Part shown: positions 1-64,000 of the stretch, piece after piece
Layout: the number at the start of each line of letters is the position of its first letter
Position numbering within the stretch: the first letter of the stretch is position 1
Source: an uncultured Planctomycetaceae bacterium
Lineage (GTDB): Bacteria; Planctomycetota; Phycisphaerae; SM23-33
Reading direction: 5' to 3'
DNA: 64,000 nucleotides
Assembly: GCA_964401385.1 (NCBI GenBank)
Contig: CAYNYF010000010.1
Coordinates: 1,112-65,111 of the forward strand
The notes under the pieces: model-generated
Told to the model about the DNA's origin: nothing
Seen by the model: the letters and a program-made list of their open reading frames with translations, nothing else
Databases searched by the model: none
Program-made: the position numbers and the translations under genes

Positions 1-54
1 GCCCGCCAAACAGTAGCTGCGCGCCGGATCGAGCGCGTCGGCCGTGAAGGGACG

Positions 55-1077
55 ATGGAGCCGCTCGCCCAACTCGAAAGCCTGCGCGAGGAGGCGATGG
101 CCCAGTTGCGGGCCGTCGCGGACACCGCCTCGCTGGAGCGGTGGCGCATCCGCTACCTGGGCGCGAAAGGGGCGGTCAAGTCTGCCGTGCAGCGGATCAA
201 GGACCTCCCGGCCGAGGCCAGGCCGAGCTACGGCAAAGCGGCCAACCAGCTCAAGAGCGCCCTGACGGAGGCTTTCGAGTCGGCCCGGTCGAAGCTGGGC
301 GCCGGCGCCCGACGCCGTCGGCAGGCCGTGGACGTCACCCTGCCGGCCGAGCGCGTGCGGATCGGGCATCAGCACATCATCACCCAGACCATCGACGAAA
401 TCACCGAGATCTGGGCGCGCATGGGATTCACCGTCGCCTATGGCCCGGAAGTGGAGGATGAGCGGCACAACTTCAGCGCCCTGAACACGCCGCCGTCGCA
501 CCCGGCACGCGACGAGCTGGCGAATTTCTACATCAGCCCGTCGATCATGCTTCGCAGCCAGACCTCCACCGTGCAGATCCGCGTGATGGAGGCGCAGGAC
601 CCGCCGGTGCGCGTCGTCAGCCCCGGGCGCGTGTACCGCCCCGACACCGTCGACGCCACCCACAGCTTCATGTTCCACCAGCTCGAGGGGCTCTACGTTG
701 ACGAGGGCGTAAGCATGGTCGACCTGAAGTCGGATCTGGATCAGTTCTGCAAGGCCTACTTCGGCCAGCAGGTGGCCGCGCGTCTTCGGCCGCACTACTT
801 CCCCTTCACCGAGCCGTCGGCCGAGGTGGACATCTCCTGCCCTCTCTGCCCCGGCGATGGTGGGACCTGCCCGATCTGCAAGGGCACCGGGTGGATCGAG
901 ATGGGCGGCTGCGGCATGGTCGACCCGAACGTGCTCGAGGCCGTCGGCTACGACAGCGAGAAGTACACCGGCTACGCCTTTGGCATGGGGATCGACCGCA
1001 TGGTGATGCGGAAGTACAACATCCCCGACATCCGGCTGCTGTTCGAGAACGACGTCCGTTTCCTGCGGCAGTTCTGA
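55..1077 (+). CDS. pheS: phenylalanine--tRNA ligase alpha subunit
   Basis: 340-aa ORF. Class II aaRS core is collinear with bacterial PheS: YFPFTEPSAEVD, GWIEMGGCGMVDPNVLEAVG, GYAFGMGIDRMVM, NDVRFLRQF at the C-terminus. ATG at 55 is preceded by GAAGGGA. Confidence 0.95.
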   Translation: MEPLAQLESLREEAMAQLRAVADTASLERWRIRYLGAKGAVKSAVQRIKDLPAEARPSYGKAANQLKSALTEAFESARSKLGAGARRRRQAVDVTLPAERVRIGHQHIITQTIDEITEIWARMGFTVAYGPEVEDERHNFSALNTPPSHPARDELANFYISPSIMLRSQTSTVQIRVMEAQDPPVRVVSPGRVYRPDTVDATHSFMFHQLEGLYVDEGVSMVDLKSDLDQFCKAYFGQQVAARLRPHYFPFTEPSAEVDISCPLCPGDGGTCPICKGTGWIEMGGCGMVDPNVLEAVGYDSEKYTGYAFGMGIDRMVMRKYNIPDIRLLFENDVRFLRQF

Positions 1078-1139
1078 GCCCGGGCCGGTCGCCGGGGAGA
1101 AGGCGGGTCGCAGCTAGCGATGGAGGCGCGAAAAGGGCG

Positions 1140-2285
1140 ATGGTGATTTCCCTGCGGACGGATTTCCCGGGTGGAAACGGCCTGCTGCTCGGCGTGGACG
1201 AGTCGGGCGGCAGGCCCGCGCTGCGTTTTGCCGCCGAGCCGCGAAATTGCCCGCAGGCGCTGTGGTTCCACTTCCGCCTGAGCGGGCTTGGCGGCCGCGG
1301 GGTGCGGGTGGTGCTGGCCAACCCCGAGCAGACGCTGGGCGGGTCGGACTGGTCGAGGAATCGTCCCGTCTGCCGCTGCGGCGACGGCCGGTGGGCGCGA
1401 CTGGGGCTGCCGGGGCGGGTCGACACCGCCGGCGGGCGCGTCGAGTGGGCCTGGGACATTGACGCCGACGCCGACGAGATCGAGATGGCCCACTGCTTTC
1501 CGTATCAGTTGGCCGAGCTGGAGGCGACGCTGGCCCGGCTGGAGGGGGCTTTCCGGGCGGAGATGATCGGGGTGACGCTGGCCGGCCGGCCGATGCCGCG
1601 CGTGTTCAATCGCCTGCCCGGCGGCAACGAGCCCGGCGTGTTCCTGACGGCCCGTCATCACGCCGGCGAGACCCCCGGCTCGTGGGTGCTCGACGGGCTG
1701 ATGCGCCATGTCGCGGCCCACGCGCGCCTGTCCGAAAAAATCGCTTGGTGGGCGGTGCCGATGGTGAACCTTGACGACGTCATCGCCGGAAGCTACGGCA
1801 AGGATCCGTTCCCCTACGACTGCAACCGCGCGTACGGCCCGGGCACGCCCAGACGGCCGGAGGCGTTCGCCGTCATGCGAGACGCCGGCCGATTCAAAGA
1901 CACGTGCACGCGGATGCTGTTCATCGACATTCACGCCCCCGGACATCCCGAGCGGGCCAACTACGTGCCGCTGCGCGGCTGGGACAACGACTCGCCGATC
2001 AATCCCATCGGAGAGGAGTTCGCCAACCGCTTTCTGGCCGCCCAGCCGGCAGATATCCGCTCGCCCAAGGCCCACGTCACCCCCAAGCCGGGCGGAAACG
2101 ACGTGTATGCGGGGACCTCCAGCCGGACCTGGGCACAGACCGTCCTGGGCGTCGAGGCCATTTCCCTGGAGATCAGCTACCAGGGAAATGAAGAGAAGGA
2201 CTATGCCGTCGAGGACTACCACCGGCTCGGCGCCGCCCTGGCCGAAACCGCCGCCCAGTGGGTGCTGGAGACCAAAGAGTCGTAG
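1140..2285 (+). CDS. M14-family zinc carboxypeptidase-like protein (cytosolic-carboxypeptidase-like, no signal peptide seen)
   Basis: Track ORF 891..2285 overlaps pheS. The first in-frame ATG after the pheS stop is 1140 (MVISLRTDFPGGNG...). HxxE zinc motif in LTARHHAGETPGSW and a later His in IDIHAPGHP. The N-terminal FPGGNG segment resembles the beta-sandwich N-domain of M14D enzymes. Confidence 0.72.
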   Translation: MVISLRTDFPGGNGLLLGVDESGGRPALRFAAEPRNCPQALWFHFRLSGLGGRGVRVVLANPEQTLGGSDWSRNRPVCRCGDGRWARLGLPGRVDTAGGRVEWAWDIDADADEIEMAHCFPYQLAELEATLARLEGAFRAEMIGVTLAGRPMPRVFNRLPGGNEPGVFLTARHHAGETPGSWVLDGLMRHVAAHARLSEKIAWWAVPMVNLDDVIAGSYGKDPFPYDCNRAYGPGTPRRPEAFAVMRDAGRFKDTCTRMLFIDIHAPGHPERANYVPLRGWDNDSPINPIGEEFANRFLAAQPADIRSPKAHVTPKPGGNDVYAGTSSRTWAQTVLGVEAISLEISYQGNEEKDYAVEDYHRLGAALAETAAQWVLETKES

Positions 2286-2341
2286 AGGCGTCCAGAAGCG
2301 GCGCGCCGTAACTGGCGCGATGAATCTCAGAGGGCTAGACC

Positions 2342-3154
2342 ATGACCGCCAGATTGATGGAGCTGATGACAGTCAAGGAAGTGGTGGACGGTCTCAAAGA
2401 GACTCGGACCGTTCTGGTTCCGATGGGCGTGACCGAGCAGCACGGCCATCACCTGCCGCTTTGCACCGACACGTTCGTCGGGTACGAAAAGTGCAAGGCC
2501 GCCGCCGGGCGGACGGGCTCGTTCGTGACCACGCCGTTCCACTGCGGCTACTCCGGCGGAACGCTGCCGGGAACGATCAACCTCTCACCCCAGACCGTCT
2601 CGCTGATGGCGGCGGATACGATCGAGTCCCTGGCCAAGCAGGGCTTTCGCACGATCGTGCTCGTCCCCGGCCACGGCGACACGCTCTTCCTTCAGATGCT
2701 GGAGCTGGGGGCGAAGATGGTCCAGTGGCTGCGGCAGCTTCCGGCGGACGTGGCGGTGGCGGTGGCCCCCATCACCAGCGACGGCGGGCTGGGCCAGAAG
2801 TATCCCCTCGATCACCTCGACTGCCACGCCGGCTTCTTCGAGACCTCCGTCATGATGTATCTCAAGCCTGAATGGGTCCGCCCGCAAAAGCCCGTCGACA
2901 GCCCCGATTTCATGCGGAGGCTGTTCGCCGGCGAGACGGGCATTTTCGTGTCGGAGAAGCTCGTGGACGACCCGGCCGTGGTACCGCGAGTCCGCCAGCA
3001 CGAGCAGATGATGATCGGCGTGCAGGGCGATCCGTCCAAGGCCACCGCCGAATGGGGCGAAAGGATCTTCCAGGCCATGGTGGCCGAGCTGGTGGACCTC
3101 GTCCGCAGGCTCGAAGCCGCCCGGAAGGGCAGCAGCCCCTCTGGGGCTACTTGA
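2342..3154 (+). CDS. creatininase-family amidohydrolase
   Basis: 270-aa ORF with the family signature VPMGVTEQHGHHLPLCTD near the N-terminus and later PGHGD / DCHAG. ATG start. Confidence 0.8.
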   Translation: MTARLMELMTVKEVVDGLKETRTVLVPMGVTEQHGHHLPLCTDTFVGYEKCKAAAGRTGSFVTTPFHCGYSGGTLPGTINLSPQTVSLMAADTIESLAKQGFRTIVLVPGHGDTLFLQMLELGAKMVQWLRQLPADVAVAVAPITSDGGLGQKYPLDHLDCHAGFFETSVMMYLKPEWVRPQKPVDSPDFMRRLFAGETGIFVSEKLVDDPAVVPRVRQHEQMMIGVQGDPSKATAEWGERIFQAMVAELVDLVRRLEAARKGSSPSGAT

Positions 3155-3896
3155 ATGACACTTCCAGGCCCTCGGGGTCGATGACGACGTTGACGCTGGC
3201 GCGGAAGTTTCTCGTGTCGCGGACGAAGCGGAGGTAGGGCTCCACGGCCTTGCCGCCGTTGACGCTGTTGTGGGCCAGGACGACCGCGCCGGCCGGCAGG
3301 CGGTCATACGCGGCCTCGAGAATATCGAGGTAGATGCCCTTGCCGCGGCCTTTGTCGCCGTCGGCGTCGAGGTACAGCAGGTGGATCGGCTCGTCGGAGC
3401 CGGCGGCCACGTTTATGGCGTCGTCGGCCAGAACGCCGGCGGCGCCGGTCGGATCGATTCGCCGGACGTTTCGTTCGGCCCGCTCGGCCTGGTCGGGCTT
3501 GATCTCCACGCCGACGAGTCGCCCGGGCGTGTAGCACGCCCCCGGCCCCACGCCCGCCCCGGCGTTTGAGATGAAGGTGAAGCCGCAGAACACCCCGGCC
3601 GCCAGCATGTTCTCCGGACGCACAATGGCGTTGATCGCGTACAGCAGCCGCTGCATGCGCGGGCTGATCGCCGTCCAGGGAATCTCGAAAAGCTCGGCCG
3701 CGGCCCGGCGGTGGGCCAGCATCTTGTCGTGGTCATACCGCGTCTGCGGCAGCACGCCGGCGCCGTGAAGCGCTTCCAGTGCGTCGGCCACGACGGCGAT
3801 CTCCCGCTCCAACGGCTCCAGCACGCGATGCGGATGGTGGTAGTCCATCCGATACTCTTGCCAGTCGTCGCTGCGGTGCGTGTTGCTCACAACCAT
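3147..3896 (-). CDS. class I SAM-dependent (O-)methyltransferase-like protein
   Basis: The track ORF starts at a TTG (3992). The first ATG (3896, MVVSNTH...) is preceded by AGGGAA. LVGVEIKPDQAERAERNV and LLYLDADGDKGRGKGIYLDILEAAYDRLPAGAVVLAHNS resemble O-methyltransferase family 3 / Methyltransf_24. The 3' end overlaps the creatininase stop by 8 bp (convergent). Confidence 0.68.
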   Translation of the reverse strand: MVVSNTHRSDDWQEYRMDYHHPHRVLEPLEREIAVVADALEALHGAGVLPQTRYDHDKMLAHRRAAAELFEIPWTAISPRMQRLLYAINAIVRPENMLAAGVFCGFTFISNAGAGVGPGACYTPGRLVGVEIKPDQAERAERNVRRIDPTGAAGVLADDAINVAAGSDEPIHLLYLDADGDKGRGKGIYLDILEAAYDRLPAGAVVLAHNSVNGGKAVEPYLRFVRDTRNFRASVNVVIDPEGLEVSFK

Positions 3897-4040
3897 TTCC
3901 CTGCGGCGGGGCCGGACCTCGGACCATCGAGCGACCGCGTTGTCGCGGATGGGAACGTCCCTATCCGGCGTCCGCGGGAACGACGACGCCAAAGCGCAGG
4001 CGAAACGCTGCCTGGCGGGTGGAGGATCGAACCCTCGCGA

Positions 4041-7000
4041 TTAGAGGACCAGGATTTCCAGGTCTTGGGTGTTGACCACCTGTCCGAGTCGCCACGGGTA
4101 GGACCACCTGGCCCGGGTGACCTTGTCGTAGTATCGGACCGAAGCGATCTCTCTTCCGGTGCCGGCGTCGCGGGCGTAAACGCCGAAGCTCGTCACGCTG
4201 TTGTCGAAGTTCACGTTGAGCAGGCTCACCCTGCCGATCGTGGCCGCGGACAGGTTGCTGTTCTGGAAGTACCACCGGGTGGCGCCGCCGTCCCGGAGCC
4301 CGCGGATGGCGAACGACTTGATGGTGGCGTCTGATTCGAAGTCGGCGGCGCCGGTTGCGTGGCGGACGACGGTGTCTTTCATTCCGGCGAGGAAGTCGGC
4401 CCCGTCGGCGGCGCCCAAGGTCACGCCCGCCATGCTGCCGGTGGTGCGGATCGTGGAGTCGGCGGCGGTTCCGCGAACGGTCAGCCGGCCCATCTCGCCG
4501 GTGATGTCCCATGTGGCCTGGCGCAGATCGCCGGCGATCCTGGTGGTGCCCAGCGTGTTGCGGGGGTTGCCGCTGCCGTTCAGCAGCAGGTCGGCCTGGA
4601 AGTGGCCGGCGGAGCCGGTTCGCCTGTTGCCCCTGGTGGTGAGTCTTCCGATCCAGGGGGTCTCAAGTATGTCCGGCGTGGCGTCCAGGTCCAGCCATTC
4701 CGTCGCCGTAAAGGACCGGACGGGCGTTTCGCTGACCATGCTCACTTCCGCCAGTCGGCCGAAGGTCAGGTCAACGGTCGCCCTGGTGTCGCCGGGCGCC
4801 GGTGGGCCGATCGTCACAACGTGGTCGCCGGCGATGTCGCCCAGCACGATCCGCTTGGCGGTGCCGGTGATCTCCACGTTGCCGAGCACGGCCACGCCTT
4901 TGCCCGTGATGCCCCCGATGGCGTCGCGGGCGATGATCTCGCCCACGACGGTGCCGCGGGCGGCGATAATCCTGAGCTGCGACCTGGTCGTCGTGCCGGC
5001 GATGACGATACGAACGATGTTGCCGCCCATGCCCCGGCCGGTCATGCCGTTGGCCGAGAGGAGGTCGGCATGGCCCGGCCCGGAGAACGACGCCGTGACC
5101 CTGTTGCCGAGGCCGTCCAGGAAGGTCACCCTGGACCTCTGTACCAGGCGGGTGTAGCGGTCGCCCAGATACAGCTCGACGTCGGCCTGGGCGGACCACC
5201 AGACGTTGTTGTCGAGGTCGGTCTCGGCCACCTGGGCGTCGCTGTTCGCCTTCACCGCCAGGTAATACATCCCCGGGTCGGCGCCGCCGAAGGTGCTGTA
5301 GAGAACCTGGAAGTAGCCGGGGCTATCCTCTCCGACGCCCAGGCTCGGCAGCGTGTGCGTCGCCTGGTAGACGATCACGTCGTCATCGTTGCCCCAGACG
5401 GTGTCCGTGCTCAGGCGGCCCTCGAACCGGATGGGCTGGTACGTGGGGATCGCCACCTCGCCGAGATTGGACACGCGGGCGCCCAGCGCAATCGCGTCCA
5501 GGCCGACGGCGTAGGCACCGGGCGTGTAGTCCGCGTCCGTCACCACCAGGTCCGGGCCGCTGACCTCGCCGGTGATGGCGAAGTTGAACGGCGACTCGTC
5601 GTCGTCGCTGTTGAGGAAGCTGACATCTCCGGCGTGCTCGCCCATGACCGACGAATCCAACGTCACTCCGAACGTCGTGGACTCCCCCGGTCCCAGCAGC
5701 GTCTGGAGCGGCTGGGTGACGGTAAAGCCGCCCGGGACCGTCACCGTGCCGATCGTCAGTTGTGTCGCCCCGTCGTTGCGGACGGTGAAGACCTGTTCGA
5801 CGGTGGCCGCGTTGTGGGCCACGAGGCCAAAGTCGATGGGCGTGGTCTCACCATCGGTGATCGGGCTGCCGCCGTATTCCACCGTGACCTCGCCGGAGGA
5901 GAGGACCTGGCCGGTGATGGCGAAGTCGAACGGATCCTCGTCAAAATCGTTGCTGGCGATTGTCAGATCGCCCGCCCACGTTCCGGAGGTGTCGGTCGTC
6001 ATGCTCACCGCGAACATGAGACTCCCGCCGGCGGCTATGGTGTTGGACGAGAACCCCCAGAAAACGAACCCGTCCGGGACCGTAACCGACCCGAGCGTCA
6101 AGTTGGCCACACCGTCGTTGTGGATGGTGAAAATTTCCGGGACGGGGTCTGCACCGAAATCGACGTTGCCGAAGTCGACCGGAACGATCTGGCCGTCATC
6201 GATTTCGGTCGCCCCGTCCATGACTCTGATCTCCGGCTGCGGCTGCACGAAGACTTGCAGGAAATCGCCCCACGAGGTGTCGGCGACGAAGGTGAAGTTC
6301 CCTTCGTTGTAGTCGTAGTAGGCCAGCTCGCTTATCGCACCGACGTCGGGGAAGAGAATGGTCATGCCGGTGCCGTCCAGGCTGGCCTCGCTGTAATTGC
6401 TGAGGATGGTGGTGTTGTACTGGGCCAGCGCGCCGGCGGCGGCGGCGGCAACCACGGGGTTGACGGCGTTGGCTGATAGCTCCGAGAGGAATCCGCCCAG
6501 ATCGATGAAGTCGCCCGGCACGTAGACGGGAGTCCACGTAATCGGATCCAAGGTCCAGTATCCCGCGAAATCCTGTGCGGCGTCATGAGCAGCGTCGGCC
6601 GTGTCCAGGTCCGCCCGCTCGGTGAGGATGGCGTCGGCCACGGCGTCGACCGCGGCCGACAGCGCCGGCACCTCCGCCAGGTCGACGGCCGACAGGGTGG
6701 TCACGTCGATGGCGTCGTAGTACTCCTCATACCGGCTGACCATGCTCCCGGCCACCTGGGCCGCCGACCAGGACGGGTTGGCCGTCACGTCCGCCAAGAT
6801 CGTGTCGTAGGGGTAGCCCTCGTGGGGGATCGATTCTTCCGAGGCGACCATGACGTCGCCGTAGGCGGCGACTTCGTGGGCGACCTCGATCATGCCCATC
6901 ACACAGGCGTCGAAGGCGATGACGTCCAGGTTCACGGGCGAGCGGCTGATGCCCAGGTTCAGCTCCGAGAGGGTCAGCCAGCCGCCGTCGGTGTCGTCTG

Positions 7001-7454
7001 TGATGGCGCCGGTGACCCCGCCGCCGTGGTTCCACAGGATCAGCGCGTAATGGTCGGCCGGATACGTGGTGGCGGCCCATTCGATGAATTCGGTCAGGTA
7101 GCCGGGGTGGCCCATGTTGATCTCGCCGATGCTGGCCAGATCGGACGAGATGATGCTGGTGTTGCCGTCCTGTGTGACCAGTCCGCGGCGGGTGTCCTCC
7201 CAGTCGCCGTTGCTGGCGTCGTAGCCGGGGGCGCGGTCGACTTGGACGACGATGTTCACTTCCGCCGTGGAGCCGACTGTCTCCATTTCGTTGACGCCGA
7301 CGATGGCGTACGCTTCGAGATCGTTGTCGCCGTCGACGTACACCATCATCGTCCAGTCCGCCGACAGCAGCAGCCGCGGCTCCAGCGATTCCAACACGGG
7401 TCTGCCCGAACCGTTCAAAGGCCTGATCCCCCTCGGGCTGTTGCGCCTGCCCAT
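4041..7454 (-). CDS. large secreted clostripain-like (peptidase C11) multidomain protein
   Basis: ATG at 7454 is preceded by AAGGAG (the track start at 7475 is GTG). N-terminal ESLEPRLLLSADW motif. C11 His/Cys dyad context: LILWNHGGG and IAFDACVMGM. Then two ~110-aa Ig-like repeats (FTIHNDGVANLTLGSVTVP / FTVRNDGATQLTIGTVTVP, each ending F[DN]FAITG[QE]V). Then a CARDB-like segment (PDLVVTDADY...DLDNNVWW) and a ~380-aa Gly/Thr-rich C-terminal region. Confidence 0.85.
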   Translation of the reverse strand: MGRRNSPRGIRPLNGSGRPVLESLEPRLLLSADWTMMVYVDGDNDLEAYAIVGVNEMETVGSTAEVNIVVQVDRAPGYDASNGDWEDTRRGLVTQDGNTSIISSDLASIGEINMGHPGYLTEFIEWAATTYPADHYALILWNHGGGVTGAITDDTDGGWLTLSELNLGISRSPVNLDVIAFDACVMGMIEVAHEVAAYGDVMVASEESIPHEGYPYDTILADVTANPSWSAAQVAGSMVSRYEEYYDAIDVTTLSAVDLAEVPALSAAVDAVADAILTERADLDTADAAHDAAQDFAGYWTLDPITWTPVYVPGDFIDLGGFLSELSANAVNPVVAAAAAGALAQYNTTILSNYSEASLDGTGMTILFPDVGAISELAYYDYNEGNFTFVADTSWGDFLQVFVQPQPEIRVMDGATEIDDGQIVPVDFGNVDFGADPVPEIFTIHNDGVANLTLGSVTVPDGFVFWGFSSNTIAAGGSLMFAVSMTTDTSGTWAGDLTIASNDFDEDPFDFAITGQVLSSGEVTVEYGGSPITDGETTPIDFGLVAHNAATVEQVFTVRNDGATQLTIGTVTVPGGFTVTQPLQTLLGPGESTTFGVTLDSSVMGEHAGDVSFLNSDDDESPFNFAITGEVSGPDLVVTDADYTPGAYAVGLDAIALGARVSNLGEVAIPTYQPIRFEGRLSTDTVWGNDDDVIVYQATHTLPSLGVGEDSPGYFQVLYSTFGGADPGMYYLAVKANSDAQVAETDLDNNVWWSAQADVELYLGDRYTRLVQRSRVTFLDGLGNRVTASFSGPGHADLLSANGMTGRGMGGNIVRIVIAGTTTRSQLRIIAARGTVVGEIIARDAIGGITGKGVAVLGNVEITGTAKRIVLGDIAGDHVVTIGPPAPGDTRATVDLTFGRLAEVSMVSETPVRSFTATEWLDLDATPDILETPWIGRLTTRGNRRTGSAGHFQADLLLNGSGNPRNTLGTTRIAGDLRQATWDITGEMGRLTVRGTAADSTIRTTGSMAGVTLGAADGADFLAGMKDTVVRHATGAADFESDATIKSFAIRGLRDGGATRWYFQNSNLSAATIGRVSLLNVNFDNSVTSFGVYARDAGTGREIASVRYYDKVTRARWSYPWRLGQVVNTQDLEILVL

Positions 7455-7871
7455 CCTTGCACTCCTTTCACGCACGTCTTCAGTGGCTCATCTTACTGCA
7501 AGGTTGTTTCTGACGCCAAGGCCGCGGCAGCCGATTCTCGGGAATCCCGCGCATCGTATTTATTGATGGAACTATTCGTTTGGGCCCTGTTCGTTTCCGG
7601 GCGGATGCTTTACAGGGACCCAGATGGACGCCCAGCCCTCGTCTCGGCGGCCAAGCCGGCCCCGCCCGGGGCCACCGGTTACTATGATACTGGCCGCTGG
7701 GGCCGGGACGCAATGGATTTCCTGCCGCCGGGCCGGTGGTGCAGTGTGGCCGGTCCGGAAGCCTGATTGAAAGTCGTTCCCCGCAAAGCGCATAATGGTT
7801 GGCGGGAACTTCCCGCCCGTGGGCCGGGCCGAAGTTCCCTGGGATCGAGGCGATCGAAGGGATTCTATAAC

Positions 7872-9803
7872 ATGGCTCGCAACATCAAGCTGATCAACGC
7901 GGACGCGCCGGATGCCACCGACATCCAATCGCTGGTGAGCACGCTCACGGCCGGGTGGAGGACCGACCGGGAGAAGATGATCGCCCTGTGGGCCTATATC
8001 GCCCGAAATGCCTTCTACCACTGGTGCGAGGCCCGCGAGAGACCTGAGGGGACGACCGAGCTGGGGATGGTGTTCGATCCGATTGCCGCGTTCAACGTCC
8101 ACGGCACGACGATCTGCTACCAGGTGTCGCACCTGTTGGGAAACCTCGGTGAGCTGGCCGGGATCAAGTGCCGGACCATCGGCGCGCCCGGCCACAGGCT
8201 CATGGAGGCCTACTACGACGGGCAGTGGCATCTGTTCGACGGGCAGTACGACCTGGCCGCGTACTACGTCGCCGACGACGGCGAGACCATCGCCAGCTAC
8301 GAGCAGGTCTGCCGGGCACCGGACAAGTACGTCCGCCATCCCAAGTATCCTTCCCAGCCGTTCTTTCAGTTCGATCGCTGCGGCGGCGAGTTCTGGCCGT
8401 GGGAGACCAGAGAATACGCCATCGAGCATTTTTTCAACCCGGACGTGCCGGCCAAGGCGACGGTGTACAGGTGCAACCTGGTTCGCGGACACAGCATCCA
8501 CCTGGACCTGCGCCGGGGCGAGAGGCTGATTCGCCGCTGGTCCAACGAGGGCAAGTGGTATTGCCCGCCGGAGTTCCGTCAGGTCTGGAAGCGCGACCTG
8601 ACCCAGCGCTGGGTGGACGCCGGACCGCACGATCCGCGGGCGCCGGAGAACACCTACGCCAACGGCGAGCTGATCTATGAGCCGGACTGGCAGGCCGCGG
8701 ACGTGAACTTCCGCGACGGCCTGCACGACGGGCACAACTTCGCCCTCGTCGACGGCGAGGTTCGCCCGGCTTCGGCCGGGGCGTGCCAGGTGGTCTTCCG
8801 CGTGTACAGCCCTTACCTGATCGTCGGCAGGCCCGCCGAACCGCCCGGGCAGGCGGCGTCACAGGATGGCGCCGTCGTTCAAGCGGATTTCTTCCGCAAG
8901 GACGAGACGGCCGCGAATTCCGTCAGCGTTTCGATCGACACCGGCCTGACCTGGCGGCAGGTATGGACCAACGACAAGACCGGGCGCTCAACGGTCCGTC
9001 TGGACCTGACCGAGTTCGTCGAGGGGACGCACGGCTACCTGATCCGGTTCGACCTGACAGGCGGGCGGCCGGAAGACGCCAGCCTGTCCCATCTCCGCCT
9101 GCGGAATTCGCTGTTCTTCTCGCCCGTGCCGCTGCCCGCGGTTCGGCCGGGAGAGAATCGCTTTGTCTTCAGCATGCAGGAAGGCCATGGCGTCCTTTGC
9201 CTTCAGCCCGATCTGGGGGAGGGAGCGGATTTCAGGCGGCATTTCGCCGAACTGAAGAATCTCACGTACGACCCGAAGTTCGTTCGGCACCTCTCGCCCC
9301 GAAAGGGCCGGGGGCACGCCGTGTTGGCCGTCGCCGCTCCGCCGGCTGCGAAAATCGCGCGGATGACGGTGCACGCGTGTTTCGGCGTGGACATCAGCCC
9401 GCACCGGCGCGAGTCCGCCGAGATCCTATACGCTGCGGAGCCGCAGGGGCCGTGGCGGTCGGCGTGGAAGAGTGACTTCCCCGGGCGGAACGAGAAGTGG
9501 CGGTGGGATGAATCGGTGGACATCGTCCTCGACGCCCCGTCCGAGCGATGCTACCTGAAGTTCGTGTTGAACCGCCGCAGGCGCCTGTCCTTGAACATGG
9601 TCCGCCTCTACGCGCACTACCTTCGGCCGAGCCAGCCGCTGCGGCCGGGCGACGTTCGGGTAGTCCATGAATGGTTGGAGGACGGGCAGCGCAAGACGCA
9701 CACCGCCAGCCCCCACCCCGCCGGCGAGGCGTACATCGTTCCGGCGGGCGGCGAGCGGATTCAGAATCTATCGGTGACCATCGACGTGGCCAATGAAAGT
9801 TGA
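7872..9803 (+). CDS. transglutaminase-core + Asp-box protein, paralog 1 (no signal peptide)
   Basis: The track ORF starts at TTG 7767 with a non-hydrophobic 35-aa leader. ATG 7872 (MARNIKL...) is preceded by GAAGGGA. Ordered Cys...His...Asp pattern of the transglutaminase core: HGTTICYQVSHL, APGHRLMEAYYDGQWHLFD. Exact Asp-box SIDTGLTW. Collinear with the ORFs at 34302 and 50292. Confidence 0.8.
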   Translation: MARNIKLINADAPDATDIQSLVSTLTAGWRTDREKMIALWAYIARNAFYHWCEARERPEGTTELGMVFDPIAAFNVHGTTICYQVSHLLGNLGELAGIKCRTIGAPGHRLMEAYYDGQWHLFDGQYDLAAYYVADDGETIASYEQVCRAPDKYVRHPKYPSQPFFQFDRCGGEFWPWETREYAIEHFFNPDVPAKATVYRCNLVRGHSIHLDLRRGERLIRRWSNEGKWYCPPEFRQVWKRDLTQRWVDAGPHDPRAPENTYANGELIYEPDWQAADVNFRDGLHDGHNFALVDGEVRPASAGACQVVFRVYSPYLIVGRPAEPPGQAASQDGAVVQADFFRKDETAANSVSVSIDTGLTWRQVWTNDKTGRSTVRLDLTEFVEGTHGYLIRFDLTGGRPEDASLSHLRLRNSLFFSPVPLPAVRPGENRFVFSMQEGHGVLCLQPDLGEGADFRRHFAELKNLTYDPKFVRHLSPRKGRGHAVLAVAAPPAAKIARMTVHACFGVDISPHRRESAEILYAAEPQGPWRSAWKSDFPGRNEKWRWDESVDIVLDAPSERCYLKFVLNRRRRLSLNMVRLYAHYLRPSQPLRPGDVRVVHEWLEDGQRKTHTASPHPAGEAYIVPAGGERIQNLSVTIDVANES

Positions 9804-10084
9804 ACCGCCGCCATCGGCGCCAATTCCATTCGCCGGCGTGCCGGTGTGCCGATCGGTCCGGCCGGCTGCGTCGGCGAGCCGTCGCCTTGATCGCCGCGGG
9901 CGGCTCGGCCAAATCCTGCCGGGGGGACCCACAAGAGGTAGTTTGGGCTTGCGGCGGGCCGGCGTTCGCCCAACAATCTGCCGGTGATTTGCGGATCGGG
10001 CCTGCCCACTCCCAGCGCGCCGGGACAGGCGGGGCGGGCGCGACAACCCGGCTGGAATGAACCCTCGCTCGGAGGGCCGTTCTT

Positions 10085-11212
10085 TTGAACAACCCGGAGA
10101 TGACGCGAGTACTGCACCTGTGCAGGGGCGGGCACATCGGCGGCAGCCAGCGGCAGTTGCTGTATTTGGTAAGCGGCCTCGACCGCCGGCGGTACGAGCC
10201 CGTCGTCGTCTGCCGCGAGGACGGCGGGTTCGTCTCGCAGTTGCGGCAGGCCGGCGTCGCCGTGCACGTGATGCCGCTTCGCCCCTGGCGCTCGCTGCCG
10301 GCTGGCATCCGCCGCTACGCCGACGCCCGCCGGCTGGTGGCCCTGGCCCGGCGGCAGGGGGCGGACCTGCTGCACTGCTCGAACCTCTCCCTCAGCGGCT
10401 ACCTGCGGTGGGCGGCGCGGCGGCTGGCGGTTCCGGCTATCCTGCACGTGCGGGCGCCGCTGGCGCCCGGCGACGTCCGCAAATACGGCTGCGGCGAGGT
10501 CGCGGGCGTGGTCGCGATCTCCTACCGCATCGGCGAGGACCTGCTGGCCGGGGGCGTCCGCCCGGAAAAGGTCAGCGTGATCTACGACGGCGTCGACCTC
10601 GGGCTCTTCCGGCCGTTGGGGGGCGAGCCCAGCGTCCTCCGGCGGGACTTCCCGGATGCCGGCGAGGTGCTGGTGGGCATTGTCGGGCGGATCGGCCTGT
10701 TTAAGCGGCAGTTGGTCTTTCTCGAAGCGGCCGAGAGGATCGTCCGCCGCGGCGGGGCGCCGGTCACCTTCTTCCTCATCGGGGAGGTCCACTCGCGGGA
10801 ATACCACGACGCCGCCAGTCGGCTGATCGCAGAGGGGCCCCTCAACGGGCACGTGCGGTTTGCCGGGCGGCGCGAGGACATGCCCGGCGTGCTGGCGTCG
10901 CTGGACGTGCTGGTGACGCTCTCCGGCGGCTCGACCATGATCGAGGCGATGGCGTGCGGCACGCCGGTGGTCTCGGCCGGCTTCAGCAGGCCGGAGCAGT
11001 CGCTCATCGTCCAGCACGACCGCACGGGGCTGCTGGTCGCCGAGGCCGGAGGCGAGGCCCTCGCCGCCGCCCTGACCCGGCTCATCCACGACCGCTCCCT
11101 GCGCCAGCGGATGGCCCAGCAGGCCCGGCGCTGGGCGGAGGAGAGGTTCTGCCACCTCGACATGGTCGCCAAGACCGAGCGCCTGTATGAGTCGGTCCTT
11201 CAGGCACAGTAG
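10085..11212 (+). CDS. glycosyltransferase family 4 (GT-B)
   Basis: 375-aa ORF. N-terminal RVLHLCRGGHIGGSQR and C-terminal GGSTMIEAMACGTPVVS...TGLLV are typical GT4/GT1 motifs. The start is TTG 10085 or ATG 10100. Confidence 0.85.
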   Translation: MNNPEMTRVLHLCRGGHIGGSQRQLLYLVSGLDRRRYEPVVVCREDGGFVSQLRQAGVAVHVMPLRPWRSLPAGIRRYADARRLVALARRQGADLLHCSNLSLSGYLRWAARRLAVPAILHVRAPLAPGDVRKYGCGEVAGVVAISYRIGEDLLAGGVRPEKVSVIYDGVDLGLFRPLGGEPSVLRRDFPDAGEVLVGIVGRIGLFKRQLVFLEAAERIVRRGGAPVTFFLIGEVHSREYHDAASRLIAEGPLNGHVRFAGRREDMPGVLASLDVLVTLSGGSTMIEAMACGTPVVSAGFSRPEQSLIVQHDRTGLLVAEAGGEALAAALTRLIHDRSLRQRMAQQARRWAEERFCHLDMVAKTERLYESVLQAQ

Positions 11213-11417
11213 GCCGCGGCCGGGGCGGCGGGTGACGCCACATGCAAGACCGCATGCGAATCGGCAACGTGAGGCTTTCCGGCAGGACGATCCTCGCCGC
11301 GACCTGCGGCGTACTGAACCTGCCCATGCGGCTGGCGTTCAAGAGGCTGGGCGCCGCCTTGACCTACGTGGGCGTGATTGACGCGGCGGCGGACCCCGGA
11401 GCCGTCGGGGGGCCGGC

Positions 11418-12626
11418 ATGCTGAGGCGATGGGGCAGGCGGCTCAACGGGCTTCTCTGCATCGGGCGGCTCTGTCGCAGGATCGCGCCGATGTACAGCCC
11501 TCGCTACGGGCGCGCCTTCGGCCGCGCCGTCCGCGTATGCCGGCGGGAGAGGTTCCTGCCCGTGGAGGCCTTCCGGCTGGGGCTGTTCGATCCGGACGCG
11601 GCGGCCGGCGAGTCTGCCCGGTACGTCAGCCGGAAGCGGATGACGAAGATCCAGAAGGCCCTGAACCCCGAGTCGTGGGCCCCCCTGGCCAGGGACAAGG
11701 GCATCTTCTACCGATACTGCATGGCCGTCGGCGTGCCCATCCCGCGGCTGTATGCCATCTTCTTCGCCGGCGGGGGCGGCTGGTCCTGCGACGGGGCCTC
11801 CCTGGCCGGCCGGGAGGATTGGGGGAGCTTCCTTTCCGGCCGCATGCCACCGGAGTTCGTCGTCAAGCCCGCCAGAGGGGCCTGGGGGCGGGGGGTGAAC
11901 GTCTTCGGCAGGAACGGGCGCCAGTTCGCCGACGCCTTCGGCGCCTCCTACACGGCCGAGAGCCTGTACGAGGCGCTGCGGACGGCGGCGGCGGACGGCG
12001 GCGTCATCCTTCAGGAGCGATTGCGCAATCACCCGGAACTCATCCGGCTCAGCGGCACGGAATTCCTCCAGACCGTCCGCGTGATCACCCTGCTGGACAG
12101 CGGCGGCTACCGCATCCTGCACGCGCACTTCAAGCCGATCGTCGGCCCGCACGTGGTCGACACCTTCCTGGACGGGCTGACGGGCCCCGTGCAGGCGGCG
12201 GTCGAGCTGGAGGCTGGCCTGCTGAAGGCAGCCAATCAGATCACCGGCACCGGCGAGGGCATCAGGGTGATCCCCGCCCACCCGGAAACGGGCGTTGCGT
12301 TCGAGGGATTCGCCCTTCCCTTCTGGCCGGAGACACGCGCCCTGGTGGAGGCGACGGCGGTGAAGTTCTGGCCGCTGCGGACCATCGGCTGGGACGTTGC
12401 CCTGACCCCCGACGGCCCCCGCATCGTCGAGGGAAACGTCTGGTGGGACCCTCCCAATCAGCACGACTGCATGGGCCGTCTGGTCGAGGCGCTGTCCGCG
12501 GCCGCGTTCGACGTGATCTTCTCCAACAGCATCCTCCATCACATCAGCAAGGTGGATCGCTTCTGGGGGGAGCTGCGGCGGCTCGGCTGGGGCGGGGTGA
12601 TGGCATTGTTCCGCCGCAGGCGGTAA
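11418..12626 (+). CDS. ATP-grasp fold protein (sugar-transfer-associated ATP-grasp-like) with a methyltransferase-derived C-terminal graft
   Basis: ATG start. EFVVKPARGAWGRGVNVF and RTIGWDVALTPDGPRIVEGN match my recollection of the ATPgrasp_ST family. The last ~40 aa (AAAFDVIFSNSILHHISKVDRFWGELRRLGWGG...) are a near-identical copy of an internal segment of the next gene. Confidence 0.62.
   Translation: MLRRWGRRLNGLLCIGRLCRRIAPMYSPRYGRAFGRAVRVCRRERFLPVEAFRLGLFDPDAAAGESARYVSRKRMTKIQKALNPESWAPLARDKGIFYRYCMAVGVPIPRLYAIFFAGGGGWSCDGASLAGREDWGSFLSGRMPPEFVVKPARGAWGRGVNVFGRNGRQFADAFGASYTAESLYEALRTAAADGGVILQERLRNHPELIRLSGTEFLQTVRVITLLDSGGYRILHAHFKPIVGPHVVDTFLDGLTGPVQAAVELEAGLLKAANQITGTGEGIRVIPAHPETGVAFEGFALPFWPETRALVEATAVKFWPLRTIGWDVALTPDGPRIVEGNVWWDPPNQHDCMGRLVEALSAAAFDVIFSNSILHHISKVDRFWGELRRLGWGGVMALFRRRR
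12498..12595 (+). repeat. 98-bp direct repeat, copy 1 (inside the ATP-grasp 3' end)
   Basis: gcggccgcgttcgacgtgatcttctccaacagcatcctccatcacatcagc[a]aggtggatcgcttctggggggagctgcggcggctcggc[t]ggggcgg. By my reading there are two mismatches to 12979..13076. The 481-bp offset keeps both copies in frame in their own ORFs. Confidence 0.9.
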
Positions 12627-12639
12627 AAACCCTTGCGCT

Positions 12640-13314
12640 ATGGCTCCGCACATGCCGCGCCAGCCCGAGCCGGAGGCGATGGACCTTGCCGCTGAGGCCG
12701 AGGCGTACGCCAAGGCCGACTTCGCCGATGTCGACCAGGCCTTTGTCGAACGACTGCTGGAGCTGGCCGGCCACTTGCCCGAGGCGGCGGCCGTCGACCT
12801 CGGCACCGGGCCGGGCGACATCCCCGTCCGCGTGGCGCTGGCCCGCCCGGGTTGGCGCGTCTTGGCCGTCGACGCCTCGGCCGCAATGTTGGGCTTCGCC
12901 CGCCGGGCCGCGGAAGATGCAGGCCTGGCAGAGAGGATCGAGCTTCTCCTGGGTGACGCCAAGGCCACGGGGCTGCCTGCGGCCGCGTTCGACGTGATCT
13001 TCTCCAACAGCATCCTCCATCACATCAGCGAGGTGGATCGCTTCTGGGGGGAGCTGCGGCGGCTCGGCCGGGGCGGCGCGATCGTGCTGCTGCGAGACCT
13101 GGCCCGTCCGCCCAGTGAGGCCGCGGCCCGCCGGATCGTGGACCGGTACGCCTCCGGGGAATCAGCCCTGCTTCAGGAGGAGTTCTACCGGTCGCTGCTG
13201 TCATCCTACACGGTGGAGGAGGTGGCCGGCCAACTGGACCGGGCCGGTCTGGCGATGCTGGAAGCGGCCATGGTCACCGATCGCCACCTCGACGTCTTCG
13301 GCCGGCTGCCGTGA
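12640..13314 (+). CDS. class I SAM-dependent methyltransferase
   Basis: 224-aa ORF. Motif I VDLGTGPGDIPV, then VLAVDASAAMLGFA and FDVIFSNSILHHI (Methyltransf_11/25-like). The ATG lies 13 bp after the preceding stop. Confidence 0.85.
   Translation: MAPHMPRQPEPEAMDLAAEAEAYAKADFADVDQAFVERLLELAGHLPEAAAVDLGTGPGDIPVRVALARPGWRVLAVDASAAMLGFARRAAEDAGLAERIELLLGDAKATGLPAAAFDVIFSNSILHHISEVDRFWGELRRLGRGGAIVLLRDLARPPSEAAARRIVDRYASGESALLQEEFYRSLLSSYTVEEVAGQLDRAGLAMLEAAMVTDRHLDVFGRLP
12979..13076 (+). repeat. 98-bp direct repeat, copy 2 (native position inside the methyltransferase)
   Basis: See 12498..12595. Here the segment encodes the post-motif-II region AAAFDVIFSNSILHHISEVDRFWGELRRLGRGG in its expected place in the methyltransferase fold. 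Confidence 0.9.
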
Positions 13315-13360
13315 GGACTCGCCGTCAGGCGGCATCGCCCACGGCTGCCGGCAGCGGCTC

Positions 13361-15751
13361 TTAACCACCGGTCGGCGCCCCTACGCTGGCCGCTCGAAGG
13401 TCTCGCAAGGCTTTCGCGGCCGCCCTCGGATCGATCGATTCGGTGAGCACGGCGGCGTTGACCAGCGCCTCGACGGCCTCGTCGGTCTTGCCGCTCAGCG
13501 ACAGCCGCTTGGCCGTGGCGCGGAATCGCGAGATTTCCGCCTCCAGCACCGCCGAGAGGATGCGTCGGGAGCTTTCGACGGCGGCGGCGTCCAGCAGGGC
13601 CGAGCGCACGGACTGGTCGGAAGGAAAGCTCAGCCCGTCTTCGGCCAGGCCGATCGCGGGATTGGCGTTCCGCGTGGCGGCGTCTTCGTATCTGGCGGAG
13701 TTGCGGACCGCGGGCGTGGCGATGATCGCGCCGGTGTCGGTGCGGATCAGTTGAATGCTCACCTCGCTGATGCCGGTCTTCTCGTAGTGAACCACCGCGT
13801 ACGGCCACTCGGCCCGGACCTTCTTTGTGATGGTCTGGGGCTCCCGGGCCAGCAGGCGGGTGAGCCTCTGCACTTCGCGATGCTTTTCATCTACGTCGGA
13901 CTTTTTCACATTCGTGAGCCGGCCGGTGCCGTGGCAGCGCTTGCAGGCGACCCAGCCGCGCTTCTGCTTCGGCGTGCTGCAAACCGGGCAGTGGACCTGC
14001 CCGCTTCCGTGGCAGGCCTGGCAGGACTCCACACCCAGCCCCCTGCATTCGTGGCAGACCGACCCGCCGGTGTGTCCGGTGCCGCCGCAGTGACTGCACT
14101 TGACCGTGCCCCGGCCGCCGCAGGCCTTGCACGGCAAGGTGCCTTTGCCTTGGCAGCTCTGGCACGTCAGCTTGCCGGTCCCCTTGCAGGTGGGGCACTT
14201 CCGTTCGTACGCGCGACGCAGCCGCGCCAGATCCTGACGGGCCTCCAGCAGCAGTTTCCGCAACTGGGGTATCCTGGGATTGCGCTCGGTCCGGGAGACG
14301 GTATAGCGGTGGACCTTGTTCTCGGTTCGGACGGCTCTGTCCCGGACGTCCAGCTCGGCCAGTTCGACGATGGCGGTGTAGGCCGGGCGGGCGCCCGCCC
14401 CTTCGCCTAGCAGCGAGAGCGACGACGGCCTATCGGCGGAAAGCCGCCGGAGCAGTCTCGACTTCAAGGTTGCGCTCCTCACGTCCACGCCAAGTGCGAA
14501 GGAGACCCGCTCGGCGAGCTTCGCCCTTGCCTGCCGCAGTCGGGAGGAATATTCCGGGCTTGCGTCGGACTCGACGGCCTCCATGTGCCACAGCAGGGCG
14601 TTGCCCCAGAGGCCGGCTTTCTCGGCGGCCCGGCCGCGGAGGAAACACACCCGGGCGATGCCTTCCTTCGCCGCCGGCAGGTCCGAAACGTACGCCAGCG
14701 ACCGGCGGAACTCCCGCTCCGCCTCGTCGAGCTTTCCCTTGTCCAACAGCCGCTGGCCGGCCTCGGCGCGGATCGCCGCCGCGTTCAGCATTGCCTGGCG
14801 ACGCAGCGAGCGGGCGCCGGAATGGGAGGGAAATATCTTTAGGGCGGAGCCGGCCTTTGCGATGGCCTCGTCCCACCGGCCGGCCTGGAAGGACCCGCCG
14901 GCCCGCTGGAAGAGGTCTTCGGCCTGGCGGCGGCGGGCCTGGGCGCTGGAAAGAAGCTGCCCGGCTTCGGCGTAGAAAGGCCAGATCTCCAGCGCCTGTT
15001 CGAGGGCGGCGATCGCTTGGTCGAGGTCCTTTTCCGCCAGCCGCCGCGAGCCTTCGGCATAGCTGCGCTTGGCCCGGTCAAGGGCGTCCTTGCATTGCTT
15101 CAGGCGTGCTCTGGCCGGCAGGTGGTTGGGGTCTGCGGCCACGGCCGCTTGCAGGGCCTCGGCCGCCTTCTGCCAGCGCTTCTGGCCCCGGAGGGATGCG
15201 GACTTCTCATACAGCAGACTCACCTGACCGGACGCGGCCTGCCTTTCGGGATTGACCGACTCGAGGGCGGCTTTCGCGTCGGCGTTCTCCGGGTCCAGCT
15301 CCAGGGACCTCTTTAGCTCGGCGACCGCCTCTTCGAGCTTTCCTTGATCGGCGCGTTCCAGCGCCCGCTCGTGGCGGTCCCTGGAGGCCTGGCGCTTTGC
15401 CCGGGCCCGGGCCGCTGCGGCCTCCTCGAAGTTCGGATCAATGCGGAGGCTTTCAGAGAACTTGCCGACGGCCTCTTCCCAGCGCCCCTTTCCAGTCAGC
15501 GCCGTGCCGTCCTGGTAGGCCGACAGGCATCGGGCTTGGGTGAGCCTGCCCATGAACTCCTCGTTCTCGGCCAGGTCGGATTTCTTGCTCAGCGCCTTGT
15601 GGTACGACTGCACCGCCTGATGGGGAGAGCCGGCTGCCAGGTATGCATCGCCCTGCTTGATGAGCCGCGAAACGGCGCATCCTGTCAGCATGGGCACCAT
15701 CGCCAGCAGCAGCACAGGCACGCACCTCCGTCGGATCCCTGCTCTGTCCAT
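13361..15751 (-). CDS. TPR-repeat lipoprotein with eight CxxCxGxG-type zinc-finger motifs
   Basis: ATG at 15751 is preceded by GGGAGA. Signal peptide plus lipobox: RRRCVPVLLLAMVPMLTGC. About 350 aa of TPR-like repeats. Then CPTCKGTG, CQSCQGKG, CKACGGRG, CSHCGGTG, CHECRGLG, CQACHGSG, CPVC..., CKRCHGTG (DnaJ CR-type pattern). Then a ~200-aa C-terminal domain. Confidence 0.8.
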   Translation of the reverse strand: MDRAGIRRRCVPVLLLAMVPMLTGCAVSRLIKQGDAYLAAGSPHQAVQSYHKALSKKSDLAENEEFMGRLTQARCLSAYQDGTALTGKGRWEEAVGKFSESLRIDPNFEEAAAARARAKRQASRDRHERALERADQGKLEEAVAELKRSLELDPENADAKAALESVNPERQAASGQVSLLYEKSASLRGQKRWQKAAEALQAAVAADPNHLPARARLKQCKDALDRAKRSYAEGSRRLAEKDLDQAIAALEQALEIWPFYAEAGQLLSSAQARRRQAEDLFQRAGGSFQAGRWDEAIAKAGSALKIFPSHSGARSLRRQAMLNAAAIRAEAGQRLLDKGKLDEAEREFRRSLAYVSDLPAAKEGIARVCFLRGRAAEKAGLWGNALLWHMEAVESDASPEYSSRLRQARAKLAERVSFALGVDVRSATLKSRLLRRLSADRPSSLSLLGEGAGARPAYTAIVELAELDVRDRAVRTENKVHRYTVSRTERNPRIPQLRKLLLEARQDLARLRRAYERKCPTCKGTGKLTCQSCQGKGTLPCKACGGRGTVKCSHCGGTGHTGGSVCHECRGLGVESCQACHGSGQVHCPVCSTPKQKRGWVACKRCHGTGRLTNVKKSDVDEKHREVQRLTRLLAREPQTITKKVRAEWPYAVVHYEKTGISEVSIQLIRTDTGAIIATPAVRNSARYEDAATRNANPAIGLAEDGLSFPSDQSVRSALLDAAAVESSRRILSAVLEAEISRFRATAKRLSLSGKTDEAVEALVNAAVLTESIDPRAAAKALRDLRAASVGAPTGG

Positions 15752-15907
15752 TTTGCCGTCTCCCGGGGCTTTCGGGCCTCTGTGGAATCAGCCAGCCGCC
15801 TGTCTGCTTGCCTTGTGGTGTCGAAGAGCCTCCGGTTACACCCCGGCGGGTCGAATTCCTTGGGATTTCCCCCGCCAAGGGCCGAGACCGCCAGCCCTGC
15901 CGGAAGG

Positions 15908-16561
15908 CTACTTCTCCTGAGGCGAAGCCCGTTCGGCTTGGCCCTCGAGCTTCAGGTCGGCCTTCTCCCAGCCTTCGCGGATGTCGTCGATCTGCTCCGA
16001 TCGCCACCAGAGCAGAAAGCTCTCGGCTCGGTCGACCTTGGCATAGTAGTGATTGGCGGCCACGAACTTGCCGTTGGCGTGAAGGAAGATCAGCAGCTTG
16101 ACGATTCCGGTCTGCTCGGCCGACTTGTGGAAAGGCGCCTCGGGGAACGGGACCGGGGAATTGGGCACGGGGAAGGCGGGCATGCCCACCACGGCGCTCT
16201 TGGACTCGGTGCCCACGGAGCCCGAGGCGACTTCGGCGGTCAGATCGGCGGCGTCGGCCTTGTCCATCAGGACGGCCCCCAGCTCGGCGAAGCGGGCGCG
16301 CGTGGCCACCTTGATATACTCGGCGTCGTATGCCTTCAGGTTGGCGAAGTCCAGGAAGACCTTCTTGCCCTCGATTTCCGGCAGTTGGAGCTTCTCCAGC
16401 GCCTTGTCCACGGCCCCGGAAAGCAGCATCTGCTCGATGGCCGACCGCGGCGTATTCGTAAGCACCCGGGAGGAACAGCCGATCGCCAATAGCAGCAGCG
16501 ACCCCGTCAGAGCCGCGCGGCTCACAGGCTTCCCGCCGAATCTGTAACTCCAACGCCACAT
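15908..16561 (-). CDS. hypothetical lipoprotein
   Basis: ATG at 16561 (the track start at 16570 is TTG). AALTGSLLLLAIGCSS is a signal peptide plus lipobox. High GC3 coding pattern. I recognise no family. Confidence 0.6.
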   Translation of the reverse strand: MWRWSYRFGGKPVSRAALTGSLLLLAIGCSSRVLTNTPRSAIEQMLLSGAVDKALEKLQLPEIEGKKVFLDFANLKAYDAEYIKVATRARFAELGAVLMDKADAADLTAEVASGSVGTESKSAVVGMPAFPVPNSPVPFPEAPFHKSAEQTGIVKLLIFLHANGKFVAANHYYAKVDRAESFLLWWRSEQIDDIREGWEKADLKLEGQAERASPQEK

Positions 16562-16660
16562 CACAACCAAGTACGCGTAGCAAAATGCGCCGGGGATGTA
16601 CAGGATATTTCGAGAACCAGGGCGCGCCGGTGCCTCGCTCGGTAGCCCGTCCGCCGACGG

Positions 16661-18361
16661 CTATTGCTCCGGGCCCTGGATCGAGATCTCTCGGCTGCCG
16701 GCGGCGTCATGCTGTTGGCCTTGGGCGTAGACGTTGATGTGAAACTCACCAGCCGGGCAGTCGGCGGGGATGCGGACGCTCCAGGCGGCCTTGCCTTCAG
16801 TGATTCTGACGGAGTTCTCAACGACTACTTTGTTATTGGCGCGGGCGTTGGTGCGAATCATTTCCGCTTCCGCGCCTGGACGGTCTTCCGGCACGGCCGC
16901 GACGGGTCTCAACGTCCTGTCGCGGCGGATCGTCAGCGAAAAGTGGGCGGTGCCGGTCTTGACCGGGCCTGTCATGCGGACCTCGATGGTCTGACCCGGC
17001 CACGCCGCCGCCGGCGCCGACAGCGCGGCCCTCTCGCGCACGACCGGCAGCGAAAGGGCGGGATCGCCCAGCAGGTTGTACAGCATGATCTGGTCGGCCC
17101 GCTGATCCGACAGGGCGGCAAAGCCCAACTGCGTCGCGGCCAGCAGGTCCACCATCGTCCGGAACCCCGTTCTCCGGCCGCGGGCGAACCATTTTTGCAC
17201 TTGCAGGAAGGCCTGACCGACCGTCGGCGGGGGCGCCTCCAGCAGCGCCTCGGTCAGGAACGCGCCGAGGATCGCGTTGGCGTACGGCTGGGAGATGCGG
17301 CTGGAGCCGACGAATATCGCCGGGCCAGCGGGGCTGGCCAGCAATCGCTCGCCGACGGAAGCTTCCGCGCCGTCGAACCGGCCGGTCGAACAGGCCAGGG
17401 CGACCACGATGGTGCGGTGATGGGGAATGCGGATTGCCTTGACCGCGGAGCTGTTGAGGATCGGATACGTCTGGCCTTTCCAGGTGAACCGGTCAAACCC
17501 CTTCTCGCTGCCGTGGCCGATGTAGAACATCAGCGCCGGTCCGGCGTTGAGACGGTCGACCATGTGGTCGCTGAACCGCGACGGGGCGTAGCAGTAGGCC
17601 GAGGCGGGGTTGGCGTAGGACAGGTGGCAGTTCAGGTAGTTCGGCGCGTGGTCGGCCAGCACGATGGAAAAGAATCTTTCCAGAACCGCGTCGATCATGC
17701 GGCCGAAGCCGCCCGGCCCGGCGAAGACGTCGGCCCGGCGGCGCCACTGCCCGGGCGCTTGGCCGCGCTCGCAGGCCAGCGTTTTCCGTACCATCACCCG
17801 CAGGTCGCCCAGCGACCGGGCGGGCAGGCGCCCGACGGCGACGTCCGGAACGCCCGAGCCGGCCGGCGTCGCGTAGAGATAATCGCCGGCGAGGAATTTG
17901 TCAGAGGGCATCTCCGTGGAGTAGAAACGCGCCCGCGTGATCCACGTCGGCAGGTACATCCCCTCGGCGTTTCGCCTGTCGCCCGTGCCCACCAGCAGGA
18001 GAAACTTCGGCCGGGCGGGAGCGGCCGGCAACTTGGCCAGCGAGTGCAGAAAGTCGCGGATCGACTTGGCGCTGGCCCGGCCGTTTCCGAAGGCCTTGTA
18101 GATCGTCTCGGCCGTGGCGATGCGGACGGTCTGGCCGTGGCCGGACCGCCACTTGGCCAGCGGCATCACCTCGGCGACCGCCTTTTGCGGACAAATCAGA
18201 AGGTACGCCGGGACGATGTCCGGCTTCCTCACGTCGGCTAGGACGAGAGAGGCTTTACGCGCGGGCTGCTCGTCGGCCTTCGCGCAAGCCGGAACCGTCA
18301 GGGCGGCGAGGGCCGCCAGCCAAACTTGAGCATGCTTGCGGACCATCAGCAGACTCCGCAC
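16661..18361 (-). CDS. exported peptidase C25 (gingipain-like) family protein
   Basis: GTG 18361 or ATG 18346 start. Signal peptide AQVWLAALAALTVPACA. Clan CD His/Cys dyad context: MFYIGHGSEKGFDRFTW and TIVVALACSTGRFDG. Confidence 0.8.
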   Translation of the reverse strand: MRSLLMVRKHAQVWLAALAALTVPACAKADEQPARKASLVLADVRKPDIVPAYLLICPQKAVAEVMPLAKWRSGHGQTVRIATAETIYKAFGNGRASAKSIRDFLHSLAKLPAAPARPKFLLLVGTGDRRNAEGMYLPTWITRARFYSTEMPSDKFLAGDYLYATPAGSGVPDVAVGRLPARSLGDLRVMVRKTLACERGQAPGQWRRRADVFAGPGGFGRMIDAVLERFFSIVLADHAPNYLNCHLSYANPASAYCYAPSRFSDHMVDRLNAGPALMFYIGHGSEKGFDRFTWKGQTYPILNSSAVKAIRIPHHRTIVVALACSTGRFDGAEASVGERLLASPAGPAIFVGSSRISQPYANAILGAFLTEALLEAPPPTVGQAFLQVQKWFARGRRTGFRTMVDLLAATQLGFAALSDQRADQIMLYNLLGDPALSLPVVRERAALSAPAAAWPGQTIEVRMTGPVKTGTAHFSLTIRRDRTLRPVAAVPEDRPGAEAEMIRTNARANNKVVVENSVRITEGKAAWSVRIPADCPAGEFHINVYAQGQQHDAAGSREISIQGPEQ

Positions 18362-18387
18362 TCGGCGCGGGCGCCCTCATCCCCGCC

Positions 18388-21300
18388 TCACCTCAGCCAG
18401 CCAAAGCCCTGAAGACGGGGGAACAGCGTCTCCAGGAGATCGCGCACGTTCTCGTTCAGCATCGGGGCGATCTGCATATTCTGTTGCAGGTACGCCTCGA
18501 AGGGCGTCTCGATGCCGGCCACGATGCGTGTGACGTTGTCGTCGGATGCTTTCAGTGTGATGTCGGCCCCGTTGGGGGGTTGACGCAGGACGCTGACCCG
18601 TCCGCTGTCGATCTTCAGCGCGGCGCGGTGCTTTCGGCCGAGGATCGAGATCGTCCCGGTGAAGTCCTTCTTGCCCAGGCGGCGGGTAAGCAGCGGCGCA
18701 ATCTCCTCGAGGAATTGCGGCAGGTTCAGCAGGGCGAACATGGTCACTCCGCCGGTCTTCCGGGTGCGGTAGCCCATCGGCTGCAACAGTGGGGCCAGCA
18801 CCTCCGTGCCCCGCCAGACGCGGACGCGCTTGAGGCCGCGCTTGACCAGAAGGCGGTGGAGTTTTCCGATGAGGGCGCGGGCGACGTCATCGGCCTTCTT
18901 GTCGCTCCGGACGGCCATTGCGCTGATGGAGGTGTCCTTGCCGCGCGTCTGGGCGGCGACGGTGCCGACCAGCCTGCCGCCGCGGTAGGCCAGCATCACC
19001 GTCGCCCCGCCAGCGGGCCTCCTCGCACGGGCCGGGGCGGCGGCGAAGGACTCGCCGTAGCAGGCGTTGGAAAGGTCGGCCATCGCGCGCTCGTCGCCGC
19101 CGCGATACGCGCGGACTCTAATGCCTCTAACCGGCGCGGCCGGCGGCAGGCGACCCAGCTCACAGCTCAGCTCCTCACTCTGGCGATCGTCGACGAAGCC
19201 GAAGCTTCGATACATCGCGTGCGCGGTGTTGCGCGTGCCGGTGCCAAGGGCCGCACAGGAGCACCTGCGGGCGCGGGCATCGTTGAGCGACCGCGCCATC
19301 GCAAGCCGCGAGAGGCCCCTTCGGCGGAACTTCCGGGCGGTGTGCACCCAGTAAACCCAGAACATCGACACGTGCGTGTTGCAGGGCATGTGGGCGGTCA
19401 CGTCGTCGGAGAAGATGTTGGCGACGTGCCGGCCGTCCACCGTGGGGTAGACCTCCACGAACCCCGGATATCGCGTTTCGAGCCGTGCGGCCTTCGCCCC
19501 GTCGGCCCGACCGATGCCTGCCAGAGACAGCCGCTCCGCTCGCGCGTCGCCGACGCGCCCGAGCTGGTAGCCGGCCTCAAGCTGGAAGCGATGGTCCAGC
19601 TTCGTCGCCAGCGCCGCCAGGCGGGCGGCTCCCTTGCCGCCGCTGTGCTCGACGAGGCGCAGCGCGGCGATCGCCGCCAGGGCCGCATCGTCGCGCCTGC
19701 CCGCCAGCGCCTCCAGCTCGCTAAGCCCGCGGCAGTCGCGGGCCTGCCCCAGCCGCGAGGCCCCAACCAGCCGCACCGCCGCATCGCACGAGCGCAACTG
19801 CCGCACCGCATGTCCCGGCGGGCGCTTGTCCGCCTGCTCGCGGGCGATCAGGGCCTCCAGCGCGTCGGCCCGCTCCGAGGCCGGCGCATCGGTGTCCTTC
19901 AGCAGGCGAACAAGGTATCGCCGCACGCCGCGCTGGAACGCCGCCGAGCCGAATCGCTCCCGCGGCAGCGGATGCACCGTCGCCGGCATCTCGGAAAACC
20001 ACGGATACAGGTCCTCCTTCACGGCCTGGCTGAGAAAGTGGATCGTGCGGTCCAGCTCCGTGAAGACCGCCTCCGGTGCCGCCGCCCGGTTTAACTTCTT
20101 CGGGATGGCCCCGAAGAAGCGCTCCAAGATGTCCCAACCGTAGCGCCGCGCGAGTGCCAACCAGATCCACAGCCCGGGAGCGTCGTCCCCTTCGCCATAG
20201 TAGCGTCCGGGGTCGAGCCCCTTGCTCCTGAGCCGACTTTGGCGCTCCAGCGCCTCGCCGAGACGCTCGGACTCTTGAGCGAACCCGGCCCATCGCATCG
20301 CCAACAGCCCCGAGAACCGCCCTAGTGCTTCCCTGCCCAGGAAGGTCTCCCTGAGCACCCTACCGGCCTGGCCGTGCCATGCTATCAAGTCCCCCACCTG
20401 CCGACCCAGCGCGAACGCCAGTTCCGCGTCGGGCGCCCCCACGCCCAGGTGGATCACCGGTCCGCTCGAATGCCACGACCAGTCGATCCCCGACCGGCAG
20501 GAACCGTTCAGCTCGATCCGCCAGCTTCGGGGCTCGTCGGTCGGCGCCGCCGCCTCGAAGCGAGGAAGCAGCTTCCGCGCCATCCGCGTCACCGCCGGGA
20601 CCCGACGCGCCACGCTCGAGGCGTATCGGATTTCCACGTTCCCGGCCCGTCTGGTCGCGTACTTCGGGAAGACCTCGCACGGCAGCCTTTCGGGGCCTCC
20701 GCGGCCCGCCCGCTTGGAGGCGAGGTGGTCGATCAGGGCCCGGTGCAAACGCCCGCCTCCCTCGGACGAAAAGCTCCCGCCCACGGCGACGACCTTGCCC
20801 GCGCCGAACTGCACCGACAGTGCGGCCGCTTCGCCCGTCCCGCGGTGGCACAGCAGGACGGTCGCCCGCCTGGACGCGCGCAGCGGGCTCCACTGCTCCA
20901 GGAACACGTCTTCCTTCCGCAGTCCGCGCATCGGCGCGGATCGGCCCAGAGCAATCGACCCGGCGGGATATCCACGCACGAGGTTACCGTCCAGATCGGT
21001 CCGCCCGGTCGCGTCGGCCGGGGCGACGAACTCGACGCCGAAGCGTCGCGCGATGGCGGCCACGGCCATCTCTTCGACGCCTTTGCCCGTGAAGCGATCG
21101 AAAGCCCCTGCCGACCCGGACAGCAGCAGCCCGCCGCCGCGGCGGACGAACTGCACGATCGCGTCCGTTTCCCGCCGGCTGTACGTCATCGCCGCCTGGG
21201 CGACGATCGCCAGCATGTCGTAGCGGCGCAGCCTCGCGGCCGTCAGCGGCACGCGGCTGTCGGTCGTCTCATACCGATCGTCCGGCTCCAGGCGGACGAA

Positions 21301-21390
21301 GCTTACCCCGGCCAAAAGATCGCGCGACCGGTCGACCAAGATGGCCACCGGGTGTCCGCGGCGGCGCTTCGGCTCTCGTGATATTGACAT
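18388..21390 (-). CDS. ~1000-aa multidomain protein: GATase1/ThuA-like N-domain, unknown middle region, HEAT-like repeats, two GNAT acetyltransferase domains, SCP2-like C-terminus
   Basis: The track ORF extends to 21699. ATG 21390 (MSISREPK...) is preceded by GGGAGGTAAGCAACCT. N-terminus: YDMLAIVAQAAMTYSRRETDAIVQFVRRGGGLLLSG. GNAT motif A-like RKFRRRGLSRLAM and a second GNAT (AMAVRSDKKADDVARALIGKL). The C-terminal LNLPQFLEEIAPLL...ITLKASDDNVTRIVAGIETPFEAYL looks like an SCP2/Eis C-domain. Confidence 0.7.
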   Translation of the reverse strand: MSISREPKRRRGHPVAILVDRSRDLLAGVSFVRLEPDDRYETTDSRVPLTAARLRRYDMLAIVAQAAMTYSRRETDAIVQFVRRGGGLLLSGSAGAFDRFTGKGVEEMAVAAIARRFGVEFVAPADATGRTDLDGNLVRGYPAGSIALGRSAPMRGLRKEDVFLEQWSPLRASRRATVLLCHRGTGEAAALSVQFGAGKVVAVGGSFSSEGGGRLHRALIDHLASKRAGRGGPERLPCEVFPKYATRRAGNVEIRYASSVARRVPAVTRMARKLLPRFEAAAPTDEPRSWRIELNGSCRSGIDWSWHSSGPVIHLGVGAPDAELAFALGRQVGDLIAWHGQAGRVLRETFLGREALGRFSGLLAMRWAGFAQESERLGEALERQSRLRSKGLDPGRYYGEGDDAPGLWIWLALARRYGWDILERFFGAIPKKLNRAAAPEAVFTELDRTIHFLSQAVKEDLYPWFSEMPATVHPLPRERFGSAAFQRGVRRYLVRLLKDTDAPASERADALEALIAREQADKRPPGHAVRQLRSCDAAVRLVGASRLGQARDCRGLSELEALAGRRDDAALAAIAALRLVEHSGGKGAARLAALATKLDHRFQLEAGYQLGRVGDARAERLSLAGIGRADGAKAARLETRYPGFVEVYPTVDGRHVANIFSDDVTAHMPCNTHVSMFWVYWVHTARKFRRRGLSRLAMARSLNDARARRCSCAALGTGTRNTAHAMYRSFGFVDDRQSEELSCELGRLPPAAPVRGIRVRAYRGGDERAMADLSNACYGESFAAAPARARRPAGGATVMLAYRGGRLVGTVAAQTRGKDTSISAMAVRSDKKADDVARALIGKLHRLLVKRGLKRVRVWRGTEVLAPLLQPMGYRTRKTGGVTMFALLNLPQFLEEIAPLLTRRLGKKDFTGTISILGRKHRAALKIDSGRVSVLRQPPNGADITLKASDDNVTRIVAGIETPFEAYLQQNMQIAPMLNENVRDLLETLFPRLQGFGWLR

Positions 21391-21638
21391 AGGTTGCTTA
21401 CCTCCCGGATCCCCGAGCGGCGTTGACGCTTCCGCAGAAGGCGCGGGGACGGGCAGGATACAGCATCCCCGCGCGCGCGTGCAAGGAGACTTTGACGCCC
21501 GATTGCCCCGAGAGAAGGCGCCGGCTTTTATAATCGCCTGGCCGGACCGGCAGATCAATACGGAGTCGCGGTTTGCCCGCCCCGGAGGGTACGGCCGTTC
21601 GCCCGTGGGTGGCGCGGTTTGCACTTGACGCCGCCAAG

Positions 21639-21672
21639 ACAAAGCGCGAAAGTAGTTGTTTTCGCTCTTTGT
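21639..21672 (+). repeat. 13-bp imperfect inverted repeat upstream of pruA (possible operator or 5'-UTR hairpin)
   Basis: ACAAAGCGCGAAA (21639-21651), then an 8-nt spacer, then TTTCGCTCTTTGT (21660-21672). 12 of 13 positions are complementary. It ends 27 nt before the pruA ATG, just 5' of the AAGGAGA ribosome-binding site. Confidence 0.55.
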
Positions 21673-21698
21673 GAAAAGACCAATGCAAGGAGATAGCA

Positions 21699-23330
21699 AT
21701 GTTTAACGGAATTTTCCAGGTTCCCCGGCCGAAGAACGAGCCCGCCCTGAACTACGCCCCGGGCAGCCCGGAGCGGGCGGAGCTGAAGGCCAAGCTGGCG
21801 GAGATGCTGGGCGAGAAGCTCGAGGTGCCGATGGTCATCGGGGGCGAAGAGGTCCGCAGCGGCAAGCTGGCGAAAATGCGGTACCCCCACGACCACAAGC
21901 GCATCCTGGGCACGTATCACCAGGGCAACGCCCTGTACGTAACGAAGGCCATCGAGGCGGCCAACCAGGCCAAGAAGGAGTGGGCCCAGATGCCCTGGGA
22001 CTCCCGCGCGATCGTGCTGCTGAAGGCGGCCGAGCTGCTTGCGGGCAAGTACCGACAGACCCTCAACGCCGCCACCATGCTCAACATGTCGAAGACGCCG
22101 CAGCAGGCCGAGATCGATTCGGCCTGCGAGCTGATCGATTTCTGGCGGTTCAACCCGCACTTCATGCAGCTTGTGTACGGGGATCAGCCGATGTCGACGC
22201 GCGGCGTGCAGAATTACATGGAGCACCGGCCGCTGGATGGGTTCGTGCTGGCGATCACACCGTTCAACTTCACCTCCATCGCCGGCAACCTGCCGACGGC
22301 GCCGGCGCTGATGGGCAACACCGTGGTCTGGAAGCCGGCGTCGGCCGCGGTGCTGCCGGCGTACTTTATTATGAAGGTCCTCACCGAGGCCGGTTTGCCC
22401 CCGGGGGTGATCAACATGGTGCCGGGGCCGGGGCCGATTATCGGTCCGCCGGCGCTGGATAACGTCAGCCTGGGCGGGATCCACTTCACCGGCTCCACCA
22501 AGGTCTTCTCGACGATCTGGCTGGCGGTGGGCTCTGACATTCGCAAGTACGTCTCCTATCCGCGGATCGTCGGCGAGACCGGCGGCAAGAACTTCATCTT
22601 TGCCCACGCCAGCACCGATATTGAAGCCCTGGTGGCGGCGCTGGTTCGGGGCGCGTTTGAGTATCAGGGGCAGAAGTGCTCGGCCGCGTCGCGGGCGTAT
22701 ATTCCGGATTCGATCTGGCCGGCGGTCAAGGAGCGCCTGCTGGCCGACACCGCCGAGCTCAAGATGGGCGACGTGACGGACTTCCAAAACTTCATGGGGG
22801 CGGTGATCGACAAGAATTCCTTTGACAGCATCAGCGGCTACATCGACTATGCCCGCAGCAGCCCTGACATGGATATTCTCGTGGGCGGGGGGGCCGATGA
22901 CTCCCTCGGGCACTTCATCGAGCCGACCGTGGTGCTGTCGAGCGATCCGAAATCCCGGCTGATGACGGAAGAGATCTTCGGGCCGGTTCTGACCGTCTAT
23001 GTCTACCCCGAAGCTGAGTACGACCAGGCGCTTGAGCTTTGCGATCAGACTTCGTCGTACGCGCTGACCGGCTCGATCTTCGCCACCGAGCGGACCGCGA
23101 TCGTCAAGGCGATGAACACCCTGCGCCACGCGGCCGGGAATTTCTACATCAACGACAAGCCCACGGGAGCGGTCGTCGGCCAGCAGCCCTTTGGGGGCGC
23201 CAGGGCCTCCGGCACCAACGACAAGGCCGGCAGTTGGCTGAACCTTGAAAGGTGGGTTTCGCCGCGGACAATCAAGGAGACGTTCCTGCCGCCGAGAGAC
23301 TTCCGGTATCCGTACATGGCCGAGGAATAG
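21699..23330 (+). CDS. pruA: L-glutamate gamma-semialdehyde (1-pyrroline-5-carboxylate) dehydrogenase
   Basis: 543-aa ALDH-superfamily ORF. N-terminus FQVPRPKNEPALNYAPGSPER is typical of P5C dehydrogenases. FTGSTKVF, GETGGKNF and YQGQKCSAASR carry the catalytic Glu/Cys motifs. AAGGAGA RBS. Confidence 0.9.
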   Translation: MFNGIFQVPRPKNEPALNYAPGSPERAELKAKLAEMLGEKLEVPMVIGGEEVRSGKLAKMRYPHDHKRILGTYHQGNALYVTKAIEAANQAKKEWAQMPWDSRAIVLLKAAELLAGKYRQTLNAATMLNMSKTPQQAEIDSACELIDFWRFNPHFMQLVYGDQPMSTRGVQNYMEHRPLDGFVLAITPFNFTSIAGNLPTAPALMGNTVVWKPASAAVLPAYFIMKVLTEAGLPPGVINMVPGPGPIIGPPALDNVSLGGIHFTGSTKVFSTIWLAVGSDIRKYVSYPRIVGETGGKNFIFAHASTDIEALVAALVRGAFEYQGQKCSAASRAYIPDSIWPAVKERLLADTAELKMGDVTDFQNFMGAVIDKNSFDSISGYIDYARSSPDMDILVGGGADDSLGHFIEPTVVLSSDPKSRLMTEEIFGPVLTVYVYPEAEYDQALELCDQTSSYALTGSIFATERTAIVKAMNTLRHAAGNFYINDKPTGAVVGQQPFGGARASGTNDKAGSWLNLERWVSPRTIKETFLPPRDFRYPYMAEE

Positions 23331-23393
23331 GCGCGGCGGCCACAGAAGCCAGCATCCGCTCGATTCGGCTCATGGGAGCGGGCGAGCAAGACA

Positions 23394-24635
23394 ATGGGAA
23401 AACAGACAAGAAAGCCCCGGAAGCGTAGGAAGCCGGCGGTCGGGCAGGGCCTGTCCACCCGCGCCATCCACGCCGGCGAGGACCGGGAGCGCTATGCCGA
23501 TTCGATCACGACTCCCATCGTCCAGACCTCCACCTACGCGTTCAAGGACAGCAAGGAGATCCGCGCCTACACGAAGGGCGGCAAGGAGCGATTCGAGTAC
23601 GGCCGGTACGGCAACCCCACCGAAAAGGTGGCGCAGCGCCGGATGGCTGCCCTGGAAGGGGCGGAGGAGTGCGTGATCTTCGGCTCCGGGATGAGCGCGA
23701 TCGTCACCACCATCCTGGCGCTGGTCCACAGCGGCGATCACATCGTCATCACCGACGATGCCTACAAGAAGACGCTCGAGTTTTGCAGCTCCTATCTTCA
23801 GCGATTCGGCGTCGGCTGTACGATCGTGCCCTTCGGCGACTATGACGCCCTGGATCGCGCGATCGGGCCGAAGACGCGCTTCATCTTCTCGGAGTCCCCG
23901 ACCAATCCCTACCTGAACGTCTTCGACTTGGTGCGGCTTCGCCGGATCGCCCGCAAGCACAAGGTCCTGACGCTGATCGACAGCACGTTCGCCACCCCGG
24001 CGAACCAGCGGCCGCTGGAGTTCGGCGTCGATCTGGTGATGCACAGCGGCACCAAGTATCTGGGCGGGCACAACGACATCTTGGCCGGGGCGGTGCTGGG
24101 GCGAAAGGAACTGGTTGACGAAATCCGGGTTCTGCACAAGGCCATCGGCGGCGTGATTGATCCGCACTGCTGTTACCTGCTCCTGCGCGGGCTGAAGACC
24201 TTCGCCCTGCGCATGGCCGCGCAGAACGAAACGGCCATGAGGGTGGCGACGTTTCTGGAAGGCCATCCGTGCGTGAAGCGCGTCTACTATCCTGGGCTGA
24301 AGAGCCACCGGCACCACCGCATCGCCAAGGCACAGATGGACGGGTTCGGCGGCGTGGTCACCTTCGACATCAAGGGCAACCTGGCTACGGCCAAGCGCTT
24401 CCTCGACGGCCTCAAGCTGTGCTTTATCGCGCCCAGCCTGGGCGGGGTCGAAACCCTCATCACCCACCCGGCCCTGGTCAGCTACTACGAGTATTCGCGC
24501 AAACAGCGCTACGACCTGGGCATCACCGACACGCTGATCCGCCTGGCCGTCGGCGTCGAGGACGCCGACGACATCATCGCCGACCTCGACCAGGCGCTGA
24601 AGCGCACCCGCCGGGCCGGCAGGCGGAAGAGGTAG
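23394..24635 (+). CDS. Cys/Met-metabolism PLP-dependent enzyme (cystathionine gamma-synthase/lyase family)
   Basis: 413-aa ORF. STRAIHAGE, PIVQTSTYAF, YGRYGNPT, and HSGTKYLGGHND (PLP lysine context) are typical of the transsulfuration family. Basic N- and C-terminal tails. Confidence 0.85.
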   Translation: MGKQTRKPRKRRKPAVGQGLSTRAIHAGEDRERYADSITTPIVQTSTYAFKDSKEIRAYTKGGKERFEYGRYGNPTEKVAQRRMAALEGAEECVIFGSGMSAIVTTILALVHSGDHIVITDDAYKKTLEFCSSYLQRFGVGCTIVPFGDYDALDRAIGPKTRFIFSESPTNPYLNVFDLVRLRRIARKHKVLTLIDSTFATPANQRPLEFGVDLVMHSGTKYLGGHNDILAGAVLGRKELVDEIRVLHKAIGGVIDPHCCYLLLRGLKTFALRMAAQNETAMRVATFLEGHPCVKRVYYPGLKSHRHHRIAKAQMDGFGGVVTFDIKGNLATAKRFLDGLKLCFIAPSLGGVETLITHPALVSYYEYSRKQRYDLGITDTLIRLAVGVEDADDIIADLDQALKRTRRAGRRKR

Positions 24636-24792
24636 ACGCGCGCCCGGCGGGGCGCAGGCCGTGGTGAAGCTGGGGCTTTTTCCGAGAAGTGGCGTCGGTG
24701 TCCTGATGCGGAGAGCGCCTGTGGCGTTCACAAACGGAGCCCATGTGGGAGACCTGCCGTAGGGGCCCTCTACCGTAAGAAAGGATGGGAAG

Positions 24793-26286
24793 ATGGCAGC
24801 TAGTCCCCTTGGAATGTTCCTGATCGTGCTGCTGGGCGGGGGCGGCGACCTGTTGGACTTCCTCTCGTCAAAGGCCTACTGGCAGGCCAAAGGCGTGGAG
24901 ATCACCGCGGCGAACATGCTGGCCGAGCTTCGGCCGGTTGAACTGGGGGATGTGCCGGCCCTGATCCGGCAGCTCGCCTCCGAACGGCACGCGGATCGCG
25001 AACAAGCCTCCCAGAAGCTTCTGGCCAAGGGGCCGACGGTGGTGCCGCGATTGCTCAAGGCGGCCGGGTCGGCCGACGCCGAGGCGGCCGCTCGGATCAG
25101 AAACCTGGTTCGGGCCCTTTCGGGCAGAGACAAGGCCCGGGCCGTCCGGCGGCTGATGGCGATTCGCACACTGGGCGAGGTCAAGGACCGCGCGGCCGTG
25201 CCGGCCCTGCGGAAGCTGCTGGACTCGAAGGCCCTCTTCGAGGCCGAGTACGCCCGGGCCGCTATCGCCGCCATCGAGGGCAAACCGTTCAAGCGCCCCG
25301 TCGCCTCGACCAAGGCTATGGAAAGCGACCTGTGGCTGCTGCCGGGCAACTGCGCCGCCGTGGGTCAGGTCGCACTGCCCGCCGGCAAGCCAGTGGATCT
25401 CGACCAGATGGCCAAGGAGCTGACCGCCATGCTGCCGGAGGGCAAGGCAGAAGAGGCGCTGAAACAGGCCAACGAGGGGTTGATCGCCGTGGCCGAGCGG
25501 ATCGGCAACGTCAGGCTCCACGGCATCACCTTCGGCGTCGCCGACGACATAGGCGATGACAGCGGCTACGTGGTCTTCATTGCCCGCGGCCTCTACGACG
25601 TGACGGCCGTCCGGACGGCCCTGCTGGAGCAGCGGGCCAAGCCGCAGGTGGTGGAGGGGACGGAAGTTCTTGGGTTCGGCGGGGATGACCCGGTACTGAT
25701 CCTGGCCTCGAACGAGCGGCTGGTGTTCCTGGTGAGTCCGTCAGGCGAGAAGCTGCCGATCGCGCAGATGGTCGCGGCCCTGAAGGCCGGAAAGGGCAAG
25801 CTGGCCGGTAATCAGGACATCGCAAAGCTGGTCAAATCCGTCGGCGTCGACAATGCCCTGTGGGCGGTCATGCGCGTCAGCGAAGCCTACCGCCAGGCAT
25901 CGCTGCTGGCGCCGTTCAAGACCGTCACCCTCGTGGGCAAGCGGAAGGGCGAGCAGATGGATTTCGCGCTCAAGGCGACGGGCACCGAGGCCGAAAGGGT
26001 CAGCCAGGCCGTAACCGAGTTCAACGAGCTGATGGCCGAGGGGCGCGAGGGGATAGCCCGCGAGGCTGAGCGCATGCCCGCCATGAAGCCCGTGGCCGAC
26101 CTGCTTGCGAGCATCAAGGCCAAGGCCGAGGGGCCCAACGCGACCGTCACCGCCTGCTTCAAAGGCGATGTGAAGAGGCTGCTGGGCATGCCGTTCGTGA
26201 TGTTGGTGTCCGTCAGGGCCGCGCATACCGAGATGATGGAATTGGAGGCGGCACCTCCTGTGCCTCAGCCTGCCCCGGGCCCGTGA
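24793..26286 (+). CDS. hypothetical membrane-anchored/exported protein with HEAT-like repeats
   Basis: 497-aa ORF. N-terminal hydrophobic segment LGMFLIVLLGGGG. HEAT/PBS-lyase-like repeats (VPRLLKAAGSADAEAAARI, AIRTLGEVKDRAAVPALRKLL). Coding-like GC3. No family recognised. Confidence 0.55.
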   Translation: MAASPLGMFLIVLLGGGGDLLDFLSSKAYWQAKGVEITAANMLAELRPVELGDVPALIRQLASERHADREQASQKLLAKGPTVVPRLLKAAGSADAEAAARIRNLVRALSGRDKARAVRRLMAIRTLGEVKDRAAVPALRKLLDSKALFEAEYARAAIAAIEGKPFKRPVASTKAMESDLWLLPGNCAAVGQVALPAGKPVDLDQMAKELTAMLPEGKAEEALKQANEGLIAVAERIGNVRLHGITFGVADDIGDDSGYVVFIARGLYDVTAVRTALLEQRAKPQVVEGTEVLGFGGDDPVLILASNERLVFLVSPSGEKLPIAQMVAALKAGKGKLAGNQDIAKLVKSVGVDNALWAVMRVSEAYRQASLLAPFKTVTLVGKRKGEQMDFALKATGTEAERVSQAVTEFNELMAEGREGIAREAERMPAMKPVADLLASIKAKAEGPNATVTACFKGDVKRLLGMPFVMLVSVRAAHTEMMELEAAPPVPQPAPGP

Positions 26287-26416
26287 ACGCGGCTCGGGCC
26301 GCGCCGGGCGATGCCGGCGCTTGCACTATCTCCAAGCTGTTGGCAATATGATGCGCGGAACATTCTGAACGAGTCGACATGGTTGTTGGCATTCCCCAAG
26401 TGGCGCCGAGGAAACT

Positions 26417-27973
26417 TTGAGAACGCAGCAGGCCCGAACGCAAACGACGGGGGCGCGCGGCGCCCAGGCATTCGACAACGAGAAGTACCTCGCCGAGCAG
26501 ACCGAGGCGATTCTGAAGCGCGTCGAGCGCTTCGACAACAAGCTGTACCTGGAGTTCGGCGGCAAGCTGCTGTTTGACTATCACGCCGCCCGGGTGCTGC
26601 CGGGGTTCGGGCCCAACGTCAAGATGCGCCTGCTCCAGGGGCTCAAGGACAAAGCCGACATCATCCTGTGCGTCCACGCCGGCGACATCGAGCGCAGGAA
26701 GATGCGCGCCGACTTCGGCATCACCTACGACTCCGACGCCTTCAAGCTCATCGACGACCTGCGGGAGTGGGGGCTGGACGTGCGGGCGGTCGTGATCACG
26801 CGCTTTGCCGATCAGCCGGCGGCGATCGGCTTCAAGAACAAGCTCGAGCGCCGCGACGTGCGCGTGTACACGCACCGGCTGATCAAGGGCTACCCGGCCG
26901 ACGTCGATCTGATCGTCAGCGACGCCGGCTACGGCGACAGCTCGTACGTCGAGACGACGCGCCCGCTGGTGGTGGTGACCGCGCCGGGCCCGGGCAGCGG
27001 CAAGCTGGCCACCTGCCTGTCGCAGGTCTATCACGACTACAAGCGGGGGGTGAAAGCCGGCTACGCCAAGTTCGAGACCTTCCCCATCTGGAACCTGCCG
27101 CTGCGTCACCCGGTCAACGCCGCCTATGAGGCGGCGACGGCCGACCTGCATGACGTCAACATGATCGACCCGTTTCATCTGGAGGCCTACAACGTCCGCG
27201 CCGTCAACTACAACCGTGACGTGGAGGCCTTCCCCGTGCTGCGGCGGATCCTGGAGAAGATCACCGGGTCCAAGTCAATCTACCAGTCGCCGACCGACAT
27301 GGGCGTGAACCGGGCCGGCTTTGCCATTCTCGACGAGCCGGCGGCGACCGAGGCCGCCAAACAGGAGATCATCCGCCGATACTTCCGCTACGCCTGCGAG
27401 TACGCCATGGGGCTGGTGGACCAGGATGTCGTCGATCGCGTTGAGGTGTTGATGGAAGAGTTCGACATTCACCCGGAGGACCGGGCCGTGGTCGGCCCCG
27501 CCCGCCAGGCTGCCGCTACCGCGGAGTCCAACGCCGGCAAGGGACACAAGGGTGTGTTCTGCGGAGCCGCCGTGCGGCTGGGCGACGGGACCGTCGTCGT
27601 TGGCCGCAACTCCCCGCTCATGCACGCCGCCCCCAGCCTCGTGCTCAATGCCATCAAGGCCCTGGCCGAGATCCCGCCGAACCTGCACCTTCTGAGCCCC
27701 AACATCATCGAGTCCATCGCGTCTCTGAAAAAGGACATCCTCGATCGCCCGACGGTCAGCCTGGACCTGGAGGAGACGCTGGTCGCCCTGAGCATCAACT
27801 CCACGACCAACCCGACGGGGCGGCTGGCGATGGAGCAGCTCAAGAACCTCGCCGGCTGCGAGGTGCACATGACGCACATCCCCACGCCCGGCGATGAGAA
27901 GGGCCTCCGCCGGCTGGGGGTCAACCTCACCTGCGACCCCAACTTCGCCACCAACAAGCTGTTCGTCTCGTAA
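26417..27973 (+). CDS. DUF1846 / UPF0371 family protein
   Basis: FDNEKYLAEQTEAILKRVERFDNKLYLEFGGKLLFDYHAARVLPGF matches the conserved N-terminus of this family as I recall it. TTG 26417 is the only in-frame start and is preceded by GAGGAAA. Confidence 0.78.
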   Translation: MRTQQARTQTTGARGAQAFDNEKYLAEQTEAILKRVERFDNKLYLEFGGKLLFDYHAARVLPGFGPNVKMRLLQGLKDKADIILCVHAGDIERRKMRADFGITYDSDAFKLIDDLREWGLDVRAVVITRFADQPAAIGFKNKLERRDVRVYTHRLIKGYPADVDLIVSDAGYGDSSYVETTRPLVVVTAPGPGSGKLATCLSQVYHDYKRGVKAGYAKFETFPIWNLPLRHPVNAAYEAATADLHDVNMIDPFHLEAYNVRAVNYNRDVEAFPVLRRILEKITGSKSIYQSPTDMGVNRAGFAILDEPAATEAAKQEIIRRYFRYACEYAMGLVDQDVVDRVEVLMEEFDIHPEDRAVVGPARQAAATAESNAGKGHKGVFCGAAVRLGDGTVVVGRNSPLMHAAPSLVLNAIKALAEIPPNLHLLSPNIIESIASLKKDILDRPTVSLDLEETLVALSINSTTNPTGRLAMEQLKNLAGCEVHMTHIPTPGDEKGLRRLGVNLTCDPNFATNKLFVS

Positions 27974-28061
27974 GCGGCCCGCATCGGCCGGACGCCGACC
28001 CAACTCGCGGCACTGCTGCCATGCTGGCGCCGGCGGGCCGGAAGCGAACCCCCATGACGGT

Positions 28062-29210
28062 CTAGAGCGTTCGCAGCTCGAACAGGAAAACCTGCTCGCG
28101 CGCCCCCAGCACGCGGCTGACGCGGGCGATCCGCGGGCTGGCGGCGATCCGGAGGCCGCTGGCCGCTATGGACGCTTGGAGATGATCGATGCCGGCCTCG
28201 CCCGTGCGCTGCGAGACGTTGGAATACTGTAGGAGAATCGCCCCGCCCGGGCTGAGGTGGGCGGGCGCGTTCCGTAGAAAGCCGTCCACCACGCGATAGC
28301 CGGGATCGTAGTTGGCCGTGTCGTACAGCGTCTGCGGCTGGCCCTGGATCCACGGAGCGTTGAAGAGGATCGCGTCGAAAGTCTCGCCCCGCACCGCCTC
28401 GAACAGATCGGCCGGGCCTCGCACCTCGACTGTCTTTTCGAGCCCGAAACGCTCCACGTTGAGCCGGGCGTTGGCAACGGCCTTGGGGTTGCTGTCGGTG
28501 GCGACGACCCGCTCGGCGCCGAGCCGGGCGGCCAGCAGGGCCAGCACCCCGGTGCCGGTGCCCACGTCGAGAACCCGCTTGCCTTCCATCAGGTGACGGT
28601 ACTCGACGAACATGGCCGGCACACTCTGGTCGGCGGGCACGTACACGTGCGGGAGAATGGTGATCGTCCCGTCCAGGATGTCCATGGCGATTCCCTCGCG
28701 CGCCCGACGCATGTCGGTCAGGATTCGCTGGAGCCGCCGGATGGGAATGAGGAAAGTCTCCTCGCCGGTCGGCTCTTCGAGCCATTCCTGGAGGCCGGCG
28801 GTGTCGGGCGGGTCCTGCACGTTCAGCAGCAGGTCGCCCCGCCCGAGCAGGAACAGGCGATGGAGCTTGCGCCGGCGGGCCTCCGCGAAGGCCGCGCTGC
28901 GCTGCCCGCGGTCGGCAACGTGGGCGAACTTCTCGGACGAGATGAGCCTCCGCTGGAACCGCTGACAATAGCGGTACACGCCGTCCGCGTAGGCGTACGG
29001 TCCGGTCAGGACGATTCCCGCCCCTGCGGCCAGGCGGGCGTGCAGGTCCCGCGGGCGCTCGCGTGCATCATGAACCTCCACTGGGGCGAACTGGTCGGTG
29101 AAGATCTCGAATTCGTGGGCCAGCAGACACCCGCCCGCCCCAGGGACCTCCAGAGCCCGCCCTCGCATCGGCCGGCGCCGCTCAGACGTCGTCTCTCCTC
29201 GGTCGCTCAT
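28062..29210 (-). CDS. class I SAM-dependent methyltransferase with a ~180-aa N-terminal extension
   Basis: VLDVGTGTGVLALLAA (motif I), VVATDSNPKAV, and ILFNAPWIQG where HemK/RsmC-type enzymes have NPPY/NPPF. ATG 29210 overlaps the upstream MazG stop by 29 bp. ATG 29168 is an alternative start. Confidence 0.7.
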   Translation of the reverse strand: MSDRGETTSERRRPMRGRALEVPGAGGCLLAHEFEIFTDQFAPVEVHDARERPRDLHARLAAGAGIVLTGPYAYADGVYRYCQRFQRRLISSEKFAHVADRGQRSAAFAEARRRKLHRLFLLGRGDLLLNVQDPPDTAGLQEWLEEPTGEETFLIPIRRLQRILTDMRRAREGIAMDILDGTITILPHVYVPADQSVPAMFVEYRHLMEGKRVLDVGTGTGVLALLAARLGAERVVATDSNPKAVANARLNVERFGLEKTVEVRGPADLFEAVRGETFDAILFNAPWIQGQPQTLYDTANYDPGYRVVDGFLRNAPAHLSPGGAILLQYSNVSQRTGEAGIDHLQASIAASGLRIAASPRIARVSRVLGAREQVFLFELRTL

Positions 29211-29553
29211 AGTGCCCCCGGACTTCCTCGGCCGGGTACTTCAACTCGTTCTTTCTCATTTTCTCTTCGAAGCTGGCGGCCAGGTCCGCGTTCAGGCAGT
29301 TCGCCAGGGACAGCACGAACGCCAGGATGTCGGTCGCCTCTTCCATCACCTGCTTGCGGGACTCCTCGTCCCGAAGCACCGCTTCGGCCTCCTGGTCGGT
29401 GGCCCACTGGAAGTGCTCCAGGAGTTCGGCCGCCTCGATGGCGATGCTCATGGCCAGGTTTCTGGGCCGATGGTACTTGCCCCAATCGCGGACGGCGATG
29501 AATTCGGCCATCCGCTGCTTCAGTTGTGTCACGGTTGTCTCTTCGTCTCGCAT
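29182..29553 (-). CDS. MazG-like nucleotide pyrophosphohydrolase (small single-domain type)
   Basis: ATG 29553 (MRDEETTVTQLKQRMAEFIAVRDWGKYH...). AIEAAELLEHFQW and EEATDILAFVLSLAN carry the EExxE/D-type helices of MazG-family proteins. The track ORF extension to 29679 has no support. Confidence 0.75.
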   Translation of the reverse strand: MRDEETTVTQLKQRMAEFIAVRDWGKYHRPRNLAMSIAIEAAELLEHFQWATDQEAEAVLRDEESRKQVMEEATDILAFVLSLANCLNADLAASFEEKMRKNELKYPAEEVRGHYERPRRDDV

Positions 29554-29800
29554 GAACCACCTCTTGGCGCGGGAGGATCTCAATCGCCTATCATGATGGG
29601 AGCCGGCCCCGGCGGCAAGCCGGAACATCCGGCTCTCGCCCGCCGGCGAGGCTTGACAACGCCGCGGGGCCCGGCACAAATGGGGGCGTGCGAACGGGAT
29701 CGGCTGCGTTTTGGCCGACAGGTTTTGCCGGAGCGTCGATCGGCATTCGGGAGCATAGCCGTCTTTCGACGCGGCCCGTCGCGTTTGGAGACCGAGTTAG

Positions 29801-32272
29801 ATGGAGCCTGGCGACATAGCGTGTGTGATCCTCTGTGGCGGGGAAGGCAAGCGGATGGGCTCGGCCGACCGTCACAAGGTCTGTTTCCCGATCGCGGGGA
29901 CCCCGGCAATCGTTCGCACCGTGGGCATGCTGAAGTCGGTGGGGATCAAGCGGTTCCTGATCGTCGTGGGGACAACGGCCCAGCAGGTCATCGACACCGT
30001 GACGGCCGAGCATCCGGACGTGGCCTTCGTCTATCAGCGGCAGCCGCGAGGAACCGGGCACGCCGTCGCCTGCGCCGTGGAGGTGCTCAAGGCGGCCGGG
30101 CACAACGGCCCGGTGCTCGTCACCATGGGCGACAAGATCATCCAGCCGCATGTGGTGGAAAGGCTCCTGGCCGCCCACGCCGTCCAACGGGCGGAGCTGA
30201 CGCTGACGGCGCTGCCCAAGACGCCCGGCACCACCGCCGGTCGGATCGTCACCGACGCCGCGGGCAGGGTCTCGGGTGTCGTGGAGCTGGCCGACATTCG
30301 CCGCGCCGCGGAAATGAGGCGCCGCGTCCGGGTGGGCGGGCGCCGCATGACGGCCGGGCGGATCGAACGCAGCCGGTCCGTCAACGCCTCGCTGTATATG
30401 TTTGAGGCGCCCAGCTTGTACGACGCGGTCGCGGCCCTCAACGACGAGAACGCACAGGGGGAGCTGTATCTGACCGACACTGTCGCCCACGTGGCCGGGC
30501 GCGGCGGCCGCGTCGGCGTGCTCGAGGTGGCCAATCCCGAAGACCTGATGGCCTACAACACGCCGGAGGAGCTGCTGGCCGTCGGGCAGGTCTTCGCCAG
30601 GAGGCTCTCCCGACGGCGGCGAATCGCGAAGGTCTCGGCAAAACTTTCGGGCCGCAGCTTCCGGCGGGCCGGGGAGTGGCTCAAGATCGTCCAGCAGAAC
30701 CCGCCGCGCCTGCGCCGCGTCCTCACTGCGGTGTACGGGGCGGACGAGGGGCTGCTGAGCGAGCGGCGGAAGGCGTTCGCGGGCGTCTTGAAGCGGTTCA
30801 TCAAGACCTTTGGCCCGAGGCGGCGCGCGGTTCTGGCCAGGGCGCCGGGGCGGATCAACCTGATGGGCCGACACGTGGATCACCGCGGCGGCTACGTCAA
30901 CGTCATGGCCATCAGCCGGGAGGTGATCCTGGTTGCGGCCCCGCGCGACGACGACAAGGTCTCGCTGGCGAACCTCCGCCCGCGCGAGTTCCCCGATCGC
31001 GAATTCCGCGTGGGCGAGCTGCTGAAGTCAGCCGACTGGTTCGATTGGATGGACTACATCGACTCCACGACCGTCCGCCAGGTGCTGGAGGCCTATCGCG
31101 GCGACTGGAGCAACTACGCCAAGGCGGCCGTGCTTCGCCTCCAGCACGCCTGCCCGGATCACCGCTTGAGCGGCTTCGACTGCGTGGTGGACGGCAACAT
31201 CCCGATGGGCGCAGGGCTGTCCAGCAGCTCGGCCGTGGTGGTGGCGGTGGCGGAGGCGGCCGTGGCCCTGAACGGCCTGGACCTGACCACCCAGCAGTTT
31301 GTCGACCTGTGCGGGGAAGGCGAATGGTTCGTCGGCTCGCGCGGGGGCAGCGCCGACCACGCCGCCATCCGCGGCGGCGAGCGCGGAAAGGTCGCCCGCG
31401 TGGGGTTCTTCCCGTTCCGAATCGAGGAGACCATCCCCTGGCCGGAGGGCCTGAGCCTGGTCATTGCCAACAGCCACGTCCGGGCCGCCAAGAGCGAGGG
31501 CGCCCGCGACACCTTCAATCAGCGCGTCGCTACGTATAACCTGGCCGAGGTGCTTCTGCCCCGGCGCAGCGCGGTGCTGCGGTCGATGCGGCACCTGCGC
31601 GACGTGGACCCGGACGCTTTGGGCGTATCGCCGGGCGAGATCTACCGCGCGCTGAAGCGCCTGCCCGTGCAGGTCACGCGCCGGTCGGCCGAGGAATTGC
31701 TCCCGGACGGGCACCAGAGGTTGGAGGAAATCTTCGCCACGCACCGGAACATCGGCCCGTACCGGCTGCGCGACGTGGCCACCTACGGCATCGCCGAGTG
31801 CCGCCGAAGCGACATGTTCGCCGAGCTTCTGCGCGCAGGCGAGCTGAAAGAGCTGGGCCTGCTGATGCAGATCAGCCACGACGGCGACCGCGTGGTGCGT
31901 TTCTGCGACGGGCGCGCCGTCCGGCACAGGCTTTCCTACGGCGACGCCCGGCTGGAGCGGCTGATCGCGGACGTGGCGTCGGACAATCCGGCCCGGCGCG
32001 CGCCGGCGGCGTTGTGGGCCCAGCCCGGGCGGTACGCCTGTTCGACGAAGGAGATCGACTTTATCGTCGACACGGTCACCGCCCGACCCGGCGTGGTCGG
32101 GGCCCAGATCGCCGGGGCCGGCCTGGGCGGATGCGCCATGATCCTGCTGAAGACGGAAGCCCTGAGCGGAACGCTCAAGACCCTGCGGGAAAGCTACTAC
32201 CGCCCGCGGCGGCTGAAGTTCGACGTCCACGTCTGCCAGCCCGTCGGCGGCAGCGGAATCCTGTCTGCCTAG
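29801..32272 (+). CDS. bifunctional sugar-1-phosphate nucleotidyltransferase (N-terminal) / galactokinase-like GHMP sugar kinase (C-terminal)
   Basis: The N-terminus CVILCGGEGKRMGS...GTGHAV...VTMGDK is the NTP_transferase signature. From about aa 345, RAPGRINLMGRHVDHRGG is a galactokinase-type motif I and NIPMGAGLSSSSAVVVAVA is GHMP motif II. A late GAGLGGC is present. Confidence 0.8.
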   Translation: MEPGDIACVILCGGEGKRMGSADRHKVCFPIAGTPAIVRTVGMLKSVGIKRFLIVVGTTAQQVIDTVTAEHPDVAFVYQRQPRGTGHAVACAVEVLKAAGHNGPVLVTMGDKIIQPHVVERLLAAHAVQRAELTLTALPKTPGTTAGRIVTDAAGRVSGVVELADIRRAAEMRRRVRVGGRRMTAGRIERSRSVNASLYMFEAPSLYDAVAALNDENAQGELYLTDTVAHVAGRGGRVGVLEVANPEDLMAYNTPEELLAVGQVFARRLSRRRRIAKVSAKLSGRSFRRAGEWLKIVQQNPPRLRRVLTAVYGADEGLLSERRKAFAGVLKRFIKTFGPRRRAVLARAPGRINLMGRHVDHRGGYVNVMAISREVILVAAPRDDDKVSLANLRPREFPDREFRVGELLKSADWFDWMDYIDSTTVRQVLEAYRGDWSNYAKAAVLRLQHACPDHRLSGFDCVVDGNIPMGAGLSSSSAVVVAVAEAAVALNGLDLTTQQFVDLCGEGEWFVGSRGGSADHAAIRGGERGKVARVGFFPFRIEETIPWPEGLSLVIANSHVRAAKSEGARDTFNQRVATYNLAEVLLPRRSAVLRSMRHLRDVDPDALGVSPGEIYRALKRLPVQVTRRSAEELLPDGHQRLEEIFATHRNIGPYRLRDVATYGIAECRRSDMFAELLRAGELKELGLLMQISHDGDRVVRFCDGRAVRHRLSYGDARLERLIADVASDNPARRAPAALWAQPGRYACSTKEIDFIVDTVTARPGVVGAQIAGAGLGGCAMILLKTEALSGTLKTLRESYYRPRRLKFDVHVCQPVGGSGILSA

Positions 32273-32341
32273 CCGGGCCGGTAACGCCAGTAAGTGTTTT
32301 TACTCATTCCCGTTGCGCCCGGACCGATAGAATGAGATAGG

Positions 32342-34186
32342 ATGTGTGGAATAGTTGGTTACGTCGGGCGGAAGCGGGCCGGGCCGATCCTCTTGGAGGG
32401 TCTTAAGCGCCTGGAGTACCGGGGGTACGACTCGGCCGGCCTGGCGGTGTTCGTCGGCGGCAGGCTGCACATTCGCAAGTGTGCCGGCCGGATTGCCGGA
32501 CTGGCGGCGATCGTCGCCGAAGACGCGGACATCGGCGCGGGCACGGCGGGCATCGCCCACACCCGCTGGGCCACTCACGGCGGCCCCACGGCCCAAAACG
32601 CCCATCCGCATACCGATTGCTCCGGTCGGATCGCCATCGTCCACAACGGCATCATCGAGAACTACGCGGCGCTGAAACAAGTGCTGGCGGAGAAGGGCCA
32701 CACCTTCCAATCCGAGACCGACTCGGAGGTCCTGGCCCACCTGATCAGCGAGTTCTACCGCAACGAGGGGGTCGAGAAGATCGAACAGGCCGTGCAGTTG
32801 GCCCTGCGCGAGGTCACCGGCACCTACGGCCTGGCGGTGATGTGCGCCGACGAGCCGGACAAGATCGTCGCCGCCCGGCGGGGCTCGCCTCTGATCGTCG
32901 GCGTCGGGGTGGACGAGTACATCGTCGCCTCGGACGCCGCCGCCATCGTCGAGCATACCGTCAACGTCGTCTACCTCAACGACAACGAAATGGCCGTGCT
33001 GGACCGCGAGGGACTGCGAACCCTGACGACCGACAACCTGCCCGTCTCCAAGCAGGTCCAGCAAATTGAGTGGTCGCTGGAGCAGATCGCCCTGGGCGGC
33101 TACGAGCACTTCATGCTCAAGGAGATCTTCGAGCAGCCCGAGGCGGTCCGCAATTGCCTCCGCGGGCGGATCGATCTGCGCGAGAACCGCATCCAACTGG
33201 GCGGCATCGAGCACCTGGCCCGCGAGCTGGTCAAGACCAGGCGCGTGATCCTGACCGGCTGCGGTACCGCTTGGCACGCGGGGCTGATCGGCGAGTACCT
33301 CTTCGAGGACCTGGCCCGGATCTCGACCGAGGTGGAGTATGCCAGCGAGTTCCGCTATCGCAACCCGATCATCGAGGACGGCACGGTGGTGGTCGCCATC
33401 AGCCAGTCCGGCGAGACGGCCGACACGCTGGCCGCCCTGCGCGAGGCCAAGCAGAAAGGGGCGCTGGCCCTGGGCGCGGTCAACGTGGTCGGCTCGACCA
33501 TCGCCCGCGAGACCGACGCCGGAGTCTATCTGCACGTCGGGCCGGAGATCGGCGTGGCCTCCACCAAGGCATTCACCGCCCAGGTGGTCGTGCTCTCGCT
33601 GATCAGCCTGTACCTCGCCCGGCGGCGGTTCATGTCGGAGGCGATGCTGCGGCATTACCTGGAGGCCCTGGAGGCCATCCCCGACAAGATGCAGCAGATC
33701 CTGGATAAGTCCGACCGCATCCAGCAGGCCGTGCAGGCCTGCGTCGATCACGACAACTGGCTGTTCCTGGGTCGAGGGTATAACTATCCGGTTGCCCTGG
33801 AGGGGGCGCTGAAGTTGAAGGAAATCAGCTACATCCACGCCGAGGGGCTGCCCGCGGCGGAGATGAAGCACGGGCCGATCGCCCTGATTCACGAAGGCAT
33901 GCCGGTGGTGTTCATCGCTCCGCGATGCGGCACCTACGACAAGATCATCGGCAACATCGAGGAGGTCCGCGCCCGCGGGGGCGTGGTCATAGCCGTCGCC
34001 ACCGAGGGCGACGAGCGGATCGCCCGCTACGCCGAGCACGTCTTCCGCATCCCTGACTGCCCGGCCCCGCTCCAGCCATTGCTGACGGTCGTGCCGCTGC
34101 AACTGCTGGCGTATCACGCCGCCGTCGCCCGCGGCTGCAACGTGGATAAGCCGCGCAACCTGGCCAAGTCCGTCACCGTGGAGTGA
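32342..34186 (+). CDS. glmS: glutamine--fructose-6-phosphate aminotransferase (isomerizing)
   Basis: MCGIVGY N-terminal nucleophile, two SIS domains, and C-terminal DKPRNLAKSVTVE. 614 aa, full length. Confidence 0.97.
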   Translation: MCGIVGYVGRKRAGPILLEGLKRLEYRGYDSAGLAVFVGGRLHIRKCAGRIAGLAAIVAEDADIGAGTAGIAHTRWATHGGPTAQNAHPHTDCSGRIAIVHNGIIENYAALKQVLAEKGHTFQSETDSEVLAHLISEFYRNEGVEKIEQAVQLALREVTGTYGLAVMCADEPDKIVAARRGSPLIVGVGVDEYIVASDAAAIVEHTVNVVYLNDNEMAVLDREGLRTLTTDNLPVSKQVQQIEWSLEQIALGGYEHFMLKEIFEQPEAVRNCLRGRIDLRENRIQLGGIEHLARELVKTRRVILTGCGTAWHAGLIGEYLFEDLARISTEVEYASEFRYRNPIIEDGTVVVAISQSGETADTLAALREAKQKGALALGAVNVVGSTIARETDAGVYLHVGPEIGVASTKAFTAQVVVLSLISLYLARRRFMSEAMLRHYLEALEAIPDKMQQILDKSDRIQQAVQACVDHDNWLFLGRGYNYPVALEGALKLKEISYIHAEGLPAAEMKHGPIALIHEGMPVVFIAPRCGTYDKIIGNIEEVRARGGVVIAVATEGDERIARYAEHVFRIPDCPAPLQPLLTVVPLQLLAYHAAVARGCNVDKPRNLAKSVTVE

Positions 34187-34301
34187 GCTGCTTGCTTCCG
34201 CGCGCCGGCGGCCGCGGAATCACCTGGTGCCGCGGCAGGCGTCCTGCTAAGATCCCCATCGGAGATTTGATCGGAACGTCTGCGTGATCCGAGGGCGGCT
34301 C

Positions 34302-36308
34302 ATGACGCGGAAAGCCTGTCTGCGACCTATTATTCTGGCGCTGGTTCTGGCCTGGTCTTGCCCCGCTGGGGCCCGCAACATCAAGCTGGTCAAGCCGGAC
34401 GAGTTCGACGCGACGGACCTGGACTCCCTGGTGAGAACGATCACCCGGGGCTGCAAGAGCGACCGGGAAAAGATGATCGCCCTGTGGGCCTACATTACCC
34501 GCGGCGGCTTCTATCATTGGTGCGAGGCACGCGAGGGGCCCGAGGCCGTCACCGAGTTGGGAGTCGTGTACGATCCGATCGCCGCCTTCAACGTCCACGG
34601 CACGGTGATCTGCTACCAGGTGGCCGACGTGCTGGCGAACCTGGCCGACGCCGCCGGCATGCGAACCCGCACCCGCGGCATCCCCGGGCACAAGCTCATG
34701 GAGGTCTTCTACGACGGCAAGTGGCACCTGTTCGACGCGCAGTACGACTGCGCGTCCTACTTCGTCGCCGACGACGGCAAGACGATCGTCGACCTGAACG
34801 AGGTCTGCCGCGACGCCGCGAAGTACATCCTCAAGCCGGCCCATCCGTCCCGGCCGTTCTATCAGTTCGACCACCTCGGGGGGAAGTTCTGGCCGTGGGA
34901 GTCGAAGGCCTACGTCATCAAGAACTGGTATCACACCGGCGTGCCGGCCAAGGCCCCCGTGTTCACCCCGTACCTCGCTCGCGGCCATACGGTCCACCTG
35001 GACCTGCGGCGGGGTGAAAAGCTCGTCCGCAACTTCACCAACGACGGCAAGTGGTTTTGCTCGGCGGCCATGTACAAGCGATGGAAGCGGGACCGGACCC
35101 AGCGGTGGGTGGACAAGGGCCCGCACGACCCGCGCCGGCCCGGCAACGCGTATGCCAATGGCCTGCTGGTCTACGAGCCGGATTGGCGGGCCAGTGAGCT
35201 GAACTTTCTCGATGGGCTATACGAAGGCAGCAATTTCGCCCTGACCGACGGGAAGGTCCATCCGGCCAGGGCGGGCAGTTGCCGCGTGGTCTTCCGCGTC
35301 CAGAGCCCGTATCTGCTGGCCGGCGACCCCGGCAAACTCACCGTCGACGGCGATTCCCGCGACGGGGCCATCTTCCAGGCCAAATTCTTCCGAAAGGACG
35401 CCAGCGCCGCCAACTCCGTGGCCGTGTCCACCGACAACGGTCTGAGCTGGGCAACCGTCTGGACCAATGACAAGATCGGCGTCCGCACGGTGCGTCTGGA
35501 TCTGACCAATCACGTGGAAGGACGGTATGGCTATCTGATCAAGATCGTGCTTTCCGCCCGCGAGCCGGCCGAGGCCGGCGTGGCCAACATGAAGCTGCGG
35601 AACCGGCTGTTCTTCTCGCCGATTCCACTGCCGGCGGTCCGGCCGGGCAAGAACCGCTTCGCCTTCGGCGTCGAGGAAGGCCACAGCCTGCTTGTCATCC
35701 ATCCCGACCTGTCGGACGCCGAGGGGCACCGGCGGTACTTCAAAGAGCTGAAAGACCTGAGATACAACTCCAACTACGTCCGGCACCTCTCCCCGGCCGG
35801 TGGGGAAGGGCATGCGATCGTGGAAGTTGCCCCGCCCGACGGCACGAAGATTCAGTCCATGACCGTGCACGGATCGTTCGGGGCCGCGAGCGGTGCGGCC
35901 GCGGCCGAGTCGGTGGAGCTGCTTTGCCGGGCAGAAGGCCAGGCAAACTGGAAGTCCGTATGGAAGAGCCGCTTTTCGGAGCGGAACGACAAGTGGCGCT
36001 GGGATGAGTCTGTGGACGTGCGGCTGGACCGTCCGGCCGAGAAGTGCCACCTCAAGTTCCTGCTGAAGCAGCGGCGGTGGATGTCGTTGAACATGGTCCG
36101 GGTCTACGCGCATTGCATTCGGCCCGAGCGACCGCTGCGGCGCGGCAGCGTCAAGATCACCCATGCCTGGCTGGCCGACGGGCGGCCGAAAAGCCGTACC
36201 GTCACGCCCGAGCCGACCGACACCTACACCATTGATGCCCCATCCGAGCACATCCGCAACCAATCCGTGACCATTGAAGTGGCCAATGAACGCGCCGCGG
36301 CGCGATAG
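34302..36308 (+). CDS. transglutaminase-core + Asp-box protein, paralog 2 (signal peptide)
   Basis: ATG 34302 (the track start at 34284 is GTG). Signal peptide ACLRPIILALVLAWSCPAGA followed by RNIKL. HGTVICYQVADV and IPGHKLMEVFYDGKWHLFD form the Cys/His/Asp pattern. Asp-box STDNGLSW. Collinear with 7872 and 50292. Confidence 0.8.
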   Translation: MTRKACLRPIILALVLAWSCPAGARNIKLVKPDEFDATDLDSLVRTITRGCKSDREKMIALWAYITRGGFYHWCEAREGPEAVTELGVVYDPIAAFNVHGTVICYQVADVLANLADAAGMRTRTRGIPGHKLMEVFYDGKWHLFDAQYDCASYFVADDGKTIVDLNEVCRDAAKYILKPAHPSRPFYQFDHLGGKFWPWESKAYVIKNWYHTGVPAKAPVFTPYLARGHTVHLDLRRGEKLVRNFTNDGKWFCSAAMYKRWKRDRTQRWVDKGPHDPRRPGNAYANGLLVYEPDWRASELNFLDGLYEGSNFALTDGKVHPARAGSCRVVFRVQSPYLLAGDPGKLTVDGDSRDGAIFQAKFFRKDASAANSVAVSTDNGLSWATVWTNDKIGVRTVRLDLTNHVEGRYGYLIKIVLSAREPAEAGVANMKLRNRLFFSPIPLPAVRPGKNRFAFGVEEGHSLLVIHPDLSDAEGHRRYFKELKDLRYNSNYVRHLSPAGGEGHAIVEVAPPDGTKIQSMTVHGSFGAASGAAAAESVELLCRAEGQANWKSVWKSRFSERNDKWRWDESVDVRLDRPAEKCHLKFLLKQRRWMSLNMVRVYAHCIRPERPLRRGSVKITHAWLADGRPKSRTVTPEPTDTYTIDAPSEHIRNQSVTIEVANERAAAR

Positions 36309-36531
36309 TCCGTCAGTGAAGTGTTGGCCGCCGCGCGCGTCGCCAACGTCAAATCGTCAGCGTTGGCTGCCTCCTCGTGACCTCGACTTGCCCTGCCCCC
36401 CGCGACCTGCTATCGTTCGTGCCGATTGTAGCCAGAGGCATCGCCGGAGGTGGTAGACGCGGCCAAGGCCCCAATGCTGATGCGAATGCGTCGGCCGCGT
36501 GTCTGGCGCCTCCATCGCAGCCAGAGATAAG

Positions 36532-38610
36532 ATGACCGTAAGAGCGATATTCCTGGGCCTGCTGGTGGGTGTGGCGCTGGCCTCGGTCGGCTACGTCAAC
36601 GACATCTGGCTGGGATTCCCCAGCATCGGCGGCAACCTGATGCCCACTCACGCCTTCGGGCTGCTGATGCTGGGGCTGCTGGCCGTCAACCCGCTGCTGC
36701 GGCTGCTGGGCGGTCTCCGATCCGGGCGCACCGGACCGGCGGCCTCGGGCCGATGGCAGTTCACCACCGGCGAATTCATCGTGATGCTGTCGCTGGTGCT
36801 GATGGGCAGTGTCATCGCCGGCTCGGGCCTGCTTTGGGTCTTCCCCCACCCCATCATCGCTCCGTTCCATCACCAGGCGATCAGCCCCGGCTGGCGGGAC
36901 AGGCACCTGCTCAGCTACGTCCCGTCGGTGATGATGGTGGCGACCGAGCCCGGCTCCGACGTCGTGAAGGACTACATGCAGGGCCTCTCCCGGCCGGGGG
37001 CACCCCTGCCGTTCACCGGCGTGCCCTGGGCCAACTGGGTGCCGACGCTGCTGTTCTGGTTCGCCGTCTTGGGGTTGAATTTCATCGCCGGCCTGGCCGC
37101 GGTGGTCGTCGTCTACCGCCAGTGGAGCCAGCGCGAGCACCTTTCCTTTCCCATCGCGGCCGTCACCCACCAATTGCTGGAGCCGCCGAGCGACGGGGGC
37201 GCTTTCAATCCGATCTTCCGCAACCGCGGGTTCTGGCTGGGCTTTGCCCTCGCCTTCGGGGTGCTGTGCGTCAGGGGCATCTACGCCTGGCGGCCGGGCT
37301 TCGTCACCATCCCATTAGGCATCAACCTTAGCTCTCTGCGCGAGATCCTTCCCTCCGTGGCCAAGGTGCCGTGGGTCAACGTGCTCAACGTCCGGTTCTA
37401 CTTTGCCGCCGTCGGCGTGGCGTACTTCCTGACGTCCGAGGCGTCATTCTCGCTGGGCCTCAGCGGCTGGCTGTACGTGGCGGTGGCCGCGCCGCTGGTC
37501 TCGGCGGGGGTAGACCTGAGCACGGACGTTCTGGCCGGCGGGCTGCCGGCATACATGTACTTCGGTGCCTACATGGGCCTGGCCGTGATGGTGCTCTACC
37601 TCGGCCGGCGGTTCTATTGGTCGGTTCTGAAGCGTTCGCTGTGGCTGGGCGGGGATGCTTCCGGGGAGGTGCTGCCGCGGGAGGCCGCCGCCTGTCGCAT
37701 CCTCATCGTCGCCAGCGCCGCCCTGGTCGGCCTGCTGTGGTGGGTCGGCCTGCACCCGCTGCTGGCGGTGGCGTTCGTGCTGCTGACGGGCACGCTGTTC
37801 CTGATGGTCGGGCGGATCAACGTCACCACCGGGCTGTTCATCATTCAGCCGTTCTGGCATCCGGTGGGGGTGCTGCTGGCCGTCTTCGGCAGCTTTGCCT
37901 TGGGCCCGCACGCCCTGATCATCCTGGGCTTGCTGTGCGTGGTAGTGACGATCGACCCGCGCATCGCGGTGGTGCCGCTGGCCCTGAACGTCGTCCGCAT
38001 GGGCGACCTGCGGAGGCTCAAGCCCGGGCGGCTGGCCGGCTGGATGGGCGTCGCCGTCATATTGGCGATGGTCGCGGGCGTGGTGGTCACCGTGTATCTT
38101 CTCTACAGCCTGGGCGTCGCCGGCATGGACAGCGGCGGCCAGCGCTGGGCCGTGGACCAGGTCGCCAGGAGGCCGTTTCAGATGCTGACCCGCGCCGTGG
38201 ATGAACTTTCGTCCACGGAGAGCCTCCAGGAAGCCGCCGGCCCCACCGGCCTCGCGCGGTTACTCCATCCCCGGCCGAAGCAGCATTTCTTGACGGCCGC
38301 GGGCATCGGCTTCGCCCTGGTGATGATCTGTAGCTACTTTCGCCTGCGCTTCACCTGGTGGCCGCTGCATCCGATGCTGTTTCTGGTATGGGGGTCGGTG
38401 TGGACGACGGAATTCGCGCCGTCGTTCCTGCTGGCGTGGCTGATCAAGACGCAGATCATGCGCTACGGCGGGCAGTCCTATTACCGCCGAGCCCGGAATT
38501 TCTTTATCGGGCTGATGGGCGGCGAGTTTGTCGCCGGCATCTTCTGGGGCGCGATCGGCCTGGGGGATTACCTTCTGACCGGCACGGTTGGCCCAAGCTT
38601 CAGGGTCTGA
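36532..38610 (+). CDS. large polytopic membrane protein of unknown function
   Basis: About 690 aa with at least 12 hydrophobic segments by eye (e.g. AIFLGLLVGVALASVGY, FGLLMLGLLAVNPLL, LLFWFAVLGLNFIAGLAAVVVVY, ILIVASAALVGLLWWVGLHPLLAVAFVLL). ATG 36532 (the track GTG is at 36499). Possibly one of the DUF-only membrane families, but I cannot confirm this. Confidence 0.7.
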   Translation: MTVRAIFLGLLVGVALASVGYVNDIWLGFPSIGGNLMPTHAFGLLMLGLLAVNPLLRLLGGLRSGRTGPAASGRWQFTTGEFIVMLSLVLMGSVIAGSGLLWVFPHPIIAPFHHQAISPGWRDRHLLSYVPSVMMVATEPGSDVVKDYMQGLSRPGAPLPFTGVPWANWVPTLLFWFAVLGLNFIAGLAAVVVVYRQWSQREHLSFPIAAVTHQLLEPPSDGGAFNPIFRNRGFWLGFALAFGVLCVRGIYAWRPGFVTIPLGINLSSLREILPSVAKVPWVNVLNVRFYFAAVGVAYFLTSEASFSLGLSGWLYVAVAAPLVSAGVDLSTDVLAGGLPAYMYFGAYMGLAVMVLYLGRRFYWSVLKRSLWLGGDASGEVLPREAAACRILIVASAALVGLLWWVGLHPLLAVAFVLLTGTLFLMVGRINVTTGLFIIQPFWHPVGVLLAVFGSFALGPHALIILGLLCVVVTIDPRIAVVPLALNVVRMGDLRRLKPGRLAGWMGVAVILAMVAGVVVTVYLLYSLGVAGMDSGGQRWAVDQVARRPFQMLTRAVDELSSTESLQEAAGPTGLARLLHPRPKQHFLTAAGIGFALVMICSYFRLRFTWWPLHPMLFLVWGSVWTTEFAPSFLLAWLIKTQIMRYGGQSYYRRARNFFIGLMGGEFVAGIFWGAIGLGDYLLTGTVGPSFRV

Positions 38611-38674
38611 CCGTAAGCCGGCACCGGGCGGCTCGCCGTGACGGAAAGGCGCTCGGGGCGCTCCGGCGCCTTGC

Positions 38675-38724
38675 CCCGAACATTTCATGACCGTCTCACG
38701 TTGGGCGGGGCCTTTGGGCCGTCG
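38675..38724 (+). repeat. 50-bp intergenic repeat, copy A
   Basis: cccgaacatttcatgaccgtctcacgttgggcggggcctttgggccgtcg. 45 of 50 positions are identical to 62891..62940 by my alignment. It starts 65 nt after the stop of the 36532..38610 gene. Confidence 0.85.
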
Positions 38725-39157
38725 GCTGCGTTCTCCGCGTGAGCTGTCTTCGGCCTGACTTATCCCCAGTTTGGCGAACCGGGCCGGGAGCTGGCAACTG
38801 CGCGAGCGGCGAGGCCCTCACCTTCCAGGGCTCGCGCCCCGGGCAAAGAAAGGCGCCCCTGCCGGCCCGTTCGCCACCCGACTTAGGCGCCCGGCGGGGG
38901 AGCATTGTCGTTTCAGGTGTTTGCGAGCCCAAAGCCGTCCGAACAGGGATCGGAAAGCCGCCTTTTCGCGCTGGTTGGCTGCTAAAGGTCCGGTCCCGCG
39001 CCGCCGATGAACTCATGGGACCCGTCCCTGCCAGGATACCGGCGGCGACCCGCGGACCCGGGCAGAGACGGTCTGCATTCAATCGTGACAGTCGCAAAGG
39101 CAAAAAGGCAAGGGATAGCCCAAGACATCGGTCGCCGAAGCAGAACAGGAGAGCGAA

Positions 39158-39391
39158 ATGAACGTGTTCGTCTATGTTCTAACACTATTGGCGGTGGGTC
39201 ACGTTGGTGTGATGGCCCTGCTGGTCATCTATCTGTCCCGGGCGGTCAAACATTTGTCGCAGATGGCGGAGCCGATGCAGGCCCTGTGGGAGCAGCAGGA
39301 ACGCTCCGCTTTCTCGGCGACAGCAAAGACTGACGCGACTGCCAAGTCGCAGTGGGCAGAGCAGCCCGAGGAATTGGTAGGCTCCCCATAA
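39158..39391 (+). CDS. small hypothetical single-pass membrane protein (77 aa)
   Basis: ATG is preceded by AGGAGAGCGAA. N-terminal TM segment VFVYVLTLLAVGHVGVMALLVIYL. It is the only plausible ORF in a 1.4-kb gap, and its GC3 is lower than in neighbouring genes. Confidence 0.4.
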   Translation: MNVFVYVLTLLAVGHVGVMALLVIYLSRAVKHLSQMAEPMQALWEQQERSAFSATAKTDATAKSQWAEQPEELVGSP

Positions 39392-39998
39392 GAACGGCCC
39401 GTCGCGGAACGCCAAATGCGTTTCGCTCGTTGCCGAAGTCTGACATAGCCGATAGTCGTGATCGGTCTGGCCGTGGCGACGGTCCTTGCCCTGGGGGTTC
39501 GCTGGGCGGAGGTCGTCGCCTAGGCCTGCTGGAAGATGGTCAAGAGCGGCCCTGAACGGGGCCGCTTGACCATTGGGGACGTCCAGGGGCGGATGGGAAT
39601 CCCCCGAGGATCCGAATCCCGTCTGGCCGGGGGCGGTGTCGAGCATCCCAACCCGCAGGGGCATCTTTCGGCGCCCAGGGTGCGCCCAGAGCCAACGCCC
39701 GGCCGCTCACGCCCGCCCGCCATGCCGCCGCAGCGGGGATAACCGCATCTTCAAGGCCATTGACCGCTTGGGCCAACAGGCGCCAGCGGGTCCACGATGT
39801 GCGCGCCTCTTCAGCGGTCTCTCGTCCCTGGCGGAGTTTGCCTGCGGATTTTTTTCGCGGCCCGGGCGGAAACTTTTCGCCGGGTCGCGAGTCAAAGGGA
39901 TAGAAGGCGTGCACGAAAGGTCAACGAGTCCGTCGGGACTGAGGCCCTTATAGGCGTGTTCTCGTCGCTGAGGGCCTGGCCCGGAAAGGAGGCCAAAG

Positions 39999-42900
39999 AT
40001 GCATCGGCCGACAGCGATGTTCCTTCTAGCCACCGTGATCGCCGCCACTGCCCCTCTCGCCCTGGCCCAGGCCGAGGCCAAGCAGGCCTTCGAGGCGGGC
40101 AAGACGGCTTTTGAGGCGGGCGAACTCGAAAAGGCCAGGCAGCTTCTTGAAAAGGCATCGCAGACGGACGTCCGCAATCCGGAAGTGTTCCTGTGGCTGG
40201 GCAAGGCGTGCTACCAGCTCGGGCAGGTGGACCGGGCGATTGCCGCCTGGTCCAGGACGCTCCGGTTGGCGCCCGAGCAGCCGTACGCGACCAAGATGCT
40301 CAAGGCCCTGCGCGGGCAAGTGGCCGACGCCGACACGCGGATCCGCCTCATCGAACTGATGCTGGAAGAGGCGCCCTTCGCGGAGCAGTTGGCCAGGACG
40401 GCGCTGGTTCAATGCGACAAGCTGCTGGCGGAAAAGGCCCTGACCGACGCCCAACGTGCCGGAGTGATGGCGCTGAAGGCGAGGGCCCAGATCCAGCGGG
40501 CCGACGGGCCCGGGGCGATCTCGACCGTACGCGAGTTGCTGGCGCGGTTCCCCAAGGAGGCGGACGCGGCCACGACGACGCTGCTTCTGGGTCTGGCCAA
40601 GACGCGCTTCGGCGGGGAGGCTGTGGCCGAGGGGGTGGCGCTGCTGAAGAAAGTGATCGCCGACCACGCGGGCACGCCCGCGGCCGCCGAGGCCGAATAC
40701 GAGCTGATCGCATTCCAACTCCGCCAGAAGCCGGATCCGGCCGTCGCGGCGTCCCTGGAAAAGTGGATCGCCGGCAACGCCGGACATCCCAAGGCCCGTC
40801 AGGCCCGCCGCCGGCTGGTGGAGGCGTATCTGGCCGTCACGCGGCAGGTGCATCCGCGCACGCCGGAGGCCGCGCTAAGCCGGACCGACGTTGCGGCCCT
40901 GGCCGCGGCGGCGCAGCTCTACCAGCAGATCGTCCAGGCGAAGGAGGCGCGGTCACTGACAGACCACATCATCGCCCATCTCCAGCAGCAGTATGTCAGC
41001 TCGAAGGCATACGCAGCGGCCATCGCCGGGGCGGAGACGCTCCTGAAGGCGGCGCTTCCCGGCTCCAGCCGGACCGCGGTGCTGCGCGCCCTGGCCAGGT
41101 ACAGGGTCGAGCACGCGTCCAAGGTGCTGACGGATCAGGCCAAGGCCGGCAAGCTTCCGGCCGGGGCGATGCCGAAGGTGCTGGCCGACGTGCTGGCCGT
41201 CTACGCGACCATCAACAAGGAATTCCCCGCCCAGCCGGCCTGGTCCGATCAGGCCACACTGGCCGAACGGGTGCGAAATCTGGCGGGGCTTGTGCCCTGG
41301 CCGGTGAAGGTGACCGGCCCCAAGCCGCTGCACACCTGGGCGGTGGCGGTGGCCCTACCGGTGATCGAGGCCAACGCCGACGCCGCAGCCGTCCGGCGCG
41401 CGGCCGTCACCGTCACCGCCGTCGTCGATGCGTACGTACGCTGCAAGGGCCAGGCGGCCAAGAAGGTGGCGCTGGCGATCAGCACGCAGTTGGTGGAGGC
41501 GCTCTGGCCGGAGGAGCCGACCTGGGCGGCCTCCATGCTGAAGCAGATCGACCTGCTGAGCGCGTGCGCGGCCAACCTGTTCCAGGAGAACATCAAGGCC
41601 GGGCGGGCCGAGGACAACGCCAAGCTCAACGAATTCCAGAACCGTCTGCTGGCGGCCATGTCCAAGCTCGCCGCCCGCCAGGCTGAGCACGCGCCGGCGG
41701 TCCTGAGCAGGCTCCAGAGCCACCTCGAGCCGTGGCTGCGACACGGCCACTACGCCCTGGGCGAGGCAGCCTACGAACAGCTCGCCGGGTCCCTGCCGAA
41801 GCCGCAGCAGCAGCAGGCGAAACTGGCCGTGGCGACGCTGTGGATCCGGCAGGTCACGACCGAGCACAATCGACTGCTGTCGGCCGGGCTGACCGTGCCG
41901 CGGAAGCTGGATCCGATCTTTGCCAAGGCCCTGGGACGATGCTATGCCCTCCAGGCCGGTCTGGTTGAAGATGACCCATTCCTCTCGCAGGTGCGCTCGG
42001 TCTGGGACAGCATCATCAACCACTACACGCGGCTGGAGTATTTCGACATCGCGGAGCAGGCCGTCAAGGCCAAGCCCGCGGCGCCGGCGGTCGCCCCCGC
42101 CGACGCCTACGCCCAACTGAAGCTCGCCGTCCTGCACGATCAGGAGGCGCGGCGGGAGCTGGGCGAGCTGCTCAAGCAATACAAGGGCGACGAGAAGATC
42201 ACGCTGACGCCGGCGTTCAAGACCGCCATCGCCGAGTACACCAAGTTCATTTCCGATCGCCCGTCCAGCCCGCTGGTCGCCAACGCCGTCGCCGGCGTGT
42301 TCAACATCGCCCGGCTCTTCGAGCAGCATAAGGCGTACGACGTGGCGGTCGGCGTCTACCGGGACCTGGCGGCCTTCGCCGAGAAGGTCAAGGCGCTTAC
42401 ACAGTCGGCGCCGGGCGCGCCGAGCGCAGCCGAGCGCGCGAAGTTCGCCGTCGCCGGCGCCCTGTACGCCAAGGCTCGTGCGGCTCTGAGCAAGGCGCTG
42501 GCCGAGAAGGACCCCAAGGCCGCCCCGCCGGACAAGATCAGCGCCGAGTTCGCCGCCGCCATCGCCGCCTACCAGGGCTTCATCAAGGCCAACCCCGACA
42601 GCGGCCTTCTGGGGCAAGCCGTCCGGCAGATCCTCTCGGCGGCGCTGGAGTACGCCAGGATCGACGCCTGGGACGTCGCCGACGGCATCTACGCCGACCT
42701 GCTGGCCAGCGGGCTGCCGCTGCGCCGCCCCGAGCGGGTCCGGTTTGCCCGCGGCGTCTGCCAGATGGGCAAGGTCATGCCCGACCACGCCAGGAAGGTC
42801 CTCCAGGCCCTGACCACCGCCCCGCCCGTCACGCGGCGGCCCGGCGGGGCTGACGATGTGGCGGCGCTGGCCGAACCGAGTAAGCCCCTCTCGGCACTTG

Positions 42901-45401
42901 AGGGAACCAGCGGGCGGCTCAGGCAGCCGACGCCGACCTTCAAAGCCCCCAGCCTCGATTTGGCATGGTCGGAGGACCGGTCTGACGCCGACGGGAGGAG
43001 GGGGAGGGGGGGAGGAGGAAGGACTGAACTGGAGAAGTTGGATTACCTGGCCCTGACGGCCATCCGCAAGGACCAGCAGCGGCGCTCGGTGCAGGTGGCC
43101 CAGCTCCGCGACGAGTCCGTCCGGTATCGGGCGGTGGCACAGGCGTCCGCACAAGGCCAGAAAAAGCAGCTTGTCGTTCCCAGGCCGGTGCTGTCGGAAG
43201 CGGAGATCGCCCGCCAGGAAAAGGCCCTGGCCGCGGCGTACAAGATCTTCCAGATGATCCGGAAGGACTATGCCGCCACGCCCACGGCCGAGCAGGCCCG
43301 CGGCGAGATCATGATCATGATCCAGCACTGGCGGACCATCGGCCAGTGGCAGCGCGGGGCGGCGCTGGGCGAGCAGTACCTCGCCGACAACCCCACCGAT
43401 CGGGAGCTGCCACAGCTTCGGCTGGGAGTCGCCCGCGACAACCTGGCCTGGGCGGCCCAGCCTGTCCAGAAGCAGCCGTCCACGCAGGCGATGCTGGCCG
43501 AGGTCGCCCAGCGCTTCGACAAGGCCCGCGGGCAGCTTGCCGGCATCGTGAAGGACTTCCCCAAGGACAAGTCCGTCGTCCACCAGGCCCAGTGGGACAT
43601 CGCCAACAGCTTCCTGACGCAGGCCCGCGTCGTCGACGCCTTCAGCGCCACGCTGGCGCGCGGGCAGTACGTCCGGGCCGCCACGGAGTTGCAGCAGGTG
43701 GCCGCCAGGTATCACGACCACCCCAACATCGCACAGATTCCGCAGATGCTCTGGAACATCGCCCAGGAGCTTGCCGGGCGGGGCTACTACGACGAGGCCA
43801 TCAACGTCTGGAGCGAACTGACCATCCACTACCCGACGCACCCGCAGGCCCAGCAGGCGGCCTACCGGATCGCCCAGACCTATCAGAACAACCTGAAGCG
43901 ACCGCTGCTGGCGGCCGAGGCGTACCTGGAGCTGAACTTCACCCGCGGCGGCGACCTGAGCATCCAGAACCAGATCTTCAGCATCGGCGTGAGCCTGAAG
44001 AACGAAAAGCGCTGGGTGGAGGCCATGCACGTGCTGGAGAGCTTCGTGGACGGCTTCCCGCGCAATCCCAGCGCCGGTAAGGCGCTGACCATGGTCGGGC
44101 AGATCCACCAGACCAACGAGGCCTGGGACGACGCCATCAAGGCGTACCGCCGCGTGATCGACGAGTTCCCCGCCGGCACCTGGGTCCGCGACGCCAAGTG
44201 GTCCATCGCCGAATGCACCATCAACCTGAGCCAGTGGCGCGGGGCGATGGCCGCGTATCGGTCCTACCTGGCGACGTACGCCAAGGACGGCAAGGCGGCC
44301 GAGGCCAACCGCCGCATCGGCATCCTGAAGGACCTGGCCCGCTACCAGGCGCTGGTGGACGAGGAGGGCCAGCGCAAGGCCTTCGACGCCCAGTACCAGA
44401 TCGCCGAGATCCTCCTGACGAAGCTGTCCAACCCGGTCAAGGCGATCATCGAGTACCGCAAGGTGACCGACAGGTGGCCGCAGAGCCACCTTGCCGACGA
44501 CGCCATGTTCAAGACCGGCAGGACCTACCTGTCCATGGGGCAGACCGCCAAGGCCCGCGAGGCCCTGCTGGCGGTGGCTCTCAAGTACCCCACCAGCCCG
44601 CTGGCCGACGACGCCGTCTACATGGTCGGTCAGAGCTATGAAAACGAAGCACAGCGGCTGGCGGGCGTGACCCGCGAAAAGACGATCAAGAAGGCGAGAA
44701 TGTGGGCTCAGAAAGACGCCTATTCCAAGTTCACGGCCGCCCGCCGCGATCTCCGCAGAATCAACGAGCTGGAGATCGCGGACTTGAAGAAGGGTGGCAA
44801 GCTGAAGGCTGCCGAGATGGCCCAGGCCCGCCAGTCCGTGCAGGAAAGCCAGTTCGCCATGGCCAACGTCAGCCTGCTGGGAGAGCAGGCCCGCCAGCAG
44901 GTCGAGACGCTCACGGCCAGCGAGCTTGCCGACCGGCAGGACAAGATCAACGCTGCCTTGCGAAGGGCGGTGGGGGCGTATCAGCAGGCGTCGAAGGTTC
45001 CCGCGGCGGACAAGGCCGACGAGTCGCTGCTGCGAATGGCCGTGATCTTCGCCGAAAAGCTGAAGGACTCGGACGCGGCCATGAAGACGTATCTCGAGAT
45101 CGTCCGTCAGTTCAGCGGCACGGCCGTGGCCGAGGACGCCAGTTGGCGCATCGCCCAGTACCACGAGCGGCAGGGCAAGTACGCCGAGGCCATCACCGCC
45201 CACGAGGCCTTCCTGAGAAACTACCGCCGCAGCCCCCGGGCCGGGGCGGCCCAGTTCGCCATCGCCGAGAACTACGAGCACCTGGGCCAGTGGGTCAAGG
45301 CCATGGACGCCTACACCAACTACATCAACAACTTCCCGTCCGGGCCGCTGGTTCAGAAGGCGACCGAACAGATCAACTGGATCAAGACGTATCGGCTATA
45401 G
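39999..45401 (+). CDS. giant (1800 aa) secreted TPR/BamD-YbgF-like repeat protein
   Basis: ATG is preceded by GGAAAGGAGG. Signal peptide MFLLATVIAATAPLALAQA. Helical-repeat composition throughout. The C-terminal third has clear YbgF/BamD-type TPR units (e.g. PTSPLADDAVYMVGQSYE, SGTAVAEDASWRIAQYHE, PRAGAAQFAIAENYEHLGQW). Confidence 0.8.
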   Translation: MHRPTAMFLLATVIAATAPLALAQAEAKQAFEAGKTAFEAGELEKARQLLEKASQTDVRNPEVFLWLGKACYQLGQVDRAIAAWSRTLRLAPEQPYATKMLKALRGQVADADTRIRLIELMLEEAPFAEQLARTALVQCDKLLAEKALTDAQRAGVMALKARAQIQRADGPGAISTVRELLARFPKEADAATTTLLLGLAKTRFGGEAVAEGVALLKKVIADHAGTPAAAEAEYELIAFQLRQKPDPAVAASLEKWIAGNAGHPKARQARRRLVEAYLAVTRQVHPRTPEAALSRTDVAALAAAAQLYQQIVQAKEARSLTDHIIAHLQQQYVSSKAYAAAIAGAETLLKAALPGSSRTAVLRALARYRVEHASKVLTDQAKAGKLPAGAMPKVLADVLAVYATINKEFPAQPAWSDQATLAERVRNLAGLVPWPVKVTGPKPLHTWAVAVALPVIEANADAAAVRRAAVTVTAVVDAYVRCKGQAAKKVALAISTQLVEALWPEEPTWAASMLKQIDLLSACAANLFQENIKAGRAEDNAKLNEFQNRLLAAMSKLAARQAEHAPAVLSRLQSHLEPWLRHGHYALGEAAYEQLAGSLPKPQQQQAKLAVATLWIRQVTTEHNRLLSAGLTVPRKLDPIFAKALGRCYALQAGLVEDDPFLSQVRSVWDSIINHYTRLEYFDIAEQAVKAKPAAPAVAPADAYAQLKLAVLHDQEARRELGELLKQYKGDEKITLTPAFKTAIAEYTKFISDRPSSPLVANAVAGVFNIARLFEQHKAYDVAVGVYRDLAAFAEKVKALTQSAPGAPSAAERAKFAVAGALYAKARAALSKALAEKDPKAAPPDKISAEFAAAIAAYQGFIKANPDSGLLGQAVRQILSAALEYARIDAWDVADGIYADLLASGLPLRRPERVRFARGVCQMGKVMPDHARKVLQALTTAPPVTRRPGGADDVAALAEPSKPLSALEGTSGRLRQPTPTFKAPSLDLAWSEDRSDADGRRGRGGGGRTELEKLDYLALTAIRKDQQRRSVQVAQLRDESVRYRAVAQASAQGQKKQLVVPRPVLSEAEIARQEKALAAAYKIFQMIRKDYAATPTAEQARGEIMIMIQHWRTIGQWQRGAALGEQYLADNPTDRELPQLRLGVARDNLAWAAQPVQKQPSTQAMLAEVAQRFDKARGQLAGIVKDFPKDKSVVHQAQWDIANSFLTQARVVDAFSATLARGQYVRAATELQQVAARYHDHPNIAQIPQMLWNIAQELAGRGYYDEAINVWSELTIHYPTHPQAQQAAYRIAQTYQNNLKRPLLAAEAYLELNFTRGGDLSIQNQIFSIGVSLKNEKRWVEAMHVLESFVDGFPRNPSAGKALTMVGQIHQTNEAWDDAIKAYRRVIDEFPAGTWVRDAKWSIAECTINLSQWRGAMAAYRSYLATYAKDGKAAEANRRIGILKDLARYQALVDEEGQRKAFDAQYQIAEILLTKLSNPVKAIIEYRKVTDRWPQSHLADDAMFKTGRTYLSMGQTAKAREALLAVALKYPTSPLADDAVYMVGQSYENEAQRLAGVTREKTIKKARMWAQKDAYSKFTAARRDLRRINELEIADLKKGGKLKAAEMAQARQSVQESQFAMANVSLLGEQARQQVETLTASELADRQDKINAALRRAVGAYQQASKVPAADKADESLLRMAVIFAEKLKDSDAAMKTYLEIVRQFSGTAVAEDASWRIAQYHERQGKYAEAITAHEAFLRNYRRSPRAGAAQFAIAENYEHLGQWVKAMDAYTNYINNFPSGPLVQKATEQINWIKTYRL

Positions 45402-45438
45402 GCCGGAGATAACGGCAAAGGTTCAAGGAGACACGATC

Positions 45439-46776
45439 ATGCGGACGCACGTCATCCTGCTGACGCTCGCGGCGGCATTCCTGGCGGCCTGCACCGGTCG
45501 GGCCGCGCCGGCAAAGGAAGCCCCAAGACAGCCCGAGCTGTCCAAGGCCGAGAAGCTCTTTCAGGACGGCCGAGACGCCCTGCTGTCCGGCGATTACGCC
45601 AAGGCCGCCAACCTGCTGGAGAAGGCCGTCGCCGCCGACAAGACCAAGACCGCGTATCGGCTCTACCTGGCCAGGGCCTACCGCTACGCCGACAAGGGCA
45701 ACCTGGCGGAAAAACAGTTACAGGAGATCGTCAAGGCCTCCCCCGACCACGTCGAGGCCGGACAACTGCTGGCGGAAATCTACGCCGAGCGGAAAAGCTG
45801 GAAGAACGTCGCCGCCGTGCTGGAGCCGCTGCTCAAATACCGCCACGACTACACGACCTACCACCTGCTGGCGGAGGCCACCTACCACCTCGACGACCAC
45901 GGCAAGGCGCGAAAGTATTTCGAGGAGGCCGTCAAGCTCAATCCCAGCAGCGCCGCCGACCATTACCAGCTCGGCAATATCTACCTGGCGGGCAGTTTCT
46001 ACGCCCTCGCGGCCGAGGCGTACCAGAAGGCGCTGTCGCTGGGCCTGGACAGCCCGGTGCTGCGGTACAAGCTGGGCTCGGCCTATTTCAACCTGCGGAA
46101 CTATTTCGGCCGGATTTCGGTCGTCACCGTCAAGGCCGGCAAGGCCGGGACGATCGACGGCGGCTGGTACCTGATCGAGCAGGTGCCGGGGAAGAAGGAC
46201 ACCTTCCGGGCCGCCCCGGCCAGCTCGGCCATCTATCAGGTCGCCAAGGCGATGGCCGACGGCATCGAAGACCGCCCGGAGATTCACTTTCTCAAGGCCA
46301 ACATTTACCTCAACGCCCGCCGTTATCAGCAGGCGTACGAGATGTTCGAGAAGATACAGAAGGACATCGCCGAGGAGGACAAGGCGCTGTTTTACTACTA
46401 CTTCGCGAAGTCGGCCTTCGGCGTGGGCAAGTACGATGAGTACCTCAAGCTGCTGGGCGAGGCGATCAAGCTGAACAAGGAGGCGTACGAGTCCACGCTG
46501 GTGGAGGCGTATCTGAAGGTGGCCGAGCAGTACAACCAAGCCGGCCGGCTCGACAAGTACATCGAGTACCTCAAGCTGGCCGTGGCCGCCAGCCCGCAGA
46601 ACGCCACGTTGCACCTGAAGCTCGGCAACGCCTACGAAGAGGCCCGCAAGTACGACCTGGCGGTGGTGCAGTGGCGGATGGTGCTGGACCTGGAGCCCGA
46701 CCATCCGCAGCGGATGAAGCTGCTGAACCTCATCGGCAAATACCGCCAGGCTCCCAAGCCGGCAAAGACAGGATAG
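45439..46776 (+). CDS. TPR-repeat lipoprotein
   Basis: AAGGAGA RBS. VILLTLAAAFLAACTG is a signal peptide plus lipobox. Canonical TPR units (YAKAANLLEKAVAADK, ADHYQLGNIYLAGSFYALAAEAYQKALSL, ATLHLKLGNAYEEARKYDLAVVQWRMVLDLEPDHP). Confidence 0.8.
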   Translation: MRTHVILLTLAAAFLAACTGRAAPAKEAPRQPELSKAEKLFQDGRDALLSGDYAKAANLLEKAVAADKTKTAYRLYLARAYRYADKGNLAEKQLQEIVKASPDHVEAGQLLAEIYAERKSWKNVAAVLEPLLKYRHDYTTYHLLAEATYHLDDHGKARKYFEEAVKLNPSSAADHYQLGNIYLAGSFYALAAEAYQKALSLGLDSPVLRYKLGSAYFNLRNYFGRISVVTVKAGKAGTIDGGWYLIEQVPGKKDTFRAAPASSAIYQVAKAMADGIEDRPEIHFLKANIYLNARRYQQAYEMFEKIQKDIAEEDKALFYYYFAKSAFGVGKYDEYLKLLGEAIKLNKEAYESTLVEAYLKVAEQYNQAGRLDKYIEYLKLAVAASPQNATLHLKLGNAYEEARKYDLAVVQWRMVLDLEPDHPQRMKLLNLIGKYRQAPKPAKTG

Positions 46777-46913
46777 CCCCGCCGGCCGCACGGCGACAGA
46801 GATCCGCTTCGCTCATGCCCGGCGGGCTGGAGCGGGCTGAGGGGGACGACGGGCCGACCCCCGGACCGGTTCATGCAGACGGATCGGCCAAGGCAGTCAC
46901 AGCACAAGCCGCT

Positions 46914-48296
46914 TCAGCCGTCCAGGGCACGACCTCGTGACACGTCCAGTTTCTTGTACAGACTGCGATCCGTGCGAATGTTGTGCAGGAAGGATAGATT
47001 GCTCACCATTACCAACAGGGGCTCGCGCCTTCGCCACAAGCTGCTCCATACTCGATGTAAGATGCGCCGCAGGGAGTAGAACCCCTGGTTGCAGGTGTCC
47101 ATCTCCTGGAGGATGCCGGCCCAGGACAGATGCTTGTACCGGGCCACGGGGAAACACAGCGTGAAGTACTTCCAATCCTCCGGGAACGAGTCAGCGGCGA
47201 CGCGGCCCTCCGATTTCATGCTGTGCCACAGGCGCGTTCCGGGCAGCGGCGTCAGAAACAGCGCGTTGAGCAGGTCCAGCCCATAGCGCCTGGCCGTGTC
47301 GGAGATCTGCTTGCCGATGCCGGGTTTATCCGTGTCCAGCCCCATGATGAAGGAGCCGACCACTGAGATGTTGTGGCGATGTATCCGACGAACGGAGGCC
47401 CTGAAATCCCGGCCGTTCAGCATGTTGAATTTCTTGCCGACCTCCGCCAGCCCTTCCTTCGTCGGCGACTCGAAGCCGATGAAGACACCTTTACAGCCTG
47501 CTTTGGCCGCCAGGGCCAGCAGCTCCTCGTCATCGGCCATGTTGATCGTCGCCTGGCAGATCCACTTCTTGTGCAGTCTGGCCCGGATCATGGCCCGAAA
47601 CAAATTCTTGGCCCGGGCGATATGTTTGGGGCTGGTGCCGATGATGTTGTCGTCAACGACCAGGACCAACTTCTCCCGAATCGTCCGCAGTTCGGCCACG
47701 ACCTTCTCAATGGGCCGTCGCCGGTAGCGCTTCCCGTTGAGAACCGACACGCTACAGAAGCTACAGTCGAGCGGGCAGCCGCGGGTGGTCTGAATCGAAC
47801 CAAAGGCATAGCCGTTCACCAGGAGGTCGTTCCGAGCTGGCGGAACGTCCTTCATGTCCACATGCTCGCCGGCATACGCCGGCTGCAAGACGCCTTGCTG
47901 GACGTCTTGGAGGACTTGCGCCCAGACACTCTCGGCCTCTCCGGTTACCACCGAGTCCACGCGTTCCATCGCCTCTTGGCGGCAGGTGGTCGCATGGACG
48001 CCTCCCATGACAACGGGGACGCCCCGGTTGCGGAACTCGCTCGCCACCTCGTACGCTCGGTTCGCCTGGGAGGTGAACGCCGTGATGCCCACCAGGTCCG
48101 GCCGGGGCAGGGCCTCGTAGTCCGGCGCGCTGACGTTCTCGTCGAGGATCGTGATTTCCCACTCTGGCGGGGTCAGGCCGGCCAGGACCAGTAGGCCCAG
48201 TGGCTTCCAGACACGGTACCTGCGCCAGCGGCTCTTCTTGGCGAGGCTTACCAGCGGATTGCGCGGATTTATCAGATATAGGCGGAGATTTACCAT
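46914..48296 (-). CDS. B12-binding-domain radical SAM protein
   Basis: 460 aa. N-terminal Rossmann-like B12-binding region (DLVGITAFTSQANRAYEVASEFRNRGVPVVMGGVHAT), then TTRGCPLDCSFCSV (CxxxCxxC). Confidence 0.85.
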   Translation of the reverse strand: MVNLRLYLINPRNPLVSLAKKSRWRRYRVWKPLGLLVLAGLTPPEWEITILDENVSAPDYEALPRPDLVGITAFTSQANRAYEVASEFRNRGVPVVMGGVHATTCRQEAMERVDSVVTGEAESVWAQVLQDVQQGVLQPAYAGEHVDMKDVPPARNDLLVNGYAFGSIQTTRGCPLDCSFCSVSVLNGKRYRRRPIEKVVAELRTIREKLVLVVDDNIIGTSPKHIARAKNLFRAMIRARLHKKWICQATINMADDEELLALAAKAGCKGVFIGFESPTKEGLAEVGKKFNMLNGRDFRASVRRIHRHNISVVGSFIMGLDTDKPGIGKQISDTARRYGLDLLNALFLTPLPGTRLWHSMKSEGRVAADSFPEDWKYFTLCFPVARYKHLSWAGILQEMDTCNQGFYSLRRILHRVWSSLWRRREPLLVMVSNLSFLHNIRTDRSLYKKLDVSRGRALDG

Positions 48297-48449
48297 GTGA
48301 TCCTGGACCTACGACCACCCTATGCCCTTGGGCATCATTATCGCTCTGCTGAACGGGTTCGCAAGCGCGGAAGGGGAACCGTGCAGAAGCGGCCTGCGCA
48401 CAAACGCGGATCGTCACACCTGGCAAGAGACGCCCGAGCCAGTCAACAC

Positions 48450-48522
<73 letters not shown>

Positions 48523-48974
48523 CAAGGACAAAGCAGTATAGTTGCCGCGAGCTTTCAGTCAAGGCCTAGTTGCCACGCGTGCGTGGCTCGGGTTGGGCGG
48601 CAGGGATGAAAAGCCCGAGCTCCTGCGACGGCGAGGAACGTTAGATTTCCATGGCGGAAGTCACGCGGATCGGTCATAGGGCGTAAGCGAAGTGTCGCGA
48701 GAATCCTGGCACGAATATCGCAGGCGTATGCTGGCCCAGACCAGCCGTTTCATCGAATGGGGTCTGCGGCATCCCGAACTGGTCGTCTGGATTCCGGCAA
48801 AGCTCGCGGACAGGGGAGGCTTCCCGCGGCGGGTCGCCGATTGGTTTTGGGGTGCTGCGTTGTCCACCGGCCGTGGGGGGTCGCTGACCCGATGGCGTGA
48901 TCGACTTCTTCGTCGGCCGCGGCTGAGCCTCCGTCGCGACTGAGCCGCTCTCCGGCCGTTCGCGAGAGCCGCGC

Positions 48975-49484
48975 TTACTGCGTCTCGGCCGCCGGGGCCT
49001 TCTTTTCCACCAGCGTCACCAGCTCACGGAAATTCTGTAGCTTCCAACTGTCCAGCACCATGGTCTTTTCTTCCCCGCCGGCGTCGTAGCGCAGGCCCAG
49101 TATGCCCTTGTCTCGGAGCTTGGCGGTGTCCAGCGAGCGCACGGCCGTCCACGGAATCCTCTCCTTGCCGACGTAGCCGATTCCCTCTTCGTCGGCCACG
49201 AGCTTGCGCCGCAGGAACACCACTGCCGACACCACCAGGGCGAGGCCGGCGGGCACGAACAGGAAGGGACCATAGTGATTGAGCAAATACGTCAGGTAGG
49301 CGTTCACATCCGAGCTGCCGCCCTTGGGGTGTGGATACTTCTTCAAGATGTAAGCGTCCACCGAGCAGTAGATGCCGAAGCCCAGCAGGATCGCCGCAAA
49401 GATAAACCTGCGAACCGCCGGATCCTTGGCCGCCCGACATTCCACCCTCGTCGGCGTCTGCTGATTCTGCGCTTGTTCGCTCAT
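48975..49484 (-). CDS. hypothetical two-TM membrane protein with a soluble C-terminal domain
   Basis: ATG is preceded by AAGGAA. TM segments FIFAAILLGFGIYCSV and FLFVPAGLALVVSAVVFL. The C-terminal IGYVGKERIPWTAVRSLD...MVLDSWKLQNF looks like a bacterial PH-like domain (weak). Confidence 0.6.
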   Translation of the reverse strand: MSEQAQNQQTPTRVECRAAKDPAVRRFIFAAILLGFGIYCSVDAYILKKYPHPKGGSSDVNAYLTYLLNHYGPFLFVPAGLALVVSAVVFLRRKLVADEEGIGYVGKERIPWTAVRSLDTAKLRDKGILGLRYDAGGEEKTMVLDSWKLQNFRELVTLVEKKAPAAETQ

Positions 49485-49553
49485 GTTACGTTCCTTCTGA
49501 GAAAGCTGGCGAGAACCCTCTGTTGCTGGGTTGAATTATACCTTCCCGTCCGC

Positions 49554-49800
49554 GCGCGCCAATATGCCCTCTGGCAGCCAACATCGGCCGGAGATCGCCC
49601 AACGCGACAGCAAAAAGTGCGGAGTGTGGGATCGTTCCCGGGGACAGGTCGGGCGGGCGCGTCCGGGGGTCTCCGCGCGGTCGGAAGACGCGTCTCGCGC
49701 TCGAGCGCGGCCCGCGGCGGCTCGCCAAGTTCAGCACTTAAGGCTCTACGACCTCCAGGCCGGCGCCTTCGGCCATCCCCGCCAGGGCGAGCTGGCGCTG
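49554..49800. repeat. dispersed repeat, copy 1 (homolog of the activase 3' end plus its downstream sequence)
   Basis: gcgcgccaatatgccctctggcagccaacatcggccggagatcgcccaacgcgacagcaaaaagtgcgg...gcgtctcgcgctcgagcgcggcccgcggcggctcgccaagttcagcacttaaggctctacgacctccaggccggcgccttcggccat aligns with 53955..54150. Copy 1 carries an extra ~50 bp (about 49623-49672). Confidence 0.85.
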
Positions 49801-49803
49801 GTG
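49738..49803 (-). pseudogene. 3'-terminal remnant of a glycyl-radical-enzyme activase paralog
   Basis: The minus-strand reading ...[21 protein letters not shown] matches the intact activase C-terminus ...[22 protein letters not shown] (54089..). No upstream activase body is present. Confidence 0.5.
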
Positions 49804-49836
49804 CGGCTGTACCAGCCGCAGCAGTTGCTGCTGCAC

Positions 49837-50007
49837 GCCACGTACTTCGGCGATGCCAACCTGGACGGCAAGGTGGATGGTGGCGACTACACCATCTGGG
49901 CCGACAACTACGGCTCGGGCGAGGGCGGCGCGCCAATACCTGAACCCGCGACGCTGGCGCTACTGGCGCTCGGCGGGCTGGTGTTGGTGCGGCGACAGCG
50001 TAAGTGA
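49837..50007 (+). pseudogene. C-terminal fragment of a dockerin-like / PEP-CTERM protein (5' part missing)
   Basis: ATYFGDANLDGKVDGGDYTIWADNYGSGEGGAPIPEPATLALLALGGLVLVRRQRK* parallels the tail of the 52365..53489 protein. The upstream part of track ORF 49531..50007 is antisense to the activase remnant and has no signal peptide. Confidence 0.5.
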
Positions 50008-50036
50008 CCGGCTAGTATACAAGTCAGATGAACTCG

Positions 50037-50068
50037 ACGGGCGACTCCAAGCGGGTCGCCCGTTTTTT
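50037..50068 (+). terminator. rho-independent terminator
   Basis: ACGGGCGAC (50037-45), a 9-nt loop, then GTCGCCCGT (50055-63), running into TTTTTT (50063-68). Perfect 9-bp GC-rich stem, 30 nt after the stop at 50007. Confidence 0.75.
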
Positions 50069-50291
50069 GCGGCCGGCTGTGAGCGGAATGTCAACATGCG
50101 TAATGATTTCAGCCCTCTGCCCGCACATCGCTTGCTTCCCGGAAAGCCGAAGCTGAGAATGCCATCAGACGATCGGCGGGCAACGACCGTCAGATGAATC
50201 GATCACTGAGGCCAGGCGAGGGGCGCGGGCGAAGCCCCGTTCGGGATCGCTGGCCCTGCCATGCGGCTCGCCACGGGCCGTCCGCGCTTGT

Positions 50292-52292
50292 TCATTCAGC
50301 CTTCTCGTTGGCCACCTGAATGATGACTGCCTTGTTGACGACGTTTCCTGCGGCGGTGACCGTGTAGGTCTGGCCCTTCAGGTTCGGCACGATGGTGTAG
50401 CTCCTGCCCTTGCCGTCCTGGAGCCAGATGTGGGTGACCTTGACGCTGCCGGCGGGCAGCGGCGGCTCCGGCCGCAGGTAGTGGGCGTAAACCTTGCAGC
50501 CGTTCAATGACATGTGGACGCTCCTGCGGAGATGCCACTTGATGTAGCACGTGTCCGCCGGTCGCGGCAGCATGACGTCCGCGGTCTTTTCCCTGCGCCA
50601 GTGAGCGCTGGTGCGGAACTTCCCCTTCCAGACCACGCGCCACTTCCAGGACGGATCGTAGTCGGCCCGACAGAGCACACGGGCCCTGTCGCCGGTCGTG
50701 CTGCGCGCCCCGAACATCGAATCCACGGTCAACCAGTGGATCTGCGCTCCCGGGGGGGCATCCACCTTCATGATCGCGTAGCCCTTGACGCTGGGGTAGA
50801 GGTGGTTCGTGAAGTGGGTGTTGTAGTTGAGGTTATTTATCTCGTGGAAGAATCGCTGATAGCCAGGATTGTCGGTCATGTCCGGCCGGACAATGAGGAC
50901 GTTCTCCTTTTCCTTGCAGGTGAACTTGAAGCGGTTGGCCCCCGGCTTGATCGCCGGCAGCGGCACCGGCGAACAGAATAGGTAATTCGTCAGCTTCAGG
51001 TTCTCCAGGAAAGCCTCGGCCGGCTCATCTCCCAGCAGACGCACCTTGATCAGATAGTGGTATCGACCCTCCACCTCGTTCGTCAGGTCAAGTCTAAGGT
51101 GGGTGCTGCCGGTCTGATCGTTGATCCAGACGGTATTCCAGGTAAGCCCGTTGTCGGTGGATATGGCCACGGAGTTGACCGCATCAATGCTCTCGCGGTA
51201 GAAATCGGCCTCGAAGAGCGCCCCGCCGTACGAGTCGCCGCCGACGTCCAGCCTGCCGGGCTTGCCGGCAATCAGATAGGGGCTGATCACGCGGAAGATC
51301 ACGTGGCACTCGCCGAGCCCGGCCGGTCGGACTTTCCCGTCGGCGAGGACGTAATTCGTCCCGTCGTACAGCCCGTCGAGGAAGTTCCTCTCGTGCGCCT
51401 TCCAGTTCGGCTTGTAGACCAATACGCTGTTGGCGTATCGGTTCTTGGGATTGTAGGGGCTGTGCGGCCCCTGGACGACGTGATTGCGTCCGCCGAAGCC
51501 AGGACTGTAGCCGCCCCACGTGCTGAACAGCTCCGGCGGGCAGTACCACCGGCCCAGGTTGCCAAACCAGCGGATGAGCTGTTCTCCCCGCCGCAGATGA
51601 AATTGGATCGTGTGCCCCCAGGAGATCCGCGTGGCGTAAACCTCGGACTGGCTCTGGTAGAAGTGATCGATGCAATACCGCTTCGACTCCCACGGCACGA
51701 ACAGATAGGCGTAGCCGCCCTGATCAAACTGGTAGAAAGGGTCGGAGGGATTGGCCTGATTGAGGATGTACTTGTTGGGATTGGTGCAGATCTGAGAGTA
51801 GCTGAGGATGCTGCTGCCGTCATCACCAAGGCAATACGAGGCGGGATTCTGCTGGGCGTCGAGCAGGTGCCAGGTGTCGCCGAACCTGAGCTCCGAGACC
51901 ATGTGTCCGGGAAGCCCCAGGCTGTGCGATTCGATCCCCGCAACCTCGGCCATCGTGCCCAGGATGTCGATCACCTGGAAGCAGATGACCGTACCGTGGA
52001 CGTTGAAGTTGCGCACCGGGTCCAGGACGATCCCGTTTTCGTTGGTCGCCTCGGGATTCTCCCTGGCCGTGCACCAGTGGTAGTAGGGGCGGCGCGTGAT
52101 GTAGGCCCACAGCGCGACGGCCTTTTCCTTGTCGGTGGTGCAGCCCCGGGTCACCGTAGCCACCAGCGACCGGATGTCGGTGGCGTCCACCTCGTCCGGT
52201 TTGATCAGCTTGAGGTTGCGTGCCCACGAGGGCAACGCCCAACCCCAGATCAGCAGCCCGGCAAGAATCGCTTTCGGCACTCTCGCTGTCAT
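50292..52292 (-). CDS. transglutaminase-core + Asp-box protein, paralog 3 (signal peptide)
   Basis: ATG is preceded by GAGGAG. Signal peptide KAILAGLLIWGWALPSWA followed by RNLKL. HGTVICFQVIDI and LPGHMVSELRFGDTWHLLD. Asp-box STDNGLTW. Collinear with 7872 and 34302. Confidence 0.8.
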   Translation of the reverse strand: MTARVPKAILAGLLIWGWALPSWARNLKLIKPDEVDATDIRSLVATVTRGCTTDKEKAVALWAYITRRPYYHWCTARENPEATNENGIVLDPVRNFNVHGTVICFQVIDILGTMAEVAGIESHSLGLPGHMVSELRFGDTWHLLDAQQNPASYCLGDDGSSILSYSQICTNPNKYILNQANPSDPFYQFDQGGYAYLFVPWESKRYCIDHFYQSQSEVYATRISWGHTIQFHLRRGEQLIRWFGNLGRWYCPPELFSTWGGYSPGFGGRNHVVQGPHSPYNPKNRYANSVLVYKPNWKAHERNFLDGLYDGTNYVLADGKVRPAGLGECHVIFRVISPYLIAGKPGRLDVGGDSYGGALFEADFYRESIDAVNSVAISTDNGLTWNTVWINDQTGSTHLRLDLTNEVEGRYHYLIKVRLLGDEPAEAFLENLKLTNYLFCSPVPLPAIKPGANRFKFTCKEKENVLIVRPDMTDNPGYQRFFHEINNLNYNTHFTNHLYPSVKGYAIMKVDAPPGAQIHWLTVDSMFGARSTTGDRARVLCRADYDPSWKWRVVWKGKFRTSAHWRREKTADVMLPRPADTCYIKWHLRRSVHMSLNGCKVYAHYLRPEPPLPAGSVKVTHIWLQDGKGRSYTIVPNLKGQTYTVTAAGNVVNKAVIIQVANEKAE

Positions 52293-52364
52293 CGCCCGCT
52301 CCTCGATCGCTCTGCAATCTCCTCGTTCCTCAGTCTACGGTCCCTCTCGCCTGCCGCGCGGCCG

Positions 52365-53489
52365 TCAGCGCGCTGTCTTCTTCCTGCTCAGCGCCGCGGC
52401 GACGCCCACCGCCAGCAGCACAACGCCGCCAGGCTCGGGGACGCTGTGGCCCCCGTGGCTTTGGCCATAGTGATCTGCCCAGATGGTGTAATCCGCGCCG
52501 TCCACGCCGTTGTCCTCGTTGAAGTTCGCCACAACCCACCCGCCTTCCGACCAGGGCGGCACGGGACTGTTGCCATAGTTGTCGGCCCAGATCGTGTAGT
52601 CGCCGCCGTCTACGACGCCGTCCGGCTGCGTATCGCCCGGGATCGGCAGGATCCTCACCGCCAGCGTGTAGTCTCCTTCCTGGGCGTGGAAGCCGTCGAA
52701 GGTAGAGTCCGGATAACCCGTCGCCGCCAAATTCAGCGCGCCCCCGACGGGCACCTCGCCGCTGATCATGGATAGCAGCTCGCCCTCGCCGCCGTCGTCG
52801 TCGTAGTCGATCAATGCGCCGCTATCGTCGAACCAGCCCAGCATCGTGTCGAAACCGGCCGAGGTGATCTCCGCCTCGAAGGCCTCCCCGACTGGCAGGC
52901 CGGTGAAGGTCATGAAGTCGATGGGGTCCTCGGCCCCGCCGGGGGTGTTGTCGATGTAGGCGTCGAAGGTCCCATCAGAGGGATACCCGAACAGATTGCG
53001 GGCGTCCACAGCGCCGGCGACCAGCGTGTCGCCCAGGACGGCGCAGTCCACCTGTTGGTGAGAGGAGTTGTACACGCGTACGTGCAGATCGTAGGCGCCC
53101 GCCTGCTCGTGGGGGTCACCGTAGACGTCGTCGTTGCCGTCGAAATCGAAGTCTGCGCAGCCGCTGACCTTCAGGCGAATGCTGCCGTCGGAGTTGACGG
53201 TTATGTCAAACAGGCCGCTGGCCGTGCCGTCGCCGAGGGGGCTGCTGTCGTCGTCCACCTGGATCAGCCCGCCGGCGGCGTAGAAGGCCCCCAGCGTCGT
53301 GTCCGGACCCTCGCCGACGATGCTGGGATACAGCGAGTTGCTGACGGAGGTGATGTCCGGATCCAGGATCGCCCGCGTCTCAAATGTGTCATTCGGCTCA
53401 AAGTCGGCCCGCACGGTGGAAGCTGCCAACATTGCTGCACTGAAGATCGCGATCGTCCTGGCAATCATCATCATGGCTCTGCTCGACAT
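52365..53489 (-). CDS. secreted PEP-CTERM protein with PPC-like and dockerin-like repeats
   Basis: AGGAGG RBS. Signal peptide IARTIAIFSAAMLAASTVRA. DFEPNDTFETRA (pre-peptidase C-terminal-domain-like). Two DG[VA]DG[GA]DYTIWAD[NH]YG repeats. The terminal VPEPGGVVLLAVGVAAALSRKKTAR is a PEP-CTERM sorting signal. Confidence 0.82.
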   Translation of the reverse strand: MSSRAMMMIARTIAIFSAAMLAASTVRADFEPNDTFETRAILDPDITSVSNSLYPSIVGEGPDTTLGAFYAAGGLIQVDDDSSPLGDGTASGLFDITVNSDGSIRLKVSGCADFDFDGNDDVYGDPHEQAGAYDLHVRVYNSSHQQVDCAVLGDTLVAGAVDARNLFGYPSDGTFDAYIDNTPGGAEDPIDFMTFTGLPVGEAFEAEITSAGFDTMLGWFDDSGALIDYDDDGGEGELLSMISGEVPVGGALNLAATGYPDSTFDGFHAQEGDYTLAVRILPIPGDTQPDGVVDGGDYTIWADNYGNSPVPPWSEGGWVVANFNEDNGVDGADYTIWADHYGQSHGGHSVPEPGGVVLLAVGVAAALSRKKTAR

Positions 53490-53954
53490 GATCGTCGTGC
53501 CTCCTGTTCTCGCTCACGGAGCTGCCCGGCCGCGCTGCCGCCGCGCGCATAAAGCCCAGGGCTGTCGGGAACGACACTGCAACTGAGTCGCCGCGGCCGG
53601 AACCGCAACGGCAACCCTAGACTCCCGCACCCCTGGCCTTCCCATCCCGAATGTGGGATACTCCAAAAGAGAATTCTACCACAACTCCTCAAAAAACGCA
53701 ACGCGCTCGAGGTGGCGGGCGTCTCGCCCATGAAGAAGGCAAGGCCGAGGAACAGGCGTCCCTTTGGCGTCAACTGGTTCTGGGGCTATCTCAAGCGCGA
53801 CCTGATACCTAGCTGATCTGGAGAGTCCAGCAGACCAAGAGACCCCCACTCCTGGCAGTGATTCAGATCGGTCTGCGGCACGTGCATCTCATTTGACCCG
53901 ATTCTGACGGGCATTGGTGCGAGAAGCCCCCCCCGGCTGGTCCCCACTGCCCAG

Positions 53955-54150
53955 GCGCGCCAATATGTCGTCTGGCAGCCAACATCGGCGGGAGATCGCC
54001 CAACGCGACAGCAGAAAATGCGGCGCGCGGGACCGTAGATGCGTCTCGCGCTCGAGCGCGGCCCGCGGCGGCTCGCCAGGTTCAGCGCTTAAGGCTCTAC
54101 GACCTCCAGGCCGGCGCCTTCGGCCATTCCTGCCAGCCCGGCGAGCCGCT
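53955..54150. repeat. dispersed repeat, copy 2 (native activase 3' end plus its downstream sequence)
   Basis: See 49554..49800. This copy includes the perfect 12-bp palindrome GCGCTCGAGCGC, also present in copy 1. Confidence 0.85.
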
Positions 54151-54979
54151 CTGCGCTTTGGGGTTCCGCGTGGATCGGGCAGCGCCTTCCCAGCCACTCA
54201 CACTTCGCCGCGGTGGCGGGATTGTAAGGCAGCAGCGCCACGCGCTTCAGATTCACCTGGCGCATGAAGGCGAAGATGCCCCGGAGGTTGCCGGCGGCGT
54301 CGGTGATCCCGGGGATCAGCGGCACGCGGACGACGACCTCGTGTCGGCCGGCCAGACGCCGGGCGTTGTCGAGAATCTGACGGTTGGAGGCGCCGACGTA
54401 GTGCCCGTGGGCGTCCTCGTCGATGAGCTTCAGGTCGTACAGGATGAGGTCGGCCAGGCCGGCGAGCTTCTCCAGCACCGGCCATTCGCAGGCGCCGCAC
54501 GTCTCGATGGCGGTGTGGATGCCCGCGTCCCGGCAGCCGGCGAGGACGGCGGCGGCGAAGCCGGGCTGGGCGGTCACCTCGCCGCCGGTCAGGGTCACCC
54601 CGCCGCCGGAGTGCTGGAAGAACGGGCGCAGGCGGACCGCCTTGGCGACGACCTCGCCGGCCGGCAGATTTTGGCCCTTGATCGACAGCGCCGCACGGGG
54701 GCAGCGATCCACGCATGCCCCGCAGACGCGGCACCGCCGCCGGTCCAGCAGGTGCGCCCCGTCTTCAAAGCTGTGCACGCCGGCCGGGCAGACGGCCGCA
54801 CATGCCCCGCAGCTTACGCATCGCTCGTGCAGGAATATCAGCTCCGGCGCCGGACTCTGGGACTCCGGGCTGTGGCACCACTGACAGCGGAGGGGACAGC
54901 CCTTCAGGTACACCGCCATTCGAATGCCCGGGCCGTCGTGAACCGCGAACGTGTCGATGTCGAAGATGAGCCCCTCCAT
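54089..54979 (-). CDS. glycyl-radical enzyme activating protein (radical SAM, two auxiliary ferredoxin-like clusters)
   Basis: True start is ATG 54979 ([39 protein letters not shown]). [12 protein letters not shown] and [12 protein letters not shown] follow. 296 aa. The start lies 20 bp after the GRE stop. The track ORF extension to 55636 overlaps the GRE out of frame. Confidence 0.9.
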
Positions 54980-54999
54980 GCTGGCCGGTTCCGGGCGGA

Positions 55000-57315
55000 T
55001 CACGGGCACCCTTCCTGCCGGCGGATGTGGTGGTCCTGCTGCTCGCGGCTGAGCATGGTGAAGTAGGCGCACCACCCGCCCATGCGGACCCGCAGGGAGT
55101 CGTACTTCTCGGGTTCCTGCTGGGCCGCCCGGAGTTCCTCCGTGTCGGCAACCGTCAGCGTCATCATCGCGCCGCCGGTTTCGATGAAGCTGCGGATCAG
55201 CGCGGCCATCCGGGACGTGCCTTCGGCCCCCTCGACGAGTCGCCTGGCCAGGCGGAGGTCCAGCGGCCCGCCGGCGGGGAGATTGCAGTGATGCATCTTG
55301 GAGTAGGAAAGGATGGCTCCGGGCAGGCCCTGCATGTCCCGCCCCAGCGCCGGAGAGAAATTCGACGAGACGGGCTCGCCCGCCAGCCGCCCGTCCGGGG
55401 AGGCCTCCAGCCCCTCGCCGATGCCGATGTACCAGGAGAAGGTCGCCGCTCCGCAGGGGAACTTGATTCGATCGCGGTGGGCCTCGGCGTGCCGGGCGAC
55501 GGTCGTGGTGAACAGGGCGACGACCTCCCGGCCGACGGCGTCGACCTGCTCGTCGTCGTTGCCGTACTTGGGCGCGGTCAGCAGCTTCTTGCGCAGCGAT
55601 TCGAAGCCCTCGAAGTTCGCATCGAGCGCGTCGCAAAGTTGGGCCATCGTCGCCTCCTGCGCGTCAAAGATGACCGTCTTGATGGCGGCGAGGGAGTCGA
55701 TGGCATGGGCGACGCTTTCGGCCAGAAGGGCGTAGATGCGGAACTTCGCCCCCCCGGCGGTCATGTCCCGCCGCGTCCGGATCGCCCCGTCAATCAAGGC
55801 GCTGAGCAGCGGAACCGGCGCCAGAATGCTGCGGTCGTCGAGGGTCTCGCCCACGTGAGCCACCACGCGGGCGACCATGACGTCCAGTTGGGCCGCGAAC
55901 GCGTCCCAGACCTGCCGGAACGACCGGAAGCCGCGCGGGTCGCCGGCGTCGATGCCGGACTGCGTGCCCTCGAGGCGGCTGCGGCCGCGGTTCAGCGCCC
56001 ACTCCAGGCAGAGCATGAGGCTGAGGCGCTGGAAGCGGAAGTCCGTCCGCCCGGGAATGATGACCTCCCAGCAGCCGTCGTTGGTATAGTCCCGCGCGTC
56101 GGGCGTGGGGATGCCGATCCTCTCCAGCGCCGGGACGATCGCCTCGTCGCTGAAGAGCGCCGGCATGCCGCCGCCGTCCTTCAGCACGTCGCAGGCGTGC
56201 CGCAGGAGCGGCTCGGGAGTATTGCGATGCACGCGAACGGTCAGCAGGGGATTGGTCATCCGGTTGCGGCGGTAGGCCTCCAGCAGCAGCAGCGAGAGGG
56301 GATTGGTGCCGTCGGCGCCGTCGGGCCTGAGCCCGCAGACGACGATGTTCTGGAGCCAGTGGTTCGTCGCGTCGAGGCGGTCTCGGTCCCGGCCGATTTG
56401 GGAAGAGGTGTAGTGCCGCGTCCGCCGGGAGAGGTCGACCGGCTCGTCTTCGCGGGCCTCCGGCCGCTGCTCGCCGGTGGTCTTCGCCCGCTCGTTGAAC
56501 TTCAGGGAGAAGCAGCTCACCAGCTCGGCCGCGGCCGGCATGTCGATCCGCCCGGCCTGAAGGTCGGCCTCGAGCAGGGGCCAGGCGTACTGGTCCAGCC
56601 GGCCCATGGCGTTGCCGTTCTTGGTGGAGTGAAAGATCATGTGCAGCAGCCACACCGACTGGAACGCCTGCCAGAACGTGCGGGCGGGCCCGGCCGGGGC
56701 CTGCCGGAGGTTGTCGCCCATTTGGCGAAGCTCGGCCGACCTGGCCGGGTCGCCGCAGTCGTCGGCTTCGGCGAGGCAGCGTTCAGACAGACGCCCGGCG
56801 AAGTCCATGACCGCATTCAGGGCGATGATGACCGAATCGAGAAATGCCTTCTCCCGATCGTCCCGGCAGGCGGGCTGCTGGCGCTCGGCCTCGGCGCGGA
56901 TTCCCTGAAGGCCACTGGCCAGCAGCGATGGATAATCCGGCACGATGTGCCCGAAGCAGCCGGTGCTCAGGCCGTGTGCCTCGGCCATGGCCCCCTCGGC
57001 GTCGGTGATGTACTCGGGGAAGCCCCACTCGGCATGGATTCGGGGCGATTCCAGCGTCATGGAGCCGGCAAAGAGCTGGCCCTCCCACAGGTCCGCGGGC
57101 ATGTGGGCCAGCTTCAGTGCGATAGCGCGGGCCTTGCGCATCGCCAAGGGCTCAGACATGAAACGCTCGTCGATCCGTGCCGGGCATGCCCACGCAACCG
57201 GCGGGGCGTTCATGGCCGTCCGCACCCGACGCCGGAGATCCAGCACGCGGGCGGTGTCGGCCAGACCGGCGATCTCAGCCGGCCGCACCTGGGCGATATC
57301 CTGTCCGGGCCTCAT
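55000..57315 (-). CDS. glycyl radical enzyme, PFL2/dehydratase-like clade, substrate unknown
   Basis: ATG 57315 is preceded by AAGGAGA. Thiyl loop [13 protein letters not shown] (GCxE). C-terminal glycyl-radical motif [15 protein letters not shown]. 771 aa. The track ORF extension to 57474 runs into the tRNA. Confidence 0.9.
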
Positions 57316-57472
57316 CCGGTCTCCTTGGCCAGGGGCCTGCACTGCACCTACATTCTCTCCGGAAGGCCGAGCGTGTCCAGAACATGCCTCCGCCGCCGGC
57401 CCTGGCATTGACCGCCGCCATCCTGACCGATAGAGTCTTAACTGCGTGGACGCGCTTCGCCGCCGACGGCGC

Positions 57473-57546
57473 ACGCCCGTAGCTCAGCAGGATAGAGCGG
57501 CGGTTTCCTAAACCGCAGGTCGGAGGTTCGAGTCCTCCCGGGCGTA
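57473..57546 (+). tRNA. tRNA-Arg (anticodon CCT)
   Basis: ACGCCCG TA GCTC AGCAGGATA GAGC G GCGGT TTCCTAA ACCGC AGGTC GGAGG TTCGAGT CCTCC CGGGCGT A. All four stems are perfectly paired. 74 nt, no encoded CCA. Confidence 0.88.
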
Positions 57547-57671
57547 GTGATCTTGACCCTTGCCAACGAGCGCCTTTGCCAGTGTTGGCAGGGGTCTCCT
57601 TGCCCTTTACGCCGCCGCGGAGGTTCGGCTCGCCCCAGGTTATGTAGATGAACGGCGGTCATGACGGTGCA

Positions 57672-58823
57672 TTAGCCGGGCGCGGCGGGCTGGGTAGTGG
57701 CGGGAGGCTCGTATATGGTCGTTTGCCCCTGACCGCCCTGGGAGGCGCCCGGCGCCGAGACTCCGATCTGGAATCTCCGGCCGTCGCGTTCCAGCTCCAC
57801 GGAGAACTGTCCGATTCGTATGACCTTGGCTTTGGCGACAGTCTGCCCCACCTTGACGGACCTGTTGTTGATGATGGCGACCCAGCCGTCGGAGCCGCGC
57901 ATGATGCCCACGAGCTGGAGACCAGCCGGCGCGACCTCAAAGGCGCCCTGGGGCTTCGCATCGTTGGCGGCCTTCGGAGCGGGGTCCTTTGGCGCCTGCG
58001 GCTTGCCTGCGGACTCATTCGGCGGGGGCGTCGCGGAACCCTTGGGCTGGGCTCTCAGGAGTTGCCCGGCGGCAGACCGGCGCGGCGACGTCAGCAACTT
58101 GAAGGCCTGCACCAGCGCCATCTCGGAGATCGCCATCACCGGAACGGCCAATGATGGTGTAGACTCTCCCGGGGTCGCCCCGGCGGGCAGCGGGGGCTTG
58201 GCGGGCGCTTCAAGAGTTTCGGCCGAGGTGTCTGTCACGGTTTCGCCGCCCGGCGCGGATGATCGGTCGGGGGCCGTGACCGGTTTCGCCGGTTTCCGCG
58301 AGATCTGCTCAAGCTGTCCGGTTGATGGGGCTGGTTGTGCTTTCTCGGGCGGGCTGGCGGCGGCGGGGCGTTCGACCGCGACCGCGGGCGGGCTGTCGGA
58401 CGCCGAAGCCGACTGTGGCGCCACGCCGCTGTCGCTCAAAGACCACCAGACCAGGACAATCAATCCGGCCGCCAGCAGCCCGCCCGCGGCAGCCGCCATG
58501 GGCAAGAGCATCCTGTTGCGTTCCCAGAGCGCGGAATGGGCTTTTCCGCCGCGGTGGGACGAGTAAGACCGCTGCGCCGTATCGGCTTTGGCTTCTGCGG
58601 CCTCCGCCGGTCGTTCAGGTTGCCCGGCGGTGGCGCTGGGAGAGGCGAATTCCTGCTCGGCCTGTGCTGCTTCAGGGTATTCCGGCTCGTCCTCGGCGGT
58701 AATCCCCAGACGCTCCACTCCGTAGTTGGGGTTCTTCTCAGCGGCCGGACCACCGCCGGCCGGCTGCCCGAAGGACGGAATACCCAATCGCCCCGCGGCA
58801 AGGTTGATCCTCTTTTGCCTCAT
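57672..58823 (-). CDS. bitopic membrane protein: PilN-like N-terminal motif, Pro/Ala-rich linker, PilP/GspC-like C-terminal beta domain
   Basis: ATG 58823 (the track TTG is at 58835). N-terminus MRQKRINLAAGR (compare the INLLP motif of PilN). One TM segment, LLPMAAAAGGLLAAGLIVLVWW. C-terminus GLQLVGIMRGSDGWVAIINNRSVKVGQTVAKAKVIRIGQFSVELERDG has the alternating pattern of PilP/GspC HR domains. Assigned by pattern only. Confidence 0.55.
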   Translation of the reverse strand: MRQKRINLAAGRLGIPSFGQPAGGGPAAEKNPNYGVERLGITAEDEPEYPEAAQAEQEFASPSATAGQPERPAEAAEAKADTAQRSYSSHRGGKAHSALWERNRMLLPMAAAAGGLLAAGLIVLVWWSLSDSGVAPQSASASDSPPAVAVERPAAASPPEKAQPAPSTGQLEQISRKPAKPVTAPDRSSAPGGETVTDTSAETLEAPAKPPLPAGATPGESTPSLAVPVMAISEMALVQAFKLLTSPRRSAAGQLLRAQPKGSATPPPNESAGKPQAPKDPAPKAANDAKPQGAFEVAPAGLQLVGIMRGSDGWVAIINNRSVKVGQTVAKAKVIRIGQFSVELERDGRRFQIGVSAPGASQGGQGQTTIYEPPATTQPAAPG

Positions 58824-58993
58824 CACGCACTCCAACTGCTCGGCCGACTGTTCATGCCCCGGACCGGAAACCGGTCCACTCGGCCTTGGCTGACGCCGGC
58901 GGGCCTTCGCAAAGGCCGCCCAGATGGCTGATTCTCGCGGTGCTCCTGAGCCGGTTCGTCCGGGTCGGGACGGTCCGCCTCGGCCGGCCGGGT

Positions 58994-60478
58994 CTAGCCG
59001 GACAGCTTTTGCAGCATTGCCCGCAGGGCTGGGTAGTCGACCTTTTCGTCCGCTGCTGGCTCGTCGTCCGTATTCTCCACCGCCGGCACGGGTTCCGGCA
59101 CCGGTTCGGCGTCGGCCGAATCGTCCGGCTCTGCCGCCTCGGCTTGGCGGCTCTGAACGTCTTCCTGGCTGTCTTCGGCGGCTGGAGGAGTTTCGCCTTT
59201 GGCCCAGTCGGTTCCCTCGTACGGATTGTCCTGCGATTGCGGCTCTTCCGAGCTGCCCGAACCCGGTGGGTAGCCCAGGTCATCGGCGGGCGTCTCTTGC
59301 GGCGGCGCCTCGGCCGGGGCCTCGTCCGTTTCGACCGGTGGCGCTTCCTGGCTTGGCTCGACCTGTTCGGCAGCCGGTGGCTCGGCCGGGGCCTCGTCCG
59401 TTTCGACCGGTGGCGCTTCCTGGCCTGGCTCGACCTGTTCGGCAGCCGGTGGCTCGGCCGGGGCCTCGTCCGTTTCGACCGGTGGCGCTTGCTGGCTTGG
59501 CTCGACCTGTTCGACAGCCGGCGGCTCGGCGGGGCCGGCCGTTTCCTCGCCGCTGCTTTCCCACGTCGGCTCGACCGCGGCGGCGCTAAGCTCTGCAATG
59601 ATTGGGGGCTCTGAGGGCGGGACCTCGACGCCGTACTTCAAGCTGTACTCACGCAGAATGGCGTCCGTCTGCTTTCGCATCTCAGCGAAGCTCAGGTGTT
59701 CCTGCTCGGCCGGCGCGTCGGCTGCCCCGATCGGGTCGCCCAGCGCGGCGAGCACCTCGCGGGCCAGGGATCTGTAGTCTTCGGCCGCGTGGCTGTCGGA
59801 GGCGAAGGTCAGGATGCTCTGCCCCGAGCCGGGGCATTCGCGGACGCGGACATTCTCCCGGATGACGGTCTGGAAGACCTTGCCCGGCAGGGCCCGCTTG
59901 AGTTCTTCCAGCACGAGCTGGCTGAGCTTGGTTCTGGCATCGTATCGGCAGGCGAGCACGCCGGCGAGGACGATTTCGTGCCCGAACCCGTCGCGGACGT
60001 CCTGGAGGGTCGTCAGCAGGATCTTCAGCCCGTCCAGGGCCAGGATGGACGTTTCCACCGGCACGATGGCATGCGTCGCCGCCAACAGGGCGTTGCCGAT
60101 CAAGCGGTTGCCCAGGCTCGGCGGGCAGTCGATCACGCCGTAGTCGAAGCCGGAGATCTCCGTGAGCAGCTTGTGAAGCTGTCCGCCTTGTGTGGGCCTG
60201 AGGTCGTGGGCGACCGAGTCGAGCTTGCCGCTGCCGGGCGCGAGCGAGACGCCCGGGGCGACGTCCGGAACGGGATGAAACCCCTTCCCACTCCAGAGCG
60301 CATCGGCGAAGCTGGTATCGTCCTCGACGCCCAACCAGCGCGAAGATGCCGCCTGCCCATCGAGGTCCACCAGCAAGACCTTCCGACCGAGCTCGCCCAG
60401 GGCGGCGGAGAGATTCACGGCCGTGGTCGTCTTGCCGCTTCCGCCCTTCTCGTTGACAATTGCTATTGTCTGCATCAT
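58994..60478 (-). CDS. ParA/MinD-family ATPase with a ~240-aa acidic Pro-rich C-terminal extension
   Basis: MMQTIAIVNEKGGSGKTTTAVNLSAAL (deviant Walker A), VLLVDLDGQ, YGVIDCPPSL. After about aa 255 comes a low-complexity E/P/A-rich tail with three 24-aa repeats. ATG 60478 or 60475. Confidence 0.85.
   Translation of the reverse strand: MMQTIAIVNEKGGSGKTTTAVNLSAALGELGRKVLLVDLDGQAASSRWLGVEDDTSFADALWSGKGFHPVPDVAPGVSLAPGSGKLDSVAHDLRPTQGGQLHKLLTEISGFDYGVIDCPPSLGNRLIGNALLAATHAIVPVETSILALDGLKILLTTLQDVRDGFGHEIVLAGVLACRYDARTKLSQLVLEELKRALPGKVFQTVIRENVRVRECPGSGQSILTFASDSHAAEDYRSLAREVLAALGDPIGAADAPAEQEHLSFAEMRKQTDAILREYSLKYGVEVPPSEPPIIAELSAAAVEPTWESSGEETAGPAEPPAVEQVEPSQQAPPVETDEAPAEPPAAEQVEPGQEAPPVETDEAPAEPPAAEQVEPSQEAPPVETDEAPAEAPPQETPADDLGYPPGSGSSEEPQSQDNPYEGTDWAKGETPPAAEDSQEDVQSRQAEAAEPDDSADAEPVPEPVPAVENTDDEPAADEKVDYPALRAMLQKLSG
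59309..59524 (-). repeat. 72-bp x 3 in-frame tandem repeat inside the ParA-like tail
   Basis: Units begin at 59309, 59381 and 59453 (ctcggccggggcctcgtccgtttcgaccggtggcgcttcctggc[t/c]tggctcgacctgttcggcagccggtgg). They encode (A)PPVETDEAPAEPPAAEQVEP[SG]Q[EQ] on the minus strand. Only a few substitutions separate the units. Confidence 0.9.
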
Positions 60479-60503
60479 CGTGTCAAACTCGCGACGATCG
60501 CTT

Positions 60504-61592
60504 TCATGCCGCCAAGGTTGCCCCAAGACTCAACCCGATAGCCACCGCCCACGAAGGCTGGGGTTGTCTGGCGTCCAGGCCGGAAGTCCATCCCGCCCGG
60601 TCCGTCCGCCTGATGCCGGCCATCGGGTCGCCAACTTGCGCGGGCAGGTTCAGGCGCCTGGCGATGCACTGACACAGGCGCTTGTTGTGGGCCTGCCCGC
60701 CGACGAAGATCACGCGCTCGATGGGCCGATTCCTGAAAACGGATTCGTAGTAGCGCACGCACTGGGTTATCTTGTCGGCGATCTCGCCGATCTTGCCGTC
60801 GAGCAAGGCGAACATCTCGTCTTGCGCCGCCGCGTCCTGCGTCCGGCTCTGCATCTCTCGCCGAACGCTGTGGGCCTTCTCGATGGAAACGTGCATGGCG
60901 TCGGCAAATGCCTCGTCCAGGTCTTTCCCGCCCGCCATCAGGTTGCTGGCGAAGGCCATCTTCTGACCGTGTGCCAGTGCGATCTGCGTGCTGGCCGAGC
61001 CGATGTCTATGAACAATGTCACACGGGATTCGTCAGTGGCTCGACCCAATAGTCGAGCGAAGCATTCCACCACCGCGCAGGCTTCGATGTTGACGCCCAC
61101 CACGTCCAGGCCCGCACCGCCAGCCATGGTGAGGTAGGTTTCCAGGTCACGGCGGGGCACGGCCACCACGATCCGCTCGTGCATGTCCTGTCCGTCGGTG
61201 TAGACCGTGCCGGCGAGGATGTGGCGAATGACCGCATCCTCCACGGGGCAGGGCAGCTTGCCTTCCAGCTCTTTCTTGACCGCCCCGTCGACTTCTTGCC
61301 GCGGGACAACCGGAATCCTGACCGGCTGAAGGAAGGTGGCGACGGACGGCAGGGACAGGATTGCCTTTCGACCCGTGAACTCGCCCGCCTTGAGAATGCC
61401 GCGGATCTTGCCGGACAGAAAGTCCAATCGTCGGGCAAGGTCGTCGCGGCAGTCAGGGGGGACCTCGGCTGAAGCCGCCGCCAGCAGGTCGACGTTGCTT
61501 CCGCAGGTCCGTAGCTGGGCCATCTTCAGGTTGCCGAATCCCAGGTCCACTCCGATGGGAAGGGCTTTTTCCGGCTTGCTCTTCAGCCCCAT
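60504..61592 (-). CDS. pilM: PilM-like actin-fold (FtsA/PilM family) protein
   Basis: ATG 61592 is preceded by GGAGAGG (the track ORF extension to 62042 is unsupported). LPIGVDLGFGNLKMAQL (phosphate-1), TLFIDIGSASTQIAL, VIFVGGQAHN, and C-terminal WAVAIGLSLG are typical of PilM. 362 aa. Confidence 0.8.
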   Translation of the reverse strand: MGLKSKPEKALPIGVDLGFGNLKMAQLRTCGSNVDLLAAASAEVPPDCRDDLARRLDFLSGKIRGILKAGEFTGRKAILSLPSVATFLQPVRIPVVPRQEVDGAVKKELEGKLPCPVEDAVIRHILAGTVYTDGQDMHERIVVAVPRRDLETYLTMAGGAGLDVVGVNIEACAVVECFARLLGRATDESRVTLFIDIGSASTQIALAHGQKMAFASNLMAGGKDLDEAFADAMHVSIEKAHSVRREMQSRTQDAAAQDEMFALLDGKIGEIADKITQCVRYYESVFRNRPIERVIFVGGQAHNKRLCQCIARRLNLPAQVGDPMAGIRRTDRAGWTSGLDARQPQPSWAVAIGLSLGATLAA

Positions 61593-62010
61593 AGCACCTC
61601 TCCGAAAACCGGGGCATAGGGAAGGCTGCTCAGTCAGACTTGCACCGATGCCACGTACGCCTGTTCGACCGTATGTGCCGGCGGCGAGGCGGCCGCGCGG
61701 GCAGACGTTGCCAGACGCCAATTGCCGCGTCTGGCGTCTGCCTGGAGGCTCTGGCTGCCTCCTCGCCGGCGACCTGCCGTTCGCTGTCACGGCTACCTTT
61801 AAGCTATATGCACCATAGATTACGGACTGCATCCGGGCAAGTTTGGGGCGGTTATAGCGGCAACCGCCCCATCGGGCGGCCCGACGGGGACCGCCCCGGC
61901 GGAGCCGACGGCCACCCCCGAGGCCAAATCCGGCCCATCCGGGCCGGCGGACGTGATGCCATCGGCGGTCCCTTCCTGCCGGCGGCTGCCGCAGCTTCCG
62001 GCCGGGCAGG

Positions 62011-62580
62011 ATGTTGCCGAAATCGGGGGTTGAGGGTACCATAGTGTTTGTGCCTTTCTTAATCGACGGGAATAACCTGATACATGCCTTGCGCCAGGCC
62101 GGTATTGAGGTCGGCAGGGTCGGTTTGCGTCGGCTCTTGGGCCGGCTGTCCTCCGACGGCGAGAAGGTTCAGATTGTTTTCGACGGGCCGCCGCCGGCGG
62201 AGCTGCCTGGCGGTCAGGGCGACGACCGCGGCCTCGAGGTCGCCTACTCCGCCCCTCGCAGCGCCGATGAGCTGATCGTCGAGCACATCGCGGACAACAC
62301 CGCCCCGCGCCGGCTGACGGTCGTCACTTCCGATCGCGAGATCCTCCGCGCCGCTCGCCGGCGGCGATGCAGGCTCGCGACCAGCCAGGATTTTATTGAG
62401 TTTTTGCTGCGGGCGCTTCTCCGCGGGGCAAAGCCCCGGCCGGTCGAGCCGCCGGAAAAGCGCAAAGGCCTGACGGCCGAGCAGGCGCGACGCTGGCTGC
62501 GCGAGCTTGGCCTGGACGAGGCAAGGCCGCAGACGGGAGAACCACATGACCCAACAGACAAGAGAACGTCGAGCCCATAG
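62011..62580 (+). CDS. YacP-like NYN-domain protein (predicted RNase)
   Basis: FLIDGNNLIHAL, KVQIVFDG, VAYSAPRSADELIVEHI and LTVVTSDREI match the YacP/Rae1-type NYN pattern. The start is uncertain: ATG 62011 or GTG 62045/62051. Confidence 0.68.
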   Translation: MLPKSGVEGTIVFVPFLIDGNNLIHALRQAGIEVGRVGLRRLLGRLSSDGEKVQIVFDGPPPAELPGGQGDDRGLEVAYSAPRSADELIVEHIADNTAPRRLTVVTSDREILRAARRRRCRLATSQDFIEFLLRALLRGAKPRPVEPPEKRKGLTAEQARRWLRELGLDEARPQTGEPHDPTDKRTSSP

Positions 62581-62890
62581 GCGCCTCGCCCTCACCTGTC
62601 CCATCGTCGTCTCCGACGAGGGCGGCAGGGAGCTTCTCCGAACGCGGACGCTGAACGTGTCCGACGGCGGGGCGCTGTTGCAGGCCCCGGCCGATCGGGA
62701 GCTGGCCCCCGGAGAGCCGCTCAAGCTTCTCCTGCGGGTGCCGCGCTCGACGCCGAACACGTACATGCTGGAGGATTTCTCCTCCGGCGCGAACGTGGTC
62801 CGCCGCCAGCCGGTCGCCGACGCCGCCGGGCCGGGACAGTACGTCGCCGTCCGCTTCGCCGAGCCGCTGGGCCTGGAGCTGGAGGTTTAG
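62546..62890 (+). CDS. PilZ-domain protein (predicted c-di-GMP receptor)
   Basis: ATG 62546 is preceded by GGGAGA. RRAHRR (RxxxR) and NVSDGG (D/NxSxxG) have the canonical spacing. 114 aa. Overlaps the YacP-like stop by 35 bp. Confidence 0.75.
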   Translation: MTQQTRERRAHRRLALTCPIVVSDEGGRELLRTRTLNVSDGGALLQAPADRELAPGEPLKLLLRVPRSTPNTYMLEDFSSGANVVRRQPVADAAGPGQYVAVRFAEPLGLELEV

Positions 62891-62940
62891 CCCGAACATT
62901 TCATGGCCTTCTCACGTCCGGCGGGGCCTTTTGGCCGTCG
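62891..62940 (+). repeat. 50-bp intergenic repeat, copy B
   Basis: cccgaacatttcatggccttctcacgtccggcggggccttttggccgtcg begins at the first base after the PilZ stop, in the 84-bp convergent gap before purD. 45 of 50 positions are identical to 38675..38724. Confidence 0.85.
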
Positions 62941-62974
62941 TGCTTGTCGTGGGCGGTACGTTGGCATTTCCCCT

Positions 62975-64000
62975 CTACGCATCGCCGCTTGCCCGCTGCG
63001 GGGCGATCGCCTTGGCGGCGATGTCGCGGCGGAAGTAGCAGTCCTTCCAGTGGATCTTCTCGACCGCCTCGTAGGCGCGTTTCTGGGCGGCGGCGACGGT
63101 GTCTCCCAGGGCGGTGACGTTCAGCACCCGCCCGCCGTTATTGACGAGCCTGCCGTCCTTTATGGCCGTTCCCGCATGGAAGACCTTGACGTCGCCCAGG
63201 GCCTCGGCCTGCTCGATGCCGGTGATCTCAAACCCCTTTTCGTAGCTGTCGGGGTAGCCGCCGGAGGCCATCACCACGCACACCGCCGGCCGGGGGTCCC
63301 ACGCCAGCGTCGCCTCGTCCAGCCTGTGCCGGCACGCGCTGGCCATGGCCTCGAGAAGGCCGCTCTTCAGCCGCATCATCAGCGGCTGCACTTCGGGGTC
63401 GCCGAAACGGCAGTTGAACTCCAGCACCTTCGGCCCGCCCGGGGTGATCATCAGCCCGGCGTACAGGCAGCCCTCGTACCGCCCGAAGCCGCGGAACATG
63501 GCGTCCACGGCGGGCACGAGGATCTCGCGCTCCACGCGGGTCAGCATCGCCTCGTCCACCACCGGCGTGGGGCTGTAGGCGCCCATGCCGCCGGTGTTGG
63601 GCCCGGTGTCGCCGTCGCCGATGGGCTTGTGGTCCTGGCTGGCCTCGAGCATGTAGATGTTCCGCCCGTCGCACAACGCCAGGATCGACGCCTCCTGCCC
63701 GGTGAGCATCTCCTCGATCACGACCTTCTCGCCGGCCCGGCCGAAGGCCCGCTTGAGCAGGATCTGCTCCAGCGGCTTGATTGCCTGGTACGGCTCGGGG
63801 CAGACGAACACGCCCTTGCCCTTGGCCAGGCCGGCCGCCTTGACCACCACGCCCTGGTCGCGGCTGAGCACGTAGTCGCGGGCGGGCTTCAGGTCGGTGA
63901 AGATCCTCCCCTCGGCCGTGGGGATGGCGGCCCCGCGCATCAGCTCCTTGGCGAAGGCCTTGTCGGCCTCGATGCGGGCGCCGTCGGCCGACGGTCCGAA
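62975..64000 (-). CDS. purD: phosphoribosylamine--glycine ligase (5' end beyond the window)
   Basis: The minus-strand frame is open to the window edge: FGPSADGARIEADKAFAKELMRGAAIPTAE...VVKAAGLAKGKGV...DHKPIGDGDTGPNTGGMGAYSP...GGRVLNVTALG. Collinear with PurD. The Met at 63940 is internal. Confidence 0.93.
   Translation of the reverse strand, partial: FGPSADGARIEADKAFAKELMRGAAIPTAEGRIFTDLKPARDYVLSRDQGVVVKAAGLAKGKGVFVCPEPYQAIKPLEQILLKRAFGRAGEKVVIEEMLTGQEASILALCDGRNIYMLEASQDHKPIGDGDTGPNTGGMGAYSPTPVVDEAMLTRVEREILVPAVDAMFRGFGRYEGCLYAGLMITPGGPKVLEFNCRFGDPEVQPLMMRLKSGLLEAMASACRHRLDEATLAWDPRPAVCVVMASGGYPDSYEKGFEITGIEQAEALGDVKVFHAGTAIKDGRLVNNGGRVLNVTALGDTVAAAQKRAYEAVEKIHWKDCYFRRDIAAKAIAPQRASGDA

What the first reader, a model, noticed from the sequence alone, without database searches (positions are those of the whole stretch)
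7872..52292. Three full-length paralogs of an unnamed ~643-668 aa transglutaminase-core + Asp-box protein within 45 kb
ORFs 7872-9803 (+), 34302-36308 (+) and 50292-52292 (-) are collinear end to end. By eye they are identical at roughly half or more of positions; I did not compute this. Shared blocks include ARN[IL]KL, DATD, [DE][RK]EK..ALWAYI.R, YHWC.ARE.PE, NVHGT.IC[YF]QV, PGH....E....G.WHL[FL]D, RGH[ST][IV].[LF].LRRGE.L[IV]R, Y[EK]P[DN]W, S.D.GL[TS]W..VW.ND, VRLDLT..VEG..GYLI, LF.SP[VI]PLPA[VI][RK]PG.NRF, SLN..[RK][VL]YAH, and a terminal V.I.VANE. The first ~150 aa show the ordered Cys...His...Asp pattern of the transglutaminase-like core; that fold also houses PNGases and BTLCP proteases. 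A single exact Asp-box lies in the middle. The remaining ~450 aa match nothing I can name. Three diverged copies in one small region suggest an expanding lineage-specific family acting on the envelope. Two copies sit in same-strand runs with sugar-nucleotide or glycan enzymes, and the third sits behind a PEP-CTERM protein. This is my best candidate for an undescribed function, possibly glycan/glycopeptide or protein cross-link processing, but that is inference.
Basis: partly seen in the sequence, partly recalled or inferred. Interest (0 to 1): 0.7.

Follow-up and report, generated by a model that had tools for sequence, protein, structure and literature searches.

The report
Three uncharacterised transglutaminase-fold enzyme paralogs
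The window really does encode three diverged full-length copies of a protein with a transglutaminase-type cysteine active site and sugar-binding-like beta-sandwich domains; it belongs to a large, widespread family that nobody has characterised, so its fold is known but its substrate is not.

Summary
Observation confirmed. ORFs 7872-9803(+), 34302-36308(+) and 50292-52292(-) are intact, collinear paralogs (A-B 59 %, A-C 46-48 %, B-C 49 % identity). A profile search finds exactly three copies in the window.

The N-terminal ~255 residues are a transglutaminase-like (papain-type) core. Cys104/His130/Asp145 (copy B numbering) are invariant in 43 family members and 97-98 % conserved in 136 distant representatives. 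The remaining ~390 residues are not unmatchable: a pLDDT 92.8 model shows jelly-roll beta-sandwich domains, one carrying the single Asp-box.

No Pfam or NCBIfam model covers the family. No solved structure is close, and every named homolog is "hypothetical".

The family is not lineage-specific or recently expanding. Each copy has closer orthologs in other MAGs (Planctomycetota, Gemmatimonadota, Latescibacterota, Glassbacteria). The clade sits in a superfamily of about 2,900 clusters at 50 % identity, often fused to CBM-type domains.

Only one window neighbourhood is conserved: a PEP-CTERM/dockerin-like protein lies directly upstream of every C-type member (6 of 6 loci). Other clades pair with polysaccharide-lyase-like proteins.

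Best reading: cysteine acyl-enzyme hydrolases or transamidases targeted to a glycan-bearing extracellular polymer. B and C have signal peptides; A has none. The substrate is unknown.

The parts
7872..9803 (+). Copy A, 643 aa, leaderless. Transglutaminase-like domain about 7872-8654; beta-sandwich region 8655-9800.
   Evidence: groups with the leaderless P0022 (63 % identity) in the tree
8115..8240 (+). Copy A predicted triad codons: Cys82 (8115-8117), His108 (8193-8195), Asp123 (8238-8240)
   Evidence: invariant columns
8931..8954 (+). Copy A Asp-box SIDTGLTW
34302..36308 (+). Copy B, 668 aa. Signal-peptide-like residues 1-23; transglutaminase-like domain about residues 24-283 (34371-35150); beta-sandwich region residues 284-668 (35151-36305).
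   Evidence: (AF2 pLDDT 92.8)
34611..34736 (+). Copy B predicted triad codons: Cys104 (34611-34613), His130 (34689-34691), Asp145 (34734-34736)
   Evidence: invariant in 43 of 43 family members; 97-98 % conserved in 136 distant representatives; aligned to the Cys and His...Asp of PDB 4xz7
35427..35450 (+). Copy B Asp-box STDNGLSW, placed in the first beta-sandwich domain from the secondary-structure string
   Evidence: S376, G380 and W383 conserved 88-90 % in distant representatives
50292..52292 (-). Copy C, 666 aa. Signal-peptide-like residues 1-23; transglutaminase-like domain 51438-52292; beta-sandwich region 50295-51437.
51858..51983 (-). Copy C predicted triad codons: Cys104 (51981-51983), His130 (51903-51905), Asp145 (51858-51860)
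51138..51161 (-). Copy C Asp-box STDNGLTW
52365..53489 (-). Conserved upstream partner of copy C, 374 aa. Signal peptide, two modules that look like PPC domains (by eye; no Pfam hit), two dockerin-like repeats (by eye; no Pfam hit in this protein, though other dockerin/PEP-CTERM proteins match this region) and a PEP-CTERM tail. Its stop lies 72 nt before copy C's start, on the same strand.
   Evidence: orthologs at 48-52 % identity directly upstream of every C-type member (L004, L011, L014, L015, L035)

Best explanation
A, B and C are three old paralogs of an uncharacterised family of multidomain cysteine enzymes.

Catalytic part. The N-terminal ~255 residues form a transglutaminase-like (papain-type) core. 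Cys104, activated by His130 and Asp145, would attack an amide, peptide or ester carbonyl and form a thioester acyl-enzyme. Water would then resolve it (hydrolase, amidase or peptidase outcome) or an amine would (transamidase outcome). Further near-invariant residues are Asp91, Asn97, Glu134, His142, His229 and Arg243; I guess that they shape the pocket, which is not shown.

Targeting part. The C-terminal ~390 residues are jelly-roll beta-sandwich modules, one with an Asp-box. I infer that they hold the enzyme on a glycan-bearing or cell-surface polymer.

Location. B and C have signal peptides and would act outside the cytoplasm. In the C clade the enzyme is genetically coupled to a PEP-CTERM-anchored surface protein, which is either its substrate or its docking partner. 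A has no signal peptide, so it would act in the cytoplasm or be exported by another route.

Shown: paralogy, fold, conservation of the triad, domain make-up, conserved gene pairs. Inferred: that catalysis occurs, the chemistry, the role of the beta-sandwich domains, and the glycan or surface substrate.
For: - Paralogy and collinearity.
- Fold of the N-terminal domain. Pfam Transglut_core is matched by 35 of 43 members at E<=0.1, best 6.9e-6. A profile of the N-terminal domain matches PDB 4xz7, deposited as 'a TGase', at E 9.7e-5, with the Cys and the H-x(11)-WH-x2-D motif aligned. Foldseek on the AF2 model of this domain (pLDDT 88.6) returns only transglutaminase-fold proteins at the top, with probability about 1.0: 9crn TglA, 4xz7, 3isr, PNGases 3esw and 2f4o, 3kd4, NAT, TgpA.
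- Triad conservation. It is invariant in 43 of 43 members down to 25 % identity. In 136 distant representatives Cys is kept in 97 %, His in 97 % and Asp in 98 %.
- C-terminal part. The full-length model has pLDDT 92.8 and pTM 0.92, and the C-terminal part is all-beta. Foldseek hits are tandem jelly-roll proteins: reelin repeats (E 1e-8), PHM, PNGase F-II, neuropilin b1b2, SGBP-B and CBM-bearing glycoside hydrolases.
- Glycan link. Among 55 distant superfamily members, extra domains include F5/8 type C (9), CBM6 (2), CBM35 (2), GDSL esterase (2), dockerin (2), a T9SS tail (2) and GH115_C (1). One close member is fused to a BNR_2 sialidase-like domain. Same-strand downstream partners are Hepar_II_III_C or PcRGLX-like proteins of about 900 aa in several loci. 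Sulfatase and beta-helix/dockerin neighbours also occur.
- Export. Signal peptides are present in B, C and most homologs.
- PEP-CTERM partner: found in 6 of 6 C-type loci and in none of the A-, B- or G-type loci.
Against: - No activity, substrate or expression data exist for any member.
- The window proteins score below Pfam's Transglut_core threshold (13-14.5 bits against 23).
- Foldseek E-values for the core are modest (7e-3 to 5e-2) and only about 115-135 of 257 residues align.
- The 3-D geometry of the triad could not be measured.
- Whole-model Foldseek TM-scores for the beta-sandwich part are low (about 0.15). 'CBM-like' is therefore a fold-level statement, not evidence of glycan binding.
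- Gene neighbourhoods are mostly not conserved. No Pfam family recurs in more than 4 of 96 neighbours of close members, or 3 of 74 neighbours of distant members.
- Copy A's lack of a signal peptide does not fit a purely extracellular role.
- Transglutaminase-fold proteins can be non-catalytic (menin appears among the Foldseek hits).
Confidence: 0.55

Rival explanations
1. True transglutaminase: the enzyme cross-links proteins outside the cell through Gln-Lys isopeptide bonds. An example would be fixing the PEP-CTERM/dockerin-like partner, or other surface proteins, into a matrix or S-layer-like coat.
For: The closest solved relatives by sequence profile and by fold are streptococcal proteins deposited as a TGase and as TglA (4xz7 at E 9.7e-5, 9crn). 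The C clade is strictly paired with a surface-anchored PEP-CTERM protein.
Against: Identity to 4xz7 is only 16-21 % over the core, and the same search returns proteases, PNGases and N-acetyltransferases with equal probability. Most clades have no protein partner; some pair with lyase-like enzymes and many distant members carry CBM fusions, which suits degradation better than cross-linking. The leaderless copy A would have no surface substrate.
Confidence: 0.15
2. Glycoamidase or deacylase acting on glycoconjugates. This would be PNGase-like cleavage of a glycan-peptide amide, or removal of acyl or amino-acid substituents from a polysaccharide, working as an accessory enzyme for the adjacent lyase-like proteins.
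For: PNGases are among the fold hits for the core (3esw, 2f4o). Superfamily members are fused to CBM6, CBM35, F5/8 type C, GDSL esterase and GH115_C domains. There is a BNR_2 fusion. Hepar_II_III_C, PcRGLX-like, sulfatase and beta-helix neighbours occur.
Against: There is no Zn-binding CxxC pair; Cys104 is the only invariant cysteine. The PNGase matches are no better than those to proteases or TGases. The lyase-like partners occur in a minority of loci and are absent from the window. No transglutaminase-fold enzyme acting on polysaccharide substituents is known (my knowledge).
Confidence: 0.2
3. Cysteine endopeptidase that trims or releases surface proteins. By analogy with LapG (recalled from my knowledge), it would cleave the PEP-CTERM/dockerin-like partner or other anchored proteins.
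For: Fold hits include proteins deposited as putative cysteine proteases (3isr, 3kd4). The gene pair with a surface-anchored protein is strict in the C clade. I read the partner's two modules as PPC-like by eye; such modules are often removed proteolytically (my knowledge).
Against: There is no hit to the BTLCP/LapG model even at E<=1. Only one clade has the partner. The analogy rests on memory and was not tested here.
Confidence: 0.15
4. Non-catalytic binding or scaffold protein that merely keeps a transglutaminase-like fold.
For: Non-enzymatic transglutaminase-fold proteins such as menin appear among the Foldseek hits. No activity data exist.
Against: Cys, His and Asp are 97-98 % conserved across representatives that share only about 20-30 % identity, and other pocket-candidate residues are 83-96 % conserved. 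This is the pattern expected of an active site.
Confidence: 0.05

Closest known systems
Streptococcal surface transglutaminase-like proteins (PDB 4xz7 'a TGase'; S. pyogenes TglA, 9crn)
   Same: They share the transglutaminase-like core. They are the best and only PDB sequence-profile hit (E 9.7e-5) and the top Foldseek hits. The catalytic Cys and the H-x(11)-WH-x2-D motif align. They are extracytoplasmic (my recollection for 4xz7).
   Different: Identity is only 16-21 % over about 125 residues. The regions outside the core differ, and the ~390-residue jelly-roll part has no counterpart. The organisms are Gram-positive pathogens.
Pfam Transglut_core (PF01841) superfamily in general
   Same: Ordered Cys-His-Asp on a papain-like alpha/beta core. 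35 of 43 family members match at E<=0.1, and some precomputed hits are listed.
   Different: The three window proteins score 13-14.5 bits or not at all, against a threshold of 23. About 130 further residues of the N-terminal domain and the whole C-terminal half are not covered by any model.
Cytoplasmic peptide:N-glycanase (Png1/NGLY1; PDB 3esw, 2f4o)
   Same: Transglutaminase-fold core among the Foldseek hits (E 1e-2 to 3e-2). Acts on a glycan-linked amide, which would suit the glycan-related context.
   Different: No Zn-binding CxxC pairs. 12-14 % identity and rmsd 9-10 A. PNGase is eukaryotic and cytosolic, with different accessory domains.
LapG / BTLCP periplasmic transglutaminase-like cysteine proteases (recalled from my knowledge)
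   Same: An extracytoplasmic transglutaminase-like Cys-His-Asp enzyme functionally paired with a surface-anchored protein. This is an analogy for the C clade only.
   Different: No match to the BTLCP Pfam model at E<=1. BTLCPs are single-domain proteins of about 200 aa, whereas this family has about 640 aa with beta-sandwich domains.
Reelin repeats and CBM-type jelly-roll modules (PDB 6a48, 3a7q, 5b4x; neuropilin b1b2; SGBP-B 7kwb; Xyn30D CBM 4qaw)
   Same: Tandem jelly-roll beta-sandwiches. Reelin structures are the top whole-model Foldseek hits, at E 8.5e-9 to 1.4e-7. Reelin subrepeats also carry a single Asp-box in a beta-hairpin (my knowledge).
   Different: TM-scores are only 0.12-0.16 and identity 6-12 %. 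There are no EGF modules, and no ligand is known.
Sialidase / BNR beta-propellers
   Same: The Asp-box motif S-x-D-x-G-x-x-W.
   Different: One Asp-box rather than four or five. It sits in what the secondary-structure string and the Foldseek hits indicate is a beta-sandwich, not a propeller. The sequence match to sialidase 7lbu is limited to the motif (E 6.4).

Membership tests
Transglutaminase-like superfamily (papain-type fold, Pfam PF01841) | alpha/beta papain-like core fold | tested here: met
   The AF2 model of B residues 24-280 has pLDDT 88.6. The top Foldseek PDB hits are all transglutaminase-fold proteins with probability 0.93-1.0, though with modest E-values (7e-3 to 5e-2) over 115-135 aligned residues.
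Transglutaminase-like superfamily (papain-type fold, Pfam PF01841) | Ordered, conserved Cys...His...Asp triad in the canonical sequence positions | tested here: met
   Cys104, His130 and Asp145 are invariant in 43 of 43 members and 97-98 % conserved in 136 distant representatives. They align to the Cys and the His...Asp of 4xz7 and to Pfam profile positions 2-107.
Transglutaminase-like superfamily (papain-type fold, Pfam PF01841) | Triad residues within hydrogen-bonding geometry in 3-D | not testable with these tools
Transglutaminase-like superfamily (papain-type fold, Pfam PF01841) | Score above Pfam's gathering threshold (23 bits) | tested here: not met
   A scores 14.5 bits, B 13.4 bits and C has no hit. 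At family level 35 of 43 members match at E<=0.1, best 6.9e-6.
Peptide:N-glycanase (PNGase / Rad4 transglutaminase-like) | Zn-binding pair of CxxC motifs flanking the core | tested here: not met
   None of the three proteins has a CxxC motif, and only Cys104 is invariant.
BTLCP / LapG-type cysteine proteases (Pfam PF06035) | Match to the family model; single-domain protein of about 200 aa | tested here: not met
   No PF06035 hit at E<=1. The proteins are 643-668 aa with a large all-beta C-terminal region.
Sialidase / BNR-repeat beta-propeller | Several Asp-boxes spaced on propeller blades | tested here: not met
   One Asp-box per protein. The model's C-terminal part is all-beta and matches tandem beta-sandwich proteins. 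The BNR Pfam hit is sub-threshold (13.9 bits against 27).
Carbohydrate-binding modules (CBM6/32/35-type jelly rolls) | Match to a CBM family model or demonstrated glycan binding | tested here: not met
   The core ~640 residues give no CBM, F5/8 type C or other Pfam hit. CBM domains occur only as additional fusions in distant members. Fold resemblance is low (TM about 0.15). Binding cannot be tested here.
PEP-CTERM/exosortase cargo | C-terminal PEP-CTERM sorting signal on the protein itself | tested here: not met
   A, B and C end in VANE plus 1-5 further residues, with no PEP motif or transmembrane tail. The signal is on the upstream partner (52365-53489), where the Pfam PEP-CTERM hit is sub-threshold (E 0.0058, 17.1 bits against 20.7) and the motif VPEPGG...RKKTAR is seen by eye.

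The most novel reading that the evidence does not exclude
This superfamily is a new class of carbohydrate-active enzyme: a transglutaminase-fold cysteine hydrolase that works on glycoconjugates. Examples would be cleaving glycan-peptide or glycan-amino-acid amide links, or removing acyl substituents from sulfated or acidic polysaccharides, as an accessory to lyase-like enzymes. In one clade the enzyme would be tethered or directed by a PEP-CTERM surface protein. It comprises about 2,900 clusters at 50 % identity, with no curated model and no characterised member.
Probability: 0.18. Interest if true: 0.7.

Novelty: new variant of a known kind. Interest (0 to 1): 0.42.

Why it matters
If the family is catalytically active on glycan-bearing substrates, it would add a cysteine-based transglutaminase-fold chemistry to the polysaccharide-degrading toolkits of Planctomycetota, Gemmatimonadota, Latescibacterota and related uncultured groups. 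These bacteria matter for carbon turnover in sediments and soils. The family is large (2,934 representatives at E<=1e-3) yet invisible to Pfam and NCBIfam, so a single biochemical characterisation would annotate thousands of 'hypothetical' proteins. The strict pairing of one clade with a PEP-CTERM protein also gives a concrete, testable handle on what happens to exosortase cargo at the cell surface, which is still poorly understood. If it turns out to be one more secreted protease or cross-linker, the result is ordinary.

Tried and rejected
- **Curated models.** Pfam and NCBIfam scans of the three proteins gave only sub-threshold Transglut_core and BNR hits, plus a spurious GspM hit.
- **PDB sequence search with the full-length profile.** It returned only an Asp-box-level match to sialidase 7lbu, E 6.4.
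- **Whole-model Foldseek.** It was dominated by low-TM jelly-roll matches and did not see the N-terminal domain, so I modelled that domain separately.
- **PNGase reading.** Rejected as membership: no CxxC motifs.
- **BTLCP reading.** Rejected as membership: no model hit.
- **Sialidase reading.** Rejected: a single Asp-box in an all-beta region that matches beta-sandwich proteins, not propellers.
- **Recent lineage-specific expansion.** Rejected by the neighbour-joining tree and nearest-homolog identities.
- **Operon link of B with GlmS, the NTP-transferase/GHMP kinase fusion and DUF6785.** Conserved only in 93-97 % identical contigs L021 and L031.
- **Operon link of A with GT4, ATP-grasp and methyltransferase genes.** Not found in any of about 100 related loci, apart from one 41-residue chance-level match.
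- **Neighbour census of 96 + 74 flanking proteins.** No strongly conserved operon.
- **Search for lyase-like partners or the short paralog in the window.** None found.
- **Frameshifted signal peptide upstream of A.** None found.
- **Literature.** Searches for DUF6785, transglutaminase-like with PEP-CTERM, with Phycisphaerae, and with polysaccharide utilisation, and for TglA, found nothing on this family. The search for SsTGase found three papers that mention the term, none about this family.
- **Names.** The cluster look-up of ten distant representatives returned only 'hypothetical protein'.
- **Promoter and terminator scans.** Nothing above shuffle expectation, except one sigma-70-like site upstream of A.

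Full report
**1. Observation**

Their third-position GC is about 0.85, as for other real genes of this 67 % GC window.

A MAFFT alignment is collinear from the mature N-terminus ARN[IL]KL to the terminal VANE. Identity is 59 % for A-B and 48 % for A-C. BLASTP gives 58.7 % (A-B), 46.2 % (A-C) and 49.5 % (B-C). HMM searches of every window ORF of at least 80 aa with three family profiles find these three genes and no fourth copy.

B and C have 23-residue signal-peptide-like leaders. A starts Met-ARNIKL, has an in-frame stop at 7764-7766 and has no hydrophobic segment in any upstream frame. A sigma-70-like site lies at 7767-7796; this is a consensus match only. A's nearest relative, P0022, is also leaderless.

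**2. What the protein is**

*Curated models.* Pfam gives only sub-threshold hits: Transglut_core at 13-14.5 bits against a cut-off of 23 for A and B, and BNR for C. NCBIfam gives nothing meaningful.

*Close homologs.* A database search found about 50 full-length homologs at 42-72 % identity. Where named, all are called 'hypothetical'. All come from metagenomes or MAGs of Planctomycetota/Phycisphaerae, Gemmatimonadota, Latescibacterota and Glassbacteria.

*Conserved residues.* In a 43-sequence alignment reaching down to 25 % identity, the invariant residues of the N-terminal part are G87, D91, P92, N97, G100, C104, G119, H130, E134, W141, H142, D145, G228, H229 and R243, in B numbering.

*Transglutaminase-like core.* Four lines of evidence agree:
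- 35 of the 43 members touch Pfam Transglut_core at E<=0.1, best 6.9e-6.
- A profile of the N-terminal domain alone hits one PDB sequence, 4xz7 ('Crystal structure of a TGase'), at E 9.7e-5. The Cys and the H-x(11)-WH-x2-D segment are aligned.
- An AlphaFold2 model of B residues 24-280 (pLDDT 88.6) was searched against the PDB. The top hits are transglutaminase-fold proteins only, at probability about 1.0: TglA 9crn, 4xz7, the putative cysteine proteases 3isr and 3kd4, yeast and mouse PNGase, arylamine N-acetyltransferases, menin and TgpA. E-values are modest (7e-3 to 5e-2) and 115-135 residues align.
- The triad is conserved across the whole superfamily (section 3).

The transglutaminase-like core is therefore supported. 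No single sub-family of that fold stands out.

*C-terminal part.* The full-length model is very confident (pLDDT 92.8, pTM 0.92). Everything after about residue 284 is all-beta. Whole-model Foldseek finds tandem jelly-roll proteins: reelin repeats at E 8.5e-9 to 1.4e-7, peptidylglycine hydroxylating monooxygenase, PNGase F-II, neuropilin b1b2, a Bacteroides surface glycan-binding protein and CBM-bearing glycoside hydrolases. TM-scores are only 0.10-0.16. The '450 aa that match nothing' are thus beta-sandwich modules of the general kind used for ligand binding. From the secondary-structure string, the Asp-box sits in the first of them.

**3. How big and how old the family is**

A profile search of 1.84 billion representatives (one per 50 % identity cluster) returns:

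| E-value cut-off | Representatives |
|---|---|
| <=1e-3 | 2,934 |
| <=1e-10 | 1,398 |
| <=1e-30 | 357 |

Many of these are collinear over profile positions ~6-664. The window's own clade accounts for only three representatives. A metagenome scan likewise found 397 encoding stretches.

Conservation in the 136 distant representatives that cover the core (129 for the Asp-box columns):

| Residue(s) | Conserved |
|---|---|
| Cys104 | 97 % |
| His130 | 97 % |
| Asp145 | 98 % |
| Asp91 | 96 % |
| Asn97, Glu134 | 90 % |
| His142 | 86 % |
| His229 | 83 % |
| Arg243 | 85 % |
| Asp-box Ser, Gly, Trp | 88-90 % |

This is the signature of an active site under selection.

Fifty-five distant members were scanned against Pfam. 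No model covers the core. Extra domains include F5/8 type C (9), HEAT_2 (7), CBM6 (2), CBM35 (2), GDSL esterase (2), dockerin (2), T9SS tail (2), beta-helix (2) and GH115_C (1). Ten representatives looked up by cluster are all unnamed or 'hypothetical'.

A neighbour-joining tree shows that A, B and C belong to different sub-clades:
- A groups with P0022 (63 % identity).
- B groups with P0002 and P0003 (72 %).
- C groups with P0026 (81 %), P0025 and P0028.

The three copies are therefore old paralogs retained together, not a recent local expansion. Four other MAGs also carry two copies.

**4. Surroundings**

The window's gene map was built from Pfam scans.

*Copy A.* It is flanked by a divergent clostripain-like C11 peptidase. 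Downstream on the same strand lie GT4, sugar-transfer ATP-grasp and methyltransferase genes.

*Copy B.* It follows an NTP-transferase/GHMP-kinase fusion and GlmS, and precedes a DUF6785/DUF6784 membrane protein.

*Conservation of these neighbours.* B's neighbours recur only in contigs that are 93-97 % identical to the window (L021, L031). A's neighbours recur in none of the roughly 100 related loci, apart from one 41-residue chance-level match. I give these neighbours no functional weight.

*Copy C.* The 374-aa protein encoded 72 nt upstream (52365-53489) has the following parts:
- a signal peptide;
- two modules that look like PPC domains by eye (no Pfam hit);
- two dockerin-like repeats (by eye; no Pfam hit in this protein, though other dockerin/PEP-CTERM proteins match this region);
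- a PEP-CTERM tail (sub-threshold Pfam hit, E 0.0058, plus the motif by eye).

Orthologs at 48-52 % identity lie directly upstream of every family member that is closest to C: L004, L011, L014, L015 and L035. With the window that makes 6 of 6 independent loci. None lies next to A-, B- or G-type members.

*Other clade-specific pairs:*
- A ~510-aa 'short' paralog lies directly upstream of B-type members in L006, L008, L018, L029 and L040. It has the same Cys/His/Glu/Trp-His/Asp/Arg residues.
- A ~900-aa Hepar_II_III_C protein lies directly downstream in L005 and L006.
- A ~880-aa PcRGLX-like protein lies directly downstream of the low-GC clade in L012, L013, L033 and L038.

*Further context.* Sulfatases and dockerin/beta-helix proteins flank other members. 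One member is fused to a BNR_2 sialidase-like domain.

*Census.* A census of 96 and 74 flanking proteins shows no universal operon. The most recurrent families are Beta_helix, PcRGLX-like, dockerin, MFS and sulfatase, each in only 2-4 loci.

**5. Mechanism**

I commit to the following, with confidence 0.55. These are cysteine acyl-enzyme catalysts. Cys104 is activated by His130 and Asp145 and attacks an amide, peptide or ester carbonyl. Water or an amine resolves the thioester. The beta-sandwich modules position the enzyme on a glycan-bearing or cell-surface polymer. B and C work outside the cytoplasm; A does not, or it uses another export route.

- **Shown:** fold, triad conservation, domain make-up, signal peptides, conserved gene pairs.
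- **Inferred:** that catalysis occurs, the chemistry, the role of the beta-sandwich domains and the substrate class.

Within this frame I cannot separate the sub-hypotheses with the tools available:
- a glycoamidase or deacylase acting on glycoconjugates (0.2);
- a surface-protein peptidase, by analogy with LapG (0.15; the analogy comes from memory);
- a true cross-linking transglutaminase (0.15);
- a non-catalytic scaffold (0.05), which is unlikely given the conservation.

**6. Comparison with known families**

The family works like a transglutaminase-fold enzyme. At the level of fold and triad it is a member of that superfamily. It fails Pfam's own threshold for PF01841, and the triad geometry could not be measured.

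It is not a member of the following families:
- PNGase: no CxxC motif, and only Cys104 is invariant.
- BTLCP/LapG: no model hit.
- Sialidase: one Asp-box, in an all-beta region that matches beta-sandwich proteins.
- A CBM family: no model hit, although distant relatives carry CBMs as additional domains.

The closest solved relative is the streptococcal TGase 4xz7 with TglA 9crn, at 16-21 % identity over the core only.

**7. Novelty and verdict**

The fold is known. The family and its architecture are not described in Pfam-A (2025 copy), in NCBIfam 20.0, among PDB sequences, or in the searchable literature. The architecture is a transglutaminase core, a ~130-residue extension, and jelly-roll modules with one Asp-box.

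I rate it a new variant of a known kind. Interest is moderate (0.42). It is a large, conserved, evidently catalytic but unannotated family with a glycan-related flavour and one clean gene pair to test. Nothing about it is yet mechanistically surprising.

The most novel reading still open is a new transglutaminase-fold class of carbohydrate-active enzyme. I give it a probability of about 0.18.

Noticed in passing
window 7764-7872 and copy A (7872-9803): Copy A has no signal peptide, unlike B, C and most homologs. An in-frame stop lies at 7764-7766, no hydrophobic stretch appears in any upstream frame, and a sigma-70-like site lies at 7767-7796. Its nearest relative P0022 (L005) is also leaderless, so there may be a cytoplasmic sub-clade.
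   Followed up: partly
window 49849-50007 (+): An orphan coding fragment encodes one dockerin-like repeat plus a PEP-CTERM tail (GDANLDGKVDGGDYTIWADNYG...PIPEPATLALLALGGLVLVRRQRK*). It has no credible N-terminal part in frame. It is probably the remnant of a PEP-CTERM gene, convergent with copy C.
   Followed up: partly
L006:722-2263, L008:51-1556, L018:7041-8672, L029, L040: A ~510-aa 'short' paralog has the same transglutaminase core residues and a first beta-sandwich, and only ~25 % identity. It lies directly upstream of B-type family members in five other loci and is absent from the window.
   Followed up: partly
L005:12031-14808, L006:4425-7115, L012:7190-9808, L013:10094-12733, L033, L038: Proteins of ~880-930 aa resembling polysaccharide lyases (Hepar_II_III_C or PcRGLX-like) lie directly downstream of family members on the same strand. 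Some carry dockerin-like or PEP-CTERM tails. The pairing is clade-specific.
   Followed up: partly
P0029 (L004:2485-5649): A 1,054-aa family member is fused at its C-terminus to a BNR_2 (sialidase-like) domain. It is preceded by the PEP-CTERM partner.
   Followed up: no
window 36499-38610 (+): A 703-aa DUF6785 + DUF6784 protein lies 190 nt downstream of copy B. A DUF6785 protein also flanks one distant superfamily member. No literature was found on this DUF.
   Followed up: partly
window 4041-7475 (-) and 16661-18361 (-): Two large cysteine peptidases are present. One is a 1,144-aa clostripain-like C11 protein with Ig-like/CARDB domains, divergent from copy A. The other is a C25 gingipain-like protein next to a DUF6655 protein and a 1,103-aa GNAT/DUF4350 protein.
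   Followed up: no
window 54089-57474 (-): A glycyl-radical enzyme (PFL-like, 824 aa) is followed by a radical-SAM/ferredoxin activase. The long activase ORF overlaps the enzyme gene by about 640 nt, so its true start is probably near 54990.
   Followed up: no
window 38611-39998: A stretch of about 1.4 kb has no convincing ORF in the one frame translated or by the GC3 test, and no Rfam match. It lies upstream of a 1,800-aa TPR protein (39999-45401).
   Followed up: no
window 48450-48522 (-) and 57473-57546 (+): tRNA-Lys(CTT) and tRNA-Arg(CCT). The latter starts 1-2 nt from the annotated start of the glycyl-radical enzyme ORF on the opposite strand.
   Followed up: no
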